Source: Escherichia coli
Lineage (GTDB): Bacteria > Pseudomonadota > Gammaproteobacteria > Enterobacterales > Enterobacteriaceae
Assembly (NCBI RefSeq): GCF_002854065.1
Contig: NZ_CP024153.1
Strand: one strand, 5' to 3'
Length of the DNA stretch: 64,000 nt
Notes under the pieces: model-generated
Database searches by the model: none
What the model was told of the DNA's origin: nothing
The model's input: only the letters and a program-made list of their open reading frames with translations
Position numbers and translations under genes: made by a program
In this document: one piece after another, positions 1 to 64,000 of the stretch
Position numbering within the stretch: the stretch's first letter is position 1
Layout of the letters: each line of letters starts with the position of its first letter

Positions 1-1610
1 GTATGCTCTGAGGACCTGTTTTATTAAGGACTCATCCCCTTATGTTGACCCGCAAAAGTATCGATACAGTTCTGCTCTCTGTTGGTGCTGAGAAGCTCTC
101 ACAACGAGAATGGGACTGGATGAAAATGCTCAAACCCATGGACCCACCACCTGCGATGGTGACGACCTCCATCCTGAAGCGCCGTGGCGATACAGCAGCC
201 CTTACCCTGCTACAGGATACCGGGGTTTAATCCATCCTCATGTTGTCCGGTTTTACTCCCCGCCCTCTGAAACGTCTGTTCACAGCCAACCAGTGCTGGA
301 CGTCCTTCCTGGATGCGGGCGGTCTGCGCGATATCGAGGTTGAAGCCGTCACCAAAATGCTGGCCTGCGGCACACGGATACTGGGTGTAAAAGAGTTCGG
401 GTGTGATAACCCGGACTGTCAGCACGTAAAGTACCTGACCAACTCATGCGGCAGCCGTGCCTGCCCGTCCTGCGGAAAGAAGGCCACAGACCTGTGGACA
501 GCAACACAGCTGAATCGTCTTCCTGACTGCGACTGGGTACATCTGGTCTTCACCCTGCCGGACACGCTGTGGCCGGTGTTCGAAAGCAACCGCTGGCTGC
601 TGAATGACGTGTGCCGTCTGGCGGTGGAGAATCTGCTGTATGCCGCCCGAAAACGGGGGCTGGAACCCGGTATCTTCTGCGCCATCCACACGTATGGCCG
701 TCGTCTCAACTGGCATCCGCATGTACATGTGTCTGTAACCTGTGGAGGTCTGAATAAGCATGGTCAGTGGAAAAAGCTGAGCTTCCTGAAAGACGCGATG
801 CGTTCACGGTGGATGTGGAATATGCGGCAGCTGCTTCTGAAAGCGTGGTCAGAGGGGATGGCAATGCCGGAGTCGTTGTCACATATCACGACGGAATCAC
901 AGTGGAGAAGCCTGGTGCTGAAATCCGGCGGAAAATACTGGCATGTGTACATGTCGAAGAAGACAGCCGGAGGGCGGAATACGGCACGCTACCTGGGTCG
1001 TTATCTGAAGAAGCCACCAATAGCGGCTTCCCGACTGGCTCATTACAACGGAGGGGCAAGCCTGAGCTTCCGTTACCTGGACCACAAAACGGGAGAAACG
1101 GCGACGGAAACGCTGACACAGCGTGAGCTGGTCGCGAGGCTGAAACAGCACATCCCGGAGAAGTTTTTTAAGATGGTGAGGTACTTCGGGTTCCTTGCCA
1201 ACCGTGTGTGTGGAGAGAAGCTGCCGCAGGTGTACCGTGCACTGGGGATGGATAAACCGGAACCAGTGGCGAAAGTGTGCTATGCACAAATGGTGAAACA
1301 GTTCCTGAGTCGTGACCCGTTCGAATGCGTGCTGTGTGGCTGCCGGATGGTATACCGCCGGGCCATTGCGGGGCTGAATGTATCAGGGCTGAAGAAAAAC
1401 GCGCGGGATATCAGTCTACTGAGGTATATGCCGGCCTGACACAGGCTAAGTGTGCCCGGGAATCGGTGAAAGTATAAAAAACAGCCTGTTACGGTATAAA
1501 AATCGACCATACAGAGAGGGAAACCACCGGAGTGGTGGGAAAAGCAGAAAGGCTCACGTGGCATAAGGCGTGGACAATGGTATCGACTGGTTTTTCAATT
1601 TCCTATACGT
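1..1610 (+). mobile_element. IS91-family rolling-circle IS (IS1294-like), copy 1; left end cut by window start
   Basis: Window starts inside the element; same sequence recurs inverted at 55327-56933; tnp-distal end ...cctatacgt at ~1610 followed by GAAC. Confidence 0.8.
240..1439 (+). CDS. tnpA: IS91-family (HUH, rolling-circle) transposase
   Basis: 399-aa ORF with Zn-finger-like CxxC...CPSCG and HUH motif (HPHVHV); identical copy at 55494-56693 (-), truncated copy at 13632-14579. Confidence 0.85.
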   Translation: MLSGFTPRPLKRLFTANQCWTSFLDAGGLRDIEVEAVTKMLACGTRILGVKEFGCDNPDCQHVKYLTNSCGSRACPSCGKKATDLWTATQLNRLPDCDWVHLVFTLPDTLWPVFESNRWLLNDVCRLAVENLLYAARKRGLEPGIFCAIHTYGRRLNWHPHVHVSVTCGGLNKHGQWKKLSFLKDAMRSRWMWNMRQLLLKAWSEGMAMPESLSHITTESQWRSLVLKSGGKYWHVYMSKKTAGGRNTARYLGRYLKKPPIAASRLAHYNGGASLSFRYLDHKTGETATETLTQRELVARLKQHIPEKFFKMVRYFGFLANRVCGEKLPQVYRALGMDKPEPVAKVCYAQMVKQFLSRDPFECVLCGCRMVYRRAIAGLNVSGLKKNARDISLLRYMPA

Positions 1611-1878
1611 CGAGAACTGGCTGGACAGAGGGCTAACGCGGCATGAAATTGCTGAAATCCTCGACAGCGAATACAGCTTTTCGGTAACAGCCAAAGGGCT
1701 TGAGATGGCACTGTATAGAACGCGGAAAAACCGAAAAAATGTATTGTACAACACACAACCGTCTGAGCCTGAAGCGCAGGAAAGTGAAAAAGCAGAGAGT
1801 CCCGGCATTATTGATAAAGAATTCTTCAATAAAATCGGTGAGGATTTCAACCCTAAGAAGTTCAACAAAAAATTCTGA
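1570..1878 (+). CDS. Hypothetical protein, 5' end possibly displaced by the IS1294 end
   Basis: 102-aa ORF whose first ~13 codons lie inside the IS end; no recognisable motif. Confidence 0.3.
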   Translation: MDNGIDWFFNFLYVENWLDRGLTRHEIAEILDSEYSFSVTAKGLEMALYRTRKNRKNVLYNTQPSEPEAQESEKAESPGIIDKEFFNKIGEDFNPKKFNKKF

Positions 1879-1886
1879 GGTGATTT

Positions 1887-2073
1887 ATGAAAGTAGCGGT
1901 AATTAATTACAGTGGCAGTGTTGGTAAAACCTTAATTTCATCTTACCTGTTAGCCCCGCGCCTGACTGGTGCAAAGTTCTATGCGGTAGAGACTATAAAC
2001 CAGTCTGCTTCCGATCTGGGTATTGAAAATGTGACCAGTTTTAAAGGTGACGACTTCTCACGTTTGATTGAGG
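1887..2073 (+). pseudogene. ParA/StbB-like ATPase, N-terminal fragment truncated by IS1
   Basis: MKVAVINYSGSVGKT deviant Walker-A start; RBS gaggtg upstream; ORF runs straight into the IS1 terminal repeat at 2074. Confidence 0.55.
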
Positions 2074-2088
2074 GGTAATGACTCCAAC

Positions 2089-2478
2089 TTACTGATAGTG
2101 TTTTATGTTCAGATAATGTCCAATGACTTTGTCATGCAGTTCTCCCTTCAGGCGTGATTCATAAAGCGGCCAGTCATCCGTCATCCATACCACGACCTCA
2201 AAGGCCGACAGCAGGCCCGGAAGACGCTCCAGCATGGCCAACGTGCGTTCACCGAATACGTGCGCCACAACCGTCCTCCGTATCCTGTCATACGCGTAAA
2301 ACAACCAGCGCTGGCGTGATTTAGCGCCGACGTAACCCCACTGTTCGTCCATTTCCGCGCAAACAATGACGTCACTGCCCGGTTGTATACGTGAGTTTAC
2401 CGACTGCGGCCTGAGTTTTTTAAGTGTCGTAAAATCGTGTTGAGGCCAATGCCCATAATGCGTGCACTGGCGCGGCAT
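2089..2478 (-). pseudogene. insB: IS1 InsB frame lacking ~38 internal codons
   Basis: ...[24 protein letters not shown]; the segment between LKGK and ELHDKV of canonical InsB (as recalled) is absent. Confidence 0.6.
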
Positions 2479-2672
2479 CCGACGCCATTCATGGCCATAT
2501 CAATAATTTTCTGGTGTGTACCGGGCTGAGAGGTGGTGTAAGTGAACTGTAGCTGCCATGTTTTACGGCAGTGAGAGCAGAGATAGCGCTGATGTCCGGC
2601 AGTACTTTTACCGTTACGCACCACGCCTTCAGTAGCTGAGCAGGAGGGACAACTGATGGAGATGGAAGCCAC
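2397..2672 (-). CDS. insA: IS1 InsA
   Basis: 91-aa [23 protein letters not shown]... Zn-finger N-terminus typical of InsA. Confidence 0.9.
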
Positions 2673-2859
2673 GGGAGCACCTCAAAAACACCATCATACA
2701 CTAAATCAGCAAGTTGGTAGCATTACCCAGAACTGGACAGAATAGGCTGTATGTCTAACTTCTGGCCACAGATATAATCGAGCCAGCAGTGCTCGCCGCA
2801 GCCGAGCGACAGGGCGAAGCCCCGAGTGAGCGAGGAAGCACCATGGAACAGTACTCATA

Positions 2860-3140
2860 AATTCTGCATACGCTCAATGCCTGCAAAATCACCTCCCCTA
2901 GGGGTTATCCACTTATCCACGGGGATATTTTTATAAGATCTTTTTAAATAGTTGTTAGATCTTTATTTTTAGAATGCCCACAGGCCTTTATCCATGCGGG
3001 TTCCAGAGAGGGATCTGTGACAAAACGCCCTTTCAGTGTGACAAATCACCCTCAAATAGCCGCCCTTTCTGTGACAAGTTGCCCTTAACCCTGTGACAAA
3101 TTGCCCTCAGGAAGCGTTGCTTTTCACAAAGTTATCCATC
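2860..3140. promoter_or_regulatory. ori2-like origin of RepFIA: DnaA boxes, AT-rich stretch, 19-bp iterons
   Basis: ttatccacttatccac DnaA boxes, AT-rich run, then tgtgacaaatcaccctc / tgtgacaagttgccc / tgtgacaaattgccctc direct repeats upstream of repE. Confidence 0.8.
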
Positions 3141-3148
3141 CCTGTTGA

Positions 3149-3961
<813 letters not shown>

Positions 3962-4160
3962 TTGAGGGCTATCTGTCACAGATTTAAGGGTGGTTCGTCA
4001 CATTTGATCTGGAAAGTTGAGGGTGATTTGTCACAGTTTTGCTGTTCCCTCCCTGGCATCCTGCGCTTACTCATAGTTTTTTTGGCTGTAACCGGTAGTG
4101 GAGCCAGAATTGAGGGCAATTTGTCACCCTATCCTGAGGGTAGTTTGTCACACTAGATTT
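3962..4160. repeat. incC-like iteron array downstream of repE
   Basis: Repeated gagggt/caatttgtcac motifs (reverse-oriented ori2-type iterons), cut by IS1 at 4175. Confidence 0.7.
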
Positions 4161-4174
4161 TCTCCCTCTTCCCG

Positions 4175-4600
4175 GGTAATGGTGCCAACTTACTGATTTA
4201 GTGTATGATGGTGTTTTTGAGGTGCTCCCGTGGCTTCCATCTCCATCAGTTGTCCCTCCTGCTCAGCTACTGAAGGCGTGGTGCGTAACGGTAAAAGTAC
4301 TGCCGGACATCAGCGCTATCTCTGCTCTCACTGCCGTAAAACATGGCAGCTACAGTTCACTTACACCGCCTCTCAGGCCGCAGTCGGTAAACTCACGCAT
4401 ACAACCGGGCAGTGACGTCATTGTTTGCGCGGAAATGGACGAACAGTGGGGTTACGTCGGCGCTAAATCACGCCAGCGCTGGTTGTTTTACGCGTATGAC
4501 AGGATACGGAGGACGGTTGTGGCACACGTCTTCGGTGAACGTACTATGGCCACGCTGGAGCATCTTCTGAGCCTGCCGTCGGACTTTCAGGGCGCGTGGT
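4175..4600 (+). mobile_element. IS1 remnant (left IR, truncated insA, part of insB; 3' end degenerate)
   Basis: IR ggtaatggtgccaacttactgat at 4175; InsA frame diverges after FTYT; InsB frame diverges after ...GERTMATL. Confidence 0.7.
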
Positions 4601-5323
4601 TCCTTTTAAACACCAGCTCTGTATCTCTTTTAAAGATCCTTTAATAAATTCTGTAAACCCATAATCTGTTCATCGCCTGCATTGTGGACCGGCTCGGGAG
4701 AATGCCCGCCCTTGCAGCTACCAGACGGTCGCACCGGTTCGGCAACACCAGAGAGAGCTCCCATCGCTTCGCGACGGGCCCCGACCGGAGAATTAAATTA
4801 GTTACAGCATTCATAATGATATTCATCATAAAACCGGCGCCGGTTTGCCGGCCCGGTGCCCCTCCCCACCACTGAAAAGCGCCGCCGCCCCCGCCCAAAG
4901 GGCGGGAACAACATCGCTTTTAATTATGAATGTTGTAACTACATCTTCATCGCTGTCAGTCTTCTCGCTGGAAGTATTGAGTACACGCTCGTAAGCGGCC
5001 CTGATGGCCCGCTAACGCGGAGATACGCCCCGACTTCGGGTAAACCCTCGTCGGGACCACTCCGACCGCGCACAAAAGCTCTGTCATGGCTGAAAGCAGG
5101 TATGGTCTGGCAGGGCAAGGGATGGGTAAGGTGAAATCTGTCAATCCGTACCGGCTTACGCCGGGCTTCGGCGGTTTTACTCCTGTATCATATGAAACAA
5201 CAGAGTGCCGCCTTCCATGCCGCTGATGCGGCATATCCTGGTAACGATATCTGAATTGTTATACATGTGTATATACGTGGTAATGACAAAAATAGGACAA
5301 GTTAAAAATTTACAGGCGATGCA

Positions 5324-5977
5324 ATGATTCAAACACGTAATCAATATCTGCAGTTTATGCTGGTTATACTGGCTGCATGGGGCATTAGTTGGGGAGCCAG
5401 ATTTGTCATGGAGCAGGCCGTTCTGCTTTATGGATCAGGAAAAAACTATTTGTTCTTCAGTCATGGTACTGTTCTGATGTACCTGCTGTGTGTTTTCCTA
5501 GTATACCGCCGTTGGATAGCTCCGCTACCGGTCGTTGGTCAGCTGCGCAACGTTGGCGTACCGTGGCTAGTCGGTGCGATGGCCGTGGTGTATGTCGGTG
5601 TATTTCTGCTCGGTAAGGCGCTGGCTCTGCCTGCTGAGCCATTTATGACGAAACTTTTTGCCGATAAGTCCATACCTGACGTGATCCTGACGTTGCTGAC
5701 CATCTTTATCCTTGCCCCGTTGAATGAGGAAACGCTGTTCCGGGGGATTATGCTGAACGTCTTCCGTTCACGGTACTGCTGGACGATGTGGCTGGGGGCG
5801 CTGATAACGTCGTTGTTGTTCGTCGCCGCGCACAGCCAGTATCAGAACCTGCTGACACTGGCAGAACTGTTCCTAGTGGGGTTGATTACATCAGTGGCCA
5901 GGATCAGAAGTGGTGGCCTGCTGCTGCCGGTATTGCTGCATATGGAAGCAACCACGCTGGGTTTACTGTTTGGTTGA
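5324..5977 (+). CDS. CPBP-family (CAAX/Abi-type) intramembrane metalloprotease
   Basis: 217-aa polytopic membrane protein with EExxFRG and HxxxN/HME motifs typical of CPBP proteases. Confidence 0.7.
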   Translation: MIQTRNQYLQFMLVILAAWGISWGARFVMEQAVLLYGSGKNYLFFSHGTVLMYLLCVFLVYRRWIAPLPVVGQLRNVGVPWLVGAMAVVYVGVFLLGKALALPAEPFMTKLFADKSIPDVILTLLTIFILAPLNEETLFRGIMLNVFRSRYCWTMWLGALITSLLFVAAHSQYQNLLTLAELFLVGLITSVARIRSGGLLLPVLLHMEATTLGLLFG

Positions 5978-6069
5978 AAGTTATATTTTTATTAAACATT
6001 GTGCGTTAAAGCCTGGTGTGTTTTTTTAGTGGATGTTATATTTAAATATAACTTTTATGGAGGTGAAGA

Positions 6070-6327
6070 ATGCATACCACCCGACTGAAGAGGGTTGGCG
6101 GCTCAGTTATGCTGACCGTCCCACCGGCACTGCTGAATGCGCTGTCTCTGGGTACAGATAATGAAGTTGGCATGGTCATTGATAATGGCCGGCTGATTGT
6201 TGAGCCGTACAGACGCCCGCAATATTCACTGGCTGAGCTACTGGCACAGTGTGATCCGAATGCTGAAATATCAGCTGAAGAACGAGAATGGCTGGATGCA
6301 CCGGCGACTGGTCAGGAGGAAATCTGA
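6070..6327 (+). CDS. pemI: PemI antitoxin (MazE/AbrB fold)
   Basis: 85 aa, MHTTRLKRVGGSVMLTVPPALL...; stop overlaps pemK start. Confidence 0.9.
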   Translation: MHTTRLKRVGGSVMLTVPPALLNALSLGTDNEVGMVIDNGRLIVEPYRRPQYSLAELLAQCDPNAEISAEEREWLDAPATGQEEI

Positions 6328-6328
6328 C

Positions 6329-6661
6329 ATGGAAAGAGGGGAAATCTGGCTTGTCTCGCTTGATCCTACCGCAGGTCATGAGCAGCAGGGAACGCGGCCG
6401 GTGCTGATTGTCACACCGGCGGCCTTTAATCGCGTGACCCGCCTGCCTGTTGTTGTGCCCGTAACCAGCGGAGGCAATTTTGCCCGTACTGCCGGCTTTG
6501 CGGTGTCGTTGGATGGTGTTGGCATACGTACCACAGGTGTTGTACGTTGCGATCAACCCCGGACAATTGATATGAAAGCACGGGGCGGAAAACGACTCGA
6601 ACGGGTTCCGGAGACTATCATGAACGAAGTTCTTGGCCGCCTGTCCACTATTCTGACTTGA
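6329..6661 (+). CDS. pemK: PemK endoribonuclease toxin (MazF family)
   Basis: MERGEIWLVSLDPTAGHEQQGTRPVLIV... 110 aa; the listed ORF start at 6197 is an upstream in-frame extension. Confidence 0.9.
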   Translation: MERGEIWLVSLDPTAGHEQQGTRPVLIVTPAAFNRVTRLPVVVPVTSGGNFARTAGFAVSLDGVGIRTTGVVRCDQPRTIDMKARGGKRLERVPETIMNEVLGRLSTILT

Positions 6662-6945
6662 ACATGGGGTTTGAGGGGCAACCGGATGAAAACGTACGAT
6701 TTAGGGCACTAAAACCGCTGTTGTCCCACCATTCTGGTGATTCCCAAACGTTATTTGGCTAAAAAGTAGTTTTGATGTGGTTTATTTTCCGAATTCCAAG
6801 CGCAGCCCTACTTTCTTGTGCGTATTTGCGTGTTTTGCGCAGTTTTGAAGTTCCTACATCAGATTGACTTCGGATACAAATTCAATGAACATTGATGCAA
6901 ATACTGACCTATCAGTTTCTTAACTAAATACTCGAGATACATCTA

Positions 6946-8718
6946 ATGGCTAATGAAAACTTAGATATTGACTCCAAGACAGCAGAAGAATTATACGAGT
7001 GGTATCTGGATGATAAATTAATTATAAATCGAAGATACCAAAGAAAATTAGTATGGTCCCTCGAAGAGAAAACAGCACTGATTTCATCAATGACTCAGCA
7101 ATACCCTATCCCTTTGCTATTGTTTGTTTCCATTGACAACAAAAGAGAAATCCTTGATGGAATGCAAAGACTAGAAGCTTTAATGAGTTTTATTGAGCAG
7201 CGATTTTCATTAAATGGTAAATACTTTAATTTAGATGCCATTGCATTAACAAAACAACTAAAAGACAGTGGTAAACTTCAACAAAAAGAGCCAGTGCTAT
7301 CCCGCGAAAGTTCTACATTAATTGCTCGCTATAGATTTGCTATATCTGAATACTCTTCAACAGAGGACCACATTGACGAAGTGTTTCGACGCATAAATTC
7401 CAATGGTAAAATTTTATCAAAACAAGAACTACGAAGTGCGGGGTGCGTTAGTAATTTTTCAGAGTTAGTAAGGAAAATATCGACAATTATAAGAGGAGAT
7501 ACTACACATAGCGATATAATGGGACTGAATAAAATACATAACATATCAATTTGCAATGATGGACTCGATTATGGAATAAATATAGACAATCATTTCTATA
7601 TTAGAAATCATATCATTAGTAGGCCTAGCATTAGAGACTCTGACGATGAAGAGTTAGTTGCAAATATCTTGGGCTATATATTTTTAGATGATAAGCCAAC
7701 ATCAGGATCAACATCGCTCGATACATTTTACGGTGAAGGTTCGACGAGTCATGCAATCCATACACGAACTCAATTAGAGAATTACATTCAGACAAATGGT
7801 GCAGATAAAATTGTCAATAATTACCTCTTCGTTTATGAGATGATTCAAAAATTATTTGATGCAAATAATTTGAACTTTAGATCACACATTCTGGGCAATG
7901 CATCTTCATCTCAAGAATGTCCTCGTTACTATCAAGCTGTTTTTCTTGCTTTGTATGAATTAATCATAAATGAAAACATGCAACTTGACGATGAACAGAA
8001 ATTTATCGCTCAGTTAGGAGACAGTGTACAACGTTCAATGGTGCAAACCGAAGGGGGCCGTTGGGCAGCTAGCGCTCGTCAGAAAAGTGTCGAAGATTTA
8101 TGTGCTTTAATCAGACGATATTTTAAAGAATCAGAAAATAAATTTATCAATCATGCTTGGCAAACACTGATAAGAACTCTACTTAATAACTCAAGAACAG
8201 AACAACCAAATTATGATTTTAAACAGGGATTATTTATTCTCTCAGGCGAGAATAAAATAGACGAAGAATGTTTCATTAATATAGTCCAAACGGCTGTCGC
8301 CATAAATAACATCGGTAGAGAATCTAATGGTTATATTTTAGTTGGTGTTTCCGATACCAAAGCTACGGCAGACAGAGTTAAGGCTTTATATGGTGTTACC
8401 CCTATTGAGTGCAATGGCTATTATATCAATGGAATTGATCATGAAGCTGTAATTCAATCAAAAAACATAGATAATTACTTTCTGTTCATAAAACAAAAAA
8501 TAGAATCATTTAATTTTAATGAGGCTTTGAAACAACAAATACTAAAAGATATTTCATTATGTTCATATGAAGGACTGCATGTTTTAAAAATCGAAATAAA
8601 AAGTGTCGGAGAAGTCTGTCATTTTGAAAATAGGTATTATATAAGACAAGGAACAGCTACACATTTAATCACTGACGGTGAAGCAATTAGTAGTTTACAC
8701 AGATTATATTACTCATAA
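6946..8718 (+). CDS. DUF262 (ParB-like nuclease superfamily) domain protein, 590 aa; candidate defence gene
   Basis: N-terminal RRYQRKLVWSLEEK ... ILDGMQRLEAL (DGQQR-type motif); about 30% GC versus about 50% flanks; C-terminal half uncharacterised. Confidence 0.75.
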   Translation: MANENLDIDSKTAEELYEWYLDDKLIINRRYQRKLVWSLEEKTALISSMTQQYPIPLLLFVSIDNKREILDGMQRLEALMSFIEQRFSLNGKYFNLDAIALTKQLKDSGKLQQKEPVLSRESSTLIARYRFAISEYSSTEDHIDEVFRRINSNGKILSKQELRSAGCVSNFSELVRKISTIIRGDTTHSDIMGLNKIHNISICNDGLDYGINIDNHFYIRNHIISRPSIRDSDDEELVANILGYIFLDDKPTSGSTSLDTFYGEGSTSHAIHTRTQLENYIQTNGADKIVNNYLFVYEMIQKLFDANNLNFRSHILGNASSSQECPRYYQAVFLALYELIINENMQLDDEQKFIAQLGDSVQRSMVQTEGGRWAASARQKSVEDLCALIRRYFKESENKFINHAWQTLIRTLLNNSRTEQPNYDFKQGLFILSGENKIDEECFINIVQTAVAINNIGRESNGYILVGVSDTKATADRVKALYGVTPIECNGYYINGIDHEAVIQSKNIDNYFLFIKQKIESFNFNEALKQQILKDISLCSYEGLHVLKIEIKSVGEVCHFENRYYIRQGTATHLITDGEAISSLHRLYYS

Positions 8719-8727
8719 TTACTTAAG

Positions 8728-8768
8728 CACTATGAAGGTATCATACACCTTCATAGTGTACTTTTTTA
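8728..8768 (+). terminator. Rho-independent terminator downstream of the DUF262 gene
   Basis: Perfect 12-bp stem cactatgaaggt...accttcatagtg with 7-nt loop, followed by a T-run. Confidence 0.8.
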
Positions 8769-8921
8769 CTGCGCTTTGGGGCTAAATTGTTTTTGTGAAT
8801 AGCCAGAATATCGTGGCTACGGCGGCAATGGAAATATATGGTCTCTGCTGCCAGAGACTGGAGATGTAATTGGGGTCAGTTTGGATATCGAAAATTATTG
8901 TACTATAAGGGGTCCGCTTGA

Positions 8922-8959
8922 GGGGGCCGCTTGGAAAACGGAAATTTTCCCACGCTAAG
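8922..8959 (+). repeat. Orphan 38-bp Tn3-family terminal inverted repeat
   Basis: gggggccgcttggaaaacggaaattttcccacgctaag; preceded by a 13-bp partial copy of its own start (8909-8921). Confidence 0.65.
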
Positions 8960-9399
8960 AGAATTGAGTTGAACGAGTGGTTACATCTAGGCCAGCTAAC
9001 TCACTGAACGTAAAGGCTGTACGAAATGTTCCGACCGTCCGATAACCATTTGGCTTACTTCCGTACATTTCCTTGCGTAGATGTACAGAATTGTACGATT
9101 TCGGACACCAAAACTGCTGTTGTCACGGTGCATGAAGCCACTTTCCGGGTTGGTGGTACTGACTTTGGTGTTCTTAACGACGACGTTTTCAACTCTGAAA
9201 ATCGCCTCTCTGCACGGGGGTTTTTACCCCCCCATAGAGCCGTCATATAAATTCAAATTATTAACTTTGATGGTAGAATTATCTTAGGTTTGATAAAATT
9301 TTGAGCCGTCGCCGTTTACTTCACAGGATTCAATATAATGGCTAAATATACAGTTTGTGATTACCAATCAACTATTAGGGGGCACCTCAGAAAACGGAA

Positions 9400-10726
9400 T
9401 CTATGGTCACTCCCGTTTTTGCAACACCGATTTTGACGATAAATTGGCTTGCTTGAATCTATCCGGCGTCTGAATGGGATTTTATTCCCGCGCCTCGATG
9501 AGTTCCGCGCCTGATGAACCTCCAGAAAATATACGGCTTCAATGAGCCTTTCCGTTTTACAGGTTCCTCAACAGGCCGGTGGGCCGTTAGTATCATCAAT
9601 ATCAGTATTCGCAAAACCAGATCAGTGATTCTTTAAACCGGTGTATTTCTGCCGTTATGCTACATAAGTTTGCTGTCGTGCCGTTAGGGCCCAGGCTATT
9701 CTGGCCAGCTTGTTTGCCAGAGCACAAGTGACGACAAAGTTGCTTTTCCTACACAGTAGATCCCTGACCCAATCGGCCAATTTGCCAGACTGGTGTTCCA
9801 GTTTTTGTATGAATACCCTGGCACATTGAACCAACAAAGTTCGGATCTTTTTGTTACCTCGCTTACTAATTCCCAGCAATGTCGTCCGACCTCCCGTGCT
9901 GTACTGTCGAGGCACTAGCCCTGTTGCCGCCGCAAAGTCACGACTGCTGGCGTACTGCTTCCCGTCGCCAATCTCAGTTGAAATAGTACTCGCTGTCAGT
10001 GTTCCGACGCAGGGAATGCTCAGCAAGCGCTGTCCAATCTCATCTTCGTCCAACTTTCGTTTCAACTGGGATTCCAAATCTTTAATCTGCTCAACAAGAT
10101 AGTGATAATGCTGTTGTAATTTCAGCAATAACTGGCTGAGGTATAGAGGCAAACTATTGTCCTCAAGAAGGGTACTCAGTCGGCTAATAACGGCAGCTCC
10201 TCGTGGAACGCTGATGCCAAATTCCAGCAGAAAAGCATGCATCTGATTGGTTGTTTTTACCTTATCCTGAACCAGGGATTCACGGACACGATGCAGCGCA
10301 CGCATTGCCTGCTGAGATTCAGTTCTGGGCTGTACAAAACGCATAGACGGACGCGATGCAGCTTCACAAATAGCTTCGGCGTCGACAAAGTCGTTTTTGT
10401 TACTTTTAACGAATGGACGGACAAATTGTGGTGATATCAGCTTAGGAAAATGCCCCAACTCTTCCAACTTGCGTGCCATAAAGTGAGAGCCACCACAGGC
10501 TTCCATTGCGATGGTTGTAGCGGGGCATGTCGCCAAAAATTCGATTAACTTTGGCCGTGTAAATTTTTTACGGTAAACAGCCTTGCCGCGACGATCTTGG
10601 CAATGAATATGGAAAGAGTTTTTACCCAGATCGATACCAATGAGCGCAATGTTTTCCATGATAGTTCTCCGAATGAAAGCCTATCCTCAGCATAGTACCG
10701 GGAAGGAGGGAGTGACCATCTCATTA
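9400..10726 (-). mobile_element. IS5075/IS4321-like (IS110 family) inserted in Tn21 IRmer
   Basis: 1327-bp element at the IR position these ISs target; second copy at 50461-51787. Confidence 0.85.
9655..10659 (-). CDS. IS110-family transposase (IS5075-type)
   Basis: 334-aa MENIALIGIDLGKNSFHIHCQD... DEDD-type N-terminus. Confidence 0.85.
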   Translation of the reverse strand: MENIALIGIDLGKNSFHIHCQDRRGKAVYRKKFTRPKLIEFLATCPATTIAMEACGGSHFMARKLEELGHFPKLISPQFVRPFVKSNKNDFVDAEAICEAASRPSMRFVQPRTESQQAMRALHRVRESLVQDKVKTTNQMHAFLLEFGISVPRGAAVISRLSTLLEDNSLPLYLSQLLLKLQQHYHYLVEQIKDLESQLKRKLDEDEIGQRLLSIPCVGTLTASTISTEIGDGKQYASSRDFAAATGLVPRQYSTGGRTTLLGISKRGNKKIRTLLVQCARVFIQKLEHQSGKLADWVRDLLCRKSNFVVTCALANKLARIAWALTARQQTYVA

Positions 10727-10737
10727 AATAAAGCACG

Positions 10738-11172
10738 CTAAGGCATAGCTGACCTTGCCAGGCCTGCTTCGCCCTGTAGTGACGCGATCAACGGGCAGGA
10801 AACATTCCCCTTTCGTGCATGGCAGGCGCACACGAGTTCAGACAGCACGGTTTCCATGCGCGCCAAGTCGGCCATCTTCTCGCGCACGTCCTTGAGCTTG
10901 TGTTCGGCCAGGCTGCTGGCCTCCTCGCAGTGGGTGCCATCGTCGAGCCGCAACAGCTCGGCAATCTCGTCCAGACTGAACCCCAGCCGCTGTGCCGATT
11001 TCACGAATTTCACCCGAACCACGTCCGCCTCCCCATAGCGGCGGATGCTGCCGTAAGGCTTGTCCGGTTCCCGCAACAGGCCCTTGCGCTGATAGAAGCG
11101 GATTGTCTCCACGTTGACCCCGGCCGCCTTGGCAAAAACGCCAATGGTCAGGTTTTCCAAATTATTTTCCAT
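10738..11172 (-). CDS. merR: MerR mercury-responsive regulator
   Basis: 144 aa [33 protein letters not shown]...; divergent from merT. Confidence 0.95.
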
Positions 11173-11177
11173 ATCGC

Positions 11178-11210
11178 TTGACTCCGTACATGAGTACGGA
11201 AGTAAGGTTA
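11178..11210 (+). promoter_or_regulatory. mer operator/promoter (PmerT)
   Basis: -35 ttgact, dyad ccgtacatgagtacgg within a long spacer, -10 taaggt. Confidence 0.9.
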
Positions 11211-11243
11211 CGCTATCCAATCCAAATTCAAAAGGGCCAACGT

Positions 11244-11594
11244 ATGTCTGAACCACAAAACGGGCGCGGTGCGCTCTTCGCCGGCGGGCTGGCCGCCATT
11301 CTTGCATCGACCTGCTGCCTGGGGCCGCTAGTACTGGTCGCCCTGGGCTTCTCCGGTGCTTGGATCGGCAACCTGACGGTGCTGGAACCCTATCGACCGT
11401 TGTTCATCGGCGCGGCGCTAGTGGCGCTGTTCTTCGCCTGGAAGCGGATTTACCGGCCCGTGCAGGCATGCAAGCCAGGTGAGGTCTGCGCGATTCCGCA
11501 GGTGCGCGCCACCTACAAGCTGATTTTCTGGATCGTGGCCGTGCTGGTCCTGGTCGCGCTTGGATTTCCCTATGTCGTTCCATTTTTCTATTAA
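11244..11594 (+). CDS. merT: MerT mercuric ion transporter
   Basis: [29 protein letters not shown]... Confidence 0.95.
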
Positions 11595-11607
11595 CCAGGA
11601 GTTCATC

Positions 11608-11883
11608 ATGAAGAAACTGTTTGCCTCCCTTGCCCTCGCCGCCGCTGTTGCCCCGGTGTGGGCCGCTACCCAGACCGTCACGCTAGCGGTTCCCGGCATG
11701 ACTTGCGCCGCCTGCCCGATCACAGTCAAGAAAGCGCTCTCCAAGGTCGAAGGCGTGAGCAAGGTCGATGTGGGCTTCGAGAAGCGCGAGGCCGTCGTCA
11801 CTTTTGACGACACCAAGGCCAGCGTACAGAAGCTGACCAAGGCCACCGCAGACGCCGGCTATCCGTCCAGCGTCAAGCAGTGA
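11608..11883 (+). CDS. merP: MerP periplasmic Hg(II)-binding protein
   Basis: MKKLFASLALAAAVAPVWA signal peptide, GMTCAACP metal-binding motif. Confidence 0.95.
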   Translation: MKKLFASLALAAAVAPVWAATQTVTLAVPGMTCAACPITVKKALSKVEGVSKVDVGFEKREAVVTFDDTKASVQKLTKATADAGYPSSVKQ

Positions 11884-11918
11884 GCCAGCAAGCCAACGAC
11901 AACAGCGAGAGCCGCTTC

Positions 11919-12341
11919 ATGGGACTGATGACACGCATTGCCGATAAAACCGGCGCGCTCGGCAGCGTCGTTTCCGCGATGGGCTGCGCCGCCTGCTTTC
12001 CAGCCCTCGCCAGCTTCGGCGCGGCCATCGGGCTGGGCTTCTTGAGCCAGTACGAGGGACTGTTCATCAGCCGCCTGCTGCCGCTGTTTGCCGCGCTGGC
12101 CTTCCTGGCGAACGCGCTGGGTTGGTTCAGTCATCGGCAATGGCTGCGCAGTCTGCTCGGCATGATCGGCCCGGCCATCGTGTTTGCGGCCACGGTCTGG
12201 CTGCTCGGCAACTGGTGGACGGCGAACCTGATGTACGTCGGCCTGGCCTTGATGATTGGGGTGTCGATCTGGGACTTCGTGTCGCCGGCGCATCGCCGTT
12301 GCGGACCGGACGGCTGCGAACTCCCCGCCAAGCGCTTGTGA
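11919..12341 (+). CDS. merC: MerC inner-membrane mercury transporter
   Basis: MGLMTRIADKTGALG...; 140 aa from this start (an in-frame ATG at 11880 is an alternative). Confidence 0.85.
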   Translation: MGLMTRIADKTGALGSVVSAMGCAACFPALASFGAAIGLGFLSQYEGLFISRLLPLFAALAFLANALGWFSHRQWLRSLLGMIGPAIVFAATVWLLGNWWTANLMYVGLALMIGVSIWDFVSPAHRRCGPDGCELPAKRL

Positions 12342-15035
<2,694 letters not shown>

Positions 15036-15052
15036 GGACAAGGAGGTGTGCG

Positions 15053-15415
15053 ATGAGCGCCTACACGGTATCGCAACTGGCCCATAACGCTGGGGTGAGC
15101 GTACATATCGTGCGCGACTACCTGGTGCGCGGCTTGTTACGGCCGGTGGCCTGCACCACGGGCGGCTACGGCGTGTTCGACGATGCGGCCTTGCAACGGC
15201 TGTGCTTCGTGCGCGCGGCCTTCGAGGCGGGTATCGGCCTGGATGCCCTGGCGCGGCTGTGCCGTGCGCTCGACGCAGCGGACGGCGCACAAGCCGCAGC
15301 GCAGCTTGCCGTGCTGCGCCAGTTGGTCGAGCGGCGGCGCGCGGCGTTGGCCCATCTGGACGCGCAACTGGCCTCCATGCCAGCCGAGCGGGCGCACGAG
15401 GAGGCATTGCCGTGA
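15053..15415 (+). CDS. merD: MerD co-regulator
   Basis: [29 protein letters not shown]... HTH N-terminus. Confidence 0.9.
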
Positions 15416-15648
15416 ACGCCCCTGACAAACTGCCGCCCGAGACGCGCCAACCCGTTTCCGGCTACCTGTGGGGTGCGCTGGCCGTGTTGACCTGCCCCTG
15501 CCATCTGCCGATTCTCGCCGCCGTGCTGGCCGGGACGACCGCCGGTGCCTTCCTTGGCGAGCATTGGGGTGTTGCCGCGCTCGCGCTGACCGGCTTGTTC
15601 GTTCTGGCCGTAACGCGGCTGCTGCGCGCCTTCCGGGGCGGATCATGA
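15412..15648 (+). CDS. merE: MerE (GTG start)
   Basis: (V)[34 protein letters not shown]...; 78 aa. Confidence 0.8.
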
Positions 15649-16352
15649 CGAGTTCGCAGCCCGCCGGATGGACGGCGGCCGAGTTGGCGCAGGCGGCGGC
15701 GCGCGGACAGCTTGACCTGCATTACCAGCCGCTGGTCGATCTGCGCGATCACCGGATCGCTGGCGCGGAAGCGTTGATGCGCTGGCGGCATCCGAGGCTT
15801 GGCCTGTTGCCGCCCGGCCAGTTCCTGCCGCTGGCCGAGTCGTTCGGCCTGATGCCGGAAATAGGCGCGTGGGTGCTGGGCGAGGCCTGTCGCCAGATGC
15901 ACAAGTGGCAAGGACCGGCATGGCAACCGTTCCGTCTTGCCATCAATGTGTCCGCCAGCCAGGTTGGGCCAACGTTCGACGACGAGGTAAAGCGGGTGCT
16001 GGCCGATATGGCCCTGCCCGCCGAGCTTCTGGAGATCGAACTGACCGAATCGGTCGCATTCGGCAATCCAGCCCTGTTCGCCAGTTTCGACGCCTTGCGC
16101 GCCATCGGCGTGCGCTTCGCCGCCGACGACTTCGGCACCGGCTATTCCTGCCTGCAACATCTGAAATGCTGCCCCATCACCACATTGAAAATCGACCAAT
16201 CCTTTGTCGCCAGGCTCCCGGATGATGCCCGTGACCAAACTATCGTGCGGGCGGTGATCCAGCTCGCGCACGGGCTGGGCATGGATGTCATTTTCAGAAG
16301 ACGACTGCACCAGTTGATTGGGCGTAATGGCTGTTGTGCAGCCAGCTCCTGA
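15645..16352 (+). CDS. urf2: urf2M-type EAL-domain protein of Tn21
   Basis: MTSSQPAGW... EAL-domain motifs; C-terminus encoded by the IRt end of the tni module. Confidence 0.75.
   Translation: MTSSQPAGWTAAELAQAAARGQLDLHYQPLVDLRDHRIAGAEALMRWRHPRLGLLPPGQFLPLAESFGLMPEIGAWVLGEACRQMHKWQGPAWQPFRLAINVSASQVGPTFDDEVKRVLADMALPAELLEIELTESVAFGNPALFASFDALRAIGVRFAADDFGTGYSCLQHLKCCPITTLKIDQSFVARLPDDARDQTIVRAVIQLAHGLGMDVIFRRRLHQLIGRNGCCAASS
16293..16317. repeat. IRt of the Tn402-type tni module (In2 end)
   Basis: tgtcattttcagaagacgactgcac 25-bp IR immediately before tniA. Confidence 0.75.
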
Positions 16353-16426
16353 CAGTTCAATATCAGAAGTGATCTGCACCAATCTCGACTATGCTCAATA
16401 CTCGTGTGCACCAAAGCGAGGTGAGC

Positions 16427-17678
16427 ATGGCGACGGACACCCCACGGATTCCAGAACAAGGCGTGGCCACTCTGCCTGATGAGGCTTGGGAGCGTGCGCG
16501 CCGTCGTGCGGAGATCATCAGTCCGTTGGCGCAGTCGGAGACGGTCGGGCACGAAGCGGCCGATATGGCGGCTCAGGCGCTGGGCTTGTCTCGGCGCCAG
16601 GTATACGTTCTGATCCGGCGTGCCCGGCAAGGCAGCGGCCTCGTGACGGATCTGGTGCCCGGCCAGTCCGGTGGAGGTAAAGGTAAGGGGCGCTTGCCGG
16701 AACCGGTCGAGCGCGTCATCCACGAGCTACTGCAAAAGCGGTTCCTGACCAAGCAGAAGCGCAGCCTAGCGGCCTTTCACCGCGAAGTCACTCAGGTGTG
16801 CAAGGCTCAAAAACTGCGAGTGCCGGCGCGCAATACCGTGGCCTTACGGATCGCTAGCCTTGACCCGCGCAAGGTCATCCGCCGGCGGGAAGGCCAGGAT
16901 GCCGCTCGTGACCTACAAGGTGTGGGCGGCGAGCCTCCTGCCGTGACCGCGCCGCTGGAGCAGGTGCAGATAGACCATACGGTCATCGACCTGATCGTGG
17001 TCGATGACCGCGACCGGCAACCTATTGGCCGCCCGTACCTGACCCTCGCCATCGACGTGTTCACCCGCTGCGTGCTCGGCATGGTCGTCACGCTGGAAGC
17101 GCCGTCTGCCGTTTCGGTTGGCCTGTGCCTCGTGCATGTCGCCTGCGACAAGCGCCCTTGGCTGGAAGGACTGAACGTGGAAATGGATTGGCAGATGAGC
17201 GGCAAGCCCTTGCTGCTCTACCTAGACAACGCGGCCGAGTTCAAGAGCGAGGCCCTGCGCCGGGGTTGCGAGCAGCATGGCATCCGGCTGGACTATCGCC
17301 CGCTGGGACAGCCGCACTATGGCGGCATCGTGGAACGGATCATCGGCACGGCGATGCAGATGATTCACGACGAACTGCCGGGAACGACCTTCTCCAACCC
17401 TGACCAGCGCGGCGACTACGATTCCGAAAACAAGGCCGCCCTGACGCTGCGCGAGCTAGAGCGCTGGCTCACATTGGCGGTCGGCACCTACCACGGTTCG
17501 GTGCACAACGGCCTGCTCCAACCGCCGGCCGCGCGCTGGGCCGAGGCCGTGGCGCGTGTCGGCGTACCGGCCGTCGTCACACGCGCTACTTCGTTCCTGG
17601 TCGATTTTCTGCCGATCCTCCGGCGCACGCTGACCCGCACCGGCTTTGTCATCGACCACATCCACTACTACGCCGATG
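16427..17678 (+). pseudogene. tniA: tniA (Tn402 transposase) truncated at 3' end by IS26
   Basis: MATDTPRIPEQGVATLPDEAWERARRRAEII...; ends ...HIHYYAD at the IS26 left IR. Confidence 0.9.
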
Positions 17679-18498
17679 GGCACTGTTGCAAATAGTCGGT
17701 GGTGATAAACTTATCATCCCCTTTTGCTGATGGAGCTGCACATGAACCCATTCAAAGGCCGGCATTTTCAGCGTGACATCATTCTGTGGGCCGTACGCTG
17801 GTACTGCAAATACGGCATCAGTTACCGTGAGCTGCAGGAGATGCTGGCTGAACGCGGAGTGAATGTCGATCACTCCACGATTTACCGCTGGGTTCAGCGT
17901 TATGCGCCTGAAATGGAAAAACGGCTGCGCTGGTACTGGCGTAACCCTTCCGATCTTTGCCCGTGGCACATGGATGAAACCTACGTGAAGGTCAATGGCC
18001 GCTGGGCGTATCTGTACCGGGCCGTCGACAGCCGGGGCCGCACTGTCGATTTTTATCTCTCCTCCCGTCGTAACAGCAAAGCTGCATACCGGTTTCTGGG
18101 TAAAATCCTCAACAACGTGAAGAAGTGGCAGATCCCGCGATTCATCAACACGGATAAAGCGCCCGCCTATGGTCGCGCGCTTGCTCTGCTCAAACGCGAA
18201 GGCCGGTGCCCGTCTGACGTTGAACACCGACAGATTAAGTACCGGAACAACGTGATTGAATGCGATCATGGCAAACTGAAACGGATAATCGGCGCCACGC
18301 TGGGATTTAAATCCATGAAGACGGCTTACGCCACCATCAAAGGTATTGAGGTGATGCGTGCACTACGCAAAGGCCAGGCCTCAGCATTTTATTATGGTGA
18401 TCCCCTGGGCGAAATGCGCCTGGTAAGCAGAGTTTTTGAAATGTAAGGCCTTTGAATAAGACAAAAGGCTGCCTCATCGCTAACTTTGCAACAGTGCC
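17679..18498 (+). mobile_element. IS26 copy A
   Basis: 820 bp, 14-bp IRs ggcactgttgcaaa; tnp26 17742-18446 (234 aa, G at residue 184). Confidence 0.95.
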
Positions 18499-18758
18499 CA
18501 TTTATGAATGTTCCTGTTATGGCTTATGTTCAAGAAAGCATTGCCCCTGAAATGATGGGCAAGGTGTTTTCCCTTTTGATGACCGCCATGACTCTTTCTA
18601 TGCCGATAGGCTTACTTGTTGCAGGTCCGGTTGTTGAGGTTATAGGTGTTAATACATGGTTTTTCTGGTCTGGTGTTGCGTTGATAGTAAACGCTGTTCT
18701 CTGCCGCATTCTGACACGACGCTATGACAAAGTAACAATGAAACCGCAAGTGGACTGA
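18499..18758 (+). pseudogene. MFS efflux gene 3' fragment (about 260 bp), consistent with the mef(B) remnant seen in sul3 contexts
   Basis: C-terminal about 86 codons of an MFS transporter in frame from the IS26 boundary to a stop. Confidence 0.55.
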
Positions 18759-18903
18759 AAAAAGGACCGGGTTGATGATAATTTGTAGTGGTGAGCTTCT
18801 GGGAGTACAAAACAAAGTGCTCAAAATTGTCGGGCTCATGGCGTTTAACGGTATTAATTTCGCTTATAATAATCTTTCTATAATAGCCTAAAGGAGAATA
18901 TCT

Positions 18904-19767
18904 ATGATACCTAATAGCGAAAATAAAAGAGTATGGTTTATTACCGGAGCAAGCAAGGGGCTTGGCTATGCTTTTACATGCGCCGCCTTGAAAGCCGGGG
19001 ATAAAGTTGTTGCAGTTGCAAGGACTATCGATAATTTGGCGAAGCTAGAAGAAACATATCAAGAGAGCTTACTGCCATTAAACCTCGATGTTACAGATAG
19101 GGAGGCTGTTTTTTCTACGGTTGAAACAGCAGTTAAACATTTCGGTAGGCTTGATATTGTTGTTAATAATGCGGGTATCATGACTATGGGTATGATTGAA
19201 GAACTAAACGAATCCGATGCTCGGAAACTAATGGACACAAACTTTTTTGGAGCTCTTTGGGTTTGTCAGGCAGTGATGCCCTATTTGAGGTCGCAGCGTT
19301 CTGGACATATCATACAGATTACAAGCATTGGCGCTATTATCTCGGGTCCGATGTCTGGTATTTACAGTGCAAGTAAATTTGCGCTGGAAGGAATGAGTGA
19401 AGCCTTAGCAAAAGAAGCGGAACATTTCGGAGTGAAACTCACTATGGTGGAACCAGGAGGATATTGGACAGATTTATACACTTCGATGAGTTACAGCAAT
19501 CCATTAGATTCATACGGTACACTGCGCGATGAGCTGGCGAAACAGTATTCCGAAGATTCGGTCGATAGTGATCCTTCCTTGGCAGCGGAAGCCCTTATGA
19601 AATTAGTAGCCAGCAATAATCCGCCTTTGAGGCTTATCCTTGGCAGCATGGTATACGATTTGGCGATGGATACCTTAAAAGCACGGATGGCTACCTGGGA
19701 AGAATGGGAAGCTGTTAGCCGTGCATCAGAAAAGGCTATTCCTGCACCGGAGAGATATGGAGTATAA
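18904..19767 (+). CDS. Short-chain dehydrogenase/reductase (SDR) family protein
   Basis: TGASKGLGYA glycine-rich NAD(P)-binding motif, NNAG, S...YSASK catalytic motif; low GC. Confidence 0.75.
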   Translation: MIPNSENKRVWFITGASKGLGYAFTCAALKAGDKVVAVARTIDNLAKLEETYQESLLPLNLDVTDREAVFSTVETAVKHFGRLDIVVNNAGIMTMGMIEELNESDARKLMDTNFFGALWVCQAVMPYLRSQRSGHIIQITSIGAIISGPMSGIYSASKFALEGMSEALAKEAEHFGVKLTMVEPGGYWTDLYTSMSYSNPLDSYGTLRDELAKQYSEDSVDSDPSLAAEALMKLVASNNPPLRLILGSMVYDLAMDTLKARMATWEEWEAVSRASEKAIPAPERYGV

Positions 19768-19804
19768 TACCAAACATGGTTTTTGAGGCAAGGACGAAAC
19801 TATC

Positions 19805-20050
19805 ATGAAAATTGAAATTATGGAATATAACCCGGATTGGACAAAGAATTTTGAAGAAGAGAAAATAAAATTGCTCCATTTTTTCGGTTCTCATGCCGTA
19901 GCCATTGAACATATCGGAAGCACGGCGATACCCAATCAACGGGCGAAACCGGTTATAGATATATTTATTGGCGTTTCGCCTTTTGCTGAACTACCTTTTA
20001 TCAGCGCATTTTTAATGCAAAGGAGTATCACCACACTCCGACAGATATGA
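19805..20050 (+). CDS. GrpB-like protein fragment
   Basis: 81-aa ORF ...HIGSTAIPNQRAKPVIDI...; shorter than typical GrpB, probably truncated. Confidence 0.4.
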   Translation: MKIEIMEYNPDWTKNFEEEKIKLLHFFGSHAVAIEHIGSTAIPNQRAKPVIDIFIGVSPFAELPFISAFLMQRSITTLRQI

Positions 20051-20518
20051 CAGGCAGATATTTGTTTGCAAAATATACAAATGAAGTTTGGACCCATAAT
20101 CTTCTTGCTTTGGTGTAGGTATAATACCCAAAAACGAAGTTTATGCGGAACAGGATAACACCTCGAAATCGGAGTTTATATGGCTTCGTGGGGGAGTTAT
20201 GTGTTTGAGCTTTGTCGCATTAACGCGAATCAGGGGTTGACGGCAGAAATAGACTGGAATTACACTTCTTGGAGTCGGCGTTGCCGGAAAATTCTGATTG
20301 GATTAGTTGTTCGGGGTGCGAAAACAGTCGTAGTTCGGGGAAAAAACCGAATTTTGACCCAAAACCGCGAAAAACTCGAAATGACAGTTCCTATCAGTTT
20401 TCATAATGAATTAAAACAAAAAAATTAGGCTGCAAAGATAGGGAAAATGTGTCAATTTGCGTAAGTGATAATTAGTCAATTAAGATAAATGCTACTTTTG
20501 TAATCAAAGCAAAATGAT

Positions 20519-21310
20519 ATGAGCAAGATTTTTGGAATCGTAAATATAACCACCGATAGTTTTTCCGATGGAGGACTTTATTTAGATACAGATAAGGCAA
20601 TTGAGCATGCTCTGCATTTGGTTGAAGATGGAGCAGATGTGATTGATTTGGGAGCCGCTTCCAGTAATCCTGATACAACTGAAGTGGGCGTTGTGGAAGA
20701 AATCAAAAGACTCAAACCTGTCATTAAGGCTTTAAAAGAAAAAGGCATTTCTATTTCTGTTGATACATTTAAACCTGAGGTTCAGAGTTTTTGCATAGAA
20801 CAAAAGGTTGATTTTATTAATGATATTCAAGGTTTTCCTTATCCTGAGATTTATTCAGGCTTGGCAAAGTCAGATTGCAAACTTGTGTTGATGCACTCCG
20901 TTCAGCGAATTGGTGCAGCTACTAAAGTTGAAACGAATCCGGAAGAGGTTTTTACTTCCATGATGGAATTTTTTAAAGAAAGAATTGCTGCTTTAGTTGA
21001 GGCTGGTGTAAAGCGTGAACGAATTATTCTTGATCCGGGTATGGGCTTCTTTTTAGGCTCTAATCCAGAAACATCTATTCTTGTTTTGAAGCGTTTCCCT
21101 GAAATTCAAGAAGCTTTTAATTTGCAAGTAATGATTGCAGTGTCACGGAAATCATTCTTAGGTAAAATAACTGGAACCGATGTGAAATCTCGTTTAGCAC
21201 CAACTCTTGCAGCAGAAATGTATGCATACAAAAAAGGTGCAGATTATCTCCGCACCCATGATGTTAAGTCTTTATCAGATGCCTTGAAAATATCCAAAGC
21301 CCTAGGTTAG
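20519..21310 (+). CDS. sul3: Sul3 sulfonamide-resistant dihydropteroate synthase
   Basis: 263 aa MSKIFGIVNITTDSFSDGGLYLDTDKAIEHALHLVEDGADVIDLG... matches Sul3 as recalled. Confidence 0.9.
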   Translation: MSKIFGIVNITTDSFSDGGLYLDTDKAIEHALHLVEDGADVIDLGAASSNPDTTEVGVVEEIKRLKPVIKALKEKGISISVDTFKPEVQSFCIEQKVDFINDIQGFPYPEIYSGLAKSDCKLVLMHSVQRIGAATKVETNPEEVFTSMMEFFKERIAALVEAGVKRERIILDPGMGFFLGSNPETSILVLKRFPEIQEAFNLQVMIAVSRKSFLGKITGTDVKSRLAPTLAAEMYAYKKGADYLRTHDVKSLSDALKISKALG

Positions 21311-21599
21311 TTTTATTTTTTTAGCTTTCTAAATGAATATGCTATACTTGCTCTGAAGTTGTGTTGGCGTACTTGACTTAGGTCTGGATCTTTCGAACTG
21401 TTACTAAGAGGGTAATCATAGCCAAACATAAACTGGAAATGTCCTAATTCTAAACCTGTTCCAATACCTACACTATAATCAAGAGGACTTAAACTTCCAT
21501 CACTTCCAAAAGGTTTTGTGTACTTCTCTTGAGTTTTCGTAGCTAAATAGTAGTGTTTGTTGGTAAATCCAAATAATCCAATATTCAATCTTGCGACCG

Positions 21600-22243
21600 G
21601 GAAAGTCCTCTTGAAAGTACCACAAGTTCGCGGGATGGAGTTTTATCCCAGCTGCATCGAGAAAGGCATGCGCAGTGAGCGTGCTCTCAAGCTCGCCATC
21701 GCCGAAATGTATGTCAAAGGAGTAAGTACCCGCAGGGTCTCGGATATCGTCGAAATTCTTTGTGGCACCGAAGTCAGCTCGTCCCAGGTCAGCAGGCTGG
21801 CAAAGGAGCTCGATGAAGAGATTACGTCTTGGAAGGCGCAGCCTGTCGGACAGATTCAATACTTGGTACTTGATGCGACCTATGAATCGGTTCGCGTCGG
21901 TTCCCATGTGGTCAAGCAGGCGCTTCTAGTGGCTATTGGCGTTGATTACAGCGGGAATCGGCATATTCTTGACGCCGAAGTCGCGAACAGTGAGGCAGAG
22001 GTAAACTGGCGTTCCTTTCTCGAGGGTCTCGTACGACGAGGGATGCACGGCCTGCGAATGATCACCAGTGATGACCACTCAGGACTGCGCGCGGCAATCG
22101 ATGCTGTCTTCCCTGGAATTCTGTGGCAACGCTGCCAGTTTCATCTGCAGCAGAATGCCCACTCCTACGTCACGAAAAAAGATGAGATCCCGCTGATAGC
22201 CGCTGATATTCGGAAGGTGTTCAATCGGAATATGTCAAGATAG
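21600..22243 (+). pseudogene. IS256-family transposase internal fragment (IS440-like, as found next to sul3)
   Basis: ...MYVKGVSTRRVSDIVEILCGTEVSSSQVSRL...DATYESVR... mutator-type Tnp core; both termini missing. Confidence 0.7.
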
Positions 22244-22645
22244 TTTATGCCAGATTTTTGAGAGGTTTGCATCAAGCAGCCTTCGAAAGAGGACGGCATG
22301 ACATTGAGACCGGCAAGGCGTCGTAGATACGCACTTTCCCAGTACGCCACCGTAAGGGGTTTTTCTCTTTGGCAGCAAGAATGGTTTGGTTTCTTTTTTC
22401 CTCGGCGCCGTAGGCGTCCGACTAACAATTTATTGTACGGAATCTATCCGTGATTTTGGGGTGGATCGGGTCGTCATAGTCTGGTGTGAGACTATGTACC
22501 GGAAGCTTGAAAATCCCGGATAAAGCCCGCTTTGGCAATGTTTTTGTACCGCATAGATTATGCAAAAATGCGGAAAGTTTCTTCATAGTCAGCAATGGGA
22601 CTTGCTCGTGTATATACTGTTTATATATACATGTGGAGGTGACTC

Positions 22646-23617
22646 ATGCGCAAGCCTCATTCGCCGTTTTTGGCAAGCATCTATGAGCAGATGTTGATGC
22701 TGCGTTACGCGATGGCAACCGTTGAAGCCTATCTGCACTGGATCAAGGCATTTATCCGTTTTTCCCGGATGAAGCATCCGGTCGAGCTGGGTGAGGCGGA
22801 GGTTCAGCAATTTTTGTCCTATCTGGTCACCGAGCGCCATGTGGCTGTCAAGACTCAGGCCCAGGCGTTGAATGCGCTGGTCTTCTTGTATCGCACTGTC
22901 TTGTTACGGCCTCTGCAGCTCGAGATGAAATTTACGCGCAGCCAGCGCCCTCCCAAACTGCCAACTGTTTTGACGCAAAGTGAAGTCCGAGCCTTGTTGC
23001 TGGCTATGCCAGTTCATCTTCGTCTCTTGGCGCAACTGATGTATGGCAGCGGACTCAGGCTGATGGAGGTGATGCGCCTGTGCGTGCAGGATATCGACTT
23101 CAACTACCTCTGCCTGATGGTCTGGAATGGCAAAGGGGGCAAGCACAGGCGTGTGACTCTGGCCTCGGAACTCATTCCGGCCCTGCGGGAGCAAATTGCC
23201 TACGTCCAGCGCTTTTATATGACGGACTGCTTAAACGACGCGTATGCCGGGGTGGCCTTGCCGACGGCATTGGCGCGCAAGTATCCGGCTGCCAGCAAAG
23301 AGCTGGGTTGGCACTACCTGTTTCCGGCATCCCATCTGAGTCGCGATCCTGTCGATGGGGCCTTGCGTCGACATCATCTGGATCCAACTACCCTGCAAAA
23401 AGCGGTTCGAGCCACGGCGCGTCAGCTACAGCTGGGAAAACCGGTCACCTGTCATACCTTGCGCCATTCCTTTGCCACCCATTTGCTGGCGCGGGGGGCG
23501 GATATTCGAACCGTGCAGGAGCAACTGGGCCATTCTGATGTTCGAACCACACAAATTTATACCCATGTGCTGCAAAACGGCGCCAATGGGGTACGTAGCC
23601 CTTTGTCTGATCTGTAA
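22646..23617 (+). CDS. Integron-integrase-like tyrosine recombinase, not class 1
   Basis: 323 aa; YLHWIKAFIRF, integron-specific insert (ALARKYP...W.YLFP...DP...RRHH), HTLRHSFATHLL, DIRTVQEQLGHSDVRTTQIYTHV; RBS ggaggtgactc before ATG; clearly divergent from IntI1 copies at 42087 and 44137. Confidence 0.75.
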   Translation: MRKPHSPFLASIYEQMLMLRYAMATVEAYLHWIKAFIRFSRMKHPVELGEAEVQQFLSYLVTERHVAVKTQAQALNALVFLYRTVLLRPLQLEMKFTRSQRPPKLPTVLTQSEVRALLLAMPVHLRLLAQLMYGSGLRLMEVMRLCVQDIDFNYLCLMVWNGKGGKHRRVTLASELIPALREQIAYVQRFYMTDCLNDAYAGVALPTALARKYPAASKELGWHYLFPASHLSRDPVDGALRRHHLDPTTLQKAVRATARQLQLGKPVTCHTLRHSFATHLLARGADIRTVQEQLGHSDVRTTQIYTHVLQNGANGVRSPLSDL

Positions 23618-23845
23618 TGGTTGGGGGGCGGGACGCTCGGTTTTTCAGAACGAGTGGCCTGACGCAGGCACGCTACCGCCCTTAGGTTACAGCTCCTAGA
23701 GGCTGACATCCGTTTCAGGTGGTGGCTTGTTACCCGGGCCATTTTCATCCTGATGGCCTGTTCTTTTCGTCAAACTATGCTACGGATTTCAGTTTCATAT
23801 GGAAATAAATAATCGACGGGATTTGCAAAAATGTGCGATAGACAG

Positions 23846-25041
<1,196 letters not shown>

Positions 25042-26076
25042 CTAAATCGTCGTGCCACTTACGCCAGTCTTTATTGAGCTTATCTTTTTTACCGCCTTCT
25101 TCGGCTTTTACAGGTGCCTGGTCGACGTTCATCACCACTTCAACGGCATCAAAGCCGAGTTTGTCACCCAACAAGTAGTACATCTGCACGCAGGCATCGC
25201 GGTCGTACACCACTACCATGCCTTTCATTGTCGCCCTGGAGGTGCGAGAGCAGGCTATACAGCAGGCGATCGAGGCCGCGCTAGCGCACCAGCCAGTTGA
25301 TCCCCCCCGCCCCAAGAGCTGGCGCGTGCTGCGCCCGCTCCGGCCACGCCTGAACCGCCCCGCCTTCGGCGGAGCCGTTAGGGCGCGGCACCAAATGGGC
25401 TGAAATGCGGCGTTCGGGTATCAAAACGAACGAACCAGGAGAGGCGGATTTTAGCCACTAAAATCCGCCAGAAAACGTCGCGAACTTTCAGGGCTTTTGG
25501 GGGGCATTTGGCAGGGTTTCGCATGCGAAAATCGACGTTTCGTGGTGATCTGGGGAGGAAGAGGGTTTTGCGCATGCGCAAAAGTGCCTATTTAACATAT
25601 TGCCTGTATGACGCAGTAGGAATATGCAAAAAATGCATATACGAAACCGCATGAGGATTTTTATGGTGATGTTGTCTAAATTGGACGCTGATGCCGCTAG
25701 CAATATACGAGATCAGCATGACTACGAACGAGCGCTGGCGTTAATTGATGAACTGTTCGACTGGTATCGCTCGTTGGGAGGATCGTTCGCCGGAATTCGA
25801 CGAATTCAACAAAATGGTGCGAAACATAGAGACCCAGGAGAAGTCACCATGAAAATTTTGGGTGGGTTCTGCATCTAGGGTTGTAGATGGTGCCATTGTG
25901 TTGTTCCGCGAGCCCCTTGTTCCCAGAACTCAAAAAATGGGAGCGAGCGAATATCAGAGACTCGGGCGCAGCGGATGTCACCCTCTATCACAATTGGTAA
26001 TCCAAAAAGTGTTTTTCCTCGCCAAACTATTCAATCCACTCCTTCGTTTCGCCCTGCTATGGCAATCCCTATGGGT

Positions 26077-26274
26077 TCAAATGACGATCCCGTTCTCGAT
26101 CTGTCCGACCAGGTCCTCGACCTCCGTCACCGTAACATCAGGATCTGCCGGTCGTCTATTGCCCAACGAGCGCGCGGGTAGATCTAGCCAGAGCCTCGCT
26201 TTTTGGGCATTCCCATCAAACAGCCGTGTCGCAAAAAATAGTTTTTGAAAATAGGTTTTTGAGTTTCCCACCAT
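26077..26274 (-). CDS. Small ORF with DUF2384-like (Xre/MbcA/ParS antitoxin-type) C-terminus
   Basis: ...ARLWLDLPARSLGNRRPADPDVTVTEVEDLVGQIENGIVI; AGGAG RBS 5 nt before the ATG at 26274. Confidence 0.3.
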   Translation of the reverse strand: MVGNSKTYFQKLFFATRLFDGNAQKARLWLDLPARSLGNRRPADPDVTVTEVEDLVGQIENGIVI

Positions 26275-26335
26275 CAACTCCTGTAAAATGACGTGATACT
26301 GGGTCGTAAATGATGATAGCTCTAACGGAGGTCGT

Positions 26336-26743
26336 ATGTCCCAGCTCAAGGACCGTCGCACCTCGATGCGGGTAACAGCCGAAAACATTGTTCTGAACAG
26401 TGGTGAATGGTTCACGCAGAATGAACTGAACAGCATCGCCACCTGTCAGCAATTCGAACTCGATGAGTGGGAGCTGTCAGGGAAAATATTTTCCATCCAT
26501 CATGACGGCACAGATTACTATCCGACATATGCGCTGGATTCGAAAGATTATCGACCGCTAGATGCAATGGCCAAAGTTATTTCCATTTTTTCTGGACACA
26601 AAAACGGTTGGGGGATGGCATTTTGGTTCATGTCGGCTAATGGTTGTCTGGGTGCCGTAACACCGAAATCTATTATTGCTACTGAACCAGAACGAGTGTT
26701 GGCCGCAGCCCGAGATGAAATTGAAGGCGTGGCCCATGGCTAA
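26336..26743 (+). CDS. Hypothetical protein, 135 aa, divergent from the 26077-26274 ORF
   Basis: GGAGG RBS; C-terminus ...AFWFMSANGCLGAVTPKSIIATEPERVLAAARDEIEGV also loosely DUF2384-like. Confidence 0.4.
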   Translation: MSQLKDRRTSMRVTAENIVLNSGEWFTQNELNSIATCQQFELDEWELSGKIFSIHHDGTDYYPTYALDSKDYRPLDAMAKVISIFSGHKNGWGMAFWFMSANGCLGAVTPKSIIATEPERVLAAARDEIEGVAHG

Positions 26744-26942
26744 CTGTGGCTGTAGGCTTTCGCATAACCAACAGTTGTTGGCACCAGTGTTCACTGCAAA
26801 CATTCGCTCGGTCCGCCCAGGTCTTCTGGTGGACAGCTCTATTTGGTAACAGGCTTTTGACCCAACAGTCCGGACACGTTTTCCAAACTCATCATCCAGT
26901 CGGCAATATCTAGACTCCTCAATTGCAGGATGTTTTCAATTT

Positions 26943-26980
26943 GGGGAGCCCGCAGAATTCGGAAAAAATCGTACGCTAAG
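26943..26980 (+). repeat. Tn1721 38-bp terminal IR
   Basis: ggggagcccgcagaattcggaaaaaatcgtacgctaag; contains the tnpA stop codon. Confidence 0.9.
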
Positions 26981-28790
26981 GTTTTCCGGGCATCCGTAAG
27001 GGCCGAAACTTCCCGTCTTCCAGTCTGCGGCTCTGCCGCCAGACGTAATCGCCGGTTAGGTTGATGTGCTCCCAGCCCAGCGGCGACAGGAATTGCAGCA
27101 GCTCGCCGTCCACCGGCTTGCCGGCCTCGACCAACCCCTGGGTGGCGCGTTCCAGGTACACCGTGTTCCACAGCACGATAGCCGCCGTCACCAGGTTGAG
27201 GCCGCTGGCCCGGTAGCGCTGCTGCTCGAAGCTCCGATCCCTGATTTCCCCAAGGCGGTTGAAGAACACCGCCCTGGCCAGCGAGTTGCGCGCCTCACCT
27301 TTGTTCAGGCCGGCATGCACGCGGCGGCGCAGTTCAACACTTTGCAGCCAGTCCAGGATGAACAGCGTGCGCTCGATCCGGCCCAGCTCGCGCAGGGCCA
27401 CGGCCAGTCCGTTCTGGCGCGGGTAGCTGCCGAGCTTGCGCAGCATCAGCGAGGCGGTGACGGTGCCCTGCTTGATCGAGCTGGCCAGGCGCAGGATGTC
27501 GTCCCAGTGGGCACGCACGTGCTTGATGTTCAGGGTGCCGCCGATCAGCGGGCGCAACGTCGGGTAGGCTTGCACGCCCTGCGGCACGTACAGCTTGGTT
27601 TCGCCGAGGTCGCGGATGCGCGGCGCGAAGCGGAAGCCTAGCAGGTGCATCAGGGCAAAGACGTGATCGGTGAAGCCGGCCGTGTCGGTGTAGTGCTCCT
27701 CGATCCGCAGGTCGGACTCGTGGTACAGCAGGCCGTCGAGCACATAGGTGGAATCGCGGACGCCGACATTCACCACGCGGGTGCTGAACGGCGCGTACTG
27801 GTCGGAGATATGGGTATAGAACAGCCGTCCCGGCTCGCTACCGTACTTCGGGTTGACGTGCCCGGTGCTCTCGCCCCGGCCACCCGCGCGGAAGCGCTGG
27901 CCATCGGAGGATGAGGTCGTGCCGTCGCCCCAGTGGGCGGCAAAGGCGTGGCGATACTGGTGGTTGACCAGCTCGGCCAAGGCCGCCGAATAGGTTTCGT
28001 CGCGGATGTGCCAGGCTTGCAGCCAGGACAGCTTGGCGTAGGTCAGGCCGGGGCTCGACTCGGCCATCTTGGTCAGCCCGAGGTTGATCGCATCACCGAG
28101 GATTGCGGACAGCAGCAACGTCCTGTCTTTGGCCTCGGCCCCGTCCTTCAAGTGGGTGAAGTGGCGGCTGAAGCCCGTCCAGTCGTCCACGTCCATCAGC
28201 AGTTCGGTGATCTTGATGCGCGGCAGTAACTGGCTGGTTTGGTCGATCAGCGCCTGCGCCCGATCCGGCACCGCCGCATCCAGCGGGGTGATTTTCAGCC
28301 CTGACTCGGTGAGGATGGCATCGGGCAGCTCGTTGTCCTTGGCCAGGCGGGTGACGGTGGCCAACTGCTCGTCCAGCAGCTGCAAACGCTCTTCCAGGTA
28401 CTGGTCGCTGTTCGGGTTGATCGCCAGGGGCAGGGCCTGCTCGCGCTTGAGTGCGGCGAACTTCTCGGCCGGCAGCAGGTAGTCGTCGAAGTCGCGGAAC
28501 TGCCGCGAGCCCTTGACCCAGATGTCGCCGGAGCGCAGGGCGTTCTTCAGCTCGGACAGGGCGCAGATTTCGTAGAATTTCCGGTCGAGGCCTTCCGGGG
28601 TGATCACCAGCGGCTTCCAGCGCGGCTTGATGAAGGCCGTGGGTGCATCGGCCGGCACCTTGCGCAGGTTGTCGGCGTTCATCTCACGCAGGGTCTGCAC
28701 GGCTGCCAGCACGCCTTGCGCGGCCGGCCCGTGCTGTTCCCCAACTTTTCGCTCGGCGAAGTGTATGAACATGCGCCGCCGGCGACGAAT
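26976..28790 (-). pseudogene. tnpA: Tn1721 tnpA 3' portion (the duplicated transposase end of the tet module)
   Basis: Tn3-family TnpA C-terminal about 590 aa ending ...RMPGKP at the IR; 5' extent uncertain. Confidence 0.8.
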
Positions 28791-29123
28791 CGCCAAATCT
28801 CACCGTATCTCCCGAGCGGACGATTTCGCACCGGTCTGCCCGTCGAAGGGCTTGCGATCGAACGGGGCGACCTTTTCTATGCATGTCCGCGAGCCAGCGT
28901 CTTTTATGGCACGGCGCTCGACGCCGACCTTCGGACGCGCGGCGTAAGCACGCTTGTCATGGCCGGGATAAGCACCACCGGCGTTGTTCTTTCAAGCGTC
29001 GCCTGGGCTAGTGATGCGGACTACGACGTGCGTTTGGTCCAGGACTGCTGCTACGACCCGGATCGGGATGCCCACGAAGCTCTGTTGCGTTCCGGGTTCG
29101 GCGGACGTGTACAGGTCGTGTAA
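28716..29123 (+). CDS. Isochorismatase-like hydrolase fragment (tentative)
   Basis: ...[35 protein letters not shown]... resembles cysteine-hydrolase fold; overlaps upstream end of tnpA remnant. Confidence 0.3.
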
Positions 29124-29260
29124 TTTTCGGGCCTCGCATGATCGCGGCCATAGCCGCAGGTGGATTGGTGCGAGGCAGGGCCAGTCCAAGTCAGGGTGCG
29201 GTCATCGCGGCGCCTGCAACTCTCAAAAACCCATCGCCGTAGCGGAGGTCTTGTAATCGC

Positions 29261-30145
29261 ATGTCATTACGCACACCCGATTTATTGTTCACAGCGATAG
29301 CACCTGCCATTTGGGGCAGCACCTACATTGTCACCACCCAATACCTGCCGAACTTCTCACCGATGACGGTCGCGATGCTGCGGGCGTTGCCGGCGGGTTT
29401 ATTGCTCGTGATGATCGTCCGACAGATTCCAACGGGAATCTGGTGGATGCGCATCTTCATCCTCGGCGCACTTAATATTTCGCTATTCTGGAGCTTGTTG
29501 TTTATTTCGGTCTACCGCCTGCCGGGCGGGGTCGCGGCGACGGTAGGCGCTGTGCAGCCGCTGATGGTCGTGTTCATCTCTGCCGCTCTGCTAGGTAGCC
29601 CGATACGATTGATGGCGGTCCTGGGGGCTATTTGCGGAACTGCGGGCGTGGCGCTGTTGGTGTTGACACCAAACGCAGCGCTAGATCCTGTCGGCGTCGC
29701 AGCGGGCCTGGCGGGGGCGGTTTCCATGGCGTTCGGAACCGTGCTGACCCGCAAGTGGCAACCTCCCGTGCCTCTGCTCACCTTTACCGCCTGGCAACTG
29801 GCGGCCGGAGGACTTCTGCTCGTTCCAGTAGCTTTAGTGTTTGATCCGCCAATCCCGATGCCTACAGGAACCAATGTTCTCGGCCTGGCGTGGCTCGGCC
29901 TGATCGGAGCGGGTTTAACCTACTTCCTTTGGTTCCGGGGGATCTCGCGACTCGAACCTACAGTTGTTTCCTTACTGGGCTTTCTCAGCCCGGGGACCGC
30001 CGTGTTGCTAGGATGGTTGTTCTTGGATCAGACGCTGAGTGCGCTTCAAATCATCGGCGTCCTGCTCGTGATCGGGAGTATCTGGCTGGGCCAACGTTCC
30101 AACCGCACTCCTAGGGCGCGTATAGCTTGCCGGAAGTCGCCTTGA
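29261..30145 (+). CDS. pecM: PecM-like EamA-family transporter (Tn1721)
   Basis: 294-aa 10-TM EamA protein located between tnpA remnant and tetA, as in Tn1721. Confidence 0.8.
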   Translation: MSLRTPDLLFTAIAPAIWGSTYIVTTQYLPNFSPMTVAMLRALPAGLLLVMIVRQIPTGIWWMRIFILGALNISLFWSLLFISVYRLPGGVAATVGAVQPLMVVFISAALLGSPIRLMAVLGAICGTAGVALLVLTPNAALDPVGVAAGLAGAVSMAFGTVLTRKWQPPVPLLTFTAWQLAAGGLLLVPVALVFDPPIPMPTGTNVLGLAWLGLIGAGLTYFLWFRGISRLEPTVVSLLGFLSPGTAVLLGWLFLDQTLSALQIIGVLLVIGSIWLGQRSNRTPRARIACRKSP

Positions 30146-30176
30146 CCCGCATGGCATAGGCCTATCGTTTCCACGA

Positions 30177-31376
30177 TCAGCGATCGGCTCGTTGCCCTGC
30201 GCCGCTCCAAAGCCCGCGACGCAGCGCCGGCAGGCAGAGCAAGTAGAGGGCAGCGCCTGCAATCCATGCCCACCCGTTCCACGTTGTTATAGAAGCCGCA
30301 TAGATCGCCGTGAAGAGGAGGGGTCCGACGATCGAGGTCAGGCTGGTGAGCGCCGCCAGTGAGCCTTGCAGCTGCCCCTGACGTTCCTCATCCACCTGCC
30401 TGGACAACATTGCTTGCAGCGCCGGCATTCCGATGCCACCCGAAGCAAGCAGGACCATGATCGGGAACGCCATCCATCCCCGTGTCGCGAAGGCAAGCAG
30501 GATGTAGCCTGTGCCGTCGGCAATCATTCCGAGCATGAGTGCCCGCCTTTCGCCGAGCCGGGCGGCTACAGGGCCGGTGATCATTGCCTGGGCGAGTGAA
30601 TGCAGAATGCCAAATGCGGCAAGCGAAATGCCGATCGTGGTCGCGTCCCAGTGAAAGCGATCCTCGCCGAAAATGACCCAAAGCGCGGCCGGCACCTGTC
30701 CGACAAGTTGCATGATGAAGAAGACCGCCATCAGGGCGGCGACGACGGTCATGCCCCGGGCCCACCGGAACGAAGCGAGCGGGTTGAGAGCCTCCCGGCG
30801 TAACGGCCGGCGTTCGCCTTTGTGCGACTCCGGCAAAAGGAAACAGCCCGTCAGGAAATTGAGGCCGTTCAAGGCTGCCGCGGCGAAGAACGGAGCGTGG
30901 GGGGAGAAACCGCCCATCAGCCCACCGAGCACAGGTCCCGCGACCATCCCGAACCCGAAACAGGCGCTCATGAAGCCGAAGTGCCGCGCGCGCTCATCGC
31001 CATCAGTGATATCGGCAATATAAGCGCCGGCTACCGCCCCAGTCGCCCCGGTGATGCCGGCCACGATCCGCCCGATATAGAGAACCCAAAGGAAAGGCGT
31101 CGTCGCCATGATGGCGTAGTCGACAGCAGCGCCGGCCAGCGAGACGAGCAAGACCGGCCGCCGCCCGAAACGATCCGACAGCGCGCCCAGCACAGGTGCG
31201 CAGGCAAATTGCATCAACGCATACAGCGCCAGCAGAATGCCATAGTGGGCGGTGACGTCGTTCGAGTGAACCAGATCGCGCAGGAGGCCCGGCAGCACCG
31301 GCATAATCAGGCCGATGCCGACAGCGTCGAGCGCGACAGTGCTCAGAATTACGATCAGGGGTCTGTTGGGTTTCAC
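30177..31376 (-). CDS. tet(A): TetA(A) tetracycline efflux MFS pump
   Basis: (V)KPNRPLIVILSTVALDAVGIGLIMPVLPGLLRD...; 399 aa from GTG; divergent from tetR. Confidence 0.95.
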   Translation of the reverse strand: MKPNRPLIVILSTVALDAVGIGLIMPVLPGLLRDLVHSNDVTAHYGILLALYALMQFACAPVLGALSDRFGRRPVLLVSLAGAAVDYAIMATTPFLWVLYIGRIVAGITGATGAVAGAYIADITDGDERARHFGFMSACFGFGMVAGPVLGGLMGGFSPHAPFFAAAALNGLNFLTGCFLLPESHKGERRPLRREALNPLASFRWARGMTVVAALMAVFFIMQLVGQVPAALWVIFGEDRFHWDATTIGISLAAFGILHSLAQAMITGPVAARLGERRALMLGMIADGTGYILLAFATRGWMAFPIMVLLASGGIGMPALQAMLSRQVDEERQGQLQGSLAALTSLTSIVGPLLFTAIYAASITTWNGWAWIAGAALYLLCLPALRRGLWSGAGQRADR

Positions 31377-31399
31377 GTCTGGCCTCCGGACCAGCCTCC

Positions 31400-31481
31400 G
31401 CTGGTCCGATTGAACGCGCGGATTCTTTATCACTGATAAGTTGGTGGACATATTATGTTTATCAGTGATAAAGTGTCAAGC
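31400..31481. promoter_or_regulatory. tetA/tetR divergent promoter with tet operators
   Basis: Palindromic ctttatcactgataag and tttatcagtgataaag TetR operator sequences. Confidence 0.8.
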
Positions 31482-32132
31482 ATGACAAAGTTGCAGCCGA
31501 ATACAGTGATCCGTGCCGCCCTGGACCTGTTGAACGAGGTCGGCGTAGACGGTCTGACGACACGCAAACTGGCGGAACGGTTGGGGGTTCAGCAGCCGGC
31601 GCTTTACTGGCACTTCAGGAACAAGCGGGCGCTGCTCGACGCACTGGCCGAAGCCATGCTGGCGGAGAATCATACGCATTCGGTGCCGAGAGCCGACGAC
31701 GACTGGCGCTCATTTCTGATCGGGAATGCCCGCAGCTTCAGGCAGGCGCTGCTCGCCTACCGCGATGGCGCGCGCATCCATGCCGGCACGCGACCGGGCG
31801 CACCGCAGATGGAAACGGCCGACGCGCAGCTTCGCTTCCTCTGCGAGGCGGGTTTTTCGGCCGGGGACGCCGTCAATGCGCTGATGACAATCAGCTACTT
31901 CACTGTTGGGGCCGTGCTTGAGGAGCAGGCCGGCGACAGCGATGCCGGCGAGCGCGGCGGCACCGTTGAACAGGCTCCGCTCTCGCCGCTGTTGCGGGCC
32001 GCGATAGACGCCTTCGACGAAGCCGATCCGGACGCAGCGTTCGAGCAGGGACTCGCGGTGATTGTCGATGGATTGGCGAAAAGGAGGCTCGTTGTCAGGA
32101 ACGTTGAAGGACCGAGAAAGGGTGACGATTGA
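31482..32132 (+). CDS. tetR(A): TetR(A) repressor
   Basis: MTKLQPNTVIRAALDLLNEVGVDGLTTRKLAERLGVQQPALYWHF...; 216 aa. Confidence 0.95.
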   Translation: MTKLQPNTVIRAALDLLNEVGVDGLTTRKLAERLGVQQPALYWHFRNKRALLDALAEAMLAENHTHSVPRADDDWRSFLIGNARSFRQALLAYRDGARIHAGTRPGAPQMETADAQLRFLCEAGFSAGDAVNALMTISYFTVGAVLEEQAGDSDAGERGGTVEQAPLSPLLRAAIDAFDEADPDAAFEQGLAVIVDGLAKRRLVVRNVEGPRKGDD

Positions 32133-32430
32133 TCAGGACCGCTGCCGGAGCGCAACCCACTCACTACAGCAGAGCCATGTAGACAACATCCCCTCCCCCT
32201 TTCCACCGCGTCAGACGCCCGTAGCAGCCCGCTACGGGCTTTTTCATGCCCTGCCCTAGCGTCCAAGCCTCACGGCCGCGCTCGGCCTCTCTGGCGGCCT
32301 TCTGGCGCTCCTGCTGCGGCGTCCGCTCGTGGGCCGTGGCGCGGGTCCGCGCGCCGGCCTCGTGCGCCTGGCGCTCGCGGGCGAGGTCCAGGGCGGCCGT
32401 CTTCACGTTCTGCCTTGCGCAGATGAGATA

Positions 32431-32468
32431 GGGGAGCCCGCAGAATTCGGAAAAAATCGTACGCTAAG
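32431..32468 (+). repeat. Tn1721 38-bp terminal IR (second copy)
   Basis: Identical to 26943-26980. Confidence 0.9.
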
Positions 32469-33980
32469 GTTTTCCGGGCATCCGTAAGGGCCGAAACTTC
32501 CCGTCTTCCAGTCTGCGGCTCTGCCGCCAGACGTAATCGCCGGTTAGGTTGATGTGCTCCCAGCCCAGCGGCGACAGGAATTGCAGCAGCTCGCCGTCCA
32601 CCGGCTTGCCGGCCTCGACCAACCCCTGGGTGGCGCGTTCCAGGTACACCGTGTTCCACAGCACGATAGCCGCCGTCACCAGGTTGAGGCCGCTGGCCCG
32701 GTAGCGCTGCTGCTCGAAGCTCCGATCCCTGATTTCCCCAAGGCGGTTGAAGAACACCGCCCTGGCCAGCGAGTTGCGCGCCTCACCTTTGTTCAGGCCG
32801 GCATGCACGCGGCGGCGCAGTTCAACACTTTGCAGCCAGTCCAGGATGAACAGCGTGCGCTCGATCCGGCCCAGCTCGCGCAGGGCCACGGCCAGTCCGT
32901 TCTGGCGCGGGTAGCTGCCGAGCTTGCGCAGCATCAGCGAGGCGGTGACGGTGCCCTGCTTGATCGAGCTGGCCAGGCGCAGGATGTCGTCCCAGTGGGC
33001 ACGCACGTGCTTGATGTTCAGGGTGCCGCCGATCAGCGGGCGCAACGTCGGGTAGGCTTGCACGCCCTGCGGCACGTACAGCTTGGTTTCGCCGAGGTCG
33101 CGGATGCGCGGCGCGAAGCGGAAGCCTAGCAGGTGCATCAGGGCAAAGACGTGATCGGTGAAGCCGGCCGTGTCGGTGTAGTGCTCCTCGATCCGCAGGT
33201 CGGACTCGTGGTACAGCAGGCCGTCGAGCACATAGGTGGAATCGCGGACGCCGACATTCACCACGCGGGTGCTGAACGGCGCGTACTGGTCGGAGATATG
33301 GGTATAGAACAGCCGTCCCGGCTCGCTACCGTACTTCGGGTTGACGTGCCCGGTGCTCTCGCCCCGGCCACCCGCGCGGAAGCGCTGGCCATCGGAGGAT
33401 GAGGTCGTGCCGTCGCCCCAGTGGGCGGCAAAGGCGTGGCGATACTGGTGGTTGACCAGCTCGGCCAAGGCCGCCGAATAGGTTTCGTCGCGGATGTGCC
33501 AGGCTTGCAGCCAGGACAGCTTGGCGTAGGTCAGGCCGGGGCTCGACTCGGCCATCTTGGTCAGCCCGAGGTTGATCGCATCACCGAGGATTGCGGACAG
33601 CAGCAACGTCCTGTCTTTGGCCTCGGCCCCGTCCTTCAAGTGGGTGAAGTGGCGGCTGAAGCCCGTCCAGTCGTCCACGTCCATCAGCAGTTCGGTGATC
33701 TTGATGCGCGGCAGTAACTGGCTGGTTTGGTCGATCAGCGCCTGCGCCCGATCCGGCACCGCCGCATCCAGCGGGGTGATTTTCAGCCCTGACTCGGTGA
33801 GGATGGCATCGGGCAGCTCGTTGTCCTTGGCCAGGCGGGTGACGGTGGCCAACTGCTCGTCCAGCAGCTGCAAACGCTCTTCCAGGTACTGGTCGCTGTT
33901 CGGGTTGATCGCCAGGGGCAGGGCCTGCTCGCGCTTGAGTGCGGCGAACTTCTCGGCCGGCAGCAGGTAGTCGTCGAAGT
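32464..33980 (-). pseudogene. tnpA: Tn1721 tnpA, 5'-truncated by IS26
   Basis: Identical to 26976-28490 region; frame fuses to the IS26 left IR at 33981. Confidence 0.85.
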
Positions 33981-34800
33981 GGCACTGTTGCAAATAGTCG
34001 GTGGTGATAAACTTATCATCCCCTTTTGCTGATGGAGCTGCACATGAACCCATTCAAAGGCCGGCATTTTCAGCGTGACATCATTCTGTGGGCCGTACGC
34101 TGGTACTGCAAATACGGCATCAGTTACCGTGAGCTGCAGGAGATGCTGGCTGAACGCGGAGTGAATGTCGATCACTCCACGATTTACCGCTGGGTTCAGC
34201 GTTATGCGCCTGAAATGGAAAAACGGCTGCGCTGGTACTGGCGTAACCCTTCCGATCTTTGCCCGTGGCACATGGATGAAACCTACGTGAAGGTCAATGG
34301 CCGCTGGGCGTATCTGTACCGGGCCGTCGACAGCCGGGGCCGCACTGTCGATTTTTATCTCTCCTCCCGTCGTAACAGCAAAGCTGCATACCGGTTTCTG
34401 GGTAAAATCCTCAACAACGTGAAGAAGTGGCAGATCCCGCGATTCATCAACACGGATAAAGCGCCCGCCTATGGTCGCGCGCTTGCTCTGCTCAAACGCG
34501 AAGGCCGGTGCCCGTCTGACGTTGAACACCGACAGATTAAGTACCGGAACAACGTGATTGAATGCGATCATGGCAAACTGAAACGGATAATCGGCGCCAC
34601 GCTGGGATTTAAATCCATGAAGACGGCTTACGCCACCATCAAAGGTATTGAGGTGATGCGTGCACTACGCAAAGGCCAGGCCTCAGCATTTTATTATGGT
34701 GATCCCCTGGGCGAAATGCGCCTGGTAAGCAGAGTTTTTGAAATGTAAGGCCTTTGAATAAGACAAAAGGCTGCCTCATCGCTAACTTTGCAACAGTGCC
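33981..34800 (+). mobile_element. IS26 copy B
   Basis: 820 bp; tnp26 34044-34748 (G184). Confidence 0.95.
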
Positions 34801-35254
34801 ATTTTTCCCGATTCGACTTATTCGGGCGCTCCCCTGGCTCAAATGTGATTTCTCCATCCTCAACAGAGATCCCAGCCAGCCCCATGATAGAAAGATCCCC
34901 GGCCATTTCATCGGTGGTGCCGTTGGCGATTGCTGCCATCAGCTTTTCACGACTGGGGAAGCGATCCATCCAACTGATCCGATAGTCATCCGTCATCAGG
35001 CTTTCATATGCTTCCAAGAAGCGCCCGCCCTCAATGGCATAATCCGCCATCTTGTCGCCGGTTCGTGCTCCACCAGGTGCGCCGGTGCTGCTTGGCATTA
35101 GTCCGATAGCTTCCATGAAGTCGGCCCATTCCTTGTTGTGATAGCCACGCCGCCCAGGCTTGCCGAAATGGTGCTGCCATAGGTGGCACATTTCGTGGCA
35201 AAGCGTTTGCATAATTTCTTCGGGGGGGCATACGGCGAAGTAAGCCGGATTCAT
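34801..35254 (-). pseudogene. SprT-like zinc metalloprotease-domain protein, 3'-truncated by IS26
   Basis: MNPAYFAVCPPEEIMQTLCHEMCHLWQHH... HExxH; ORF runs into the IS26 right end without a stop. Confidence 0.6.
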
Positions 35255-35636
35255 GGCGATTTCGTCCGTCCGGGTTCCTTGGGAGTTAACGAACCTCTCC
35301 GGGCTGAAATAGCCATAGGTTTGTTTTTCTCGTTGGAGGTGTAGGAGAGGAATAAAGTTTCATACTAAGCAGTCAAGTAACCCTGTTTGTACCGTTCTAA
35401 ATGATACTCACCCAGAAATAAAGATTCATACTAATTCCTACTACAAAATCTGAGTCACGCTACAACTGAGTAATAAAGTATCATACTGGTTGTCTTGAGC
35501 ATCCACAGATTGATTGGCCCCATTCAAACACGTTTCTGGACAAGAATGAGCTAGAAGTATTGATCTAGCTCTGGTGATTTGAATTAGAAAATGTATTAAT
35601 GTTGTGTATAGTTTATCAGCAGGTATTCGTAAGCAT

Positions 35637-36293
35637 CTAGTCAGGAAAAACAACAATACCCAACGCTTCGAGAAGCTGTTCTTGTTGCCAGCTGGCAATT
35701 TTGATACCTGATGTATCGACTTTTCGAGGATCTAAACCGTCGAGTTCGGCGTGACATAAATTAGCACCCTGTAGGCTAAACTGTCCCCAGACATCTTCAG
35801 AAAAAACACCTCGACTTAAGTCTGACTCTTTCAGTGATGCGCCCGCGAGGTGAGTCCCTATCCAGCGATTTTCAAACAGCTCACATTTTTCTAAACAGAC
35901 CCGCTCCATATTGGCATAAGACAGGTTACATCCAGTAATAAAGGCTGAGCAAAAGTACATACGATTACTCACTTGATTGGCAAAGTTTGCTCGGGAAAAG
36001 TTGGCCCCTTTTAAATCACACTCACGTAACTCAATACCGTAGCAATTGGCGTTACTAAAGTTTGCCATCGCAAGCTGGCATTGTTGGAAACTTGCATCGC
36101 GAAGGTCTGCGACATCAAAATGGCAACCTTCGATATCACCCTGTTCAATGAACTTGCAGTTAATAAATGTCGCATCACGCAAGTTAGCACGTCGAAAATC
36201 GCATCGGATAAAGGTGCAAGCAGTGAAAGTAATATCACTTAGATCTTGATGTGAAAAACTGTGGTGTCGATATGTGTGACGGTAGGTTTCCAT
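35637..36293 (-). CDS. qnrS: QnrS-family pentapeptide-repeat quinolone-resistance protein
   Basis: 218 aa METYRHTYRHHSFSHQDLSDITFTACTFIRCDFRRANLRD...; pentapeptide repeats; allele not determined. Confidence 0.9.
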   Translation of the reverse strand: METYRHTYRHHSFSHQDLSDITFTACTFIRCDFRRANLRDATFINCKFIEQGDIEGCHFDVADLRDASFQQCQLAMANFSNANCYGIELRECDLKGANFSRANFANQVSNRMYFCSAFITGCNLSYANMERVCLEKCELFENRWIGTHLAGASLKESDLSRGVFSEDVWGQFSLQGANLCHAELDGLDPRKVDTSGIKIASWQQEQLLEALGIVVFPD

Positions 36294-36460
36294 GTTGACT
36301 CCTATGATGAACTGGACGCAACACTACCATCAAAGCCACATCACATCACCAAAATAAAAACACTAAAAATCAAGATCTTAAAAACCCTCATTTTGCCTAT
36401 TTTAAGGGGGTAAAATAGCGCCCTGAGCCTCTATGTTAACGTTCAAAGTACGCGGCACCA

Positions 36461-37093
36461 TTGAAAAAAGTTATCCGCTTAAAAAGCCACAGAGAAAAGG
36501 AACCCAATAGATTACTGATGTCCGCCATGTTGGTTTCATCTAGTGCCCTGCTCCGTGTATTGGATTGCACAATCTATAACCATTATGCGGCAGCCTTTTG
36601 GATTGCACAATCCAAAGTTAGGGGAAGCCGACGAGCCAGGGAGCCCCGCGACCTGGTGAGCCTGGCCGAAGGCCAAAAGCCACTGCAAAACCGAAAAATT
36701 TCGTACGTACGAAAAAACATGGGGGGGTTAGAACTAGGGCAGGAAGAAGGTACATTACATAAATTAGCAAGTAGGTTAGGAATTTCATATCCCACCGCCG
36801 TTAGTTGGACTACCGACATAGGAATAAAGCTAAATCGGCAAGGCTATAATAGCCCCTCTCACGACTTTACAAATCTACAATGCCGCCATGCCAGGGAATT
36901 TCTAAAAATGACCAGGGATGATTTCTGCTCGTTATCCAAAGTAAGCAAAACAGCTCTAAGGGAATTTGAATTAGGGAAGGCCAATATCAGGAGAGAGACG
37001 GCTAATAAAATATTGGCCGCTTTTGAGGTGATGGGGATCAGGTTCAATGCTGATGGCACCTTTTCACATGGCCAAAGCACCCCCCGCGATTGA
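36461..37093 (+). CDS. Hypothetical HTH-type protein
   Basis: 210-aa ORF; C-terminal LSKVSKTALREFELGKANIRRETANKILAAFEVMGIRF resembles an XRE-type HTH; true start uncertain. Confidence 0.35.
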   Translation: MKKVIRLKSHREKEPNRLLMSAMLVSSSALLRVLDCTIYNHYAAAFWIAQSKVRGSRRAREPRDLVSLAEGQKPLQNRKISYVRKNMGGLELGQEEGTLHKLASRLGISYPTAVSWTTDIGIKLNRQGYNSPSHDFTNLQCRHAREFLKMTRDDFCSLSKVSKTALREFELGKANIRRETANKILAAFEVMGIRFNADGTFSHGQSTPRD

Positions 37094-37159
37094 CTGCGCA
37101 ACCTGCTTTTTTATGTTAAATGGCAGTGCGAGAAGTGAGCTATGATGCGGCTTTCAGCT

Positions 37160-37343
37160 AGGTATCAGATGGCGACAATCTCGCCAATGCTGCGTTTAAA
37201 GTCGGCCTAGACACACCAAAGTGTTTTGCAACTTCAGCTTTCGTTATCTCTACATCCGACAGCATGGCCCTTGCCTTCCTGGCGTCTTCATCTGACATGG
37301 CCAAGGGTCGCCCACCGCGTCGCCCTCTTGCCCTTGCTGCCTC
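37160..37343 (-). pseudogene. tnpR: Serine recombinase (resolvase) C-terminal fragment, truncated by IS26
   Basis: ...GRRGGRPLAMSDEDARKARAMLSDVEITKAEVAKHFGVSRPTLNAALARL* (C-terminal HTH of a resolvase). Confidence 0.6.
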
Positions 37344-47648: not shown

Positions 47649-48470
47649 GGCACTGTTGCAAAGTTAGCGATGAGGCAGCCTTTTGTCTTATTCAAAGGCC
47701 TTACATTTCAAAAACTCTGCTTACCAGGCGCATTTCGCCCAGGGGATCACCATAATAAAATGCTGAGGCCTGGCCTTTGCGTAGTGCACGCATCACCTCA
47801 ATACCTTTGATGGTGGCGTAAGCCGTCTTCATGGATTTAAATCCCAGCGTGGCGTTGATTATCCGTTTCAGTTTGCCATGATCGCATTCAATCACGTTGT
47901 TCCGGTACTTAATCTGTCGGTGTTCAACGTCAGACGGGCACCGGCCTTCGCGTTTTGAGCAGAGCAAGCGCGCGACCATAGGCGGGCGCTTTATCCGTGT
48001 TGATGAATCGTGGGAATCTGCCACTTCTTCACGTTGTTGAGGATTTTACCCAGAAACCGGTATGCAGCTTTGCTGTTACGACGGGAGGAGAGATAAAAAT
48101 CGACAGTGCGGCCCCGGCTGTCGACGGCCCGGTACAGATACGCCCAGCGGCCATTGACCTTCACGTAGGTTTCATCCATGTGCCACGGGCAAAGATCGGA
48201 AGGGTTACGCCAGTACCAGCGCAGCCGTTTTTCCATTTCAGGCGCATAACGCTGAACCCAGCGGTAAATCGTGGAGTGATCGACATTCACTCCGCGTTCA
48301 GCCAGCATCTCCTGCAGCTCACGGTAACTGATGCCGTATTTGCAGTACCAGCGTACGGCCCACAGAATGATGTCACGCTGAAAATGCCGGCCTTTGAATG
48401 GGTTCATGTGCAGCTCCATCAGCAAAAGGGGATGATAAGTTTATCACCACCGACTATTTGCAACAGTGCC
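47649..48470 (-). mobile_element. IS26 copy E with frameshifted transposase (1-bp insertion); N184 variant
   Basis: tnp split into ORFs 47991-48425 and 47701-48024; extra a in gggaatctgcc versus gggatctgcc in other copies; RIINATLG. Confidence 0.9.
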
Positions 48471-48586
48471 TAAAAATCGACCATACAGAGAGGGAAACCA
48501 CCGGAGTGGTGGGAAAAGCAGAAAGGCTCACGTGGCATAAGGCGTGGACAATGGTATCGACTGGTTTTTCAATTTCCTATACGTGA
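48471..48586 (+). mobile_element. IS1294-like terminal fragment (tnp-distal end only, about 116 bp)
   Basis: Identical to 1495-1610; ends ...cctatacgt followed by gaac. Confidence 0.85.
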
Positions 48587-48673
48587 ACTATTGAAGTAAT
48601 CAATCAAATTTTATAGGCTGATAGCCAAGTAACAACCACCAATGATATGCCAGGTAAAATCAGGGGACGTAAA

Positions 48674-50110
48674 ATGAGTACTCTTGATGTTCAGAAGCTC
48701 AAGGATGATGCCGTCGAATGGGCCTTAACTCATGGTGTTGCTTTCAAGGAATCGTCGTATTCCGCAGTGCATACCCCGTTTACCCTGACACCAACACCTA
48801 TCAGCCGTAAATCCTATCAGTACTTAAAGAATGCAACAGGAATACTCAGCAAATTAATCTATTCAGTTTCTGAGGATCATGATTTTTTGTACTCTGCGAT
48901 TTATCCCATCAAGGCCGGGAATGCCTTCTTTTCAGCCCTCCTGAACATGCATCAACAAATCCATTCATCATCAAGGCATGCTCCTCGATTACCATTACTC
49001 ATTATGCGTAGCGACTTTATGGATGATAATCGTGATGGGTTCAGGCTTATAGAGTTCAATGGTATAGCTGCAGGAATGGGGCCGTTTGGTCAGCGGATAC
49101 ATGATCTGCATCACTATCTACAACGGCAATATCCCGCTGTCTTTTCTGATTTATCGAATCAGGCAACAGGGGCGCTTGTCGACAATCAAGCGATCGAAGG
49201 GTTATCAGCAGCGATTTGTCAGGCAACTTGCAGAATTAAGCAGGAGTTCGGAGACCCCGGCCCTGCCAGGTTCCTGATGATTGTGCAGGAGAATGAAAAT
49301 AATGTGTTTGATCAACACTTGCTTGAGCTCGCCCTCCAGCAAAAAGGAATCGAAACGCATCGCAGGACTTTTCGTGAACTGCATAATCAATTGAGTACAG
49401 GCGCCGACAACAGGCTCATTCTCGAGGGTGTAGGCCCACTTGATACCGTCTACTTACGTGCCGGATATCAGTATTCTGATTATGAAGCATTCAATATCGA
49501 TGAGCAGGAGTGTTGTCAGGCGCTGATGGCGACCCGAGTATTCATTGAGCAGCACCGGGTTGCAGTGAACGCCACAGTTGGCCAGCAACTGGCGACCAGC
49601 AAGCGAGTACAAATGCTGCTCTCGCAATTGGGTTACGACGAGTTTGTCGCATTTGGATTAACACTGCAGGAAGCTAAAATAGCAAAAACGATACTGGGTG
49701 AGATGTTACCCATCAGCCCGGATAGTATCAACCTTGCAAAAGAGTCTCCTTCGGAAACCTGGGTTCTCAAAAATCAGGGTGAAGGCGGGGGGCATTGTCT
49801 GTTTGGTGCGGATATCCTGACAAAACTGACGGAACTCACTCCACAACAATATCAGTCCTGGTCGCTGATGCGCCGTTTACACCCTCAGCCCCGAGCTATG
49901 CCCACCTTGATTGTGCGTAAAGGGGAGTTGCATAAGGTGAATGATTTGATAAGCGAACTTGGAATGTTCTCCGTGCAGACAGATAACAATCCCTCCAGTG
50001 CTGAGCACAGTTTTGCTGGATATCTAATTCGTAGCAAATCAGCTGAATCGACAGAGGGAGGGGTCCATAGTGGACAAGGTGTTTTAGACTCGCTGGTATA
50101 CAGCGATTAG
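48674..50110 (+). CDS. Eukaryotic-type glutathione synthetase homologue (ATP-grasp)
   Basis: MRSDFM, IEFNGIAAGMGPFGQR, VFDQHLLELAL...IETHRRTFREL, YLRAGYQYSDY, WVLKNQGEGGGHCLFG glycine-rich loop; alternative upstream ATG at 48647. Confidence 0.75.
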   Translation: MSTLDVQKLKDDAVEWALTHGVAFKESSYSAVHTPFTLTPTPISRKSYQYLKNATGILSKLIYSVSEDHDFLYSAIYPIKAGNAFFSALLNMHQQIHSSSRHAPRLPLLIMRSDFMDDNRDGFRLIEFNGIAAGMGPFGQRIHDLHHYLQRQYPAVFSDLSNQATGALVDNQAIEGLSAAICQATCRIKQEFGDPGPARFLMIVQENENNVFDQHLLELALQQKGIETHRRTFRELHNQLSTGADNRLILEGVGPLDTVYLRAGYQYSDYEAFNIDEQECCQALMATRVFIEQHRVAVNATVGQQLATSKRVQMLLSQLGYDEFVAFGLTLQEAKIAKTILGEMLPISPDSINLAKESPSETWVLKNQGEGGGHCLFGADILTKLTELTPQQYQSWSLMRRLHPQPRAMPTLIVRKGELHKVNDLISELGMFSVQTDNNPSSAEHSFAGYLIRSKSAESTEGGVHSGQGVLDSLVYSD

Positions 50111-50460
50111 TCCCTTTCAAGGGGGCTGAAATCTGGTTATATGAAAGCATGCGGTAAGTGGTGTTTTAGCCCCAGTGGAGATGATGCTGTTTCTAGACTG
50201 AGTCGTAGTAAGCTAATAATAGTATTATAAATGAAGCCATGAGGGTATTTACAGGGCATATCTTATTAAGGGAACAACAGCAAAAACTGCTGCTATAAGA
50301 GGCTGCACCCAAAGTTCTTCAAGGTTCACATCATCGCTGCTGGGTCGATGCTGTTTCAGTTACGGGTCAATTTTCAATACCATTAGCTGTTCCTGTGACT
50401 ACGGTCATTACGCGCTGTCGACATCAATTTGTACAGCAAACAGTCTTAGCGTGGGATATT

Positions 50461-51787
50461 TAATGAGATGGTCACTCCCTCCTTCCCGGTACTATGCTGA
50501 GGATAGGCTTTCATTCGGAGAACTATCATGGAAAACATTGCGCTCATTGGTATCGATCTGGGTAAAAACTCTTTCCATATTCATTGCCAAGATCGTCGCG
50601 GCAAGGCTGTTTACCGTAAAAAATTTACACGGCCAAAGTTAATCGAATTTTTGGCGACATGCCCCGCTACAACCATCGCAATGGAAGCCTGTGGTGGCTC
50701 TCACTTTATGGCACGCAAGTTGGAAGAGTTGGGGCATTTTCCTAAGCTGATATCACCACAATTTGTCCGTCCATTCGTTAAAAGTAACAAAAACGACTTT
50801 GTCGACGCCGAAGCTATTTGTGAAGCTGCATCGCGTCCGTCTATGCGTTTTGTACAGCCCAGAACTGAATCTCAGCAGGCAATGCGTGCGCTGCATCGTG
50901 TCCGTGAATCCCTGGTTCAGGATAAGGTAAAAACAACCAATCAGATGCATGCTTTTCTGCTGGAATTTGGCATCAGCGTTCCACGAGGAGCTGCCGTTAT
51001 TAGCCGACTGAGTACCCTTCTTGAGGACAATAGTTTGCCTCTATACCTCAGCCAGTTATTGCTGAAATTACAACAGCATTATCACTATCTTGTTGAGCAG
51101 ATTAAAGATTTGGAATCCCAGTTGAAACGAAAGTTGGACGAAGATGAGATTGGACAGCGCTTGCTGAGCATTCCCTGCGTCGGAACACTGACAGCGAGTA
51201 CTATTTCAACTGAGATTGGCGACGGGAAGCAGTACGCCAGCAGTCGTGACTTTGCGGCGGCAACAGGGCTAGTGCCTCGACAGTACAGCACGGGAGGTCG
51301 GACGACATTGCTGGGAATTAGTAAGCGAGGTAACAAAAAGATCCGAACTTTGTTGGTTCAATGTGCCAGGGTATTCATACAAAAACTGGAACACCAGTCT
51401 GGCAAATTGGCCGATTGGGTCAGGGATCTACTGTGTAGGAAAAGCAACTTTGTCGTCACTTGTGCTCTGGCAAACAAGCTGGCCAGAATAGCCTGGGCCC
51501 TAACGGCACGACAGCAAACTTATGTAGCATAACGGCAGAAATACACCGGTTTAAAGAATCACTGATCTGGTTTTGCGAATACTGATATTGATGATACTAA
51601 CGGCCCACCGGCCTGTTGAGGAACCTGTAAAACGGAAAGGCTCATTGAAGCCGTATATTTTCTGGAGGTTCATCAGGCGCGGAACTCATCGAGGCGCGGG
51701 AATAAAATCCCATTCAGACGCCGGATAGATTCAAGCAAGCCAATTTATCGTCAAAATCGGTGTTGCAAAAACGGGAGTGACCATAGA
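50461..51787 (+). mobile_element. IS5075/IS4321-like copy 2, inserted in a Tn3-family 38-bp IR
   Basis: 1327 bp; flanks reconstitute IR ggggtccgcttggaaaacgga|IS|aaatatcccacgctaag; tnp 50528-51532. Confidence 0.85.
50528..51532 (+). CDS. IS110-family transposase (IS5075-type)
   Basis: Identical 334-aa protein to 9655-10659. Confidence 0.85.
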   Translation: MENIALIGIDLGKNSFHIHCQDRRGKAVYRKKFTRPKLIEFLATCPATTIAMEACGGSHFMARKLEELGHFPKLISPQFVRPFVKSNKNDFVDAEAICEAASRPSMRFVQPRTESQQAMRALHRVRESLVQDKVKTTNQMHAFLLEFGISVPRGAAVISRLSTLLEDNSLPLYLSQLLLKLQQHYHYLVEQIKDLESQLKRKLDEDEIGQRLLSIPCVGTLTASTISTEIGDGKQYASSRDFAAATGLVPRQYSTGGRTTLLGISKRGNKKIRTLLVQCARVFIQKLEHQSGKLADWVRDLLCRKSNFVVTCALANKLARIAWALTARQQTYVA

Positions 51788-51919
51788 TTCCGTTTTCCAA
51801 GCGGACCCCGTGCTGTGTGGAAATCCGCCCACCTTGCCGGGCGCCGGTGCTGTGTGGAAATTCGCCCATCTTCATGACAAAAATTTGTCAAATGACAGGC
51901 TCATGTGTGCTGATTTATG

Positions 51920-52601
51920 TCAGACGGGATTTTGCTTATCAATTATTGAGAACAGAAATTTTCCTGAATCATCAATACTATACTTAGCAAGTAAAGGTGT
52001 TTTCTCATTTATCTGCTTGAGAGCAGGATCAAGGAAAGATCGTTTCAACTCTGCCAAGTTCTTCTGTTGGGATTCCGGCAAAAGGAAACGGTCATTTAAC
52101 CAAGCATGAGTAGTAACCCATAAGCCTGAAGATTTGAATTGAGCAAGACTTTCATAAAGGCGGATCGTCCGTGGATTTCGAAGACTGCCACAATCGCGGA
52201 GCGAGTAGGTGGTGAACTGGTTCGTCAGGCCGTAAATGTACCGCAGGAGTTTATGGTTAAATTCGATTTCCCAGATACCACGAGCTGATCGGCTGCCAGC
52301 CTCTGTTAGCCAGGGGCGCGCGACGCAGTCAAAACTCCCTTCTTTCGGGTAAAAGATTACCGCAGAACGGCTTAACTCAAACACGCCTTCTTTAACATCC
52401 TTGATAGCCTGGTTACGGCTTACCTGAAAAATTTGCTGATAGTCAGCCACCTTTACTTTGAAAGTAGAGTCACCGAGTACAGCCATCTCATCATCATCTT
52501 CGCTTACTGAAGCTGTGAAATACGTCTGCATAAGACATAACCAGAGAACGCGCTTTGCTTTTAGCGAGAGGTAGTAAGCAGCTTCGGTAAGCTCGTTAGA
52601 C
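51920..52601 (-). pseudogene. Rep_3-family (RepE-like) replication initiator, 5'-truncated by IS26
   Basis: ...[23 protein letters not shown]... (parallels Rep[22 protein letters not shown]); frame enters IS26 right end. Confidence 0.65.
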
Positions 52602-53421
52602 GGCACTGTTGCAAAGTTAGCGATGAGGCAGCCTTTTGTCTTATTCAAAGGCCTTACATTTCAAAAACTCTGCTTACCAGGCGCATTTCGCCCAGGGGAT
52701 CACCATAATAAAATGCTGAGGCCTGGCCTTTGCGTAGTGCACGCATCACCTCAATACCTTTGATGGTGGCGTAAGCCGTCTTCATGGATTTAAATCCCAG
52801 CGTGGCGTTGATTATCCGTTTCAGTTTGCCATGATCGCATTCAATCACGTTGTTCCGGTACTTAATCTGTCGGTGTTCAACGTCAGACGGGCACCGGCCT
52901 TCGCGTTTGAGCAGAGCAAGCGCGCGACCATAGGCGGGCGCTTTATCCGTGTTGATGAATCGTGGGATCTGCCACTTCTTCACGTTGTTGAGGATTTTAC
53001 CCAGAAACCGGTATGCAGCTTTGCTGTTACGACGGGAGGAGAGATAAAAATCGACAGTGCGGCCCCGGCTGTCGACGGCCCGGTACAGATACGCCCAGCG
53101 GCCATTGACCTTCACGTAGGTTTCATCCATGTGCCACGGGCAAAGATCGGAAGGGTTACGCCAGTACCAGCGCAGCCGTTTTTCCATTTCAGGCGCATAA
53201 CGCTGAACCCAGCGGTAAATCGTGGAGTGATCGACATTCACTCCGCGTTCAGCCAGCATCTCCTGCAGCTCACGGTAACTGATGCCGTATTTGCAGTACC
53301 AGCGTACGGCCCACAGAATGATGTCACGCTGAAAATGCCGGCCTTTGAATGGGTTCATGTGCAGCTCCATCAGCAAAAGGGGATGATAAGTTTATCACCA
53401 CCGACTATTTGCAACAGTGCC
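52602..53421 (-). mobile_element. IS26 copy F (N184 variant)
   Basis: 820 bp; tnp26 52654-53358; RIINATLG. Confidence 0.95.
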
Positions 53422-53490
53422 GATTAGAGCACTATAAAGAACTAAAGAAATGAAGATACAAAGATACGAATATCTGAATAAAAACAGAAA

Positions 53491-53620
53491 AATGCGTACC
53501 CATCCACCTTTCAGTGCGTACCCATCCACCTTTCAGTGCGCAGCCATCCACCTTTCATGAAAATTACAGTGCGTACCCATCCACCTTTCAGTGCGTACCC
53601 ATCCACCTTTCATTTTGAGG
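53491..53620 (+). repeat. Iteron array: five tandem 22-bp direct repeats plus a sixth degenerate copy
   Basis: (a/g)tgcg(t/c)a(c/g)ccatccacctttca repeated contiguously, no spacers. Confidence 0.8.
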
Positions 53621-53783
53621 CGACAAAAAACAACACCTATCTTAATGAAATTATTGATAAAAAAACTGGCACAATGTTTGCAGAATAAGTTAGAGTAAGT
53701 TAAAGATCTTAAAGTAGATCTACCGATCTACATTTAAGATCTTAAAAACAAGAAGTTTAATAAGCAAAAAAACACAAAAAATC

Positions 53784-53831
53784 TGTGGATAACTTTGCTC
53801 AAAACAAAAAATTCACACTACCTGTGGATAA
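53784..53831. promoter_or_regulatory. Two DnaA boxes in an AT-rich stretch (origin-like)
   Basis: tgtggataa at about 53784 and about 53823. Confidence 0.6.
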
Positions 53832-54474
53832 CTTTGCGTAAACCCAGAGGACAGATCACTCTGAACCAAGACAACCACACATAAAAACAATATGCTCGCT
53901 TTTTAACCACTGCGCGTAATTGCCTGATGTTATCCCTGTGCTGTTCCGCTTCCTCGCTCACTAACTCGCTACACTCGGTCGTTCGGCTGCGGCGAGCGGT
54001 GTCTCCTTTCTCAAAACCAGAAGAGTTCAGATCATACGATCCGTTGATTGATCCTTTTTGGATCTTTCACTGAGAAGCCCTGAATCGCTTTCTAACGCTT
54101 TGTTCGATGTAACCATGAGGAAAACCATGTGAAATCGAAAAAATCGCTCAGAATGCGATACAGCGCGTTTTAGAGGGTATTTACAAAACAGTCGTTGCCT
54201 TGAGGAAATTTTGATCAAGATTGAACTCCTATCCGGATCATGGCAACAGATCACAGCAACAAGGCCGCTAAAAAGCGTTGAGCGGCGTTAAAAACCGTTA
54301 AACCGTAGCTGACTATAACGAAACGGGAAAAAACGCTCAGAACGCGTTACAGAGCGTTTTAAGGCGATGTCGGAAAGAGCCATACCTCACCTGTTCTGAT
54401 GTTTTTCTCAACACAAGCACTTTTAAGAGTACTTTTAAAGATGCTATTATGCCAATAAGACAAGCGGAGGACTT

Positions 54475-54726
54475 ATGAGCTATCAAATTCTGACAACCAC
54501 AGCGGCCAGTATTACTGACCTGAAAAAAAATCCTATGGGAACCGTAGCTGAAGGTGAAGGGGACGCTGTTGCGATCCTGAACCGAAACGAACCGGCGTTC
54601 TATTGCGTTCCACCAAAACTTTACGCCTACTATCGGGAACTCGCTGAAGATGCTGAGTTAAACGCTGTTGCTGATGAGCGCATGAAAAACCCGGAAATTG
54701 TGAAGGTTAACCTGGATGACCTATGA
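54475..54726 (+). CDS. stbD: StbD/RelB-type antitoxin (Phd/YefM family)
   Basis: 83 aa MSYQILTTTAASITDLKKNPMGTVAEGEGDAVAILNRNEPAFYCV... Confidence 0.8.
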   Translation: MSYQILTTTAASITDLKKNPMGTVAEGEGDAVAILNRNEPAFYCVPPKLYAYYRELAEDAELNAVADERMKNPEIVKVNLDDL

Positions 54727-54997
54727 ACTGGCTTTTGACCGCAGAGCACTGAAGGAATGGCAGAAACTCGGCCACACCATCCGTGAACAATTCAAAAAGA
54801 AGCTGGCAGAACGGCTGGAAAATCCACGCGTACCCGCAGCCCGGTTACATGGTCATGCTGATCGCTATAAAATCAAACTTCGTGCATCTGGCTACAGACT
54901 TGTATATCAAGTCATTGATGAGAAAGTCGTTTTACTCGTTATTGCTGTTGGAAGAAGGGAAAGCAGCGAAGTTTATCAGATTGCAGATATGCGCTGA
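54716..54997 (+). CDS. stbE: StbE/RelE-type toxin
   Basis: 93 aa MTYELAFDRRALKEWQKLGHTIREQFKKKLAERLENPRVPAARL...; overlaps stbD stop. Confidence 0.8.
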   Translation: MTYELAFDRRALKEWQKLGHTIREQFKKKLAERLENPRVPAARLHGHADRYKIKLRASGYRLVYQVIDEKVVLLVIAVGRRESSEVYQIADMR

Positions 54998-55183
54998 ACT
55001 GAAACCCGCCCCGTAATTCGCGGCTGCAGCCGCTCAGACGCGCAGATGCTACACACCGTCACGGCGTACCGTTCGCAAGCTTACGCGCTAACTGCGAAAG
55101 GCTAATTGCGTGTTGTTAGTCCGGTAATGGGCTTTGCAGGGAGGGGGGATGTCCCTGATCTTAATTAAGCTGGTTTGTTTCCG

Positions 55184-55326
55184 GGCACTGTTGCAAAGTT
55201 AGCGATGAGGCAGCCTTTTGTCTTATTCAAAGGCCTTACATTTCAAAAACTCTGCTTACCAGGCGCATTTCGCCCAGGGGATCACCATAATAAAATGCTG
55301 AGGCCTGGCCTTTGCGTAGTGCACGT
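55184..55326 (-). mobile_element. IS26 fragment (right IR and 3' end of tnp26), cut by IS1294
   Basis: ggcactgttgcaaagttagcg... to ...gcgtagtgcacg then IS1294 end. Confidence 0.85.
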
Positions 55327-57006
55327 ATAGGAAATTGAAAAACCAGTCGATACCATTGTCCACGCCTTATGCCACGTGAGCCTTTCTGCTTTTCCCACCA
55401 CTCCGGTGGTTTCCCTCTCTGTATGGTCGATTTTTATACCGTAACAGGCTGTTTTTTATACTTTCACCGATTCCCGGGCACACTTAGCCTGTGTCAGGCC
55501 GGCATATACCTCAGTAGACTGATATCCCGCGCGTTTTTCTTCAGCCCTGATACATTCAGCCCCGCAATGGCCCGGCGGTATACCATCCGGCAGCCACACA
55601 GCACGCATTCGAACGGGTCACGACTCAGGAACTGTTTCACCATTTGTGCATAGCACACTTTCGCCACTGGTTCCGGTTTATCCATCCCCAGTGCACGGTA
55701 CACCTGCGGCAGCTTCTCTCCACACACACGGTTGGCAAGGAACCCGAAGTACCTCACCATCTTAAAAAACTTCTCCGGGATGTGCTGTTTCAGCCTCGCG
55801 ACCAGCTCACGCTGTGTCAGCGTTTCCGTCGCCGTTTCTCCCGTTTTGTGGTCCAGGTAACGGAAGCTCAGGCTTGCCCCTCCGTTGTAATGAGCCAGTC
55901 GGGAAGCCGCTATTGGTGGCTTCTTCAGATAACGACCCAGGTAGCGTGCCGTATTCCGCCCTCCGGCTGTCTTCTTCGACATGTACACATGCCAGTATTT
56001 TCCGCCGGATTTCAGCACCAGGCTTCTCCACTGTGATTCCGTCGTGATATGTGACAACGACTCCGGCATTGCCATCCCCTCTGACCACGCTTTCAGAAGC
56101 AGCTGCCGCATATTCCACATCCACCGTGAACGCATCGCGTCTTTCAGGAAGCTCAGCTTTTTCCACTGACCATGCTTATTCAGACCTCCACAGGTTACAG
56201 ACACATGTACATGCGGATGCCAGTTGAGACGACGGCCATACGTGTGGATGGCGCAGAAGATACCGGGTTCCAGCCCCCGTTTTCGGGCGGCATACAGCAG
56301 ATTCTCCACCGCCAGACGGCACACGTCATTCAGCAGCCAGCGGTTGCTTTCGAACACCGGCCACAGCGTGTCCGGCAGGGTGAAGACCAGATGTACCCAG
56401 TCGCAGTCAGGAAGACGATTCAGCTGTGTTGCTGTCCACAGGTCTGTGGCCTTCTTTCCGCAGGACGGGCAGGCACGGCTGCCGCATGAGTTGGTCAGGT
56501 ACTTTACGTGCTGACAGTCCGGGTTATCACACCCGAACTCTTTTACACCCAGTATCCGTGTGCCGCAGGCCAGCATTTTGGTGACGGCTTCAACCTCGAT
56601 ATCGCGCAGACCGCCCGCATCCAGGAAGGACGTCCAGCACTGGTTGGCTGTGAACAGACGTTTCAGAGGGCGGGGAGTAAAACCGGACAACATGAGGATG
56701 GATTAAACCCCGGTATCCTGTAGCAGGGTAAGGGCTGCTGTATCGCCACGGCGCTTCAGGATGGAGGTCGTCACCATCGCAGGTGGTGGGTCCATGGGTT
56801 TGAGCATTTTCATCCAGTCCCATTCTCGTTGTGAGAGCTTCTCAGCACCAACAGAGAGCAGAACTGTATCGATACTTTTGCGGGTCAACATAAGGGGATG
56901 AGTCCTTAATAAAACAGGTCCTCAGAGCATACATATTCTGCGGGGCGTGCGGCAACAACAGGACGAACCGGGGCGGTTTTCAATTTGCAGCCGCCAGGCT
57001 GCCGTG
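55327..57006 (-). mobile_element. IS91-family IS (IS1294-like), copy 3; outer boundary approximate
   Basis: Inverted duplicate of 1-1610; outer end assumed near the IS50 junction at about 57006. Confidence 0.75.
55494..56693 (-). CDS. tnpA: IS91-family transposase
   Basis: Identical 399-aa protein to 240-1439. Confidence 0.85.
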   Translation of the reverse strand: MLSGFTPRPLKRLFTANQCWTSFLDAGGLRDIEVEAVTKMLACGTRILGVKEFGCDNPDCQHVKYLTNSCGSRACPSCGKKATDLWTATQLNRLPDCDWVHLVFTLPDTLWPVFESNRWLLNDVCRLAVENLLYAARKRGLEPGIFCAIHTYGRRLNWHPHVHVSVTCGGLNKHGQWKKLSFLKDAMRSRWMWNMRQLLLKAWSEGMAMPESLSHITTESQWRSLVLKSGGKYWHVYMSKKTAGGRNTARYLGRYLKKPPIAASRLAHYNGGASLSFRYLDHKTGETATETLTQRELVARLKQHIPEKFFKMVRYFGFLANRVCGEKLPQVYRALGMDKPEPVAKVCYAQMVKQFLSRDPFECVLCGCRMVYRRAIAGLNVSGLKKNARDISLLRYMPA

Positions 57007-58452
57007 GTTCATGATAACTTCTGCTCTTCATCGTGCGGCCGACTGGGCTAAATCTGTGTTCTCTTCGGCGGCGCTGGGTGATCCTCGCCGTACTGCCCGC
57101 TTGGTTAACGTCGCCGCCCAATTGGCAAAATATTCTGGTAAATCAATAACCATCTCATCAGAGGGTAGTGAAGCCATGCAGGAAGGCGCTTACCGATTTA
57201 TCCGCAATCCCAACGTTTCTGCCGAGGCGATCAGAAAGGCTGGCGCCATGCAAACAGTCAAGTTGGCTCAGGAGTTTCCCGAACTGCTGGCCATTGAGGA
57301 CACCACCTCTTTGAGTTATCGCCACCAGGTCGCCGAAGAGCTTGGCAAGCTGGGCTCTATTCAGGATAAATCCCGCGGATGGTGGGTTCACTCCGTTCTC
57401 TTGCTCGAGGCCACCACATTCCGCACCGTAGGATTACTGCATCAGGAGTGGTGGATGCGCCCGGATGACCCTGCCGATGCGGATGAAAAGGAGAGTGGCA
57501 AATGGCTGGCAGCGGCCGCAACTAGCCGGTTACGCATGGGCAGCATGATGAGCAACGTGATTGCGGTCTGTGACCGCGAAGCCGATATTCATGCTTATCT
57601 GCAGGACAAACTGGCGCATAACGAGCGCTTCGTGGTGCGCTCCAAGCACCCACGCAAGGACGTAGAGTCTGGGTTGTATCTGTACGACCATCTGAAGAAC
57701 CAACCGGAGTTGGGTGGCTATCAGATCAGCATTCCGCAAAAGGGCGTGGTGGATAAACGCGGTAAACGTAAAAATCGACCAGCCCGCAAGGCGAGCTTGA
57801 GCCTGCGCAGTGGGCGCATCACGCTAAAACAGGGGAATATCACGCTCAACGCGGTGCTGGCCGAGGAGATTAACCCGCCCAAGGGTGAGACCCCGTTGAA
57901 ATGGTTGTTGCTGACCAGCGAACCGGTCGAGTCGCTAGCCCAAGCCTTGCGCGTCATCGACATTTATACCCATCGCTGGCGGATCGAGGAGTTCCATAAG
58001 GCATGGAAAACCGGAGCAGGAGCCGAGAGGCAACGCATGGAGGAGCCGGATAATCTGGAGCGGATGGTCTCGATCCTCTCGTTTGTTGCGGTCAGGCTGT
58101 TACAGCTCAGAGAAAGCTTCACGCTGCCGCAAGCACTCAGGGCGCAAGGGCTGCTAAAGGAAGCGGAACACGTAGAAAGCCAGTCCGCAGAAACGGTGCT
58201 GACCCCGGATGAATGTCAGCTACTGGGCTATCTGGACAAGGGAAAACGCAAGCGCAAAGAGAAAGCAGGTAGCTTGCAGTGGGCTTACATGGCGATAGCT
58301 AGACTGGGCGGTTTTATGGACAGCAAGCGAACCGGAATTGCCAGCTGGGGCGCCCTCTGGTAAGGTTGGGAAGCCCTGCAAAGTAAACTGGATGGCTTTC
58401 TTGCCGCCAAGGATCTGATGGCGCAGGGGATCAAGATCTGATCAAGAGACAG
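57007..58452 (+). mobile_element. IS50L of Tn5, outside end (about 88 bp) missing
   Basis: Starts 4 bp before tnp ATG; inside end agatctgatcaagagacag at about 58434-58452. Confidence 0.85.
57011..58363 (+). pseudogene. tnp: IS50L transposase ending at the ochre codon (450 of 476 codons)
   Basis: MITSALHRAADWAKSVF... ends ...IASWGALW* (tgg taa ggt tgg gaa). Confidence 0.9.
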
Positions 58453-58457
58453 GATGA

Positions 58458-59264
<807 letters not shown>

Positions 59265-59284
59265 GCGGGACTCTGGGGTTCGAA

Positions 59285-59457
59285 ATGACCGACCAAGCGA
59301 CGCCCAACCTGCCATCACGAGATTTCGATTCCACCGCCGCCTTCTATGAAAGGTTGGGCTTCGGAATCGTTTTCCGGGACGCCGGCTGGATGATCCTCCA
59401 GCGCGGGGATCTCATGCTGGAGTTCTTCGCCCACCCCGGGCTCGATCCCCTCGCGAG
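59285..59457 (+). pseudogene. ble: ble (Tn5 bleomycin resistance), first about 58 codons, truncated by IS26
   Basis: MTDQATPNLPSRDFDSTAAFYERLGFGIVFRDAGWMILQRGDLMLEFFAHPGLDPLA| then IS26 IR. Confidence 0.9.
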
Positions 59458-60277
59458 GGCACTGTTGCAAATAGTCGGTGGTGATAAACTTATCATCCCC
59501 TTTTGCTGATGGAGCTGCACATGAACCCATTCAAAGGCCGGCATTTTCAGCGTGACATCATTCTGTGGGCCGTACGCTGGTACTGCAAATACGGCATCAG
59601 TTACCGTGAGCTGCAGGAGATGCTGGCTGAACGCGGAGTGAATGTCGATCACTCCACGATTTACCGCTGGGTTCAGCGTTATGCGCCTGAAATGGAAAAA
59701 CGGCTGCGCTGGTACTGGCGTAACCCTTCCGATCTTTGCCCGTGGCACATGGATGAAACCTACGTGAAGGTCAATGGCCGCTGGGCGTATCTGTACCGGG
59801 CCGTCGACAGCCGGGGCCGCACTGTCGATTTTTATCTCTCCTCCCGTCGTAACAGCAAAGCTGCATACCGGTTTCTGGGTAAAATCCTCAACAACGTGAA
59901 GAAGTGGCAGATCCCACGATTCATCAACACGGATAAAGCGCCCGCCTATGGTCGCGCGCTTGCTCTGCTCAAACGCGAAGGCCGGTGCCCGTCTGACGTT
60001 GAACACCGACAGATTAAGTACCGGAACAACGTGATTGAATGCGATCATGGCAAACTGAAACGGATAATCAACGCCACGCTGGGATTTAAATCCATGAAGA
60101 CGGCTTACGCCACCATCAAAGGTATTGAGGTGATGCGTGCACTACGCAAAGGCCAGGCCTCAGCATTTTATTATGGTGATCCCCTGGGCGAAATGCGCCT
60201 GGTAAGCAGAGTTTTTGAAATGTAAGGCCTTTGAATAAGACAAAAGGCTGCCTCATCGCTAACTTTGCAACAGTGCC
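59458..60277 (+). mobile_element. IS26 copy G (N184 variant)
   Basis: 820 bp; tnp26 59521-60225; RIINATLG. Confidence 0.95.
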
Positions 60278-60316
60278 CCAAAAAGAACAAGATTCACCGC
60301 AACCCAGGACACTGCC

Positions 60317-60796
60317 ATGTTAGATTACCGCTTCCCGACAGCTTTGCAGATGGTTCTCAGCGTAGCAATGGCGGAGCAGATGGGTGAACGTTCGACGAGT
60401 GCGATTCTGGCCTACGGCCTGGAAGCGAACCCGAGCTTTATCCGTAAACTAATGGTTCCGCTAACTCGTGACGGCATTATCGTCTCCACGCTTGGTCGCA
60501 ACGGCTCAATTCATCTTGGCCGTCCGGCGGACAAGATCACCCTGCGTGATATCTATCTTTCGGTTATCGAAGATAAAAAACTGTGGGCGTCGCGTCCTGA
60601 CGTCCCGGCCCGCTGCGTGGTCAGCGCCAACGCCTGCTGGTACTTCAAATCGGTTGCCGATGAAGCAGAGCAGGCTTCGTTAAACGTCCTCGCTCGCCAT
60701 ACCGTGGCCAGCGCGCTGGAGGCGGTCAAAAACGCCGATACCAGCGGCTGCGACCCGGTGCCGGAAATGATCGCCCGCTTTAAAAAAGCGCATTAA
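60317..60796 (+). CDS. oqxR: OqxR, Rrf2-family repressor of oqxAB
   Basis: 159-aa Rrf2-type HTH protein convergent with oqxB; IS26 upstream as in the plasmid-borne oqxAB unit. Confidence 0.8.
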   Translation: MLDYRFPTALQMVLSVAMAEQMGERSTSAILAYGLEANPSFIRKLMVPLTRDGIIVSTLGRNGSIHLGRPADKITLRDIYLSVIEDKKLWASRPDVPARCVVSANACWYFKSVADEAEQASLNVLARHTVASALEAVKNADTSGCDPVPEMIARFKKAH

Positions 60797-60810
60797 TCAT
60801 TTTCTGGTGA

Positions 60811-60852
60811 CGAAAAAAAACCGCCTTCAAATTGTGAAGGCGGTTTTTTTGT
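60811..60852. terminator. Bidirectional rho-independent terminator between oqxR and oqxB
   Basis: A-run, stem accgccttca...tgaaggcggt, T-run. Confidence 0.8.
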
Positions 60853-60865
60853 TATCTGCTGCAGG

Positions 60866-63800
60866 CTAGGCGGGCAGATCCTCCTGGACCGGCTTCCTGC
60901 GGGTCACCAGTTTCCGTAGCGTCACGTAAAACACCGGCGTCAGGAACAGACCGAAGAGCGTCACGCCCAGCATCCCGGAGAACACCGTGATCCCGGTGAC
61001 GCCGCGGACTTCCGCCCCCGCGCCGTGGCCGAGGATCAGCGGAATGGTCCCGGCGATAAAGGCGATGGAGGTCATCACGATCGGGCGCAGACGCAGGCGG
61101 CATGCCTCCAGCGCCGCTTCCATGATGCCTTTCCCCTGGATCTCCAGCTCGCGGGCAAACTCGACGATCAGAATGGCGTTTTTACAGGCCAGGCCCATCA
61201 GGACCACCAGACCCACCTGCACGAAGACGTTGTTATCGCCCCCGGTCAGCCAGACGCCAAACAGCGCGGAGAGCATCGTCATCGGTACGATAAGGATCAC
61301 CGCCAGCGGCAGGGTCCAGCTTTCATACAGCGCGGCCAGTACGAGGAATGCCAGCAGCACCGCCACCGGGAAGACGATCAGCGCCGTGTTGCCCTGGGTG
61401 GCCTGCTGGAAGCTGAGATCCGTCCACTCAATATTCATCCCATTCGGCAGGATCTGCTTCGACAGCTCTTCCAGATGCGTCATCGCCTGCGAAGAAGAGA
61501 GGACCCGCGGATCGGCATCGCCAATCAGGTCCGCCGCCGGATAACCGTTGTAGCGGATCACCGGATCCGGCCCGTAGGTGGTACTGATATTCACCATACT
61601 GCCGATCGGTACCATTTCGCCCTGATTATTGCGGGTGCGCAGATTGGCGATATCTTCCACGCTCTCGCGGTATGGTCCGTCAGCCTGGGCCATCACGCGC
61701 CAGGTACGCCCGAACTGGTTAAAGTCATTGACATAAGACGAGCCGAGATAGGTCTGCAGCGTACCGAACAGATCGGTTAGCGATACCCCCTGCGCTTTCG
61801 CCTTATCGCGATCGACCTGCACGTCCAGCTGCGGCACGTTAGCCTGGTAAGTCGAGATCGGGAAGTGCATCCCCGGCGTCTGCATAATCGCCCCGGACAT
61901 CGCATTCACCGCGCTTTGCAGCGCGCCATAGCCCAGCCCTCCGCGATCCTGGATGTACAGGGAGTAGCCGGAACCCTGACCCAGACCTAAAATCGGCGGC
62001 GGCAGGATGGAAAAGCCAAAGCCCTGCTGGATTTGCGCGATTTTGGCGTTGATCTCCGCGTTAATTTCCGCCGCCGTGTGTTTGCGCTGGTCGAACGGTT
62101 TCAGGCCAAAAAAGACCGTCCCGGTATTCGGCGTGTTGGTGAACTGCAGCGCGTTAAGCCCCGGGAAAGCGACCGCATAGTCGACCCCTTCGGTATTCAT
62201 CCCGATCTCGCTCATTTTGCGGATCACCGCGTCGGTGCGCGCCAGCGACGACCCTTCCGGCATCTTCACGCCGCCAATGAGATACAGCTTATCCTGGGTG
62301 GGAATAAACCCGCCGGGGACGACTTTAAACATCACCCCAGCGGCGCAGAGCAGCAGCAGGTACACCGCAAACACTGCGCCACGGCGTCCAAGCGTTTTGC
62401 CTACCAGTCCCTGATAGCCGTTCGAGCTGCGCAGGAAAAAGCGGTTAAACGGACGGAAAATCCAGCCAAACAGGCGATCGATCAGCCGGGTAGGGAGGTC
62501 TTTCTTCGCGCCGTGCGGCTTTAACAGCAGGGCCGCCAGCGCCGGGGAGAGCGTCAGCGAGTTGATGGCCGAGATCACCGTCGAGATGGCGATGGTCACC
62601 GCGAACTGTTTGTAGAACTGGCCGGTGACCCCGGAGAGAAACGCCATCGGCACGAACACCGCACACAGCACCAGCGCAATGGCGATAATCGGCCCGGAGA
62701 CCTCACGCATCGCCTGATGCGCCGCGGCAAGCGGCGCAAGCCCCTCTTCGATATTACGCTCGACGTTCTCCACCACCACGATGGCGTCGTCCACCACGAT
62801 ACCGATAGCCAGTACCAGCCCGAACAGGCTCAGGGTATTCAGCGAGAAGCCCAGCAGATAGAGAATGCTGAAGGTACCCACCACCGATACCGGCACAGCG
62901 ATCAACGGGATAATCGACGCGCGCCAGGTCTGCAGGAACAGGATCACTACCAGCACCACCAGCACTACCGCCTCCAGCAGCGTCTGCACCACCGCGCGGA
63001 TGGAGTCGCGGACGAAAACCGTCGGGTCGTACGGCGCCGCCCATTGCATATCTTCCGGGAAGCGGGTGGCCAGCTCGGCCATTTTGGCGCGTACCGCGTT
63101 CGACAGATCGATGGCGTTAGCGCCGGGTGACTGGAAGATACCGATCCCGACCGCATCCTTATTGTTGAGCTGGGAGCGCAGCGCATAGCTACCGGAACCC
63201 ATCTCGATGCGCGCCACGTCGCGCAGGCGGACCAGCGAGCCATCCTGCGCCGTTTTCAGAATGATATTGCCAAACTCTTCTTCGGTATGCAGACGGCCCT
63301 GGGCGTTAATGGAGATCAGGAAATCGCTCTCCTGCGGCAGCGGCTCGGCGCCAAGCTGTCCGGCAGACACCTGGACGTTTTGCTCCTGCATCGCCGTCAC
63401 CACATCCGAGGCCGTCAGACCGCGGGCAGCGACCTTATTGGGATCCAGCCAGACGCGCATCGCATATTCACCGGAGCCAAAAATCTGGATCTGGCCGACG
63501 CCGGGCAGGCGCGCCAGCTCATCCTTCACTTTCAGCGTGGCGTAGTTGCGCATATACAGCGAGTCGTACTTCCCGCCGGGGGAGAACAGATGCACCACCA
63601 GGGTCAGCGTCGGAGACTGCTTCTGGGTGGTGATCCCCAGACGGCGTACATCCTCCGGCAGACGCGCTTCGGCCTGCGCGACGCGGTTCTGCACCTGAAC
63701 CTGCGCCTGATCCGGGTCGGTACCCGGGCGGAAGGTGACGGTGGTGACCAGCACGCCGTCGGAGCCGGCGACCGATTTCATGTACATCATGTTTTCAACG

Positions 63801-64000
63801 CCGTTGATCGCTTCCTCCAGCGGCGTCGCCACGGTCTCGGCAATCACTTTCGGGTTGGCGCCGGGATACTCCGCGCGCACCTGGACGCTCGGCGGGACGA
63901 CATCCGGATATTCGCTCACCGGCAGCAGTGGGATAGCGATTAACCCGGTGATAAAAATTAAAATCGACAGCACCGCGGCGAAAATCGGCCTGTCGATAAA
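60866..64000 (-). CDS. oqxB: OqxB RND efflux permease, partial (start lies beyond window end)
   Basis: 1035 codons in window of a 12-TM RND transporter, ends ...RRKPVQEDLPA; reading frame continues past 64000. Confidence 0.9.
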   Translation of the reverse strand, partial: FIDRPIFAAVLSILIFITGLIAIPLLPVSEYPDVVPPSVQVRAEYPGANPKVIAETVATPLEEAINGVENMMYMKSVAGSDGVLVTTVTFRPGTDPDQAQVQVQNRVAQAEARLPEDVRRLGITTQKQSPTLTLVVHLFSPGGKYDSLYMRNYATLKVKDELARLPGVGQIQIFGSGEYAMRVWLDPNKVAARGLTASDVVTAMQEQNVQVSAGQLGAEPLPQESDFLISINAQGRLHTEEEFGNIILKTAQDGSLVRLRDVARIEMGSGSYALRSQLNNKDAVGIGIFQSPGANAIDLSNAVRAKMAELATRFPEDMQWAAPYDPTVFVRDSIRAVVQTLLEAVVLVVLVVILFLQTWRASIIPLIAVPVSVVGTFSILYLLGFSLNTLSLFGLVLAIGIVVDDAIVVVENVERNIEEGLAPLAAAHQAMREVSGPIIAIALVLCAVFVPMAFLSGVTGQFYKQFAVTIAISTVISAINSLTLSPALAALLLKPHGAKKDLPTRLIDRLFGWIFRPFNRFFLRSSNGYQGLVGKTLGRRGAVFAVYLLLLCAAGVMFKVVPGGFIPTQDKLYLIGGVKMPEGSSLARTDAVIRKMSEIGMNTEGVDYAVAFPGLNALQFTNTPNTGTVFFGLKPFDQRKHTAAEINAEINAKIAQIQQGFGFSILPPPILGLGQGSGYSLYIQDRGGLGYGALQSAVNAMSGAIMQTPGMHFPISTYQANVPQLDVQVDRDKAKAQGVSLTDLFGTLQTYLGSSYVNDFNQFGRTWRVMAQADGPYRESVEDIANLRTRNNQGEMVPIGSMVNISTTYGPDPVIRYNGYPAADLIGDADPRVLSSSQAMTHLEELSKQILPNGMNIEWTDLSFQQATQGNTALIVFPVAVLLAFLVLAALYESWTLPLAVILIVPMTMLSALFGVWLTGGDNNVFVQVGLVVLMGLACKNAILIVEFARELEIQGKGIMEAALEACRLRLRPIVMTSIAFIAGTIPLILGHGAGAEVRGVTGITVFSGMLGVTLFGLFLTPVFYVTLRKLVTRRKPVQEDLPA

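Follow-up and report, generated by a model that had tools for sequence, protein, structure and literature searches.

Four footprints of IS1294 within an IncF-type multiresistance plasmid of Escherichia coli

IS1294 is a rolling-circle insertion sequence of the IS91 family (Tavakoli et al. 2000, as reported in PMC6052338 and PMC13181058). The tetranucleotide 5'-GTTC is both its target, adjoining the oriIS end, and the cleavage site at terIS, where it lies beside a subterminal palindrome (PMC13181058); the last 4 bp of terIS are GTTC (PMC5043248). In 1-14% of IS1294 events terIS is not used as the stop (PMC13181058), and one-ended products of IS91 and IS1294 finish at GTTC or CTTG look-alikes, e.g. 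the IS1294-truncated ISEcp1-blaCMY-2 (PMC5043248). The tetranucleotides CTCG and GTGC are documented as minor targets of the related IS91, not of IS1294 (PMC13181058). On a larger scale, IS26- or IS1294-mediated large inversions were reported in IncC plasmids (PMC7652850), and F33:A-:B- plasmids carry segments in opposite orientation adjoining IS1294 (PMC6052338). The latter study also described an IS26/IS1294 boundary module, noted "gshB ... and 114 bp of the oriIS end of IS1294" in pHNFP460-1 and pABWA45_3, and described the linkage of IS1294, IS50 and aph(3')-IIa.

The stretch of DNA analyzed here (64,000 nt, hereafter the window) comes from an IncF-type plasmid (FIA repE) and lies within its multiresistance region, where we found seven IS26 copies, two IS4321/IS5075-like copies and four footprints of IS1294. 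Such an arrangement is ordinary, well documented and already known. The explanation that we favor, and consider highly probable, combines the arrival of IS1294 within modules, new insertions of the element, and an un-inverted parental state.

Identity and ends of the IS1294 copies

Two identical, inverted copies of IS1294 had been reported by the initial annotation at the window start and about 55 kb away, and both are there: positions 1-1610 and 55323-56932 are 100% complementary over 1610 nt, with 53,712 nt between them, a match far beyond chance that places long, near-identical inverted repeats on either side of the segment, as in an IS-bounded invertible segment. The second copy (copy 2; 55323-57010, minus strand; oriIS at 55323) is indeed full-length at 1688 bp, but its end had been set at 57006, which omits the terminal GTTC; the true end is 57010. 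The other member of the pair is copy 1 (1-1610, plus strand; assigned from its 100% inverted match to copy 2, Pfam and its end sequences), of which 1610 nt are visible. The window start cuts 78 bp off its terIS end, as position 1 is the counterpart of 56932 whereas the element extends to 57010. These 78 bp are expected to begin GAACCACGGCAGCC... beyond the window start. Copy 1 carries a 62-aa ORF at 42-230, then tnpA at 240-1439 (plus strand), and its oriIS end (...TTTCAATTTCCTATACGT) falls at 1610; in copy 2, tnpA occupies 55494-56693 (minus strand).

The element itself shows no difference from described IS1294, and only its stbA and merA sites are new to the collections searched. Its tnpA is a 399-aa ORF that combines an HUH (Y2) transposase (Pfam PF04986 Y2_Tnp, E 1.2e-57) with an N-terminal IS91-type zinc-binding domain (PF14319 Zn_Tnp_IS91, E 1.9e-21), as in IS1294. 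Database copies annotated as IS1294 are 99.4-99.9% identical to it, among them AB605179, AB576781 and AP014566, in which the gene is called "IS1294 transposase" (99.4%). Its boundaries were calibrated on an independent, simple IS1294 insertion in urf2 of pHN7DS11, where GTTC is followed by the same 1688 bp with a single mismatch to copy 2. The ends read ACGTATAGG... and ...CCGTGGTTC, and IS1294 and the element alike lack terminal inverted repeats and target-site duplications, the flanks in merA and in urf2 of pHN7DS11 being contiguous with the empty site. The terIS of copy 2 (56987-57010) consists of the hairpin GCAGCC-GCCA-GGCTGC and, after a gap of 4 nt, the terminal GTTC; folded over 49 nt it has a free energy of -10.9 kcal/mol; a subterminal palindrome beside a 5'-GTTC cleavage site is what IS1294 is described to have. 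All four IS1294 pieces in the window retain the oriIS end. The tetranucleotide 5' of it is the expected GTTC (GTTC or CTTG being the targets looked for) at the merA piece and at a 114-bp remnant. Copy 1 has CTCG there and copy 2 has GTGC, both of which are IS91 minor targets with T at position 2.

The window begins inside an IS, and IS copies are a common cause of breaks in short-read assemblies; the initial annotation proposed that the start of the window at an IS end may reflect such a break. This suggestion was not borne out. Because the start lies 78 bp within the element, not at its edge, and the sequence runs unbroken across copy 2, two IS1294 fragments, seven IS26 and two IS4321/IS5075-like copies, as an assembly limited by repeats would not, an assembly break is not indicated. 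The junction of copy 1 with stbA, moreover, falls exactly at the oriIS terminus beside a documented minor target, as a genuine insertion would give but a chimeric join would not. We therefore regard it as very improbable that repeat collapse produced copy 1, whether as an artefact of assembly or as the boundary of a contig or record, with the window start marking an unresolved repeat. Assembling this plasmid needs reads longer than 1.7 kb for each IS1294 copy and longer than 0.8 kb for each IS26 copy.

Footprints that came with known modules

The fourth footprint, noticed previously as an end fragment at 48.5 kb, is a 114-nt oriIS-end remnant (48471-48584, plus strand; 100% identity), direct with respect to copy 1. 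An 822-bp, frameshifted IS26 copy (47649-48470, minus strand) cuts it off, and on its other side come the bases GAAC, which read 5'-GTTC on the transferred strand, and then gshB (48647-50110; Pfam glutathione synthase match). A ble-like ORF at 47175-47552 would have pointed to an IS26 inversion had it been the other half of Tn5 ble, but this reading was dropped: Pfam gave the generic glyoxalase/Ble fold only, and the ORF presumably resembles a bleO-type protein unrelated to Tn5 ble.

The oriIS end of copy 2 abuts a 139-bp fragment comprising one end of IS26 (55184-55322, minus strand); repeat matches reach 55325-55328 only because of a few bases (ACG) common to IS26 and IS1294 where the two meet. 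On the terIS side lie a 5'-truncated IS50 and aph(3')-IIa (57011-59264, plus strand; transposase ORF 57011-58363, aph(3')-IIa 58470-59264), which are the DNA that read-through from copy 2 would mobilize. Copy 2 occurs with both of these flanks in at least 101 PLSDB plasmids, and is annotated with them in pSDC-F2_12BHI2. Over 52602-64000 the window is 100% identical to and collinear with the module IS26 fragment-IS1294-truncated IS50-aph(3')-IIa-IS26-oqxAB; the same module, with oqxAB (Tn6010), is found in IncHI2 and F33:A-:B- plasmids (pSDC-F2_12BHI2, pHNZY32), which fits PMC6052338, whereas here its setting is an IncF (FIA repE) multiresistance region, and a second, inverted IS1294 accompanies it. 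Both copy 2 and the 114-bp remnant came with modules already in the literature. In the order of events that we infer, copy 2 would have arrived within its widespread module and the remnant, already cut by IS26, with an IncN-derived gshB/repA module.

Insertions in stbA and merA

The other two footprints interrupt plasmid genes that are intact in pLAO83, a plasmid 99.9-100% identical to the window over positions 1610-22427. Copy 1 is followed by the 3' part of stbA (1611-1878, plus strand), whose empty site lies at position 3355/3356 of the uninterrupted stbA of pLAO83. The target 5' of oriIS on the transferred strand, CTCG, is non-canonical. No match to the IS1294/stbA junction was found in PLSDB, 5,426 complete E. 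coli genomes, JGI metagenome contigs or GTDB genomes. A simple insertion of copy 1 would predict the 5' part of stbA as the upstream flank, running up to ...CCTAAATGAAAT.

The window shows the oriIS side of copy 1 only, its terIS flank lying outside, and the 5' part of stbA was not found anywhere within the window. Copy 1 might accordingly mark where a larger one-ended transposition, or a plasmid fusion, ends, with foreign DNA upstream in place of the 5' part of stbA. The frequency with which IS1294 misses terIS (1-14%; PMC13181058) and the captures of IncI1, IncN and IncX1 segments in related plasmids (PMC6052338) speak for such an origin, as does the absence of the stbA 5' end, but no positive evidence for it was seen, and we consider it unlikely.

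The third fragment, which the initial annotation had placed in merA, is a 948-bp segment (13632-14579, minus strand; 100% identity), inverted with respect to copy 1 and direct with respect to copy 2. It comprises the element from oriIS as far as an internal GTTC at element positions 945-948, so that tnpA is limited to its 3' 65%. The target, 5'-GTTC, lies directly 5' of the oriIS of the insert (13628-13631, plus strand; ...CCGCA GTTC GTCTATG... in pLAO83), and by comparison with pLAO83 merA is contiguous across the insert, with merA sequence neither lost nor duplicated, i.e. the insertion is precise. The transferred strand of the element contains only three GTTC, at 348, 945 and the terminal 1685, and the insert ends exactly at one of the two internal sites. 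No terIS-like hairpin was found beside the GTTC at 945 (-5.0 kcal/mol, z -0.33, versus -10.9 for terIS), so the tetranucleotide would have to bring about termination there unaided. The IS1294/merA junction was likewise not found in PLSDB, the 5,426 complete E. coli genomes, JGI metagenomes or GTDB genomes. Only two matches reached at least 80% coverage, and both were spurious: in pHN7DS11, merA is intact and the full IS1294 lies in urf2, and in pZ1323CEC0016-3 an IS1294b-like element (~94.5% identical) occupies a different merA site.

Because the insertion is precise at 5'-GTTC and stops at an internal GTTC, the sequence suggests that the 948-bp insert arose from early termination and not from decay; a deletion between the internal and terminal GTTC after full-length insertion could equally give it. 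The insert resembles one-ended IS91/IS1294 products in its constant oriIS end at a GTTC target and in a variable end finishing in GTTC. In contrast to them, its variable end lies inside the element (at 948 bp), not beyond terIS, leaving it shorter than the IS and without passenger DNA. We propose tentatively, and with somewhat less than even confidence, that it is a rolling-circle product stopped early at a hairpin-less GTTC, a non-autonomous mini-IS1294 that keeps oriIS and the GTTC target and is perhaps mobilized in trans by the full-length copies.

Copy 1 and the merA piece look like recent rolling-circle insertions, because both are absent from all collections searched and both sites are empty in pLAO83. 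From these two plasmid-private junctions and the 100% identity of the copies we infer rolling-circle transposition activity. After the arrival of the modules, the transposase would have produced two new insertions inside the plasmid lineage, perhaps with copy 2 as the donor: one placed a full-length copy in stbA, at the minor target 5'-CTCG, and the other placed in merA, at the canonical 5'-GTTC, a 948-bp product that finished at an internal GTTC and did not reach terIS. That copies 1 and 2 point in opposite directions would then be a mere result of which stbA strand was hit.

Inversion, mobilization and deletion

That such repeats can mediate inversion, as the initial annotation stated, is a sound general principle with precedent for IS1294 (PMC7652850). 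Copies 1 and 2 are a good substrate for RecA-dependent inversion, and inversion of 1611-55322 by homologous recombination is possible, although the sequence gives no sign that it has occurred. As in the IncC plasmids of PMC7652850, inverted IS copies flank tens of kilobases; there, however, the isomers were seen by comparison with relatives, whereas here parental linkage only is seen. The relatives do not show the segment in both orientations, and junctions with exchanged flanks gave no record in PLSDB, complete E. coli genomes, JGI metagenomes or GTDB genomes. Copy 2 retains both of the flanks that accompany it in at least 101 other plasmids, so the window shows the parental isomer and not an inverted one.

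Perfect inverted repeats of 1.6-1.7 kb offer recombination an ample substrate, and the inversions in IncC plasmids and the opposite-orientation segments beside IS1294 in F33:A-:B- plasmids (PMC6052338) lend some weight to the view that the arrangement has already been inverted by recombination between the copies, or that the population is a mix of both isomers. A prior inversion, however, would have parted the oriIS and terIS flanks of copy 2, which occur together in those plasmids; the 5' part of stbA, absent from the window, is not joined to copy 2; and a single consensus sequence cannot display a mixture. We give this view very little credence compared with the parental state.

With both oriIS ends pointing inward, neither copy is able to mobilize the intervening 54 kb; what rolling-circle read-through would take, from copy 1 as from copy 2, is outer DNA. 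The 54-kb segment was considered as an IS1294-bounded transposable unit and rejected, as read-through exits via terIS into the outer flanks.

IS1294 and IS26 are standard agents in the reshaping of such resistance plasmids, in which multiple copies are routine, and the significance of the present arrangement is mostly bookkeeping. Larger consequences than those of the inversion put forward earlier attach to the merA fragment and copy 2, which form 948-bp direct repeats 41.7 kb apart: one recombination between them would delete sul3, tet(A), qnrS2, blaOXA-1, aac(6')-Ib-cr, dfrA12 and aadA2, i.e. most of the resistance genes. If the proposed origin of the merA insert is true, this insertion and the one at CTCG in stbA would show present activity of IS1294 in this plasmid, and a bare tetranucleotide would be able to stop transfer short of terIS and not just beyond it, making the merA insert a small mechanistic curiosity for students of IS91-family termination.

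Plasmid context and IS1294 content

A map of the window was built from matches to annotated plasmids and from Pfam. From the left end it runs, in order, through IS1294, an stbA remnant, IS1, repE (FIA), IS1, a CAAX protease gene, pemIK, a DUF262 gene and IS4321; a Tn21-type mer operon, with merA split by a 948-bp piece, and IS26; a mef(B) fragment and sul3, a Tn1721-type tet(A) region and IS26-qnrS2-IS26; integron cassettes aac(6')-Ib-cr, blaOXA-1, catB3 and arr-3, IS26, dfrA12-aadA2 and IS26; a 114-bp IS1294 remnant, gshB, an IS5075-like element, a truncated IncN repA and IS26; and, at the right end, stbDE, an IS26 fragment, IS1294, a truncated IS50, aph(3')-IIa, IS26, oqxR and oqxB. The window is a typical IncF multiresistance region, as in animal and human Enterobacterales. 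The IS1 pieces (2193-2760 and 4142-4594) are diverged (92-94% identical) and inverted around repE (3206-3961), and directly duplicated Tn1721/TnAs1 tnpA segments (26943-28728 and 32431-33980) flank the tet(A)-tetR region. There are two class 1 integrons with a truncated intI1, one holding aac(6')-Ib-cr-blaOXA-1-catB3-arr-3 and the other dfrA12-gcuF-aadA2.

The initial annotation had described inverted IS1294 copies at the window start, which begins inside one of them, and at about 55.3-57.0 kb, together with a fragment in merA and an end fragment at 48.5 kb, and scanning the full window for repeats recovered all four. Positions 1-1610 (copy 1, + strand) and 55323-56932 (in copy 2, - strand) are perfect reverse complements over 1610 nt, separated by 53,712 nt. 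The merA piece (13632-14579, 948 nt) runs in the orientation of copy 2, opposite to copy 1, and the remnant (48471-48584, 114 nt) in that of copy 1; all pieces are mutually 100% identical. Both long copies hold a 399-aa ORF (240-1439, +, and 55494-56693, -) with Y2_Tnp and Zn_Tnp_IS91 Pfam domains, whose gene matches database records named 'IS1294 transposase' at 99.4%. Just upstream of this tnpA is a conserved 62-aa ORF without a Pfam match (42-230 and 56703-56891; annotated hypothetical, WP_000957857.1), positioned like orf121 of IS91 but not overlapping the tnpA start.

Element boundaries and target sites

The comparison plasmid pHN7DS11 carries an independent full-length IS1294, one base different from copy 2, as a simple insertion at a site that is empty in the window (~15960-15990). 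The empty site reads ...GGGCCAAC GTTC GACGACGAGG... and the occupied one GTTC / ACGTATAGG ... 1688 bp ... CCGTGGTTC / GACGACGAGG, the element lying 3' of its GTTC target without a target duplication. IS1294 is therefore 1688 bp long, reaching from its oriIS end, which reads ACGTATAGG on the window + strand, to a GTTC at its other terminus, in agreement with published accounts of a 5'-GTTC target next to oriIS and a 5'-GTTC terIS cleavage site beside a palindrome (PMC13181058), and of a terIS whose final 4 bp are GTTC (PMC5043248). Copy 2 thus occupies 55323-57010, ending four bases beyond the 57006 first annotated; its predicted terIS hairpin is GCAGCC-GCCA-GGCTGC.

The oriIS end is present in each of the four pieces. 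The tetranucleotide 5' of it, read along the transferred strand, is the canonical target GTTC in two cases, the merA piece and the 114-bp remnant beside gshB. At copy 1 it is CTCG, within stbA, and at copy 2 it is GTGC, within a 139-bp end fragment of IS26 (55184-55322). Both CTCG and GTGC are among the minor targets of the related element IS91, in which T is conserved at position 2 (PMC13181058, Table 2).

The suggestion that the window start at an IS end may reflect an assembly break found no support. The start cuts copy 1 at 78 bp from its terIS end rather than at an element edge, the sequence runs on through all other repeats, the second full IS1294 included, and the copy 1/stbA junction (1610) coincides exactly with the oriIS terminus and has a plausible target next to it. 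As it reads, the sequence gives no sign of an assembly artefact at copy 1.

Origin of the IS1294 pieces

Copy 2 with both flanks (53400-59500) occurs in at least 101 PLSDB records at 80% coverage or more, many of them 100% identical, and this module was described in F33:A-:B- and IncHI2 plasmids (PMC6052338). The same paper reports, nearly verbatim, the 114-bp remnant by gshB and IncN repA in pHNFP460-1 and pABWA45_3. The related plasmid pLAO83 matches window positions 1610-22427 at 99.9-100% identity, with stbA and merA both uninterrupted, and searches of PLSDB, 5,426 complete E. coli genomes, JGI metagenome contigs and GTDB genomes gave no second case of the IS1294/stbA junction or of the one in merA. 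From the 100% identity of all pieces, we infer that this plasmid lineage acquired copy 1 and the merA piece recently, by insertion; in the simplest case, copy 2 would have been the source of element and transposase for both.

The merA piece is not a decayed remnant: merA is contiguous across its insert (pLAO83, ...CCGCA GTTC GTCTATG...; window, ...CCGCA GTTC / 948 bp / GTCTATG...). The insert's last bases, ...ACCGGGTTC, are an internal GTTC (element positions 945-948), one of three on this strand (348, 945 and the terminal 1685); a random breakpoint would fall on either internal one about once in 800. Apart from its length the insert has the anatomy of a normal insertion, which points to transposase cleavage at the internal GTTC, through either early termination during transfer or later deletion from the internal to the terminal GTTC. 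Fold prediction gave no terIS-like hairpin at this GTTC, making it similar to the bare GTTC look-alikes at which one-ended transposition products stop (PMC5043248, PMC6052338).

The Tn21 mer/urf2 region has received repeated insertions of IS1294-family elements at different GTTC sites: pHN7DS11 has the full IS1294 in urf2 (L005, 3227-4918), and a second comparison plasmid, pZ1323CEC0016-3, has a ~94.5% identical, IS1294b-like element in merA and urf2 (L006, 1501-3213 and 4987 onwards). Earlier work already covers IS1294, its modules and the recombination scenarios; only two insertion sites private to this plasmid and the insert that ended at an internal GTTC are mildly new.

Recombination between repeats

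Copies 1 and 2 are a competent substrate for RecA-dependent inversion. That they can invert the intervening 54 kb, as first proposed, is a reasonable generic possibility, given IS1294-mediated inversions in IncC plasmids (PMC7652850), and recombination between IS1294 copies was invoked for F33:A-:B- plasmids (PMC6052338), but there is no evidence that it occurred here. Recombination would swap the pairing of oriIS and terIS flanks; copy 2 keeps the flank pair found in at least 101 other plasmids (PLSDB), and the 5' part of stbA was not found anywhere in the window, indicating that the window shows the parental isomer. Nor is the 54-kb segment a transposable unit: both oriIS ends point into it and transfer proceeds from oriIS to terIS, so rolling-circle transposition would take the outer flanks instead.

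Copies 1 and 2 are one pair among many in the window: comparable substrates are IS26 in both orientations, an inverted IS4321/IS5075-like pair and inverted intI1 pieces. The IS4321/IS5075-like elements (9378-10742 and 50445-51809; 1.37 kb each, 99% identical, 39.7 kb apart) lie at the Tn21 mer end and between gshB and the truncated IncN repA, the latter matching an 'IS5075 insertion' noted in PMC6052338. The intI1/5'-CS pieces (41947-42595 and 43629-44277; 649 bp, 100% identical) belong to the two class 1 integrons and are head to head around the IS26 at 42769-43588.

Seven IS26 copies were found, five on the + strand (17679-18498, 33981-34800, 37344-38163, 42769-43588 and 59458-60277) and two on the - strand (52602-53421 and 47649-48470). 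No copy has an 8-bp target duplication at its ends, a pattern suggesting that recombination or conservative routes, and not simple insertion, placed them. Four are identical, and the other three have G459A and GG613-614AA in common, of which the GG to AA change resembles the Tnp26 G184N 'IS26-v1' variant. The 822-bp copy at 47649-48470 has two single-base insertions that leave its transposase in two ORFs (47701-48024 and 47991-48425), and it is probably inactive.

Over its 948 bp, the merA piece is also a perfect direct repeat of positions 55323-56270 in copy 2, at a distance of 41,691 bp. If these two recombined, most of the resistance genes would be lost, among them sul3, tet(A), qnrS2, blaOXA-1, aac(6')-Ib-cr, dfrA12 and aadA2.

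Follow-up and report, generated by a model that had tools for sequence, protein, structure and literature searches.

Which kind of replicon is carried by the 64-kb stretch of Escherichia coli DNA analysed here (contig NZ_CP024153.1; hereafter "the window"), in which an ori2-repE-incC unit lies between two IS1 derivatives and is accompanied by neither sop nor ccd genes? An initial annotation, made from the sequence alone, regarded the unit as a possibly captured accessory replicon and allowed for an assembly break at IS1 as the reason for the missing neighbors. The comparisons described below indicate that positions 2074–4573 very probably represent a widely circulating "IncFIA(HI1)" module, i.e. 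a minimal version of the RepFIA-like replicon originally reported from plasmid R27, bounded by the decayed remains of two IS1 elements through which it was excised from a complete F-type maintenance region. The features of the module and its surroundings are compiled in Table 1.

Table 1. Features of the module and of its surroundings in the 64-kb window
Feature	Position	Strand	Evidence and remarks
IS91-family element, end	1–1609	+	Transposase 240–1439; NCBIfam transpos_IS91, 309.6 bits; context, not part of the module
stbA, plasmid stabilisation gene, 5′ end replaced at 1609/1610	1570–1878	+	NCBIfam StbA_2, 122.9 bits (cut-off 100); stbA in relatives
stbB′, first ~62 of 233 codons, cut by left IS1	1887–2073	+	NCBIfam StbB, residues 1–62 aligned to profile positions 1–61 of 233, 84 bits (cut-off 200)
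Left IS1 derivative, 654 bp	2074–2727	−	Both inverted repeats present; BLAST with IS1A; PGAP pseudogene in an identical relative
ori2 region	2728–3205	+	Iteron scan; aligned to ori2 of F and Klebsiella at a mean column identity of 94%; operator comparison
Tandem DnaA boxes TTATCCACTTATCCAC	~2906–2921		In ori2; identical to the F boxes
A+T-rich stretch with two GATC sites	2922–3010		In ori2
Four direct 19-bp iterons	3016–3110		Upstream of repE; 0–5 mismatches to consensus
repE promoter and operator inverted repeat	~3140–3185; inverted repeat ~3160–3190		In ori2 region; operator comparison
repE, intact, 251-aa iteron-binding initiator	3206–3961	+	NCBIfam RepE equivalog NF010305; annotated repE (WP_000807690.1) in relatives
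incC, five 19-bp iterons plus 22 bp to the IS1 junction	3962–4174	+	Iterons inverted relative to ori2 iterons
Right IS1 remnant	4175–4573	+	IRL and IS1 positions 1–201 joined to ~317–514; described by PGAP in a relative as "frameshifted; incomplete; missing C-terminus"
IncFII origin-region remnant	4574–5323	+	Relative to intact IncFII replicons, starts 64 bp after the position of the oriR DnaA box and ~238 bp after the stop codon of repA1
CPBP intramembrane protease gene	5324–5977	+	NCBIfam; follows the origin in intact IncFII plasmids
pemI	6070–6327	+	NCBIfam; annotation of relatives
pemK	6329–6661	+	NCBIfam; annotation of relatives
IncN repA, first ~13 codons and promoter removed by IS26	51923–52603	−	
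ParE-type toxin gene	54716–54997		

A complete minimal replicon between two IS1 derivatives

The segment enclosed by the two IS1 derivatives (2728–4174) constitutes a complete minimal iteron replicon. Its initiator, a member of the Rep_3 family, scores 533.2 bits against the RepE equivalog model NF010305 (cut-off 342) with a match spanning residues 1–251 of 251, and the protein is 96% identical to RepE of F. This full-length RepE, an ori2 equipped with DnaA boxes and four iterons, and an incC array (iterons at 3962–3980, 3985–4003, 4017–4035, 4110–4128 and 4134–4152) together place the unit in the RepFIA class. Additional iterons that lie beyond the position equivalent to 4174 in an uncut Klebsiella relative are missing from the window.

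The left half of the repE operator reads TGTGAAAA, not TGTGACAA, reflecting a C-to-A substitution at 3169 within the conserved core. The window shares the A with its E. coli relatives; R27—with a C at this base—as well as F and Klebsiella are without the change.

Judged by this conserved anatomy and by published work on F and R27, RepE monomers would bind the four ori2 iterons and, with DnaA at its two boxes, would open the A+T-rich region, while RepE dimers would repress repE via the operator. The five incC iterons would restrain copy number through titration or handcuffing. Segregational stability would have to come from the neighboring pemIK, other toxin-antitoxin genes, and a partition system located elsewhere on the plasmid.

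Comparison with the replicons of R27 and F

Over 1300 bp spanning ori2-repE and the start of incC, the window is 99.1% identical (99.08%; 12 substitutions) to the RepFIA-like replicon of R27, an IncHI1 plasmid (NC_002305.1, about 156.5–158.2 kb), compared with only 87.8% nucleotide identity to RepFIA of F (NC_002483.1), from which the incC spacers diverge as well. Because of this difference in identity, the replicon is best assigned to the R27-type allele, termed "IncFIA(HI1)" in PlasmidFinder, rather than to F's own RepFIA. The initial annotation had named a RepFIA replicon and proposed F for comparison; its class assignment holds, whereas the allele is of the R27 type. F has the same elements as the window in the same order, from the DnaA boxes and the A+T-rich region over the four iterons and the operator to repE and the five incC iterons, but in F ccdAB-resD precede and sopABC follow them, none of which the window possesses.

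What R27 and the window have in common extends beyond the replicon. Both are without sop and ccd genes and carry IS1 on either side, and the junction between incC and IS1 at 4174/4175 is the same to the base in R27, with ...CTCTTCCCG on the incC side and GGTAATGGTGCCAAC... on the IS1 side. The RepE proteins differ at few residues (and bear different WP accessions).

Several further differences concern the arrangement around this shared core. R27's IS1 pair consists of two complete copies in direct orientation, whereas both copies in the window carry deletions and are oriented oppositely to each other. Compared with R27, the window's left IS1 is inverted and 88 bp nearer to ori2, and positions 2728–2740 (13 bp) next to it have no match in R27. 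The incC of R27 comprises 3.5 copies of a 55-bp unit of two iterons; the window shows no detectable tandem array and has five iterons, as in F. The window form as a simple deletion product of R27's present form was considered and rejected in view of the inverted left IS1, the 13 differing base pairs and the different number of incC repeats. With the left junction, IS1 orientation and the 13 bp at 2728–2740 all setting it apart, the window module is a sister of R27's present form and not its descendant.

Rightward from the junction that they share, the window and R27 are identical for the first ~55 bp of IS1, after which the two sequences differ by ~8%. A later exchange between IS1 isoforms would be the simplest explanation for this divergence in the IS1 body; otherwise, the ancestry shared by R27 and the window may be less direct than assumed.

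The published account of R27 in PMC4853401 describes the RepFIA-like region as a third, dispensable replicon, with an IS1b end adjoining incC. According to the same source, this region encodes a functional E protein able to bind incC, incompatibility with F is reported, and R27 without its RepFIA-like sequences is still replication-proficient, whereas deletion of incC alone destabilises the plasmid (PMC4853401).

Both IS1 copies are defective

BLAST matches between the window and K-12 IS1A (768 bp, from NC_000913.3) delimit both IS1 copies and confirm the placement of the ori2-repE-incC unit between two IS1 derivatives in opposite orientation. In the left copy, IS1A positions 1–593 correspond to 2727–2135 (89.2% identity) and positions 703–768 to 2139–2074 (95.5%), the two matches overlapping by five bases. 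The copy has undergone a 114-bp in-frame deletion (IS1 ~594–702) between AGCTGCA repeats, by which insB is deprived of 38 codons in its C-terminal part; insA is intact (2397–2672, 91 aa).

The first base of the right copy is 4175, where it opens with the left inverted repeat GGTAATGGTGCC. Positions 1–201 of IS1A match 4175–4375 (91.5%, E = 9e-77) and positions 313–521 match 4372–4580 (89.0%, E = 3e-71), i.e. 406 bp stand for IS1 positions 1–521, corresponding to a 115-bp internal deletion whose endpoints share the microhomology CTCA. Due to this deletion, the insA frame is shifted after codon ~49, yielding a 61-aa ORF (4230–4415) as opposed to the normal 91 aa, and the A6C slippery site is removed. 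This site is required for synthesis of the InsAB′ transposase. In addition, insB is truncated: the copy ends at IS1 position ~514 and has lost the last ~250 bp, including the right inverted repeat (IRR).

The right copy is therefore the degenerate remnant with a truncated insA that the initial annotation had recognised. The loss of IS1 similarity, placed about 390 bp into the element in that description, is real as well, but was measured here at ~4573–4586, 399–412 bp from the start. One correction is needed, as the left (first) IS1 is defective, too, and not just the right one; in a relative with 100% identity, PGAP annotates both elements as pseudogenes. Comparison of the two copies over the segments that they share gives 97.6% and 94.7% identity, against only ~89–92% identity to IS1A and ~90–93% to the IS1 copies of R27.

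Two IS1-derived elements around a discrete cargo, in a block that is present in many distinct plasmid backbones, would fit a composite transposon that currently carries the replicon from plasmid to plasmid. Such activity is nevertheless highly improbable. The coding sequence for InsAB′ is broken in both copies, the right one being without a transposase frame and without the IRR that would form the outer end of the block, and the left one lacking the 38 insB codons. The copies are mutually inverted such that the insA-proximal ends (IRL) of both face the replicon; with the IS interiors pointing outward, no pair of ends correctly brackets the block. As the 9-bp flanks of the left IS1 differ (tgattgagg vs. 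cagaactgg), there is no target duplication at this copy, and no 8–9-bp duplication flanks the block. Nor does a duplication surround the intact IS1 pair of R27 (GGACGAAAT vs. CAGTAATGC). Target duplications were thus sought at the window copies as well as at the R27 pair and found at neither. Moreover, stbB′ on the left and the IncFII remnant on the right accompany the block in at least 73 plasmids, indicating inheritance with the backbone and not transposition. On these grounds, an active composite transposon is largely refuted.

Lacking an outer end and transposase in the right copy, and with the transposase of the left copy deleted, the block is unable to move by IS1 transposition today. 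Its constant flanks in many plasmids show that it is either inherited together with the backbone or transferred through recombination that involves copies of IS26 or IS1.

Uncut relatives retain ccd and partition genes

In an F-type maintenance region, sopABC would be expected downstream and ccdA, ccdB and resD upstream of the replicon; the window contains none of them. Queries for CcdA, CcdB, SopA and SopB from both F and Klebsiella returned no tblastn match anywhere in the 64 kb, and the F region downstream of sopB, used as a blastn query for sopC, returned none either. The sole tblastn match to ResD in the window was an integron integrase, with 39% identity over 54–63 aa. The initial statement that the window contains neither sopABC nor ccdAB is thus corroborated by tblastn and blastn over its full length.

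Two Klebsiella pneumoniae plasmids, pHK31_2 (NZ_CP073908.1) and INF354 plasmid 3 (NZ_LR890371.1), harbor an uncut version of the region and represent the nearest relatives of this kind. They are 96.1% and 93.5% identical, respectively, to the window over 2756–4174, and their homology reaches the IS1 insertion point at 4174, where neither has an IS1. Upstream, these plasmids encode ccdA-ccdB, a hypothetical protein and a site-specific integrase; downstream, they continue with more incC iterons, followed by partition genes for an AAA-ATPase and a ParB protein (SopA/SopB-type). As the uncut relatives keep both ccdAB and partition genes, IS1 would have cut a unit of ~1.4–1.6 kb, comprising ori2-repE-incC, out of the full region. 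Together, the junction shared with R27 and the uncut Klebsiella plasmids lend support to the earlier proposal of a captured replicon, bracketed by IS1 derivatives and devoid of sop and ccd.

The right IS1 remnant is fused to an IncFII origin region

Beyond the right IS1 remnant, the window continues with sequence from the origin region of IncFII plasmids. Positions 4574–5081 are 89% identical to a stretch of p1220-CTXM that begins 238 bp after the repA1 stop codon, and positions 4858–7000 are 99.5% identical to the region of p14EC007b that extends from the origin over the CPBP protease gene to pemI and pemK. In all three intact IncFII replicons compared, a perfect DnaA box (TTATCCACA) is located ~175 bp after repA1, outside the part that is homologous to the window. 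RepA1 and CopB of IncFII had no tblastn match in the 64-kb window, and copB, tap and repA1 are absent from 4574–5323. With neither initiator nor CopB in the window, and with homology that begins only 64 bp beyond the oriR DnaA box, the IncFII segment is decapitated and no longer a replicon.

The crossover between IS1 and IncFII falls within a patch of ~30 bp in which the two sequences resemble each other (TGCTGTCGGCCTTCGAGGTCGTGGT in IS1 and TGCCGTCGGACTTTCAAGGCGCGTGGT in IncFII). Given this resemblance, the fusion is more likely to have arisen by illegitimate or homeologous recombination than by the chemistry of IS1 transposition. Further downstream, pemIK represents the only complete stability system that adjoins the replicon.

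Surroundings and replicon content of the window

On the left, homology to relatives starts at 1610, where the terminus of the IS91-family element (1609/1610) cuts off the 5′ end of stbA. Positions 1–1610 recur as a reverse complement with 100% identity at 55323–56932. From ~6.9 to 64 kb, the window consists of an IS26-rich resistance mosaic comprising a mer operon, sul3, integron integrase genes, tet(A)/tetR, qnrS, arr, catB, blaOXA-1 and aac(6′)-Ib, as well as dfrA12, aadA, ble, aph(3′)-IIa and oqxB.

A search of the entire 64-kb window for RepB (FIB), RepA1/CopB (FII), ParA/ParB, Sop and Ccd proteins by tblastn, complemented by an NCBIfam/Pfam scan of its ORFs, returned only the truncated IncN repA and the truncated stbAB genes. 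Since the IncFII part is without an initiator and the IncN repA is truncated at its 5′ end, RepFIA(HI1) is the only intact replicon within the 64-kb window.

Distribution among plasmids and decay states

The 2507-bp module (2074–4580) was found at a coverage of at least 80% in 340 plasmid records, and the replicon alone at an identity of at least 99% in 475 records. At least 73 records, originating from Escherichia, Shigella and Klebsiella, contain the larger block from 1610 to 5287. R27-type copies are present in Salmonella IncHI1 plasmids.

The hybrid plasmids pPE15-IncF (NZ_CP041629.1), pG3X16-2-3 (NZ_CP038140.1) and pVE-F5_1 (NZ_AP027954.1) contain window positions 1610–5287 at 99.1–100% identity. 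They share with the window the order stbA, stbB′, IS1 derivative, RepFIA, IS1 remnant and IncFII remnant, along with both IS1 deletions and the A at 3169. Upstream, by contrast, these plasmids have IS903B and a RepB initiator where the window has the IS91-family element, and their downstream resistance regions differ. Hybrids of the IncFIB(K)/IncFIA(HI1)/IncX1 type are common and widespread, and include pG3X16-2-3 (PMC7190383), one of the matches here.

Other plasmids represent different states of decay. In E. coli EcPF16 p1, the same fusion of IS1 and IncFII is found without the 115-bp deletion, and the left IS1 is reduced to 147 bp. In K. pneumoniae AR_0049 unitig_3, on the other hand, both IS1 copies carry the 115-bp deletion, suggesting that gene conversion occurred between the inverted repeats.

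The same records bear on the assembly of the window. IS1 is a multicopy element and a frequent break point of short-read assemblies, and the initial annotation had allowed for an assembly break at IS1, in which case reads would have been collapsed there and the sop and ccd genes would truly adjoin the replicon. Yet independent complete plasmids from E. coli, Shigella, Klebsiella and Salmonella show identical junctions, among them the two idiosyncratic internal deletions and the fusion of IS1 to IncFII, the incC/IS1 junction is also part of the R27 reference sequence, and the remnant is too incomplete a repeat for an assembler to collapse reads on it. A break at IS1 fails as an explanation of a structure that recurs in this many records; owing to its recurrence in independent complete assemblies, an artefact is excluded for practical purposes.

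A model for the origin of the module

Sequence comparison suggests the following course of events. The ancestor would have been a RepFIA region of the Klebsiella type, in the order ccdAB-resD-ori2-repE-incC-sopAB. An IS1 would have inserted in the incC iteron array, creating the junction shared with R27, and another IS1-mediated event would have removed everything to the left of ori2. The product, an ori2-repE-incC unit of 1.4–1.6 kb without partition or ccd genes, would then have entered F-type and hybrid plasmids, probably through homologous recombination at IS1 copies. In the lineage represented here, the right IS1 may have become joined at position ~514 to the middle of the IncFII oriR via the ~30 bp of partial homology, with concomitant loss of copB-copA-repA1, before both IS1 copies underwent microhomology deletions of ~115 bp. 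With these deletions in both copies, the module would be unable to transpose and would travel only with its host plasmid.

Accessory or principal replicon?

The view of the module as an accessory replicon draws on its relatives, which also carry RepFIB(K), IncX1, IncR or HI1 replicons, and which suggest such a role for the window as well. Alternatively, RepFIA(HI1) could be a working and possibly even the principal replicon of this plasmid, i.e. the successor to the deleted IncFII genes copB-copA-repA1, perhaps aided by the operator change at 3169. No other intact replicon is present in the 64 kb—the IncFII sequence having lost repA1 and the oriR DnaA box, and IncN repA some 13 codons—and RepFIA(HI1) occupies the exact place of the IncFII rep genes, with the CPBP protease gene and pemIK downstream of it. 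The substitution in the TGTGACAA operator core, confined to the window and its E. coli relatives and absent from R27, F and Klebsiella, would also be in keeping with such a replacement. We nevertheless consider it unlikely: close relatives encode a RepB (IncFIB-type) initiator ~3.4 kb upstream, with sopA or ParB annotated in some of them, and typing assigns at least one further replicon to all of them. R27 replicates proficiently after deletion of its RepFIA-like sequences (PMC4853401). In the window, the IS91-family element takes the place of the left side, and further replicons may simply lie beyond the limits of the window.

A more far-reaching version of this idea is more doubtful still. 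It holds that an R27-type fossil was re-activated as principal replicon in the E. coli hybrid lineage, with the base change at 3169 loosening autorepression of repE, and with four fewer incC iterons than in R27 relaxing copy control. If true, "IncFIA(HI1)" would be more than a passive typing marker in the epidemic plasmids with tet(X4)/oqxAB/sul3, namely a tuned element that drives their maintenance and host range.

Implications

In the preferred reading as a circulating IncFIA(HI1) module, the locus has long been known and is very common, and implies nothing biologically new. The only slightly unusual details would be the lineage-specific operator substitution at 3169 and the apparent removal, in situ, of the initiator genes of IncFII.

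For the classification of such plasmids, the findings have practical consequences. In replicon typing, this plasmid will be reported both as "IncFIA(HI1)" and as "IncN", even though its IncN repA is truncated. Annotators should read the FIA call as denoting an R27-type, IS1-bounded minimal replicon that is without partition or ccd genes of its own, the flanking IS1 elements as dead, and the IncFII sequence as a remnant. Since its IS1 decay states and junctions are common to hundreds of resistance plasmids, the module provides a handy marker of lineage.

IS1 copies and the IncFII fusion

IS1 is found in other stages of decay in relatives. Both inverted IS1 copies of K. pneumoniae AR_0049 unitig_3 (L013 3001–3538 and 4986–5390) carry the identical 202–312 deletion, which suggests gene conversion between them. 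The right IS1 of E. coli EcPF16 p1 (L015 4448–4968) is free of an internal deletion, and only 147 bp of its left IS1 remain (L015 2854–3000).

In the window, IS1 is fused to IncFII DNA at 4560–4600, inside a patch of ~30 bp in which IS1 (position ~510–540) and the IncFII origin region are partly similar. This partial similarity suggests that the fusion arose by homeologous recombination. EcPF16 p1 has the same junction, as does K. pneumoniae AR_0049 unitig_3. The IncFII remnant starts 64 bp past the point at which intact IncFII replicons carry their oriR DnaA box. It is itself a mosaic, resembling the Klebsiella IncFII type at 4574–4857 (89%) and being of the E. coli type from 4858 onwards (99.5%).

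The window holds several copies and fragments of an IS91-family element encoding a 399-aa transposase, all 100% identical. One end of this element cuts stbA short at 1609/1610, removing the 5′ end of the gene, while stbB is interrupted by the left IS1 after ~62 of its 233 codons.

Features of the window outside the RepFIA module
Feature	Coordinates	Strand	Remarks
IS91-family copy	1–1610		reverse complement of 55323–56932
part of the IS91-family copy	663–1610		reverse complement of 13632–14579
IS91-family 114-bp end	1497–1610		repeated at 48471–48584
stbA-stbB stability operon remnants	1570–2073
IncFII oriR-distal remnant	4574–5323		lacks copB, tap and repA1
590-aa ORF downstream of pemK	6946–8718		annotated in relatives as DUF262/GmrSD restriction endonuclease domain protein
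IncN repA	51923–52603	(–)	residues 14–239 at 100% identity
ParE-type toxin ORF	54716–54997		Pfam ParE_toxin, E 3e-14

repE operator and incC repeats

Sequence comparison revealed a C-to-A substitution at position 3169, in the left half of the inverted repeat of the repE operator, converting the conserved core TGTGACAA to TGTGAAAA. The A is shared by the window and three E. coli relatives (L001, L002 and L008); it was not found in the operators compared from R27, pHCM1, F, EcPF16 p1, AR_0049 unitig_3 and two Klebsiella plasmids whose RepFIA-type regions are uncut by IS1. The substitution could weaken RepE autorepression.

The module also differs from that of the IncHI1 plasmid R27 in repeat number. 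In incC of R27 (L005 7660–7849), a 55-bp unit that contains two iterons is repeated 3.5 times in tandem. In the window, incC (3962–4152) has ~1.5 of these units and five iterons altogether, which makes it shorter by ~110 bp and four iterons.

Surrounding backbone and the IncN repA remnant

The segment from Rrf2 to oqxB (59738–63228) matches DNA of the related hybrid resistance plasmid pPE15-IncF. There, the matching DNA lies just ~500 bp beyond the counterpart of window position 5287, whereas in the window the same two points are ~54 kb apart, separated mostly by resistance mosaic. As for the 590-aa ORF, a profile search returned no NCBIfam match; it is possibly a backbone gene directed against phages or modified DNA.

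The window further contains an IncN repA whose first ~13 codons and promoter have been replaced by IS26 (IS26 end at ~52604). About 110 bp downstream of the gene come a Tn21-type inverted repeat and an IS110-family element. This repA is a dead remnant, and replicon typing would nevertheless call it IncN.

Follow-up and report, generated by a model that had tools for sequence, protein, structure and literature searches.

What is the function of an AT-rich gene that stands alone behind the toxin-antitoxin pair pemIK on an IncFII plasmid backbone of Escherichia coli? The gene is located on the plus strand at 6946..8718 of the stretch of DNA that we analysed (64 kb in total, the window hereafter), and its open reading frame (ORF) encodes 590 aa, coordinates and length being exactly those given in a preceding sequence-only reading. 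The ORF region is 100% identical at the DNA level to p14EC007b, the CDS of which is WP_001262766.1, and tblastn of the 590-aa protein against the p14EC007b record also yielded 100%. We consider it likely that the gene constitutes a self-contained single-protein anti-phage system of the pSlfn class, with a DUF262-Slfn architecture and an infection-gated Schlafen nuclease. The sequence-only reading had seen here a candidate defence gene that it could not place in any described family; this has been superseded, as DUF262-Slfn is a catalogued pSlfn class with one validated E. coli member (PMC13056530). The class was thus already shown to be protective in E. coli (2026), and the system is not new in kind. 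In the literature we found nothing on WP_001262766.1 or on the combination of DUF262 with AlbA_2, and NCBIfam holds no family for the 590-aa protein.

Domain architecture and family conservation

The N-terminal part, encoded on the plus strand at 7021..7440 (aa 26-165), was assigned to the DUF262/GmrSD_N domain, a ParB-like NTPase domain (Pfam PF03235, E 2e-19). The stretches from which a DUF262 N-terminus had been suspected are present, RRYQRKLVW at aa 29-37 and ILDGMQRLEAL at aa 69-79, the latter including the DGMQR motif (7156-7170), and all signature motifs of this ParB/sulfiredoxin-like nucleotide-binding domain are in place. It is followed at 7513..8175 (aa ~190-410) by an all-helical middle domain, a linker or regulatory element also present in further DUF262 defence proteins, which the AlphaFold model renders mostly with pLDDT values of 85-95 and which is in part covered by the PADLOC profile of NsnA (aa 10-341, E 9e-22, profile positions 50-323 of 385 only). 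A helical domain past DUF262 is conserved in NsnA, DndB, GmrSD and SspE (PMC12065111). The second PADLOC profile, PD-T4-2_A, matched the DUF262 domain only (aa 14-179, E 1e-18), and what the PADLOC matches cover in the known defence proteins is their DUF262 part.

The C-terminal part (8188..8715, aa ~415-590, plus strand) had been called faintly AlbA_2/Schlafen-like because of the stretch NGYILVGVSD, found at aa 461-470. The HMM search and the structure prediction proposed for this half substantiated the suspicion: Pfam SLFN_AlbA_2 matched aa 420-573 (E 3.6e-5), and in the fold comparison the C-terminus matched the Schlafen fold and the N-terminal half resembled BrxU and SspE. A catalytic E419-x4-D424-x-K426 motif lies at 8200-8223 on the plus strand, within the Schlafen domain, in agreement with Ex4(E/D)xK, the defining motif of prokaryotic Schlafen nucleases (PMC13056530). 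By sequence and structure, the C-terminus is a Schlafen/AlbA_2 nuclease domain of one lobe, the active site of which is intact. As had been noted from the letters, DUF1524 and HNH are missing: the Pfam search of the 590-aa protein returned neither DUF1524/GmrSD_C (PF07510) nor HNH, even at E<=10. In sequence searches of the PDB the single protein gave no match, the full-family profile found BrxU (7p9k) only and the C-terminal profile gave nothing significant; with no Schlafen match from these searches, it is Pfam, the catalytic motif and the fold comparison that carry the Schlafen assignment.

The family is colinear, with lengths of about 590-610 aa and 243 clusters at E<1e-30, and SLFN_AlbA_2 was found in 24 of 30 members at E<=1e-3. 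Across 88 homologues with identities down to 25-30%, the DUF262 motifs and the catalytic triad are essentially invariant, E419 and K426 occurring in all 88 sequences and D424 (as D or E) in 87. Neither D71-G-M-Q74-R75 nor the QR motif varies, FxRxNxxGxxLS is conserved, and the middle domain contributes the invariant residues R183, D234 and E235; the family alignment contains no invariant histidine. The full-length family corresponds to PHROG 26759, and tblastn against GenBank phage genomes gave no match. Purifying conservation of this kind, extending over phyla, shows the family itself to be functional.

These features bear on the best-surviving alternative, which we regard as unlikely, namely that AlbA_2 has taken the place of DUF1524 in a type IV restriction enzyme of the GmrSD kind, with DUF262 reading modified or foreign DNA and the C-terminus binding and cutting DNA. 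It would agree with the RefSeq name ('GmrSD restriction endonuclease domain-containing'), with BrxU and SspE being the structural matches of the N-terminal half and with the fact that the mechanistically studied DUF262 defence proteins (GmrSD, BrxU and SspE) all sense and cut DNA (PMC12065111). However, the conserved acidic/lysine motif is that of Schlafen ribonucleases (PMC13056530), and the same domain of SAMD9 has been deposited as a tRNase domain (9o0d). DUF1524/HNH and a family-invariant histidine are absent as well. Furthermore, EcoSlfn7, the validated member of the DUF262-Slfn class, is strongest against T7, the DNA of which is unmodified, and this argues against a purely modification-dependent sensor.

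The cassette and its plasmid setting

The ORF belongs to a mobile single-gene cassette on the plus strand (6818..8768) that consists of an upstream control region, the ORF and a terminator. Its limits were obtained by BLASTN against L010, a copy residing in a P2-like prophage, the match of 79.6% over 1955 nt ending exactly at 6818 and 8768. The cassette contains one ORF and has a GC content of 0.334, compared with 0.524 for the window. For the ORF itself the value is 0.333, with 0.515 in the left and 0.478 in the right flank, so that the dip against a backbone of roughly 50% described before is real, and a sharp one, while the figure of about 30% given for the ORF was slightly low.

Upstream of the ORF, the -35-like hexamer TTGACT (6864..6869, plus strand) was recognised by its conservation between the plasmid and L010 as part of a putative own promoter; GATTGACTTC is shared unchanged by the plasmid and L010 despite diverged surroundings. 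The -10 element of this putative promoter is weak (GAACAT, 6887-6892), and a consensus promoter scan upstream of the ORF did not call the TTGACT site and found no strong sigma-70 promoter. From this conservation we infer that the cassette probably has its own promoter. In addition, read-through from pemIK is possible, because the terminator scan detected no terminator between pemK and the gene. Its GC content of 33% could expose the gene to silencing by H-NS in its native context. On the 3' side, the terminator scan located the intrinsic terminator that the sequence-only reading had ascribed to the gene, with a 13-bp stem, a 7-nt loop and a following T run (hairpin 8727-8759, whole element 8727..8768, plus strand). 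The hairpin is kept in L010, and in a chromosomal copy (L011) its pairing is maintained via compensatory changes.

According to the annotation of the identical p14EC007b region, pemI (6070-6327) and pemK (6329-6661) lie on the plus strand at 6070..6661, directly upstream as previously described, and the ORF starts 284 bp past pemK on the IncFII backbone. Beyond the terminator follow plasmid backbone and a 38-bp Tn21-family-like inverted repeat (8922-8959), 204 bp past the stop codon and identical to the Tn21 repeat at 29 of 38 positions; a partner for it is absent from the rest of the 64-kb window, in line with the orphan repeat reported at about 200 bp. Plasmids with the exact 590-aa protein carry pemIK upstream every time, and the gene always comes next after a repA-CAAX protease-pemIK block. 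A functional link to pemIK was nevertheless rejected: the pair is missing at every non-plasmid homologue, so that the adjacency is a trait of the plasmid backbone.

Homologues and truncated copies

Full-length homologues are solitary genes found from Proteobacteria to Firmicutes and Planctomycetes. They reside as morons in P2-like prophages (at two different sites), in integrase islands, on other plasmids and in small chromosomal islands; some are lone insertions between housekeeping genes, and one plasmid homologue sits in an island beside TIR and Lit genes. No conserved neighbour gene was found among these contexts, which appear typical of defence genes. The close homologues, at 69-87% identity, are located at moron sites of P2-like prophages and in chromosomal islands, and plasmid genes are absent from their vicinity. 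L010 represents an 87%-identical variant, of which complete E. coli genomes held no close copy, the matches at 80-90% being the plasmid-type gene; with L011, an 81%-identical variant, the search for a third E. coli variant gave zero matches. Thousands of assemblies, corresponding to 4,803 index blocks, contain the exact 590-aa sequence. The earlier proposal of a horizontally acquired single-gene candidate for defence holds. The cassette travels as a moron among P2-like prophages, genomic islands and plasmids, and in the present case it is located in an IncFII backbone after pemIK.

Among complete E. coli genomes, ~15% contain remnants or intact copies, and so do ~1,500 PLSDB plasmids from E. 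coli, Klebsiella, Shigella and Salmonella, including epidemic IncF resistance plasmids. In ~90% of the plasmids with the gene it is truncated or disrupted, typically by Tn2, and therefore it is often dispensable or costly. The breakpoints on other plasmids define a recurrent truncation point that is intact in the window (8221..8229, corresponding to nt 1276-1284 of the gene and aa 426-428), and most E. coli and plasmid records retain just nt 1-1284 or nt 1276-1773. In pKSR100, for example, the gene stops at this point and adjoins a blaTEM-1 (Tn2-type) segment; Tn2, IS1 and ISKpn26 were found repeatedly as insertions in other copies. The annotation of one truncated form reads 'AlbA family DNA-binding domain-containing protein'.

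Such decay might indicate a silent passenger, i.e., an intact AT-rich moron that is silenced or not expressed on the plasmid and has no current phenotype, and a GC content of 33% against a background of 52%, the lack of a called strong promoter and the recurring Tn2, IS1 and ISKpn26 insertions fit this scenario. We nevertheless deem it improbable, given that the exact protein is kept in thousands of assemblies, that the ORF, the catalytic residues, the conserved upstream block and the terminator are all intact here and that conservation across phyla speaks for a functional family. Marginally less probable still is a plasmid-selfish function (post-segregational killing, exclusion of plasmids or incoming DNA, or AlbA-type regulation of plasmid genes), which would suit the fixed position behind the repA-CAAX protease-pemIK block, the missing terminator after pemK and the AlbA annotation of one truncated form, but is at odds with the homologues in prophages and chromosomal islands that lack plasmid genes, with the ~90% of carrier plasmids that have only fragments and still are successful conjugative plasmids, and with a nuclease motif too strictly conserved for a mere DNA-binding regulator.

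Proposed mode of action

For the preferred reading as an infection-gated Schlafen nuclease, we propose that the DUF262 domain and the helical module would together form an NTP-dependent sensor and switch, after the example of BrxU/GmrSD and SspE, which would keep the nuclease inactive as long as no infection cue is present, whether this be DNA or a protein of the phage or a shift in the nucleotide pool. Once activated, and probably oligomerised, the Schlafen domain would cut RNA, most likely tRNAs, as do SLFN11/13, SAMD9 and RorSlfn5, and the resulting stop of translation would lower or abort phage production. To our knowledge, the DUF262 module has so far been described solely as an NTP switch which senses DNA or its modification and licenses DNases, and we know of no precedent for such a sensor-effector coupling in any ParB-fold protein. 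That DUF262 may gate an RNA-cutting effector, linking the sensing of foreign DNA or of the nucleotide pool to tRNA destruction in an immune gene of the IncF backbone that would guard the host of the plasmid and is repeatedly lost to resistance transposons, is a tentative suggestion.

Among the 5,930 pSlfns catalogued, DUF262 fusions make up 1.8% (PMC13056530, Perez Taboada et al., Nat Microbiol 2026). In that study EcoSlfn7, a DUF262-Slfn protein of E. coli UC4224, reduced T7 plating 538-fold and blocked other phages too, and of seven pSlfns assayed just two conferred protection; tRNA cleavage, at the anticodon arms, is documented among pSlfns for RorSlfn5 only, which belongs to the Ig-like sensor class and not to the DUF262 class, and for the 30% of pSlfn genes found away from defence neighbourhoods other roles are possible (PMC13056530). 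Strain UC4224 was not among the 28 P2-type E. coli records or ~85 of the 104 intact plasmid-type records.

If the suggestion is true, the insertion of a resistance transposon into the gene on an IncF plasmid trades phage immunity for drug resistance. The common Tn2-truncated copies provide natural knock-outs for comparison. Intact copies like the one in the window may make clinical strains more or less susceptible to phages, a point relevant to phage therapy. A function is proposed for a gene labelled merely as a 'DUF262' or 'GmrSD domain' protein in RefSeq, and the DUF262-Slfn class offers a tractable case of a ParB-like NTP switch controlling a Schlafen nuclease.

Comparison with known systems

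The best PADLOC matches, Menshen (NsnABC) and PD-T4-2, share the DUF262 domain with the window protein, NsnA also part of the helical domain, but both systems are multi-gene and neither NsnA nor PD-T4-2_A has a Schlafen domain. Menshen was rejected, as no gene for an NsnB ATPase, for NsnC or for another partner was found beside the window gene or the 11 homologues examined, and so was PD-T4-2, the profile of which matches DUF262 only, the cassette being a single ORF without a partner gene.

GmrSD, BrxU and SspE share the N-terminal DUF262 domain (QR, DGxQR and FxRxNxxGxxLS) followed by a helical domain, as well as the one-protein sensor-effector logic with an NTP switch. The comparison drawn with these nucleases in the sequence-only reading thus stands for the sensor and fails for the effector, since their C-terminal DUF1524 His-Me finger DNase is replaced here by a Schlafen/AlbA_2-type nuclease, and RNA, not modified DNA, is the probable target. 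GmrSD membership was rejected for the lack of DUF1524/HNH.

With RorSlfn5, a trigger-activated tRNase, the protein has in common the Schlafen effector, the catalytic motif and single-gene defence. In RorSlfn5, however, the nuclease is N-terminal (E15/D20) and a C-terminal Ig-like sensor binds the T5 tail-assembly chaperone, whereas the protein studied here carries its nuclease at the C-terminus and has an NTP-binding ParB-like domain as its sensor. Where the eukaryotic Schlafens have a two-lobed Slfn core, the bacterial protein has just one AlbA_2 lobe (~175 aa), and it lacks the SWAVDL linker and the helicase domain, the latter being a feature of group III Schlafens. The likeness to SLFN11/12/13/14 and SAMD9 would lie in antiviral tRNA cleavage and in the fusion of the nuclease to a module sensing nucleic acids or nucleotides, and the Schlafen effector fold also serves human antiviral immunity.

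By description, EcoSlfn7 is similar in joining DUF262 and a Schlafen nuclease with the Ex4(E/D)xK motif in one polypeptide, and in being a single gene on mobile elements of an Enterobacterales host; in contrast to it, the allele in the window is plasmid-borne, on an IncFII backbone next to pemIK.

The DUF262-Schlafen gene and its protein family

The open reading frame at 6946-8718 on the plus strand encodes a protein of 590 aa and has a GC content of 0.333, compared with 0.524 for the window, 0.515 for its left flank and 0.478 for its right flank. It is followed on the same strand by a hairpin with a 13-bp stem and a T run (8727-8759), and is immediately preceded by pemI (6070-6327) and pemK (6329-6661). 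The gene's exact coordinates, the low-GC island, the terminator and the pemIK adjacency had all been noted in a sequence-only reading and were recovered here.

Pfam assigned aa 26-165 to GmrSD_N/DUF262 (E 2e-19) and aa 420-573 to SLFN_AlbA_2 (E 3.6e-5), and yielded neither a DUF1524 nor an HNH domain in the 590-aa protein. A HMMER search against 1.84 billion cluster representatives returned 243 clusters at E<1e-30, colinear end to end and almost all 580-620 aa long; the architecture of this family is fixed and no chance fusion. Across an alignment of 88 sequences with identities down to 25-30%, the DUF262 signature was invariant or nearly so (Y31-Q32-R33; D71-G72-x-Q74-R75; F147/R149/N151/G154/S158/R163), and so was a C-terminal E-x4-(D/E)-x-K motif (E419 in 88/88, D/E424 in 87/88, K426 in 88/88), with N455, G467, D/E470, E/D500 and R567 also conserved. 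SLFN_AlbA_2 was matched at E<=1e-3 by 24 of the 30 members of a sub-alignment of the C-terminal domain, and the Foldseek matches included the SAMD9 tRNase domain, SLFN13 and SLFN14. The DUF262 N-terminus and the missing DUF1524/HNH motif of the earlier reading are thereby confirmed, and the AlbA_2/Schlafen likeness that it had called faint proved genuine. An enzyme that cuts DNA in the manner of type IV systems is possible; against it speak the absence of a His-Me nuclease from the family and the nature of the conserved motif, which is that of Schlafen RNases.

The helical middle part (aa ~190-410), partly covered by the PADLOC NsnA profile in a match reaching aa 341, corresponds to the helical domain conserved after DUF262 in NsnA, DndB, GmrSD and SspE (PMC12065111). 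In the PDB, the C-terminal profile also matched the 9ylu chain 'CbCash' weakly (E 0.3) along an AiaNt..GyliiGV.D segment; this chain may represent a further Schlafen-like structure from bacteria.

Perez Taboada et al. (Nat Microbiol 2026, PMC13056530) defined 5,930 prokaryotic Schlafen nucleases by an Ex4(E/D)xK motif and classed them by fused domain, with DUF262 fusions accounting for 1.8%; two of the seven Enterobacterales pSlfn systems tested were protective. EcoSlfn7, a DUF262-Slfn protein of E. coli UC4224, lowered plating across a wide range of phages, most of all for T7 (538-fold; PMC13056530). The 590-aa protein has every sequence-level feature of the DUF262-Slfn class, and UC4224 was absent among the listed E. 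coli records with either variant of the family. Judged by its sequence, the gene is a predicted defence gene of a class whose description and validation date from 2026; its product may be EcoSlfn7 itself, an orthologue or a more remote member of the class. The proposal of a candidate defence gene was hence essentially correct at this level, and the view that it fits no described defence family is superseded.

A solitary mobile cassette

Thousands of public assemblies contain exactly this protein, always behind the CAAX protease-pemI-pemK block and with variable sequence downstream; homologues elsewhere lack all of these neighbours. Copies from Pantoea (78% protein identity) and a metagenome (87%) lie in P2-like prophages between genes Q (portal) and A (replication), a variant in 28 E. 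coli chromosomes (69% nt identity) lies in a P2-like prophage between genes V (baseplate) and S, and a Cronobacter homologue (69% protein identity) has an integrase and the remnant of a P2 tail gene beside it. The Q/A (old, tin) and S/V (orf30) junctions of phage P2 are classical non-essential 'moron' sites and known hotspots for anti-phage genes. Two sub-lineages occupy the two sites, the 78-87% variants at Q/A and the 68-69% variants at V/S in the E. coli prophages; the Cronobacter copy abuts the S and R tail genes of a prophage remnant. Further homologues were found in an integrase-bounded island of Vibrio (57% protein identity), at the edge of a mobile element in Eubacterium (39%), as solitary genes between housekeeping genes in an enterobacterial metagenome contig (81%), Chromobacterium (39%) and Burkholderia (39%), and as a solitary gene adjoining recBCD in Aeromonas (55%). 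A full-length relative on a Klebsiella-type IncFIB/FII plasmid (WP_004200842.1, NZ_CP132225.1 58304-60067; 35.6% protein identity) is next to a TIR-domain gene, with a Lit-family phage exclusion gene close by; as a GNAT/DUF1778 toxin-antitoxin pair is also present, this neighbourhood resembles a defence island carried on a plasmid.

DNA homology between the plasmid gene and the closest prophage copy spans 6818 to 8768 and ends there, thus delimiting a transferable cassette that contains a conserved GATTGACTTC block and the terminator, whose stem a more distant copy preserves through compensatory changes. The GATTGACTTC block includes a -35-like TTGACT (6864-6869) conserved between the plasmid and the closest prophage copy; a promoter of the gene's own we can only infer, because the consensus promoter scan called none. 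That the gene is a silent passenger is possible as far as expression in this particular context is concerned, but the DUF262-Schlafen family is clearly under selection.

The plasmid p14EC007b (IncFIA/FIB/R, with an IncFII repA adjoining the gene) contains this region in identical form, annotated in the order repA, CAAX protease, pemI, pemK, DUF262 protein (WP_001262766.1), IS4321 and Tn21 mer. In all plasmid contexts that were examined, a CAAX-type (Rce1-like) membrane protease gene and pemI-pemK (5324-6661) preceded the gene as a constant block. Downstream, the orphan Tn3-family repeat of the earlier reading was located as a solitary 38-bp Tn21-family-like inverted repeat, GGGGGCCGCTTGGAAAACGGAAATTTTCCCACGCTAAG (8922-8959; 29/38 identity with the Tn21 IR), for which the window contains no partner. 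The repeat belongs to the IncFII backbone, since 8719-9378 runs on into stbAB-type backbone in two other plasmids (L022, L023). In a further plasmid (L018), the homology ends at 8920 directly before an IS4321/IS5075-like element, as expected of IS elements targeting such repeats. Tn21 entered the backbone at 9378/9379; its mer-end IR, GGGGGCACCTCAGAAAACGGAA, starts at 9379 and is interrupted by IS4321 (transposase at 9655-10659, minus strand), followed by merR and merT from about 10738.

Distribution and decay

Among the 72,556 plasmids of PLSDB, 1,484 had a protein-level match and only 145 (about 10%) a match of at least 80% coverage; in a set of 5,426 complete E. coli genomes, some match was present in 823, a match to at least 80% of the gene in 132 and an intact mid-gene junction in 102. 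Most copies keep just aa 1-428 (hundreds of records, e.g. ST131-type plasmids and pKSR100) or just aa 426-590 (hundreds of records, many of them Klebsiella plasmids). The recurrent break in these other plasmids corresponds to 8221-8229 of the window (gene nt 1276-1284), where the two fragments overlap by 9 nt, and in pKSR100 it adjoins a blaTEM-1 (Tn2-type) segment. Since K426 is the last residue before the break, the 'DUF262 protein' common on IncF plasmids is devoid of the nuclease fold. The copy at 6946-8718 is uninterrupted, which is presumably the ancestral form. Independent IS insertions were seen in other copies (H26, NZ_CP061532.1; H29, NZ_CP176408.1; H63, H86 and H87, E. coli chromosomes), with ISKpn26 and IS1B interrupting plasmid copies and IS1B the P2-prophage variant. 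The insertions suggest recurrent inactivation, possibly owing to a fitness cost. A role in plasmid maintenance or competition is unlikely, since homologues reside in prophages and chromosomes and the gene is often lost from plasmids.

What gives the gene its remaining value is how widespread it is on clinical IncF plasmids, the natural contrast between intact and truncated copies, and what it may reveal about the control of a Schlafen nuclease by a ParB-like switch.

Proposed mechanism and comparison with known systems

The protein is built of three modules, and both its NTP-binding motifs and its Schlafen active site are intact. Judging from relatives, DUF262 and the helical module would form an NTP-dependent switch or sensor. 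EcoSlfn7 is most active against T7, a phage with unmodified DNA, which speaks against a sensor that depends strictly on modification. Recognition is linked to licensing of the nuclease through nucleotide binding and hydrolysis in BrxU/GmrSD and SspE (PMC12065111), and a 2026 paper describes GTP hydrolysis by SspE as an allosteric switch (PMC13251355). The Schlafen domain would be the effector, with tRNA, again by analogy, its most likely target: RorSlfn5, a pSlfn whose sensor is Ig-like, is switched on by a T5 tail-assembly chaperone and cuts tRNAs in their anticodon arms, a mechanism worked out for its own class and not for the DUF262 class (PMC13056530). Oligomerisation is probably required for activity because the Schlafen domain is single-lobed, in contrast to the two-lobed cores of eukaryotic Slfn proteins; RorSlfn5 forms higher-order oligomers (PMC13056530).

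What the first reader, a model, noticed from the sequence alone, without database searches (positions are those of the whole stretch)
8909..8959. Orphan Tn3-family 38-bp IR with a 13-bp partial duplicate, about 420 bp upstream of Tn21 IRmer
gggggccgcttggaaaacggaaattttcccacgctaag is preceded by ggggtccgcttga, a partial second IR start. It points the same way as the Tn21 IRmer at 9378 and is closely related to the IR that IS5075 copy 2 has split near 50.4-51.8 kb. This suggests remnants of another Tn3-family element (or a TIME-like miniature element) into or beside which Tn21 inserted.
Basis: seen in the sequence. Interest (0 to 1): 0.35.

Follow-up and report, generated by a model that had tools for sequence, protein, structure and literature searches.

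The report
Truncated miniature Tn3-type transposon relic
The 38-bp repeat is the surviving left end of a broken 286-bp non-autonomous transposon that sits as a fossil in the backbone of IncF resistance plasmids, so it is ordinary mobile-element debris, although the element family it belongs to seems not to have been catalogued.

Summary
A 38-bp Tn3-family inverted repeat (IR-B) lies at 8922-8959, preceded by GGGGTCCGCTTGA.

- **Context.** IR-B belongs to the IncF plasmid backbone (pemIK, DUF262 gene, then stbAB/parM), not to the resistance region. The same sequence occurs without Tn21 in other plasmids.
- **Identity.** IR-B is the left end of a 286-bp Tn3-derived miniature element (TIME type, here "TIME286"). 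Complete copies occur in at least 738 PLSDB plasmids. The window keeps only positions 1-206 (8922-9127).
- **Interior.** It aligns in register with the tnpA-tnpR intergenic res region of a cryptic Tn3-family transposon whose IR is 36/38 identical to IR-B.
- **The "partial second IR".** It is a 13-bp tandem duplication (8908-8920 / 8921-8933). It is absent in 3 of about 941 plasmids and exact in one plasmid read.
Directly upstream (8872-8908) lie 32 bp of a MITESen1-type IR plus the tip of an IS1111-type insertion sequence. A second, diverged TIME286 fragment lies at 6694-6808.
- **Residual activity.** IR-B is a proven landing site for IS5075 in another plasmid.
- **Tn21.** It inserted about 250 bp beyond the relic, inside a small ORF.

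This is a new member of a known kind and of low to moderate interest.

The parts
8922..8959 (+). IR-B: 38-bp left terminal inverted repeat (IRL) of a truncated TIME286-type miniature element
   Evidence: Exact and unique in the window. It is 36/38 identical to the IRL of the complete element in L007 and 36/38 to the tnpA-end IR of the parent transposon in L009/L024.
8960..9127 (+). Interior of the truncated TIME286 copy (element positions 39-206). Homology ends between 9124 and 9127.
   Evidence: BLAST of the 286-bp L007 element: positions 1-206 match window 8922-9127 at 96.1%; alignment A1.
9005..9107 (+). res-like region: six resolvase half-site-like motifs (TGTMCGAAA / TTTCGKACA). The inferred site I is TGTACAGAATTGTACGATTTCGGACA at 9082-9107.
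   Evidence: Element positions 76-187 align without gaps to the tnpA-tnpR intergenic region of the parent transposon. Smith-Waterman score is 159 against shuffles of 63 +/- 9.5, with 0 of 200 shuffles reaching it. The motifs are conserved across genera in alignment A2. The site I assignment is inferred from Tn3/gamma-delta organisation.
8908..8933 (+). 13-bp tandem duplication AGGGGTCCGCTTG / AGGGGGCCGCTTG, covering one flanking base plus IR-B positions 1-12
   Evidence: Family D14; 12/13 identity. The exact 13/13 allele is in L012. The unduplicated allele is in L025 and two other plasmids out of about 941.
8872..8903 (+). First 32 bp of a MITESen1-type Tn3-family IR (IR-A), in the same orientation as IR-B
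   Evidence: 32/32 identical to the IR that overlaps the 3' end of a 2988-bp tnpA in Erwinia pyri (L004). 30/32 identical to the MITESen1 IRL (sequence from PMC13367494 Table S2).
8904..8908 (+). TATAA (possibly extending to GGG at 8911): outer tip of an IS1111-type (IS1618-like) insertion sequence that had split IR-A between positions 32 and 33
   Evidence: Window 8870-8911 is 100% identical to Y. pestis pFra (H80). In L005 and L022 the intact IS follows, and its far side reads ...CATTC|GTTAAG, which supplies the missing 6 bp of the IR.
6694..6808 (+). Second, diverged fragment of the same element family (positions 172-286), just after the pemK stop. Its degenerate IRR is at 6771-6808, read on the minus strand.
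   Evidence: BLAST: element positions 172-286 match window 6694-6808 at 84.3%; sequence.
6946..8718 (+). DUF262 gene (GmrSD_N plus Schlafen AlbA_2 domains) lying between the two outward-facing element fragments (context)
   Evidence: ORF; annotation; Pfam.
9378..9398 (+). Outer 21 bp of Tn21 IRmer; the inner 17 bp are at 10726-10742
   Evidence: merR/merTPCA follow in the identical plasmid L002.
9399..10725 (-). IS4321/IS5075-type insertion sequence (1327 bp) inside Tn21 IRmer
   Evidence: ORF 9655-10659 on the minus strand; annotated as an IS4321-family transposase in L002; junctions.
50445..51809 (-). IR 35/38 identical to IR-B (51809->51789 plus 50461->50445), split by the second IS copy (50462-51788, 1327 bp). 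It is the tnpA-end IR of a parent-type transposon remnant.
   Evidence: A 'Tn3 family transposase' fragment is annotated next to it in L003. The interior resembles the L009/L024 tnpA end.

Best explanation
**What it is**

IR-B (8922-8959) is the left terminal inverted repeat of a truncated copy of a 286-bp non-autonomous Tn3-family element of the TIME/MITE type, here called TIME286. The complete element consists of a 38-bp IRL, about 210 bp carrying a res-like site, and a 38-bp IRR. It has no transposase gene. It derives from a cryptic transposon that carries divergent tnpA and tnpR genes.

**How the relic arose (inferred order)**
1. A MITESen1-type transposon end lay downstream of the DUF262 gene.
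2. An IS1111-type insertion sequence inserted site-specifically into that IR, between positions 32 and 33.
3. TIME286 became joined to the first 5 bp (TATAA) of that IS, most simply by transposing into it.
4. A 13-bp tandem duplication arose at the junction.
5. The right 80 bp of the element were lost.

**What it does now**

The relic cannot move by itself, because it has one IR and no transposase. Three residual properties remain.
- It is still a recognised target for IS4321/IS5075. This is shown by an occupied copy in another plasmid.
- It keeps a full set of res-like motifs that could be used by a cognate resolvase. This is inferred.
- Its single IR could bind the cognate transposase, giving target immunity or one-ended transposition. 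This is speculative.

Tn21 later inserted about 250 bp further right, independently of the relic.
For: **Backbone location**
- Window 4858-9378 is 99.5% identical to an IncF plasmid that lacks Tn21 (L001). Gene order is tir/CAAX, pemIK, DUF262, the relic, a small ORF, then stbB/parM.

**Complete 286-bp elements with two IRs**
- L007, L017, L018, L013/L019, L006 and L104.
- At least 738 PLSDB records cover 80% or more of the element.
- The window matches element positions 1-206 at 96%.

**Mobility of the family**
- A 287-bp relative in Xenorhabdus (L077) is flanked by a perfect 5-bp direct repeat, TAAAT.
- Longer elements bounded by IRs of this type, whose coding content I did not examine, also have 5-bp repeats: L054 (2935 bp) and L082 (3049 bp).

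**Parent transposon**
- The IR GGGGTCCGCTTGGAAAACGGAAATTATCCCACGCTAAG (36/38 to IR-B) overlaps the 3' end of a 994-aa TnpA with DDE_Tnp_Tn3 and DUF4158 domains. A divergent resolvase gene lies next to it.

**res homology**
- Smith-Waterman score 159 against shuffles of 63 +/- 9.5, with 0 of 200 shuffles reaching it. The alignment is ungapped and six half-site motifs fall in register.
- The motifs are conserved while the spacers vary across 12 elements from 8 genera.

**Tandem duplication**
-.

**IR-A and the IS tip**
-.

**IS5075 inside IR-B**
- In L021 it sits at the canonical position (...GGAAAACGGA|ATCT...CTCATT|AATTTTCCCACGCTAAG).
Against: - None of the five distinct E. coli or Pantoea plasmid contexts of complete elements that I read has a 5-bp target duplication. 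Recent transposition of the E. coli plasmid subfamily is therefore not shown.
- The window copy's right end is missing, so its own insertion event cannot be verified.
- Function of the res-like region rests on homology and motif conservation only.
- The order of the nesting events is inferred from geometry.
- The direction of the 13-bp change is not resolved. It may be a duplication, or the three rare unduplicated plasmids may be secondary deletions.
- I could not consult ISfinder or TnCentral, so the element may already have a name.
Confidence: 0.85

Rival explanations
1. IR-B is the end of a decayed full-length Tn3-family transposon (for example the tnpA/tnpR parent type), not of a miniature element. 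The sequence to its right would be what is left of that transposon's interior.
For: IR-B is 36/38 identical to the tnpA-end IR of the parent-type transposon. The IR split by IS copy 2 in the same window is such a tnpA-end remnant.
Against: - Inside the parent's IR lies the 3' end of tnpA (ACTGTTTTTTGTACAA...). Inside IR-B lies AGAATTGAGTTGAACG..., which matches the miniature element for 206 bp at 96%.
- BLAST of the element against the parent loci matches only the IR and about 10 bp next to it.
- No reading frame in 8960-9378 resembles a transposase.
Confidence: 0.07
2. The 13 bases GGGGTCCGCTTGA are the stump of a second, independent IR. On this view one TIME or transposon copy was truncated when another inserted into it.
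For: The first 12 bases are identical to the consensus IRL start (GGGGTCCGCTTG) seen in L007, L006, L013 and in the IR split by IS copy 2. The full IR-B has G at position 5 instead.
Against: - The repeat unit is offset by one base and includes the flanking A (8908 and 8921), giving a clean head-to-tail 13-bp period.
- An allele with two exact copies exists (L012).
- An allele with precisely one copy exists in three plasmids.
- A nested insertion would not leave a precise single-copy allele. It should also leave the rest of the split IR at the other end of the inserted copy, and that is not seen.
Confidence: 0.05
3. The resemblance to transposon IRs is incidental, and the sequence is a functional plasmid site such as a promoter/operator, a partition or resolution site of the IncF backbone, or a structured RNA.
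For: The relic is very well conserved in roughly 900-940 IncF-type plasmids. It lies between maintenance modules (pemIK and stbAB).
Against: - The same IR-bounded 286-bp unit occurs in unrelated backbones: IncI/K, ColV, IncX5, pINV, and contigs of draft genomes from other genera.
- Its boundaries sit exactly at the IR tips.
- Rfam gives no match at E<=1 for 6600-9500.
- High conservation within IncF is expected from the recent common ancestry of these plasmids.
Confidence: 0.03

Closest known systems
[quoted passage not shown]
   Same: - It is a short (286-bp) element bounded by 38-bp Tn3-family IRs, with no transposase.
- It is found mostly on enterobacterial plasmids.
- Like TIME244 and IS101, it carries an internal sequence homologous to a res site (PMC13367494 section 15).
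   Different: - The interior shows no similarity to TIME244, IS101, IMU or MITESen1; Smith-Waterman scores are at or below shuffle level.
- The IRs differ from all four.
- The res resembles that of a transposon with divergent tnpA and tnpR, not Tn21/Tn1721 res.
- The IR sequence was not found as a described IR or element in any paper of the searchable library; the only biologically related occurrences are in cva/cvi PCR primers.
- The window copy is only a 206-bp fragment with one IR.
Cryptic Tn3-family transposon of the L024/L009 type (tnpA 994 aa, divergent tnpR). It is possibly Tn5403 or a relative, but that name is recalled from memory and was not tested.
   Same: - The IR is 36/38 identical to IR-B.
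- The res region is homologous to the TIME286 interior.
- The TIME286 IRR plus about 10 bp inside it resembles this transposon's tnpA-end IR.
   Different: It is autonomous and several kb long, with its right end not located. At least 253 PLSDB records cover 80% or more of a 3.5-kb query from it. The window element has neither gene.
IS4321/IS5075 target sites: the 38-bp IRs of Tn21-family transposons (Partridge and Hall 2003, recalled from memory)
   Same: - IR-B retains the ...GAAAACGGAAA... core.
- It is occupied by IS5075 at the same position and in the same orientation as Tn21 IRmer, in L021.
- Both IS copies in the window are 1327 bp, each inside an IR.
   Different: IR-B in this window is unoccupied. 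Its outer and inner flanks differ from the Tn21 IRs (28-29/38).
MITESen1 and its parent transposon family (relevant to the neighbouring IR-A, 8872-8903)
   Same: 30/32 identical to the MITESen1 IRL and 32/32 to the IR of an Erwinia tnpA/tnpR transposon.
   Different: Only 32 bp survive. They are fused to 5-8 bp of an IS1111-type IS and then to TIME286. No interior of that element is present.

Membership tests
Tn3-family terminal inverted repeat | About 38 bp, with an outer GGGG and an inner ...ACGYTAAG | tested here: met
   8922-8959 is GGGGGCCGC...CACGCTAAG. It matches a degenerate family pattern for which 0.00 matches are expected by chance.
Tn3-family terminal inverted repeat | The same IR type bounds elements that encode a DDE_Tnp_Tn3 transposase | tested here: met
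   An IR 36/38 identical to IR-B overlaps the 3' end of a 994-aa TnpA (PF01526 at 6e-150, plus DUF4158) in L024 and L009.
TIME / Tn3-derived MITE (the family as a whole) | Two Tn3-type IRs in inverted orientation enclosing less than about 500 bp, with no transposase gene | tested here: met
   286-bp elements in L007, L017, L018, L013/L019, L006 and L104, and 262-287-bp relatives in other genera. At least 738 PLSDB records hold near-complete copies.
TIME / Tn3-derived MITE (the window copy) | Both IRs present, so the copy is mobilisable | tested here: not met
   Only the IRL and positions 1-206 are present. No inverted partner lies within 2 kb in the Tn21-free plasmid. The IRR-bearing fragment at 6694-6808 is a different, diverged copy and faces away.
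TIME / Tn3-derived MITE | 5-bp target-site duplication | tested here: inconclusive
   A perfect TAAAT duplication flanks the 287-bp relative L077. None is present in the E. coli or Pantoea plasmid copies I read. It cannot be tested for the window copy, whose right end is missing.
TIME / Tn3-derived MITE | Mobilisation by a cognate transposase supplied in trans | not testable with these tools
   This requires a mating-out or trap-plasmid assay.
Tn3-family res site | Sequence homologous to the tnpA-tnpR intergenic res, with repeated resolvase half-sites | tested here: met
   Ungapped alignment of element positions 76-187 to the parent res region: score 159 against 63 +/- 9.5, 0 of 200 shuffles. 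Six motifs fall in register and are conserved in A2.
Tn3-family res site | Binding and strand exchange by a resolvase | not testable with these tools
   There is indirect support only. Several homology breakpoints fall at the centre of the inferred site I (element positions 170-175) in independent contexts, but at least two of these junctions also show short sequence homology.
IS4321/IS5075 target | The IS is inserted at a fixed position and orientation in the 38-bp IR | tested here: met
   In L021, IS5075 sits between IR-B positions 21 and 22, in the same orientation as in Tn21 IRmer. The window's IR-B is empty.

The most novel reading that the evidence does not exclude
TIME286 may be a previously uncatalogued, very abundant, res-carrying miniature Tn3-family element of enterobacterial plasmids. 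PLSDB holds hundreds of complete copies and thousands of fragments in IncF, IncI/K and ColV backbones. On this reading, its IRs serve as landing pads for IS4321/IS5075, and its res site I acts as a recurrent recombination point that has shuffled plasmid backbone modules. That shuffling would include the slot between pemK and stbAB, which holds defence-like genes. The outward-facing fragments around the DUF262 gene would then be the footprint of such exchanges.
Probability: 0.3. Interest if true: 0.45.

Novelty: new member of a known kind. Interest (0 to 1): 0.3.

Why it matters
For this window, it mostly does not matter. The relic is inert debris in a well-known plasmid backbone and had no detectable role in the arrival of Tn21.

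It matters modestly for annotation and for plasmid evolution.
- The family is widespread but goes unannotated. No listed feature lies under it in the plasmid records examined.
- It offers IS4321/IS5075 a target in plasmids that carry no Tn21-type transposon.
- It carries a res-like site that could promote resolvase-mediated rearrangement.
- Pairs of such elements could mobilise intervening genes, as described for other TIMEs in PMC13367494.
- A common diagnostic PCR primer for ColV plasmids anneals in this element's IR.

Tried and rejected
1. **An inverted partner IR near IR-B.** I searched the Tn21-free plasmid L001 for one and found none within about 2 kb.
2. **A transposase remnant.** Six-frame translation of 8900-9400 shows nothing transposase-like.
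3. **One split element.** I tested whether the two outward-facing fragments (6694-6808 and 8922-9127) are halves of one element integrated through a shared 33-35-bp site.
   - A synthetic "empty" junction (pemK, the shared site, then 9125 onward) has no contiguous match in PLSDB.
   - The two fragments differ greatly in divergence, 84% against 96%.
   - I treat them as separate copies.
4. **Tn21 target duplication.** A synthetic junction of IRtnp, ATTAG and backbone sequence found no record in PLSDB that keeps the right-hand junction. ATTAG is one base out of register with the expected TATTA; a single mismatch should not have hidden such a junction. The duplication remains unverified.
5. **Known TIMEs.** The interior shows no similarity to TIME244, IS101, IMU or MITESen1.
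6. **Literature.** Searching for the IR sequence returned cva/cvi PCR primer listings in five of six papers and no description of it as an IR or element.
7. **Naming the parent.** Papers that mention Tn5403 give no IR sequence, so I could not confirm that name.
8. **RNA families.** Rfam finds nothing in 6600-9500.

Full report
**1. Observation**

The 38-bp sequence GGGGGCCGCTTGGAAAACGGAAATTTTCCCACGCTAAG is at 8922-8959 on the + strand. It is unique in the window even with 3 mismatches allowed, and shuffles give none. A degenerate Tn21-type IR pattern finds only this site and two Tn1721-type IRs, with 0.00 expected by chance.

GGGGTCCGCTTGA precedes it at 8909-8921. The Tn21 IRmer begins at 9378 on the same strand. 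A 1327-bp IS4321/IS5075-type element (9399-10725) splits it.

**2. Context**

Window 4858-9378 is IncF plasmid backbone. It is 99.5% identical to plasmid NZ_CP010215 (L001), which has no Tn21. Gene order there is tir/CAAX protease, pemI, pemK, a DUF262 gene, the relic, a 101-aa hypothetical ORF, then stbB/parM.

More than 900 PLSDB plasmids carry the whole 8700-9400 segment. The relic is thus an old feature of the backbone. Tn21 arrived later.

The Tn21 insertion point is 9377/9378, inside the small ORF after codon 13. That is about 250 bp to the right of where the relic ends. No PLSDB record retains the other Tn21-backbone junction, so the expected TATTA duplication cannot be checked.

**3. 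What IR-B belongs to**

A sensitive search with 8860-9260 showed that the sequence starting exactly at the IR tip recurs in unrelated plasmids.

In IncK2/Z plasmid pE2855-1 (L007) the unit is complete. It has an IRL (GGGGTCCGCTTGGAAAAGGGAAATTTTCCCACGCTAAG), 210 bp of non-coding interior, and an IRR (GGGGTCCGCTTGGAATTCGGAAAATAAACCACGTTAAG). The total is 286 bp.

Further complete copies lie in these contexts:
- IncI-gamma and pINV plasmids (L017, L018);
- ColV plasmids (L013, L019);
- a Pantoea IncX5 plasmid (L006).

At least 738 PLSDB records hold 80% or more of the element. The window copy matches positions 1-206 at 96% (8922-9127) and then diverges. It is a truncated single-IR fragment.

One scan of species-representative genomes for the IR core returned 99 stretches. 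Nearly all the listed ones are from Enterobacterales. Among them are 262-287-bp two-IR elements 61-77% identical to the E. coli form. They come from Citrobacter, Cedecea, Xenorhabdus, Buttiauxella, Rahnella and uncultured Enterobacterales.

The 287-bp Xenorhabdus copy (L077) is flanked by a perfect 5-bp direct repeat, TAAAT. Longer elements bounded by IRs of this type also have 5-bp repeats: L054 (2935 bp) and L082 (3049 bp). I did not examine what those longer elements encode. This is the Tn3-family transposition signature. The E. coli and Pantoea plasmid copies that I read have no such repeats.

**4. Parent transposon and res**

An IR 36/38 identical to IR-B overlaps the 3' end of a 994-aa transposase in Enterobacter pENT01 (L009) and Klebsiella pL5201 (L024). 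A resolvase gene is transcribed divergently from it.

Pfam confirms DDE_Tnp_Tn3 plus DUF4158 for the transposase and Resolvase plus HTH_7 for the resolvase. At least 253 PLSDB records cover 80% or more of a 3.5-kb query taken from this transposon.

The 159-bp tnpA-tnpR intergenic region aligns without gaps, in reverse orientation, to element positions 76-187. The Smith-Waterman score is 159. Shuffles give 63 +/- 9.5, and 0 of 200 reach the observed score.

Six motifs of the form TGTMCGAAA / TTTCGKACA fall in register. In a 12-sequence alignment from 8 genera these motifs are conserved while the spacers vary.

The IRR and the 10 bp inside it resemble the tnpA-end IR of the parent. The element therefore reads as IRL, res, IRR, with tnpR and tnpA deleted.

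In Tn3 and gamma-delta, the subsite nearest tnpA is site I, where strands are exchanged at the centre. This rests on my own knowledge and on PMC13367494 section 15. By that analogy I infer that site I is TGTACAGAATTGTACGATTTCGGACA (window 9082-9107).

The window fragment keeps the whole res-like region (9005-9107). Its function is not shown.

**5. The 13-bp "partial IR"**

The repeat is AGGGGTCCGCTTG (8908-8920) followed by AGGGGGCCGCTTG (8921-8933). The unit includes the base outside the IR. Three allele states exist:
- plasmid pVP442 (L012) has two exact copies;
- plasmid NZ_CP013026 (L025) and two others have exactly one copy...GTACTATAAGGGGGCCGCTTGG...;
- the other 27 plasmids listed carry an extra 12-13 bases here, and four besides the window that I read directly carry the T/G form (L001, L002, L011, L021).

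This is a slippage-type tandem duplication polymorphism, not a second IR. Which state is ancestral is not resolved.

**6. What lies immediately to the left**

8872-8909 reads GGGGTCAGTTTGGATATCGAAAATTATTGTACTATAAG and looks like another 38-bp IR in the same orientation.

Its first 32 bp are identical to the IR that ends a 2988-bp tnpA in Erwinia pyri (L004). They are 30/32 identical to the IRL of MITESen1.

The last 6 bp differ, and the reason is visible elsewhere. In Y. pestis pFra (L005) and a Citrobacter plasmid (L022), an IS110/IS1111-type element (annotated IS1618 family) is inserted after position 32. Its near end reads TATAAGGGCTTCCCC. Its far end reads ...CATTC followed by GTTAAG, which is the missing end of the IR.

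Window 8870-8911 is 100% identical to pFra. The window therefore holds IR(1-32), then TATAA (possibly through GGG) from that IS, then TIME286.

The simplest history is that TIME286 transposed into the AT-rich first 5 bp of the IS. This is inferred, because the other junction is gone.

**7. A second fragment**

Just after the pemK stop, 6694-6808 matches element positions 172-286 at 84%, with a degenerate IRR at 6771-6808. The two fragments face away from each other around the DUF262 gene and overlap by about 35 bp in element coordinates.

I tested the idea that they are one element opened at a recombination site. No plasmid has the corresponding "empty" junction, and the two fragments differ strongly in divergence. 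They are separate copies.

The left fragment's homology nevertheless starts within 1-2 bp of the centre of the inferred site I. Three other junctions fall in the same place:
- an inverted 27-bp piece in p503025_105 (L016);
- a junction with an IS101-like IRR in L026;
- a tnpR-res hybrid in L027.

At least two of these junctions also share short homology (GTACG.TTTCG.AC). Resolvase action and short-homology recombination therefore cannot be separated here.

**8. Residual activity**

In Klebsiella plasmid NZ_CP097677 (L021), IS5075 sits inside this very IR-B, at the same position and orientation as in Tn21 IRmer. This shows that IR-B is recognised as a target by this IS group.

The window's second IS copy occupies the closely related tnpA-end IR of a parent-type remnant in an IncX1-like segment. 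Possible binding of the cognate transposase, giving target immunity or one-ended transposition, is speculation from general Tn3-family knowledge.

**9. Comparison with known elements and novelty**

The element meets the structural definition of a TIME (PMC4133298; PMC13367494).

Its interior is unrelated to TIME244, IS101, IMU and MITESen1. Those are four of the five MITEs tabulated in PMC13367494 Table S2, a 2026 survey of Enterobacteriaceae.

Its IR sequence does not appear as a described IR or element in any paper of the searchable library. Five of the six papers that contain it list it as part of a cva/cvi PCR primer. I could not query ISfinder or TnCentral.

I file it as a new member of a known kind. 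The window copy is an inert fragment of that family.

**10. Verdict**

The feature is ordinary mobile-element debris of low to moderate interest. The somewhat more interesting by-product is an apparently uncatalogued, abundant, res-bearing TIME family.

Noticed in passing
window 8872-8911: A further Tn3-family IR fragment directly abuts the finding. It is 32 bp of a MITESen1-type IR, followed by TATAA(GGG), the tip of an IS1111-type (IS1618-like) IS. That IS splits this IR between positions 32 and 33 in Y. pestis pFra and a Citrobacter plasmid. A second IS1111-group element thus also appears to target a specific position in a Tn3-family IR.
   Followed up: yes
window 6694-6808: A diverged (84%) right-end fragment of the same miniature element, with a degenerate IRR, lies just after the pemK stop. 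Together with the 8922-9127 fragment it brackets the DUF262 gene, with both fragments facing outward.
   Followed up: yes
window 6946-8718; L016 3929-5096: The gene between the two fragments encodes a 590-aa protein with GmrSD_N (DUF262) and Schlafen AlbA_2 domains, so it looks defence-like. In plasmid p503025_105 the same slot after pemK holds a different cargo: a DUF4238 protein and a hypothetical protein. The pemK-to-stbAB interval looks like a variable cargo slot.
   Followed up: partly
element positions 170-175 (window 6694 and 9091-9096); L016 5335-5361; L026 about 2500; L027 about 2500: Homology breakpoints of TIME286 fragments recur at the centre of the inferred res site I in at least four different junctions. 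In L026 the partner is the IRR of an IS101-like element, and in L027 it is a tnpR-res module. At least two of the junctions also show short homology (GTACG.TTTCG.AC), so the mechanism is unresolved.
   Followed up: partly
L013 2996-3015 and L019 1495-1514; window 8903-8922: The widely used ColV-F PCR primer for cva/cvi (TCCAAGCGGACCCCTTATAG, for example in PMC11784054) anneals to the first 14 nt of the TIME286 IRL plus 6 flanking bases in ColV plasmids. The window's duplicated junction matches the 18 bases at the primer's 3' end.
   Followed up: partly
L027 2575-2612: A hybrid IR: its outer 14 nt are of the MITESen1 type (GGGGTCAGTTTGGA), while its inner part and the adjacent interior are of the TIME286 IRR type. 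It lies next to a resolvase gene with a full res and an IS5075.
   Followed up: no
window 26943-26980 and 32431-32468: Two identical Tn1721-type IRs (GGGGAGCCCGCAGAATTCGGAAAAAATCGTACGCTAAG) lie on the same strand 5.5 kb apart, in direct rather than inverted orientation.
   Followed up: no
L028-L039 (Photorhabdus cinerea DSM 19724 contigs): Many contigs of this draft genome have an IR of this type about 105 bp from a contig end. Two loci have same-strand IR cores 143 and 221 bp apart. This suggests a recent expansion of a related transposon or miniature element.
   Followed up: no
window 9338-9378: Tn21 interrupts a 101-aa hypothetical ORF of the backbone (WP_001152000.1 in L001 4639-4944) after codon 13. 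The ORF listed at 9338-9436 is the resulting fusion with IR and IS sequence.
   Followed up: yes
L018 1786-2384; L006 6132-6723; L027 2898-3457; L001 about 5130-5190: Complete or partial TIME286 copies repeatedly lie next to RelE/ParE-type toxin-antitoxin genes. The IncF backbone has a relE-like 3' remnant where L016 has an inverted site-I fragment.
   Followed up: no

Follow-up and report, generated by a model that had tools for sequence, protein, structure and literature searches.

The locus considered here lies in a 64,000-nucleotide stretch of Escherichia coli DNA, referred to below as the window, and consists of an integrase gene, an attI site adjacent to and divergent from it, and a short non-coding tail, set between a sul3-type 3' segment and an IS5-like element (Table 1). 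The sul3-type segment is colinear with plasmid pSC138 at 99.6% over its whole length; to the right of the IS5-like element, from 25042 onward, blastn found no continuity with relatives. Two further arrays are found in the neighbourhood (aac(6')-Ib-cr-blaOXA-1... and dfrA12-orfF-aadA2), and both IntI1 genes of the window are cut by IS26, with 227 and ~170 codons left and without H277, R280 and Y312, so that no integron integrase other than the 323-aa protein of the present locus is complete in these 64 kb.

Table 1. Coordinates of the features at the sul3-intI locus, as positions in the window
Feature	Position	Strand	Description
sul3-type 3' segment	17672-22425		IS26, truncated mef(B), SDR gene, GrpB gene, sul3, IS440 remnant, 182 bp
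sul3	20519-21310		within the sul3-type 3' segment
IS256-family (IS440/IS406) transposase remnant	21557-22243	+	constant part of the sul3 3' segment
182-bp stretch	22244-22425	-	begins TTAGTCGGACGCC...; stands directly after the R' end of the qacL (qacH) attC in classical sul3-type class 1 integrons
GTT crossover triplet	22424-22426	-	recombination point between 22426 and 22425; left, post-qacL-attC sequence; right, platform attI
attI core	22426-22445	-	sequence ...CCGTACAATAAATTG, its last base the G of the GTT triplet; kept in the window, L016, L003, L002 and L017
LexA-box-like palindrome, CTGT-N8-ACAT	22617-22632		just 5' of the ribosome-binding site; from alignment of six orthologous upstream regions
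Shine-Dalgarno GGAGG	22635-22639	+	6 nt 5' of the intI ATG; read from the sequence
intI	22646-23617	+	323 aa, ATG start; Aeromonadaceae-type integron integrase, unnumbered class; from ORF call, profiles, alignments and tree
Platform non-coding tail	23618-23843		homology to the 99.5% metagenome copies reaches 23843
JUMPstart-like element	23669-23705	-	exact ops 12-mer GGCGGTAGCGTG; antisense to intI; Rfam RF01707
IS5-like element	23846-25041	+	right boundary; no target-site duplication; transposase split into two ORFs

The integrase gene and its class

The 323-aa protein matches the NCBIfam profile TIGR02249 over its full length (1-315 of 315) with 446.7 bits (cutoff, 265), scores 294.9 bits against the IntI1 equivalog NF011946, below the cutoff of 435, and contains the Pfam domains PF13495 and PF00589. 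Its top match in the PDB is VchIntIA (2a3v; E 6e-116), with 317 residues aligned and no gap, and XerA, an XerC-like protein and XerD each align to it as two separate stretches that skip residues 183-240. This region has 57 residues in the query and 18 in XerA, about 39 extra in relation to XerA and XerD; the alignment to VchIntIA runs through it free of gaps, and the additional domain specific to IntI (~30 aa), without counterpart in Xer and phage integrases, is present. The residues R138, K163, H270, R273, H296 and Y305 correspond in the alignment to the catalytic R146, K171, H277, R280, H303 and Y312 of IntI1. Roy, Partridge and Hall recognize an IntI by R, K, H-x-x-R, H and Y together with a length of more than 280 aa (PMC7784347), and the protein has all of these residues and exceeds that length. 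A Xer or phage-integrase identity is ruled out by the profile scores and the IntI-specific insert, and the ORF is a genuine, intact integron integrase, in agreement with the PGAP annotation of the gene ("integron integrase").

In relation to classes 1, 2 and 4, the protein is 46% identical to IntI1, 45.9% to the annotated intI2 plasmid loci and 58.4% to VchIntIA. Class 1 is defined by an IntI at least 98% identical to WP_000845048 (PMC7784347), and both the 46% identity and the NF011946 score place the protein outside that class; the near-identity expected of class 2 (Tn7 IntI2) is likewise lacking at 45.9%, and that of class 4, or the V. cholerae type, at 58.4% and on a separate Aeromonadaceae branch. 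The 5,000 best PLSDB hits include none with an identity between 60% and 95%. The closest relative is encoded by an Aeromonadaceae MAG from a wastewater inlet (L016; 92.6% protein identity), followed by a sewage metagenome contig (L003; 92.3%), Aeromonas veronii (78.6%), Plesiomonas (73%) and Tolumonas (65%), and in a neighbour-joining tree the query falls inside an Aeromonadaceae/Plesiomonas/Tolumonas clade, within the Vibrio-type gammaproteobacterial IntIs. The gene is the IntI of an unnumbered class of the Aeromonas family. At the DNA level it shares no more than 77% identity with the relatives at 92-93%, with dN/dS of 0.02; this combination points to strong purifying selection on the gene until recently, and the low DNA identity means that the true donor species is still unsequenced.

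These relatives are real integrons, with cassette arrays and attC sites. In the A. veronii locus (L002), small divergent genes lie between attC sites with R'' ACTTAAC and R' GTTAAAT; the sites in the relatives' arrays were read by eye, a repeat search on these arrays having been uninformative for attC. The same A. veronii locus includes a cold-shock-domain cassette.

An earlier note on this DNA, made from the letters and the ORF translations, had read the ORF as an integron integrase of 323 aa with a strong ribosome-binding site, outside class 1 and divergent from the two IntI1 copies of the window, and all of this agrees with the data above (TIGR02249 score, insert, six catalytic residues, GGAGG motif, 46% identity and an NF011946 score under the cutoff). 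The note would have given up this reading for a protein placed among Xer or phage integrases or lacking the insert; the protein lies inside the IntI family and has the insert, and the phylogenetic placement that the note had proposed as a check puts it among the Aeromonadaceae IntIs.

The attI site and its junction with the sul3 segment

Integron integrases recombine a double-stranded attI with a cassette attC, of which they use the folded bottom strand, and cut between G and TT. At the present locus, five related loci keep the sequence TAACAATTTATTGTACGG (22423-22440) upstream of their intI, and the homology to each partner ends exactly there. With this, the stretch around 22410-22450, in which the earlier note saw a resemblance to attI or attC, proves to include a real attI.

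The other side of the junction is provided by the classical sul3 plasmids. Hundreds of these were recovered with window positions 21300-22700 as the query, and most are 100% identical over query positions 1-1128 (window 21300-22427) and then diverge; the 182-bp stretch is found without a difference in pSC138 (L015, up to 8128) and, of the 783 plasmids with a query coverage of 80% or more, in the majority. Beyond that point, pSC138 continues with the 60-bp qacL (qacH) attC, which folds as a hairpin (z = -3.9), and then with qacL-aadA1-cmlA1-aadA2-psp-estX-attI1-intI1. In a four-way alignment in the direction of the cassette array (minus strand of the window), the window reads ...CCGTACAATAAATT GTTAGTCGGACGCC..., pSC138 reads ...GGCTTAATTCAGGT GTTAGTCGGACGCC..., L003 reads ...CCGGACAATAAATT GTTAGGTCAACATG... 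and A. veronii reads ...CCGTATAATAAATT GTTAAGTGCATAAG... The window is thus a chimera on this strand: its left half is an Aeromonad-type attI, as in L003 and L002, its right half is the sequence that follows R' of the qacL attC, and the switch falls on a common TGTTAG that holds the canonical G|TT crossover of both parents. Since only these 6 bp are common at the switch, homologous recombination is not a credible cause, and the junction bears what reads as the signature of an attI × attC recombination catalysed by an IntI.

The foreign DNA consequently comprises 22426-23843 (~1.4 kb). Position 22244 is ruled out as a junction, since the IS256-family remnant belongs, like the 182 bp that come after it, to the constant 3' segment of sul3 integrons and the classical sul3 plasmids run through to 22427; the true novelty junction is 22425/22426. 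The foreign DNA starts at the attI crossover, and the adjacency of sul3 is therefore not incidental: the sul3 segment occupies the cassette side of the integron, and neither a cassette nor a complete attC was recognized at the locus. A crude R''/R' hairpin scan of 22000-23950 found no complete attC; the scan recovered the attC of aadA1 and one of A. veronii but missed that of qacL, so that this negative outcome carries little weight. As for the flanks described in the earlier note, an IS5-like and an IS256-family element do stand on either side, but the latter is not the left boundary of the element.

The same attI point is joined to other sequences elsewhere, and in all there are six contexts in which the homology stops at GTT. 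Four metagenome contigs (L096, L097, L098 and L099) code for a variant (P0001) that is 99% identical to the protein, and match window positions 22424-23843 at 99.5%, with differing sequences at the same AAC|AATTT point. In L096 and L097 it is followed by GTTGCACTCGCC... (GTTGCAC...) and then by the gene of an IS91-family (Y2) transposase, in L098 by a diverged homologue of that sequence, and in L099 by GTTATATCTC... (GTTATAT...) and then by an ordinary cassette-like ORF start. The match of L099 reaches 23884, so that its IS5-like element stands at the same place as in the window, and the platform flanked by IS5 has also carried a different cassette. Three or more distinct first-cassette junctions on what is nearly the same platform have the look of an active attI.

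Origin of the hybrid and present activity of the integrase

The locus is probably the platform (intI and attI) of an uncultured Aeromonadaceae-like integron, now an empty hybrid with the sul3 segment on enterobacterial resistance plasmids, which would have arisen by recombination of attI with the qacL attC. The identity of the IntI, the conservation of its attI and the breakpoint at the canonical crossover of both parents come directly from the comparisons above. In the proposed sequence of events, the platform attI would have recombined with the attC of qacL/qacH, the last cassette of a sul3-type class 1 integron, whereby the 182 bp, the IS440 remnant, sul3, the truncated mef(B) and IS26 would have become attached to the new attI, and the class 1 cassettes, attI1 and intI1 would have been replaced. 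The catalyst is taken to be the cognate IntI, and the event most simply a deletion between two integrons that faced the same way, or else a cointegrate; IS5 and IS26 would later have carried the product around. This mechanism of formation is well supported at the sequence level.

Whether the integrase of the plasmids still works is a separate matter, and here the chances seem roughly even. The plasmid allele has Cys at position 146 (R146C), where Arg is found in 117 of 117 homologues compared, including IntI1 and the metagenome variant, and it differs from the metagenome allele by 3-4 nucleotides, three of these differences being non-synonymous. Both R146C and the amino-acid-changing differences would fit relaxed selection or inactivation. 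The integrase might accordingly be an inert passenger, inactivated by R146C after its capture and kept only by linkage to sul3, tet(M) and IS26, a reading that deserves serious consideration although we hold it to be somewhat doubtful on balance. The change at an invariant position, the excess of non-synonymous changes between two near-identical alleles, the absence of cassettes at the locus and the truncated copies in some plasmids (H64 and H122) speak for it. The established fitness cost of active integrases points the same way. Nevertheless, the ORF is full length, retains all catalytic residues and is identical in the 12 of 12 plasmid and chromosomal loci checked, and R146 of the query lies outside the catalytic set. 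Inactivation would bear on present activity only and would be compatible with the proposed hybrid origin; the recombination that formed the junction possibly took place before R146C arose.

With regard to the direction of the exchange, the junction is symmetrical and could have the classical integron or the hybrid as its ancestor. The same mechanism could have run the opposite way, with the sul3 segment first at the Aeromonad-type attI and a class 1 array recombining there through its qacL attC, so that the sul3-type class 1 integrons were the product and the platform was the donor of the sul3 3' region. The platform does occur without sul3 and with other cassettes, as this history would have it. 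This history is improbable, however, in view of the frequencies of the two forms: the hybrid junction is found in 50 of 5,426 complete E. coli genomes (~1%) and the classical one in ~420, about eight times as many, and in plasmids the classical form is commoner by a similar factor. Furthermore, the hybrids examined all carry one identical intI allele and the IS26/mef(B) truncation of pSC138, and for that reason look like a recent single origin, and L099 is an IS5-flanked platform with an ordinary cassette. A plasmid search of the IS26/mef(B) boundary for an ancestral form was swamped by IS26 matches.

The preferred origin, an attI × qacL attC recombination by the platform's own enzyme, has also to be weighed against a junction made by IntI1, or by chance illegitimate recombination, with the new attI as a secondary site and no activity of the new IntI implied. 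A class 1 integron was necessarily in the same cell, and IntI1 acts at non-cognate or foreign attI sites at low frequency, which is why we only infer the identity of the acting enzyme. Even so, such an origin is very unlikely, as the same attI point is joined to three or more other first-cassette sequences in surroundings that show no class 1 integron; the 6 bp in common are too few for homologous recombination, and both parents have the canonical crossover where the switch falls. Hardly tenable, finally, is the suggestion of the earlier note that this was an integron in its own right which lost its cassette array to the IS256-family and IS5-like elements, which do flank the locus: the break is at the attI crossover and not at an IS end, and the remnant belongs, with the 182 bp, to the constant sul3 segment.

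Regulatory elements, known systems and spread

Upstream of intI, the LexA-box-like palindrome is at the same position in 6 of 6 orthologous loci; the A. veronii copy is a perfect CTGT-N8-ACAG, and that of the window has one mismatch in the CAG arm. The palindrome suggests that intI may be under SOS control through a putative LexA box. In a published class 4-like integron of Aeromonas, a lexA box lies next to PintI, and induction by mitomycin was not seen (PMC10609294). A consensus scan of 22200-23900 for promoters and terminators gave no excess over shuffles and no convincing promoter; it found nothing on the minus strand, a candidate cassette promoter Pc included.

Behind intI, 52 nt past its stop codon, the JUMPstart-like element scores 34.1 bits with RF01707 (E 2.4e-5), just under the gathering threshold of 35; the orthologous matches in L003 and L016 reach 31 bits, and that of Zobellella iuensis is over the threshold with 46.4 bits. 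An ops core is found 10-55 nt past the intI stop, always on the same strand, in 11 of 87 IntI loci, Grimontia and Enterovibrio among them (~0.6 expected by chance). The convergent neighbour genes are mutually unrelated, and the ops/JUMPstart element therefore travels with the integron. Transcription loaded with RfaH and resistant to termination could possibly enter from behind intI, run antisense through it and continue into the cassettes. No paper linking RfaH or ops to integrons was found. A fuller reading would make of this Aeromonadaceae-type integron a sixth mobile platform in E. coli, Salmonella and Klebsiella, still recombining clinical cassettes and provided with an inward-facing ops/JUMPstart that drives RfaH-dependent antisense transcription into the array; taken as a whole it is unlikely. 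If true, the ops/JUMPstart route would be a previously undescribed way to express cassettes and to damp the integrase, and the element, if functional, would constitute a new layer of integron regulation.

Among known systems, the sul3-associated class 1 integrons (pSC138; estX-psp-aadA2-cmlA1-aadA1-qacL-IS440-sul3-mef(B)-IS26) have the same 4.7-kb segment from IS26 to the base next to the qacL attC, at 99.6-100%; in the window, by comparison, the new attI-intI stands from the crossover of the qacL attC onward in place of intI1, attI1 and all cassettes. A parallel is offered by hybrid class 2/class 1 integrons, in which cassette-site recombination has linked class 1 cassettes or a class 1 3' segment to an integrase and attI of another class, but here the partner belongs to an unnumbered environmental class and no cassette is left. 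VchIntIA (IntI4, from the V. cholerae chromosomal integron; 2a3v) shares the family, architecture, insert and catalytic residues, and differs in the sequence of its attI, the window copy being moreover on plasmids and arrayless. The nearest published system, by description, is a chromosomal integron related to class 4 in Aeromonas sp. genomospecies paramedia 3925, with eight attC sites and a captured class 1-type aadA1 cassette (PMC10609294); it resembles the window, again by description, in its Aeromonas lineage and in a like exchange with the pool of clinical cassettes, and differs in being chromosomal and in its eight attC sites.

The gene itself has been drawn before, on maps only and inconsistently as IntI4 or IntI3, in the Tn7124 tet(M) transposon and in 'delta-intI4-IS440 tnpA-tet(M)' modules (PMC11539080, PMC9396132). 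It is evidently the same gene, at the same IS440-linked position as in the window, and the maps come without class assignment, attI or junction analysis. With 58.4% identity to VchIntIA, the label 'intI4' is wrong at the class level. The literature consulted gave no description of the class, attI or attC junction of this element; Tn6539 and pTS14, which have different structures, were ruled out as the same element.

The integrase is present in 95 PLSDB plasmids (among the 5,000 best PLSDB hits), and the exact protein occurs in 2,416 index blocks, for the greater part in the arrangement IS26-tet(M)-...-IS440 remnant-intI-IS5 and including chromosomal copies. In the tet(M) contexts, window positions 21385-22700 are common at 100%, so that the tet(M) forms are derived from the sul3 hybrid or have recombined with it.

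An IntI with its own attI, joined to the sul3 tail at the recombination point, represents a second gene-capture platform travelling on multidrug-resistance plasmids. If active, the integrase could bring cassettes into its own attI and cut others out of neighbouring class 1 arrays, and in the window it would be the enzyme still able to move the cassettes of the two arrays there. Resistance surveillance and integron typing target classes 1 to 3, and a class that IS26 spreads together with sul3 or tet(M) usually goes unnoticed or is given the wrong label "intI4". The junction, moreover, appears to be a natural record of the meeting of an environmental integron with a clinical cassette site, the kind of exchange that is thought to feed the resistance pool.

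Left partner and plasmid allele of intI

In most assemblies (loci L004-L014), the left partner of the unit formed by intI and the IS440 remnant, an IS256-family transposase remnant, is IS26-tet(M) rather than sul3, with the switch between the two contexts at window 21385; some copies of this unit are located on chromosomes, in contigs of 4.7-5 Mb. At codon 146 of intI (window 23081-23083), the plasmid allele has TGC and thus encodes Cys, whereas the metagenome allele (99.5%) has CGC and Arg occupies this residue in all 117 of 117 homologues. The changes S99G and T268I are the metagenome allele's own, and the differences between both alleles are nearly all non-synonymous.

Neighbors of the integron platform and class 1 integrases

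The IS5-like element is flanked by ACAG on its left and CTAA on its right, so it lacks a 4-bp target duplication; the transposase frame is broken in two, giving ORFs 23995-24390 and 24403-24894. The metagenome contig L099 shares the left junction of the window. In L097 and L098, a truncated IS5-like fragment of 92% identity sits about 75 bp farther outward. Beyond the antitoxin-like gene and the 135-aa ORF lie a truncated Tn3-family transposase and then the tet(A)-tetR(A) region. In a blastn comparison, window 25042-26900 showed no similarity to the loci of the relatives.

In the metagenome platform copies L096 and L097, a perfect hairpin (CCGAGGC-A-GGCCTCGG) precedes the IS91-family unit, which could be either a cassette-borne transposase or an attI-targeting element. 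The window has two class 1 cassette arrays, on the aac(6')-Ib-cr/blaOXA-1 side and the dfrA12-orfF-aadA2 side; since IS26 has truncated the two IntI1 genes, whose remnants lack the C-terminal catalytic residues, neither array has an intact IntI1.

Features in the window and in related loci
Feature	Location	Strand	Remarks
JUMPstart/ops element	window 23669-23705	-	exact GGCGGTAGCGTG; directly past intI stop, antisense to intI
JUMPstart/ops element	L003 (sewage contig) 2448-2484		directly past intI stop, antisense to intI
JUMPstart/ops element	L016 (Aeromonadaceae MAG) 1227-1263		directly past intI stop, antisense to intI
JUMPstart/ops element	L029 1344-1381		directly past intI stop, antisense to intI
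IS5-like element	window 23846-25041
Xre/MbcA/ParS-type antitoxin-like gene	within window 25042-26900		right of IS5-like element
135-aa ORF	window 26336-26743		right of IS5-like element
IntI1 gene	window 42087-42785	+	about 227 codons left
IntI1 gene	window 43610-44137	-	about 170 codons left
IS91-family (Y2/Zn-finger) transposase gene	L096 445-1575	-	first unit past attI
IS91-family (Y2/Zn-finger) transposase gene	L097 47-1165	-	first unit past attI

The JUMPstart/ops element behind intI

The ops core lies directly behind the intI stop in 11 of the 87 IntI loci, belonging to several lineages, against a chance expectation of about 0.6 loci at this position. A literature search found no published link between ops or RfaH and integrons. 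The core recurs there next to neighbor genes unrelated to each other, which suggests putative RfaH-dependent transcription entering the integron from the rear side of intI.

Follow-up and report, generated by a model that had tools for sequence, protein, structure and literature searches.

The closest described relatives of the locus considered here are the RES-Xre type II toxin-antitoxin (TA) pairs (COG5654-COG5642), exemplified by MbcT/MbcA, ParT/ParS, RES/Xre of P. putida, and NatT/NatR. In these systems, the antitoxin gene precedes and overlaps the toxin gene, and the C-terminus of the antitoxin plugs the toxin's active site. The last 10 residues of MbcA are needed for neutralization (PMC6436930), and the C-terminal carboxylate of ParS inserts into ParT (PMC7758455). 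Within the window, the 64-kb stretch of DNA analyzed here, two divergent genes termed A and B appear to encode the same toxin-binding domain in their C-terminal halves. Genes of the B family likewise precede and overlap RES genes, and their conserved extreme C-terminus fits the plugging mechanism. Unlike RES-Xre pairs, neither A nor B has the Xre-like helix-turn-helix (HTH; PF20432), and no RES gene is present at the window locus or in its ancestral context, represented by the metagenomic locus L106.

Other described systems resemble individual parts of the locus. The model of B has a two-domain fold equivalent to that of Rv2175c from M. tuberculosis (PDB 2kfs), a winged helix followed by a C-terminal 'effector' domain. 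Unlike B, Rv2175c is a chromosomal kinase substrate of an actinobacterium, and at 8-9% identity the homology is not detectable by sequence. Homologues of the gene that follows A, termed C, occupy the slot of HepT in type VII MntA/HepT (MNT-HEPN) systems, following an MntA-like gene with a 4-bp overlap. In contrast to HepT, C is a 76-aa protein with no family match and no Rx4-6H HEPN motif, and its partner nucleotidyltransferase scores under the family cut-off. As with orphan (solo) antitoxins and anti-addiction modules, intact antitoxin-type genes are carried on a plasmid with no toxin in cis, C having decayed while A survives. Unlike anti-addiction modules, no in-trans target of the pair was identified among E. 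coli genomes and the top plasmid RES matches.

Table 1. Positions of the genes, remnants, and candidate regulatory elements in the window
Feature	Position	Strand	Basis or remarks
Palindrome TATGCA-N5-TGCATA, candidate operator	25623..25639		Just upstream of the higA-like remnant; identical in L003
Remnant D, N-terminal half of a HigA-like antitoxin	25663..25852	+	Frameshifted by deletion; no HTH half
Pseudogene C	25875..26033	-	Start codons lost (6-bp deletion) and in-frame 78-bp deletion; alignment to L003
Gene A, 65-aa stand-alone DUF2384 (Xre/MbcA/ParS C-terminal toxin-binding) protein, predicted	26077..26274	-	PF09722, TIGR02293, dN/dS, PGAP
Divergent control region, 61 bp, with both ribosome-binding sites	26275..26335		Largely conserved in L003; candidate operator
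Gene B, 135-aa winged-helix and DUF2384-like protein, predicted	26336..26743	+	Family, fold, dN/dS
Abi_2-like gene, last 34 codons	26839..26942	-	Convergent; RNRIAHH motif; cut by transposon insertion
Tn3-family (TnAs1/Tn1721-type) terminal inverted repeat	26943..26980		GGGGAGCCCGCAGAATTCGG...; right boundary of the fragment; homology to L106 stops exactly at 26943

Two divergent antitoxin-type genes

The coordinates and C-termini of both open reading frames, as described in an earlier note on this DNA, are reproduced from the sequence. The good ribosome-binding sites it reported are also present: AGGAG (plus-strand CTCCT, 26278-26282) lies 3 nt before the ATG of A at 26274, and GGAGG (26327-26331) lies 4 nt before that of B. 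The divergent pair is found in three lineages, those of the window, of locus L003 (94% identity for A, 70% for B), and of contig ERZ22666135 (71% and 61%). Relative to L003, which is metagenomic, synonymous and non-synonymous changes number 16 and 4 for A (dN/dS 0.063) and 56 and 44 for B (dN/dS 0.119), and they are concentrated at third codon positions. A and B are real genes under purifying selection.

Gene A aligns to PF09722 at 24.2 bits (E=3.3e-5), 0.3 bits short of the Pfam gathering score of 24.5. Matches to TIGR02293 (E=3.5e-7; positions 81-132 of 133, the C-terminal third only) and NF049845 (E=1.9e-6) fall far under the whole-protein cut-offs of both profiles because only the last ~50 positions align. 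The precomputed Pfam label of the relatives of A is PF09722, and PGAP annotates the same 65-aa form (WP_032482496.1) as an antitoxin Xre/MbcA/ParS toxin-binding domain-containing protein. A 121-aa form with a GTG start (26077-26442) was rejected; the part upstream of the ATG is not conserved in L003, and the 65-aa form is therefore taken as the real gene. Judged from these matches, A is a minimal toxin-binding domain that lacks any N-terminal domain, with DUF2384 present in substance though formally just under threshold. A metagenome scan with A returned two loci only, both identical to A of the window, and one of these, L106, is free of the transposon.

Gene B is annotated as a hypothetical protein and lies under all curated HMM cut-offs, with nothing useful found for B itself among Pfam, NCBIfam, PHROGs, and PADLOC profiles. 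Its homologues, at 84, 70, 61, 49, and 40-42% identity, belong to a large family (2645 clusters at E<=1e-3 and 1390 at E<=1e-10), in which 22 of 87 members match PF09722. Alignment of A-type to B-type profiles with hhalign gives E=5.6e-5. Searches of PDB sequences with B-family profiles returned only noise and matched no solved structure. An AF2 model built from the 87-sequence alignment (pLDDT 92.6), which replaced a discarded 9-sequence model (pLDDT 60), predicts an N-terminal winged HTH like that of Rv2175c joined to a helical C-terminal domain like those of MbcA and ParS. The N-terminus is of the excisionase/MerR type, and a C-terminal His-Gly (HG) pair is invariant or nearly so across the family, in RES-linked and RES-less members alike. 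The C-terminal half of B is predicted to be a divergent MbcA/ParS-type toxin-binding domain. This assignment draws on family-level matches, fold, and gene context, since B itself has no Pfam or NCBIfam match. The earlier proposal of DUF2384-like C-termini is supported for both proteins, for A by PF09722 and TIGR02293 and for B by its fold and by HMM matches at the family level. The suggested PF09722 search gives a near-threshold match for A and no direct match for B. The 'Xre' label fits neither, given the missing N-terminal domain of A and the different winged helix of B.

The region between the two genes contains an imperfect direct repeat, AAATGACGTGATA (26286-26298) and AAATGATGATAG (26308-26319), that is conserved in L003. 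Promoter-like sites occur at chance level, with two found for 2.0 expected, and include one weak site on the minus strand (26342-26313). The repeat spanning 26286-26319 may serve as an operator, a candidate that does not rise above chance.

RES toxins in the B family and at this locus

In 46 of 80 sampled loci, a RES homologue overlaps or directly follows the B homologue; Pfam RES confirms the neighbor in 3 of those 46, and on many plasmids PGAP names it 'RES family NAD+ phosphorylase.' In most genomes, the B family is thus the partner that lies upstream of a RES NAD+-phosphorylase toxin and overlaps it. A RefSeq 'hypothetical protein' family of well over a thousand clusters is accordingly a RES partner in which a winged helix takes the place of the Xre HTH. 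Because of this replacement, TA pipelines based on PF09722 and PF20432 will miss such RES systems or call their toxins orphans.

No RES-like frame follows either gene in the window, as previously noted, and a RES-family HMM finds no match in the six-frame translation of all 64 kb (best E=3.7). The frame MANCGCRL... (26736-26849), which overlaps the stop of B, was weighed as a possible N-terminal remainder of a cut RES gene and rejected; it has no family or RES-HMM match, and in L106 its region is intergenic, ahead of a convergent gene. The intact homologous loci with RES partners that the earlier note proposed to look for do exist, as counted above, but the closest relatives of B, including those at 70% and 61%, are not among them. 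In L003, a terminator-like hairpin directly follows the B homologue, with no RES gene, and in the 61% relative the next gene is convergent and not RES. The segment recurs in L106 at 99.9% identity; behind B come, in that copy, an Abi_2-like gene of 222 aa in convergent orientation, small open reading frames, and parA, with no RES gene within 3 kb beyond the Abi_2-like gene. The branch of B found here is a short form whose RES gene was lost, or was never present, before arrival on the plasmid.

RES-less short forms have arisen repeatedly in the family tree. Their contexts include a T4SS coupling protein in L003 and elsewhere AbiH, Shedu, PIN, and integrases, and a scan of the neighbors of 34 RES-less B homologues for an alternative conserved toxin found none, the contexts being heterogeneous. 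Five RES-less B loci, and also the window lineage, have another DUF2384 protein no more than 4 kb away, versus 0 of 46 RES-linked loci, a count (6 versus 0) that ignores shared ancestry. At the DNA level, the 5426 E. coli genomes have no detectable module of long-form B plus RES, and the top RES matches on plasmids all come from genera other than Escherichia and Salmonella. A search of PLSDB for a plasmid of the L003 type found none. RES-less copies occur commonly and retain the conserved C-terminus that plugs the toxin, which makes the role of solo antitoxins directly testable.

A probable passenger fragment with a decayed candidate partner gene

A and B sit on a fragment of ~1.4 kb of recognizable ancestral sequence inside a 1.9-kb island, which is flanked by an IS5-like element and a Tn3-family transposon and belongs to a sul3 resistance region. 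Besides these two antitoxin-type genes, both intact, the fragment holds three broken ones, the higA-like half, C, and the 3' end of the Abi-like gene. Of the boundaries given by the earlier note, IS5 and the Tn1721 inverted repeat, the right-hand one stands as a Tn3-family repeat, with an adjoining tnpA annotated as TnAs1 family. The left edge is more complex than IS5, because unrelated filler (25034 to ~25590) separates the end of the IS5-like element, near 25033, from the start of ancestral-plasmid homology at ~25553-25590. Positions 25497-25590 (GGGGGCATTTGG...) were considered as a Tn3-family end that would make A and B transposon passengers; this was rejected, as the sequence is shared with an unannotated intergenic region of an Aeromonas plasmid. 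An Rfam search of 24900-27100 found no RNA family. Copies of the segment with at least 99% identity are carried by ~58 plasmids, whose hosts are E. coli, Salmonella, Shigella, and Enterobacter, and by 30 of the 5426 complete genomes of E. coli. Most likely, the fragment was part of the maintenance/defense region of some older plasmid and became trapped between mobile elements.

Pseudogene C follows A, and its intact counterpart in L003 encodes 80 aa (4453-4695, minus strand). Intact 76-aa homologues (P0167 and P0168) are also available, and C has no match in Pfam, NCBIfam, or PADLOC and no recognizable toxin fold or family. Family searches likewise found no HEPN/DUF86 or other match for C, and inspection of its sequences showed no Rx4-6H motif. 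In L089-L095, C homologues sit with a 4-bp overlap behind a nucleotidyltransferase of 96 aa that matches the MntA antitoxin NF047752 best (E=3.3e-8; 33 bits versus a cut-off of 60), and in L092-L095 C is independently frameshifted while the upstream gene is intact. One phage contig places a C homologue behind an Xre HTH gene. The order A-C itself is seen with sequence only in L003, besides the pseudogene of the window. Matches of C in a viral scan (L097-L102) mostly reflect an LPFFEFW motif inside phage integrases and are treated as coincidental. Behind three different antitoxin-type genes, C repeatedly fills the position of a toxin and is lost where the partner gene persists, making it a candidate for a new toxin family. 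Gene order and repeated decay suggest that C may be a toxin neutralized by A. With C, the second gene of its operon, now a pseudogene, A is probably an orphan left after the decay of this probable toxin.

A reconstruction of remnant D from the window and L003 frames matches residues 18-72 of E. coli HigA (5ycl/5ifg; E=6.3e-6), and the lesions differ between the two copies. HigA combines an N-terminal domain with a C-terminal HTH, whereas D retains only the former, in a broken frame. The palindrome upstream of D may be an operator. The complete Abi_2-like protein of L106 (3768-4436) scores 25.1 bits against PF07751 (cut-off 25.6; E=2.4e-5), around LRNRIAHH. In contig ERZ22666135, a 247-aa gene lies between the A and B homologues, and a 53-aa open reading frame follows that of A.

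Origin and present role of the pair

The reading preferred here, which we hold to be fairly probable, is that A and B are orphan antitoxin-type genes in a passenger fragment, B acting as a regulator only and A having been left behind by C. Most likely, both are harmless remains of the stability/defense cluster of an older plasmid. Long-form B proteins presumably neutralize their RES toxin by placing the C-terminus in the NAD+ pocket, as do MbcA, ParS, and Xre. B of the window, having no toxin, would most likely do no more than bind DNA and so autoregulate the divergent A/B promoters, at an operator between them; this role is suggested by its structural equivalent Rv2175c, which binds DNA via its winged helix (PMC6151718). 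A would once have been the first gene of a two-gene operon ending in C. Today the pair may be neutral in E. coli and Salmonella, and the locus on this plasmid is most likely a neutral hitchhiker that needs no special attention in resistance-plasmid annotation. A role of B as regulator only fits awkwardly with the conserved HG of RES-less members and the low dN/dS, which suggest continued use of the toxin-binding surface.

These same features favor an anti-addiction or immunity role, in which A and B are kept to neutralize RES toxins of the chromosome, competing plasmids, or incoming polymorphic toxins. Such a role is consistent with the recurrence of RES-less short forms in mobile or defense-island contexts and with the nearby second DUF2384 proteins, and secreted polymorphic toxins, too, can contain RES domains (PMC3482391). 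The benefit would be to a mobile element that establishes itself or displaces rivals. As a precedent, one study reportedly describes orphan antitoxin-like counter-defense genes in phages. Antitoxins are, however, usually specific to their own toxin, the E. coli genomes contain no cognate-type RES module at the DNA level, the top plasmid RES matches lie outside Escherichia and Salmonella, and the DUF2384 co-occurrence disregards common descent; this role is considered unlikely. Joint action of A and B as a regulator/co-regulator (or decoy) pair without an enzyme toxin, a proposal drawn from gene arrangement, appears quite improbable. The divergent arrangement is kept in all three lineages, and pairings of independent origin exist: an 82-aa DUF2384-only protein lies 1 kb upstream of a RES-less B homologue in L061, and a 147-aa PF09722 protein lies directly upstream of another, on the same strand, in L073. 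Yet the three lineages are close relatives whose synteny may be inherited rather than selected, the 247-aa gene intervenes in ERZ22666135, A has its own downstream gene in C, and most RES-less B homologues have no such neighbor.

The explanation offered by the earlier note, that these are ordinary RES-Xre antitoxins whose RES genes were removed by insertion of IS5 and Tn1721, accords with the flanking mobile elements, the gene truncated at the Tn3-family end, and the common RES linkage of the B family. It becomes very improbable in light of L106, where the gene cut by the insertion is the convergent Abi_2-like gene and no RES gene lies beyond it, of the RES-less 70% and 61% relatives, of the presence of C rather than RES after A, and of the six-frame search, which found no RES remnant. 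The broken state of D, C, and the Abi-like gene and the missing HMM match of B would be expected if A and B were chance reading frames or decaying pseudogenes without a product, but dN/dS values of 0.06 and 0.12 with third-position bias, strong ribosome-binding sites, a B family of more than 1000 clusters, and a confident B fold make this extremely improbable.

A broader reading extends DUF2384 beyond RES, with A as the antitoxin of a small toxin family, C, and RES-less B as a toxin-free module that disarms RES toxins; it is rated as rather unlikely. Under this broader reading, C (76-80 aa) would also pair with MntA-like and Xre-type antitoxin genes, and the B module, next to a second DUF2384 protein, would disarm the RES toxins of hosts or rivals.

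Genes A and B

The two divergent small genes A and B match the earlier note exactly in coordinates, strands and C-termini when read from the sequence (see table). A gap of 61 bp separates their start codons, and strong ribosome-binding sites precede both (AGGAG at plus-strand 26278-26282 for A, GGAGG at 26327-26331 for B). The metagenomic relative L003 encodes counterparts A' and B' at 94% and 70% identity, and because the differences fall mostly at synonymous sites (A: dN/dS 0.063, 16 synonymous and 4 non-synonymous changes; B: 0.119, 56 and 44), both are genuine genes. A 121-aa alternative form of A overlapping B was rejected, as the region upstream of the ATG lacks conservation. The 796-bp metagenome contig L086, aligned to window 26200-26950, is identical until about 26498 and carries L003-type sequence through the remainder of B and downstream; it is a natural recombinant with its crossover inside gene B.

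Features of the island, in window coordinates
Feature	Position	Strand or orientation	Remark
D, HigA-like antitoxin, N-terminal half	25663-25852		left of C
C pseudogene remnant	25875-26033		
ORF A	26077-26274	minus	65 aa
ORF B	26336-26743	plus	135 aa
Abi-like gene remnant	26839-26942	convergent	last 34 codons
Tn3-family inverted repeat	starts 26943		

A aligns to PF09722, the Xre/MbcA/ParS C-terminal toxin-binding domain, with E=3.3e-5 and 24.2 bits, missing the Pfam cut-off by 0.3 bits; its RefSeq annotation already names this domain. Full-length antitoxin models are matched over their last ~50 positions only (81-132 of 133 in TIGR02293, E=3.5e-7; 60-111 of 112 in NF049845), so that A, judged by these alignments, is a toxin-binding domain standing alone, its DNA-binding half absent. 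This short form is stable, with relatives of 63-68 aa. B, a RefSeq "hypothetical protein", has no match in Pfam, NCBIfam, PHROGs or PADLOC. Its AlphaFold model is confident (pLDDT 92.6, 87-sequence alignment) and places a winged helix-turn-helix between an N-terminal helix and a C-terminal domain of four helices. PF09722 is reached at E<=0.01 by 22 of the 87 family members, and a profile of A-type proteins aligns with B residues 73-125 (E=5.6e-5). The toxin-binding domain once tentatively assigned to both proteins is thus supported for B as for A; the accompanying "Xre" label is wrong for both N-termini.

The B family and RES toxins

A profile search recovers 2645 clusters of B homologues at E<=1e-3 (1390 at <=1e-10). 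Members are either long (~224 aa) or short (~130-150 aa); the ~90 extra N-terminal residues of the long, RES-linked type (e.g. L005 5001-5290) match no family. In a sample of 80 loci, one genome per species, a homologue of the NAD+-phosphorylase toxin RES directly follows the B homologue in 46, usually with an 8-bp overlap. Neighbours were scored by homology to a Pfam-verified RES protein, and two more of the 46 were confirmed by Pfam (62-63 bits). On many plasmids the neighbour is also annotated, independently and by PGAP, as "RES family NAD+ phosphorylase". Together, linkage, Pfam confirmation and PGAP naming identify the B family as a hitherto unannotated antitoxin-type partner of RES toxins, a large and unnamed winged-helix variant of the RES antitoxin.

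The family keeps its extreme C-terminal HG with little or no variation, whether or not a RES gene is linked. This conservation fits the known mechanism of MbcA and ParS: blocking of MbcT requires the last ten residues of MbcA (PMC6436930), and the C-terminal carboxylate of ParS inserts into ParT (PMC7758455).

In Pseudomonas (L004 3473-6426, L073 930-4399, L058), a RES-less B homologue ends a conserved block of a VspR-like gene (~198 aa), a ResIII/Helicase_C gene (~465 aa) and a small gene, the last encoding a canonical Xre-HTH/PF09722 protein in L073.

Gene C and neighbouring remnants

An intact 80-aa gene, C, lies 47 bp downstream of A' in L003. The window copy has lost its start codons through a 6-bp deletion and 26 codons through an in-frame 78-bp deletion. 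Its homologues are 76 aa long (67-72% identity), and C matches nothing in the family libraries searched. Contigs elsewhere place C second, after a 96-aa nucleotidyltransferase gene (PF01909) that it overlaps by 4 bp; among NCBIfam models this nucleotidyltransferase comes closest to the MntA antitoxin (E=3.3e-8, under the cut-off). One phage contig has a C-like gene behind an Xre HTH gene. In L092-L095 the nucleotidyltransferase is intact, and C is frameshifted by 2 bp with its 3' end replaced. The position of C behind three different antitoxin-type genes and two decays with the partner surviving suggest that C behaves like a toxin. C would then be a candidate small toxin family, and A a minimal DUF2384 protein whose apparent partner gene is not RES.

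A 254-aa gene without family match follows the MntA-like/C pair in two contigs (L089 725-1489; L090 896-1660) and may belong to that module as its third member. The LPFFEFW motif of the C family, with ~57 surrounding residues, is 33% identical to a stretch within the phage tyrosine integrases of viral contigs L097-L102 (e.g. L099 3338-4378), a likeness that is probably coincidental.

D, reconstructed from two lineages, aligns with residues 18-72 of E. coli HigA (E=6.3e-6). Its HTH half is missing; the window copy has a frameshift, and the L003 copy shows other damage. Rfam found no RNA family in the island. Homology to L003 and L106 starts at about 25553-25590. The non-coding segment 25229-25617 has a 93% identical counterpart on an Aeromonas allosaccharophila plasmid, between genes and without annotation (L087 5001-5373). 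The last ~28 bp of the segment overlap the onset of L003 homology, suggesting a recombination or junction site in common. The segment contains palindromes TTTCGCATGCGAAA and TTTGCGCATGCGCAAA and hairpin GGCGGATTTTAGCCACTAAAATCCGCC.

The IS5-like element ends near 25033. An in-frame stop at 24388-24390 divides its transposase (23995-24894) into two ORFs of one frame (131 and 163 aa), and the first codon presumably corresponds to an internal residue of the IS5 reference protein, far from its N-terminus; this copy is probably inactive. A minus-strand open frame (25034-25315, containing GMVVVYDRDACVQMYYLLGDKLGFDAVEVVMNVDQAPVKAEEGGKKDKLNKDWRKW) continues into the IS5 end and resembles the remnant of a larger protein that IS5 interrupted. 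A 323-aa gene at 22646-23617, called "integron integrase" by PGAP (WP_032482493.1), points towards the island; on one side it has an IS256-family transposase fragment beside sul3, on the other the IS5-like element. It may be an IntI1 fragment or another integrase.

Transposon insertion and the role of A and B

The earlier note saw no toxin partner, and a six-frame search of the whole window with a RES-family HMM likewise finds none (best E 3.7). Its suggestion that a partner may have been lost at the bounding IS5 and Tn1721 elements fails on the decisive evidence of L106, a metagenomic contig 99.9% identical to window 25553-26943 and free of the transposon. Past 26942, L106 reads on into a 222-aa gene of convergent orientation whose product has the motif LRNRIAHH (25.1 bits against Abi_2, cut-off 25.6); beyond it lie several small ORFs, then a gene of ribbon-helix-helix type and one for a ParA ATPase. 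The Tn3-family insertion therefore cut an Abi-like gene and removed no RES gene, and such a loss is essentially excluded. In L003 a hairpin and T-run lie directly 3' of B', a convergent gene overlaps the end of a 61%-identity B relative, and a neighbour-joining tree places the window and L003 proteins on their own RES-less branch, one of several.

The TnAs1-type (Tn3-family) transposase ORF at 26976-28796 encodes only 606 aa; its equivalent in plasmid NZ_CP055071.1 spans 2967 bp (L002 7577-10543), and the window copy thus appears truncated or interrupted.

Orphan antitoxins are ordinary on resistance plasmids. We favour, with some reserve, reading A and B as orphan genes of antitoxin type, passively carried in a fragment of an older plasmid's addiction/abortive-infection cluster. 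In RES-linked relatives the toxin would presumably be neutralised through the B C-terminus; at this locus B would be without a target, and A would be the orphan remaining after decay of C. B is most plausibly only a predicted DNA-binding autoregulator of the divergent A/B promoters, by analogy with the structurally equivalent Rv2175c, which binds DNA (PMC6151718). A candidate operator is the imperfect direct repeat spanning 26286-26319, which L003 conserves, although promoter-like matches do not exceed the level expected by chance.

Two other roles draw on the C-terminal HG still conserved in RES-less B homologues and on nearby PF09722 proteins. Five RES-less loci (L061, L073, L079, L084, L085) and the window lineage encode a separate PF09722 protein less than 4 kb from B, against 0 of 46 RES-linked loci (one-sided Fisher about 0.005, by hand and with shared ancestry ignored); in L073 a canonical Xre-HTH/PF09722 gene has the B homologue in the slot immediately behind it. 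These observations keep alive neutralisation of foreign RES toxins in trans by A/B, which we regard as unlikely, and an A-B regulatory pair, which seems less likely still.

At >=99% identity, about 58 PLSDB plasmids carry the island (34 from E. coli, 23 from Salmonella, 2 from Shigella and 2 from Enterobacter), as do 30 of the 5426 complete E. coli genomes. Its setting, a sul3/IS/Tn3-family resistance context, does not vary among them. A DNA-level search detected no module of long B and RES in E. coli genomes, and plasmid RES matches of the B-linked subfamily come mostly from other genera.

Follow-up and report, generated by a model that had tools for sequence, protein, structure and literature searches.

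The minus-strand IS26 copy at positions 47649-48470 of the window, the 64,000-nucleotide stretch of Escherichia coli DNA analysed here, is a complete element of the IS26-v1 (G184N) type with two single-base insertions that are private to this sequence and that break the transposase gene, tnp26. The two extra bases probably reflect errors of the assembly consensus and not mutations. On this reading ~46871-48015 would be a short piece of poorly resolved consensus, for example unpolished long-read or single-read sequence, and the real molecule would carry a normal 820-bp IS26-v1 with a working 234-aa Tnp26. The element itself is known, and its defect, if there is one, is of a known kind. Few mobile elements of resistance plasmids have been studied as thoroughly as IS26 and IS26-v1, and direct measurements exist of how frameshifted copies behave. 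The biological weight of the observation is very small and its practical value lies in annotation: the copy merits a check against the reads before it is labelled a pseudogene, and 46871-48015 is suspect sequence to flag.

The element is bounded by perfect GGCACTGTTGCAAA inverted repeats at 47649-47662 (plus strand) and 48457-48470 (minus strand), which bears out the full IS26 proposed here by the first-pass annotation. The window contains 16 matches to GGCACTGTTGCAAA, compared with 0 expected by chance. These define seven complete IS26 copies, starting at 17679, 33981, 37344, 42769, 47649, 52602 and 59458, as well as two remnants, located at 43589-43628 (a 40-bp end) and 55184-55325 (a 142-bp fragment). 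The length first estimated as 821-822 bp is 822 bp by alignment, compared with 820 bp for each of the six other full copies, and the excess consists of exactly two 1-bp insertions. The features that define the element and its variant type are as follows.

47649..48470, minus strand: complete IS26-v1 copy of 822 bp (alignment to the v1 copies of the window)
48457..48470, minus strand: IRL, the 14-bp terminal inverted repeat at the tnp26-start end, intact (pattern match)
47649..47662, plus strand: IRR, the 14-bp terminal inverted repeat at the tnp26-stop end, intact (pattern match)
47855..47856, minus strand: AA (TT on the plus strand) at IS positions 613-614, in the G184N codon that marks IS26-v1 (alignment; PMC9412624)
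48011: third base diagnostic of IS26-v1 (alignment)

A same-orientation alignment of the seven full copies contains five variable columns, three of which are diagnostic of the variant and two of which are the insertions unique to 47649-48470. IS26-v1 is defined by three nucleotide differences from IS26, two of them giving G184N (PMC9412624), and the corresponding columns in the window are G to A at IS position 459 and GG to AA at 613-614. Four of the full copies are canonical IS26 and three, including 47649-48470, are IS26-v1. This copy has 0 mismatches and 2 gaps against each of the v1 copies at 52602-53421 and 59458-60277, with unbroken identity over the first 454 bp from the tnp26-start end and over the last 306 bp. 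Against the canonical copies of the window it has 3 mismatches and 2 gaps, and its identity to thousands of annotated IS26 is 99.8%. It is like IS26-v1 (named IS15DI in some records) at all 820 canonical positions, including the three diagnostic bases, and has the same 14-bp inverted repeats and gene layout. It differs by the extra bases at 455/456 and within 512-515, which bring the length to 822 bp and break tnp26.

No 8-bp target-site duplication is present at 47649-48470, where the flanks are GAACAAAC and TAAAAATC, and none was found at any of the seven full IS26 copies (0/7). IS26 without such a duplication is usual in resistance regions (PMC9019673) and the duplication is expected only after simple copy-in insertion, so that its absence is no argument against IS26 membership. 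The four canonical copies (17679-18498, 33981-34800, 37344-38163 and 42769-43588) all lie on the plus strand. The three IS26-v1 copies cluster in the right-hand part of the window, where they surround the bleO, gshB, aph(3')-IIa and oqxAB segments.

The two insertions are 60 bp apart within tnp26. Their positions, and those of the two reading frames into which the gene is divided, are given below.

48015..48016: insertion 1, an extra plus-strand A (T when read as tnp26) that changes GGGATCT to GGGAATCT (alignment)
47953..47956: insertion 2, at codon 150/151, where the plus strand has TTTT for TTT (AAAA for AAA when read as tnp26; alignment)
47991..48407, minus strand: N-terminal tnp26 fragment of 138 codons plus stop, with 132 native residues followed by TIHQHG (ORF translation, profile scans)
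47701..48024, minus strand: C-terminal ORF of 107 aa with a GTG start, whose native part is K151-M234 (84 residues, 47704-47955; ORF translation, profile scans)

Insertion 1 is located at IS position 455/456 (codon 131/132), 4 bases from the v1-diagnostic base 48011, and destroys a GATC site. The first-pass annotation had read this difference correctly, with GGGAATCTGCC at 48012-48022 here and GGGATCTGCC in the other copies. All six of the others do share GGGATCTGCC, although they are not the uniform set implied, since the full copies divide into IS26 (four) and IS26-v1 (three, this one included). It counted only one 1-bp insertion, however, and missed the second, the TTT to TTTT change at 47953-47956. 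Its description of the site as a homopolymer region is apt for the T3 run of insertion 2 but not for insertion 1, which is a single A to AA within GATC; the sequence at the insertions is thus only partly homopolymeric.

The net shift produced by both insertions is +2, so that the tnp26 frame is never restored and the gene is split, as had been noted, into two overlapping minus-strand ORFs at 47991..48425 and 47701..48024. The first ORF is 144 aa long from an upstream TTG and 138 aa from the native ATG at 48407, and the 138-aa fragment retains the N-terminal region and the first catalytic Asp only. The 107-aa C-terminal ORF, which overlaps it, holds the catalytic Glu and N184. In Pfam and NCBIfam scans, the 234-aa product of an intact v1 copy matches PF13610 over 4-139 (E 5e-49) and NF033587 over 1-202 (E 4e-83). 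In the frameshifted copy each match breaks in two, covering profile positions 4-56 and 78-139 of PF13610 (the DDE domain) and 1-121 and 144-202 of NF033587; the part of PF13610 absent from the fragments includes the second catalytic Asp. The catalytic residues of Tnp26 have been named D82, D142 and E177 (Harmer et al. 2014, PMC4196232); numbering from the ATG of the 234-aa ORF makes them D78, D138 and E173. The second Asp is encoded between the two insertions, an interval of 18 codons whose frame has no connected start. Because this residue is out of frame, tnp26 as written is predicted to yield 132 native and 6 aberrant residues before a stop and cannot make an active transposase, in agreement with the earlier claim that this copy is unable to supply one.

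The privacy of the insertions was assessed with a 111-bp query spanning both insertion sites, searched against 5,809 complete E. coli records (21,914 IS26 places) and the best 5,000 plasmid records (23,056 places). None of the 5,809 E. coli records or best 5,000 plasmid records matched the 111-bp query at 99% identity or above, all being at or below 98.2%. A best identity of 98.2% means that both insertions are absent from those records, and neither insertion occurs at any of the ~45,000 IS26 places in these more than 10,000 public records. Exact-pattern scans for both insertions together returned 0 matches in genome_contigs and metagenome_contigs, as did scans for insertion 1 alone in genome_contigs and for insertion 2 alone in metagenome_contigs. 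Related plasmids have intact elements at the same junctions. Plasmid p14EC017b shares the dfrA12-aadA2-bleO-IS26 junction and its IS26 copy is intact; over 4,883 bp it differs from the window by 0 substitutions and four single-base indels. The gshB junction is shared by pBY63-1 (L002) and by records L013, L014, L015 and L017, all with 820-bp IS26 copies.

The indels that distinguish the window from p14EC017b are strongly clustered. Matches to six independent plasmids together cover 63.4 kb of the window's 64 kb, with identities of at least 99.6% and above 99.9% in most segments. All 4 of the window's single-base indels fall within 46871-48015 (1,145 bp), whereas the other ~62 kb contains 22 substitutions, 0 single-base indels and one 3-bp gap. 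The clean remainder indicates that the assembly is well polished overall. The surrounding 4.9-kb p14EC017b match contains 0 substitutions. The chance that 4 random positions would lie this close together is ~2.4e-5, or ~1e-3 when the two neighbouring indels are treated as a single event. The density of 3.5 indels per kb in the 1,145-bp patch is of the same order as that of the noisy ECZU25 contig described below. Two of the four indels are the insertions in tnp26, and the other two form a compensated pair upstream in window coordinates.

46871..46875: private -A/+G pair, CCCAAGTGTAG to CCCAGTGGTAG, in unique non-coding DNA (plasmid comparison)

The members of this pair are 4 bp apart and lie just after the PNPOx-family ORF. 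Among plasmids, the best full-length matches to the 46871-46875 sequence reach 98.3%, and 0 of the 466 matches with at least 80% coverage are at 100%. The pair looks like a consensus slip rather than a mutation. The GC content of the patch, considered as a possible cause of poor short-read polishing, is 29-42% in the bleO segment and ~50% in the IS26 part.

A second +1 at the site of insertion 1 is on record in another assembly. The predicted 138-aa product is identical to GHL28925.1, a 'hypothetical protein' from contig BNFS01000003.1 of E. coli ECZU25 (L007). The IS26-v1 copy at 2938-3758 of this contig carries a +1 change, GATCCC to GATCCCC, at the same spot as insertion 1. The two copies differ in that the extra base is a C in ECZU25 and a T here, and the ECZU25 copy has no second insertion, lies in another genomic context and is part of a contig that is indel-rich throughout, with 19 gap openings in 2.7 kb against a reference plasmid. 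Given this richness in gaps, GHL28925.1 is almost certainly an error product. The occurrence of a different +1 at the same site in a noisy consensus suggests that the GATC-plus-C3 site is prone to +1 miscalls. GATC is the recognition sequence of the Dam methylase in E. coli. DNA base modification is reported to induce nanopore read errors (PMC11610603). In pBY63-1, the closest relative for the bleO-IS26-gshB junction, many genes at 30927-38472 and 39019-39725 are annotated as frameshifted, including silB, silA fragments, silP and one IS26, which indicates that indel errors are common in IS26 and neighbouring genes of public plasmid assemblies.

The consequences of a frameshift in tnp26 are known from the experiments of Harmer, Moran and Hall (2014, PMC4196232). 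No cointegrates were detected when a frameshifted IS26 was the only copy. When one of two partners, either one, carried the frameshift, conservative targeted cointegration was ~30-fold lower and IS26 was still preferred; when both did, again no cointegrates were detected. The elements used, IS26-FS-L (a 4-bp duplication at bases 114-117, 30-aa product) and IS26-FS-R (a 13-bp deletion at 624-636, 187-aa product), resemble the copy at 47649-48470 in having intact ends and a tnp26 inactivated by frameshift, and provide a direct experimental model for it. The present copy differs from them in its two mid-gene +1 insertions and 138-aa product, and in that its defect is possibly not real. FS-R and FS-L gave 4.3e-6 and 5.9e-6 cointegrates per transconjugant, respectively, a similarity that argues against any extra dominant-negative effect of truncated Tnp26. 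A natural counterpart is IS26 copy 2 of a chromosomally integrated IncHI2 plasmid in Salmonella (PMC9019673), one among ~ten IS26, in which a single-base indel frameshifts tnp26. That change is a 1-bp deletion at +376, as opposed to two insertions accompanied by signs of a local quality problem.

We infer a technical rather than mutational cause for the two insertions. They are the only differences from the other two v1 copies of the window, they are private, and other plasmids have intact copies at the corresponding junctions. They belong to a group of four single-base indels confined to 1,145 bp without any substitutions, and this group includes the private -1/+1 pair in unique non-coding DNA, 4 bp apart. 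The noisy ECZU25 contig carries its own, different +1 where insertion 1 falls, within a GATC motif, the Dam recognition sequence; base modification is reported to cause errors in nanopore reads (PMC11610603). It counts against a consensus error that the window is otherwise very clean and that a patch made up partly of unique sequence would nevertheless have escaped polishing. Natural IS26 copies with a genuine frameshift are also on record (PMC9019673), a recent real mutation would be private too, and a second hit would be neutral once tnp26 was dead. The first-pass annotation had named sequencing error only as the outcome that would refute its reading; the private insertions, the clustered indels without substitutions and the +1 in a noisy assembly make error the likelier explanation.

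That the insertions are instead real is possible but doubtful. The copy would then be a decayed IS26-v1 that lacks active Tnp26 and could not undergo copy-in transposition by itself. Because both inverted repeats and long identical ends are kept, it would still serve as a less efficient partner when the six intact copies provide Tnp26, and RecA-dependent recombination could also use it. This fits the sequence as given, in an assembly that is otherwise accurate, and there is natural precedent in the IS26 with a 1-bp deletion frameshift (PMC9019673). A frameshifted IS26 remains the preferred target at ~30-fold lower frequency (PMC4196232), and the present copy matches the v1 copies exactly over at least 306 bp at either end. 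However, four indels without substitutions in 1.1 kb, and none elsewhere, are unlike the spread of independent mutations, and the compensated pair at 46871/5 has no selective or mechanistic rationale. The other +1 at this site comes from an error-rich assembly, and the same-junction copies elsewhere are all intact. The earlier suggestion that this copy can act as a recombination target is roughly right in view of the Harmer 2014 frameshift experiments, in which IS26 was still preferred, but it overstated the quality of the target given the ~30-fold drop in cointegration, and it rests on insertions that are probably unreal. If the frameshift is real, one of the two IS26 bounding the dfrA12-aadA2-bleO and gshB-IS4321-rep segments would be inert, and Tnp26-dependent movement of both segments would be modestly less frequent.

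Two further readings give the broken frame a function. It is very improbable that the insertions are real and that the 138-aa fragment, which would comprise the DNA-binding region and a partial catalytic domain, inhibits the six intact IS26 of this replicon in trans by binding IS26 ends without catalysis, so damping the other copies and stabilising the multi-IS26 resistance region. Truncated transposase inhibitors are known in other IS families, and the fragment retains the native start and the entire region upstream of the DDE core. Nevertheless, the allele is private and gives no sign of conservation, the 187-aa FS-R behaved like the 30-aa FS-L (PMC4196232), and every argument for an artefact applies here too. 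Programmed ribosomal frameshifting that restores full-length Tnp26, for which the overlapping ORFs alone speak, has a negligible probability and was rejected, since the net +2 shift arises from two separate sites and two separate +1 corrections 60 nt apart would be required. The other copies, both here and at tens of thousands of public places, encode a single uninterrupted 234-aa ORF. Frameshifting is not known from the IS6/IS26 family.

The copy at 47649-48470 is common to two IS26-bounded segments. The left segment consists of the IS26 at 42769, a truncated intI1, dfrA12, aadA2, the PNPOx-family ORF and bleO. The right segment contains gshB, IS4321 and a truncated rep, and ends at the IS26-v1 at 52602, which is in direct orientation with the 47649-48470 copy. 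The IS26-gshB-IS4321-truncated-rep-IS26 module (47649-53421) recurs on many plasmids and several chromosomes (e.g. L013, L014, L015 and L017), with an intact 820-bp IS26 of either variant at the same gshB junction. On the bleO side, at 47640-47649, the window and p14EC017b are without 53 bp that are present in pBY63-1 (20450-20503) between GGAACAAAC and the IS26 repeat. Most other plasmid matches on this side span ~52 bp beyond the query, consistent with the same extra bases. The absence of the 53 bp is consistent with an IS26-adjacent deletion common to this lineage.

Other parts of the window also show rearrangement at or near IS26 boundaries. The 40-bp IS26 end remnant at 43589-43628 directly follows the full IS26 at 42769-43588, and on either side of the two lies one arm of a perfect inverted duplication, 649 bp long, from the 5' part of intI1 (41947-42595 and 43629-44277). 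The duplication and remnant look like the footprint of an IS26-mediated inversion or double insertion. The 142-bp IS26 fragment at 55184-55325 abuts an IS91-family element at 55323-56932, which has an inverted second copy at 1-1610, where the window begins. A 114-120-bp end piece of the IS91-family element is found at 48471-48590, adjoining the frameshifted IS26, and again at 13627-13745. The tet(A)/TnAs1 region contains a perfect direct repeat of 1,550 bp (26943-28492 and 32431-33980) that ends at an IS26 boundary.
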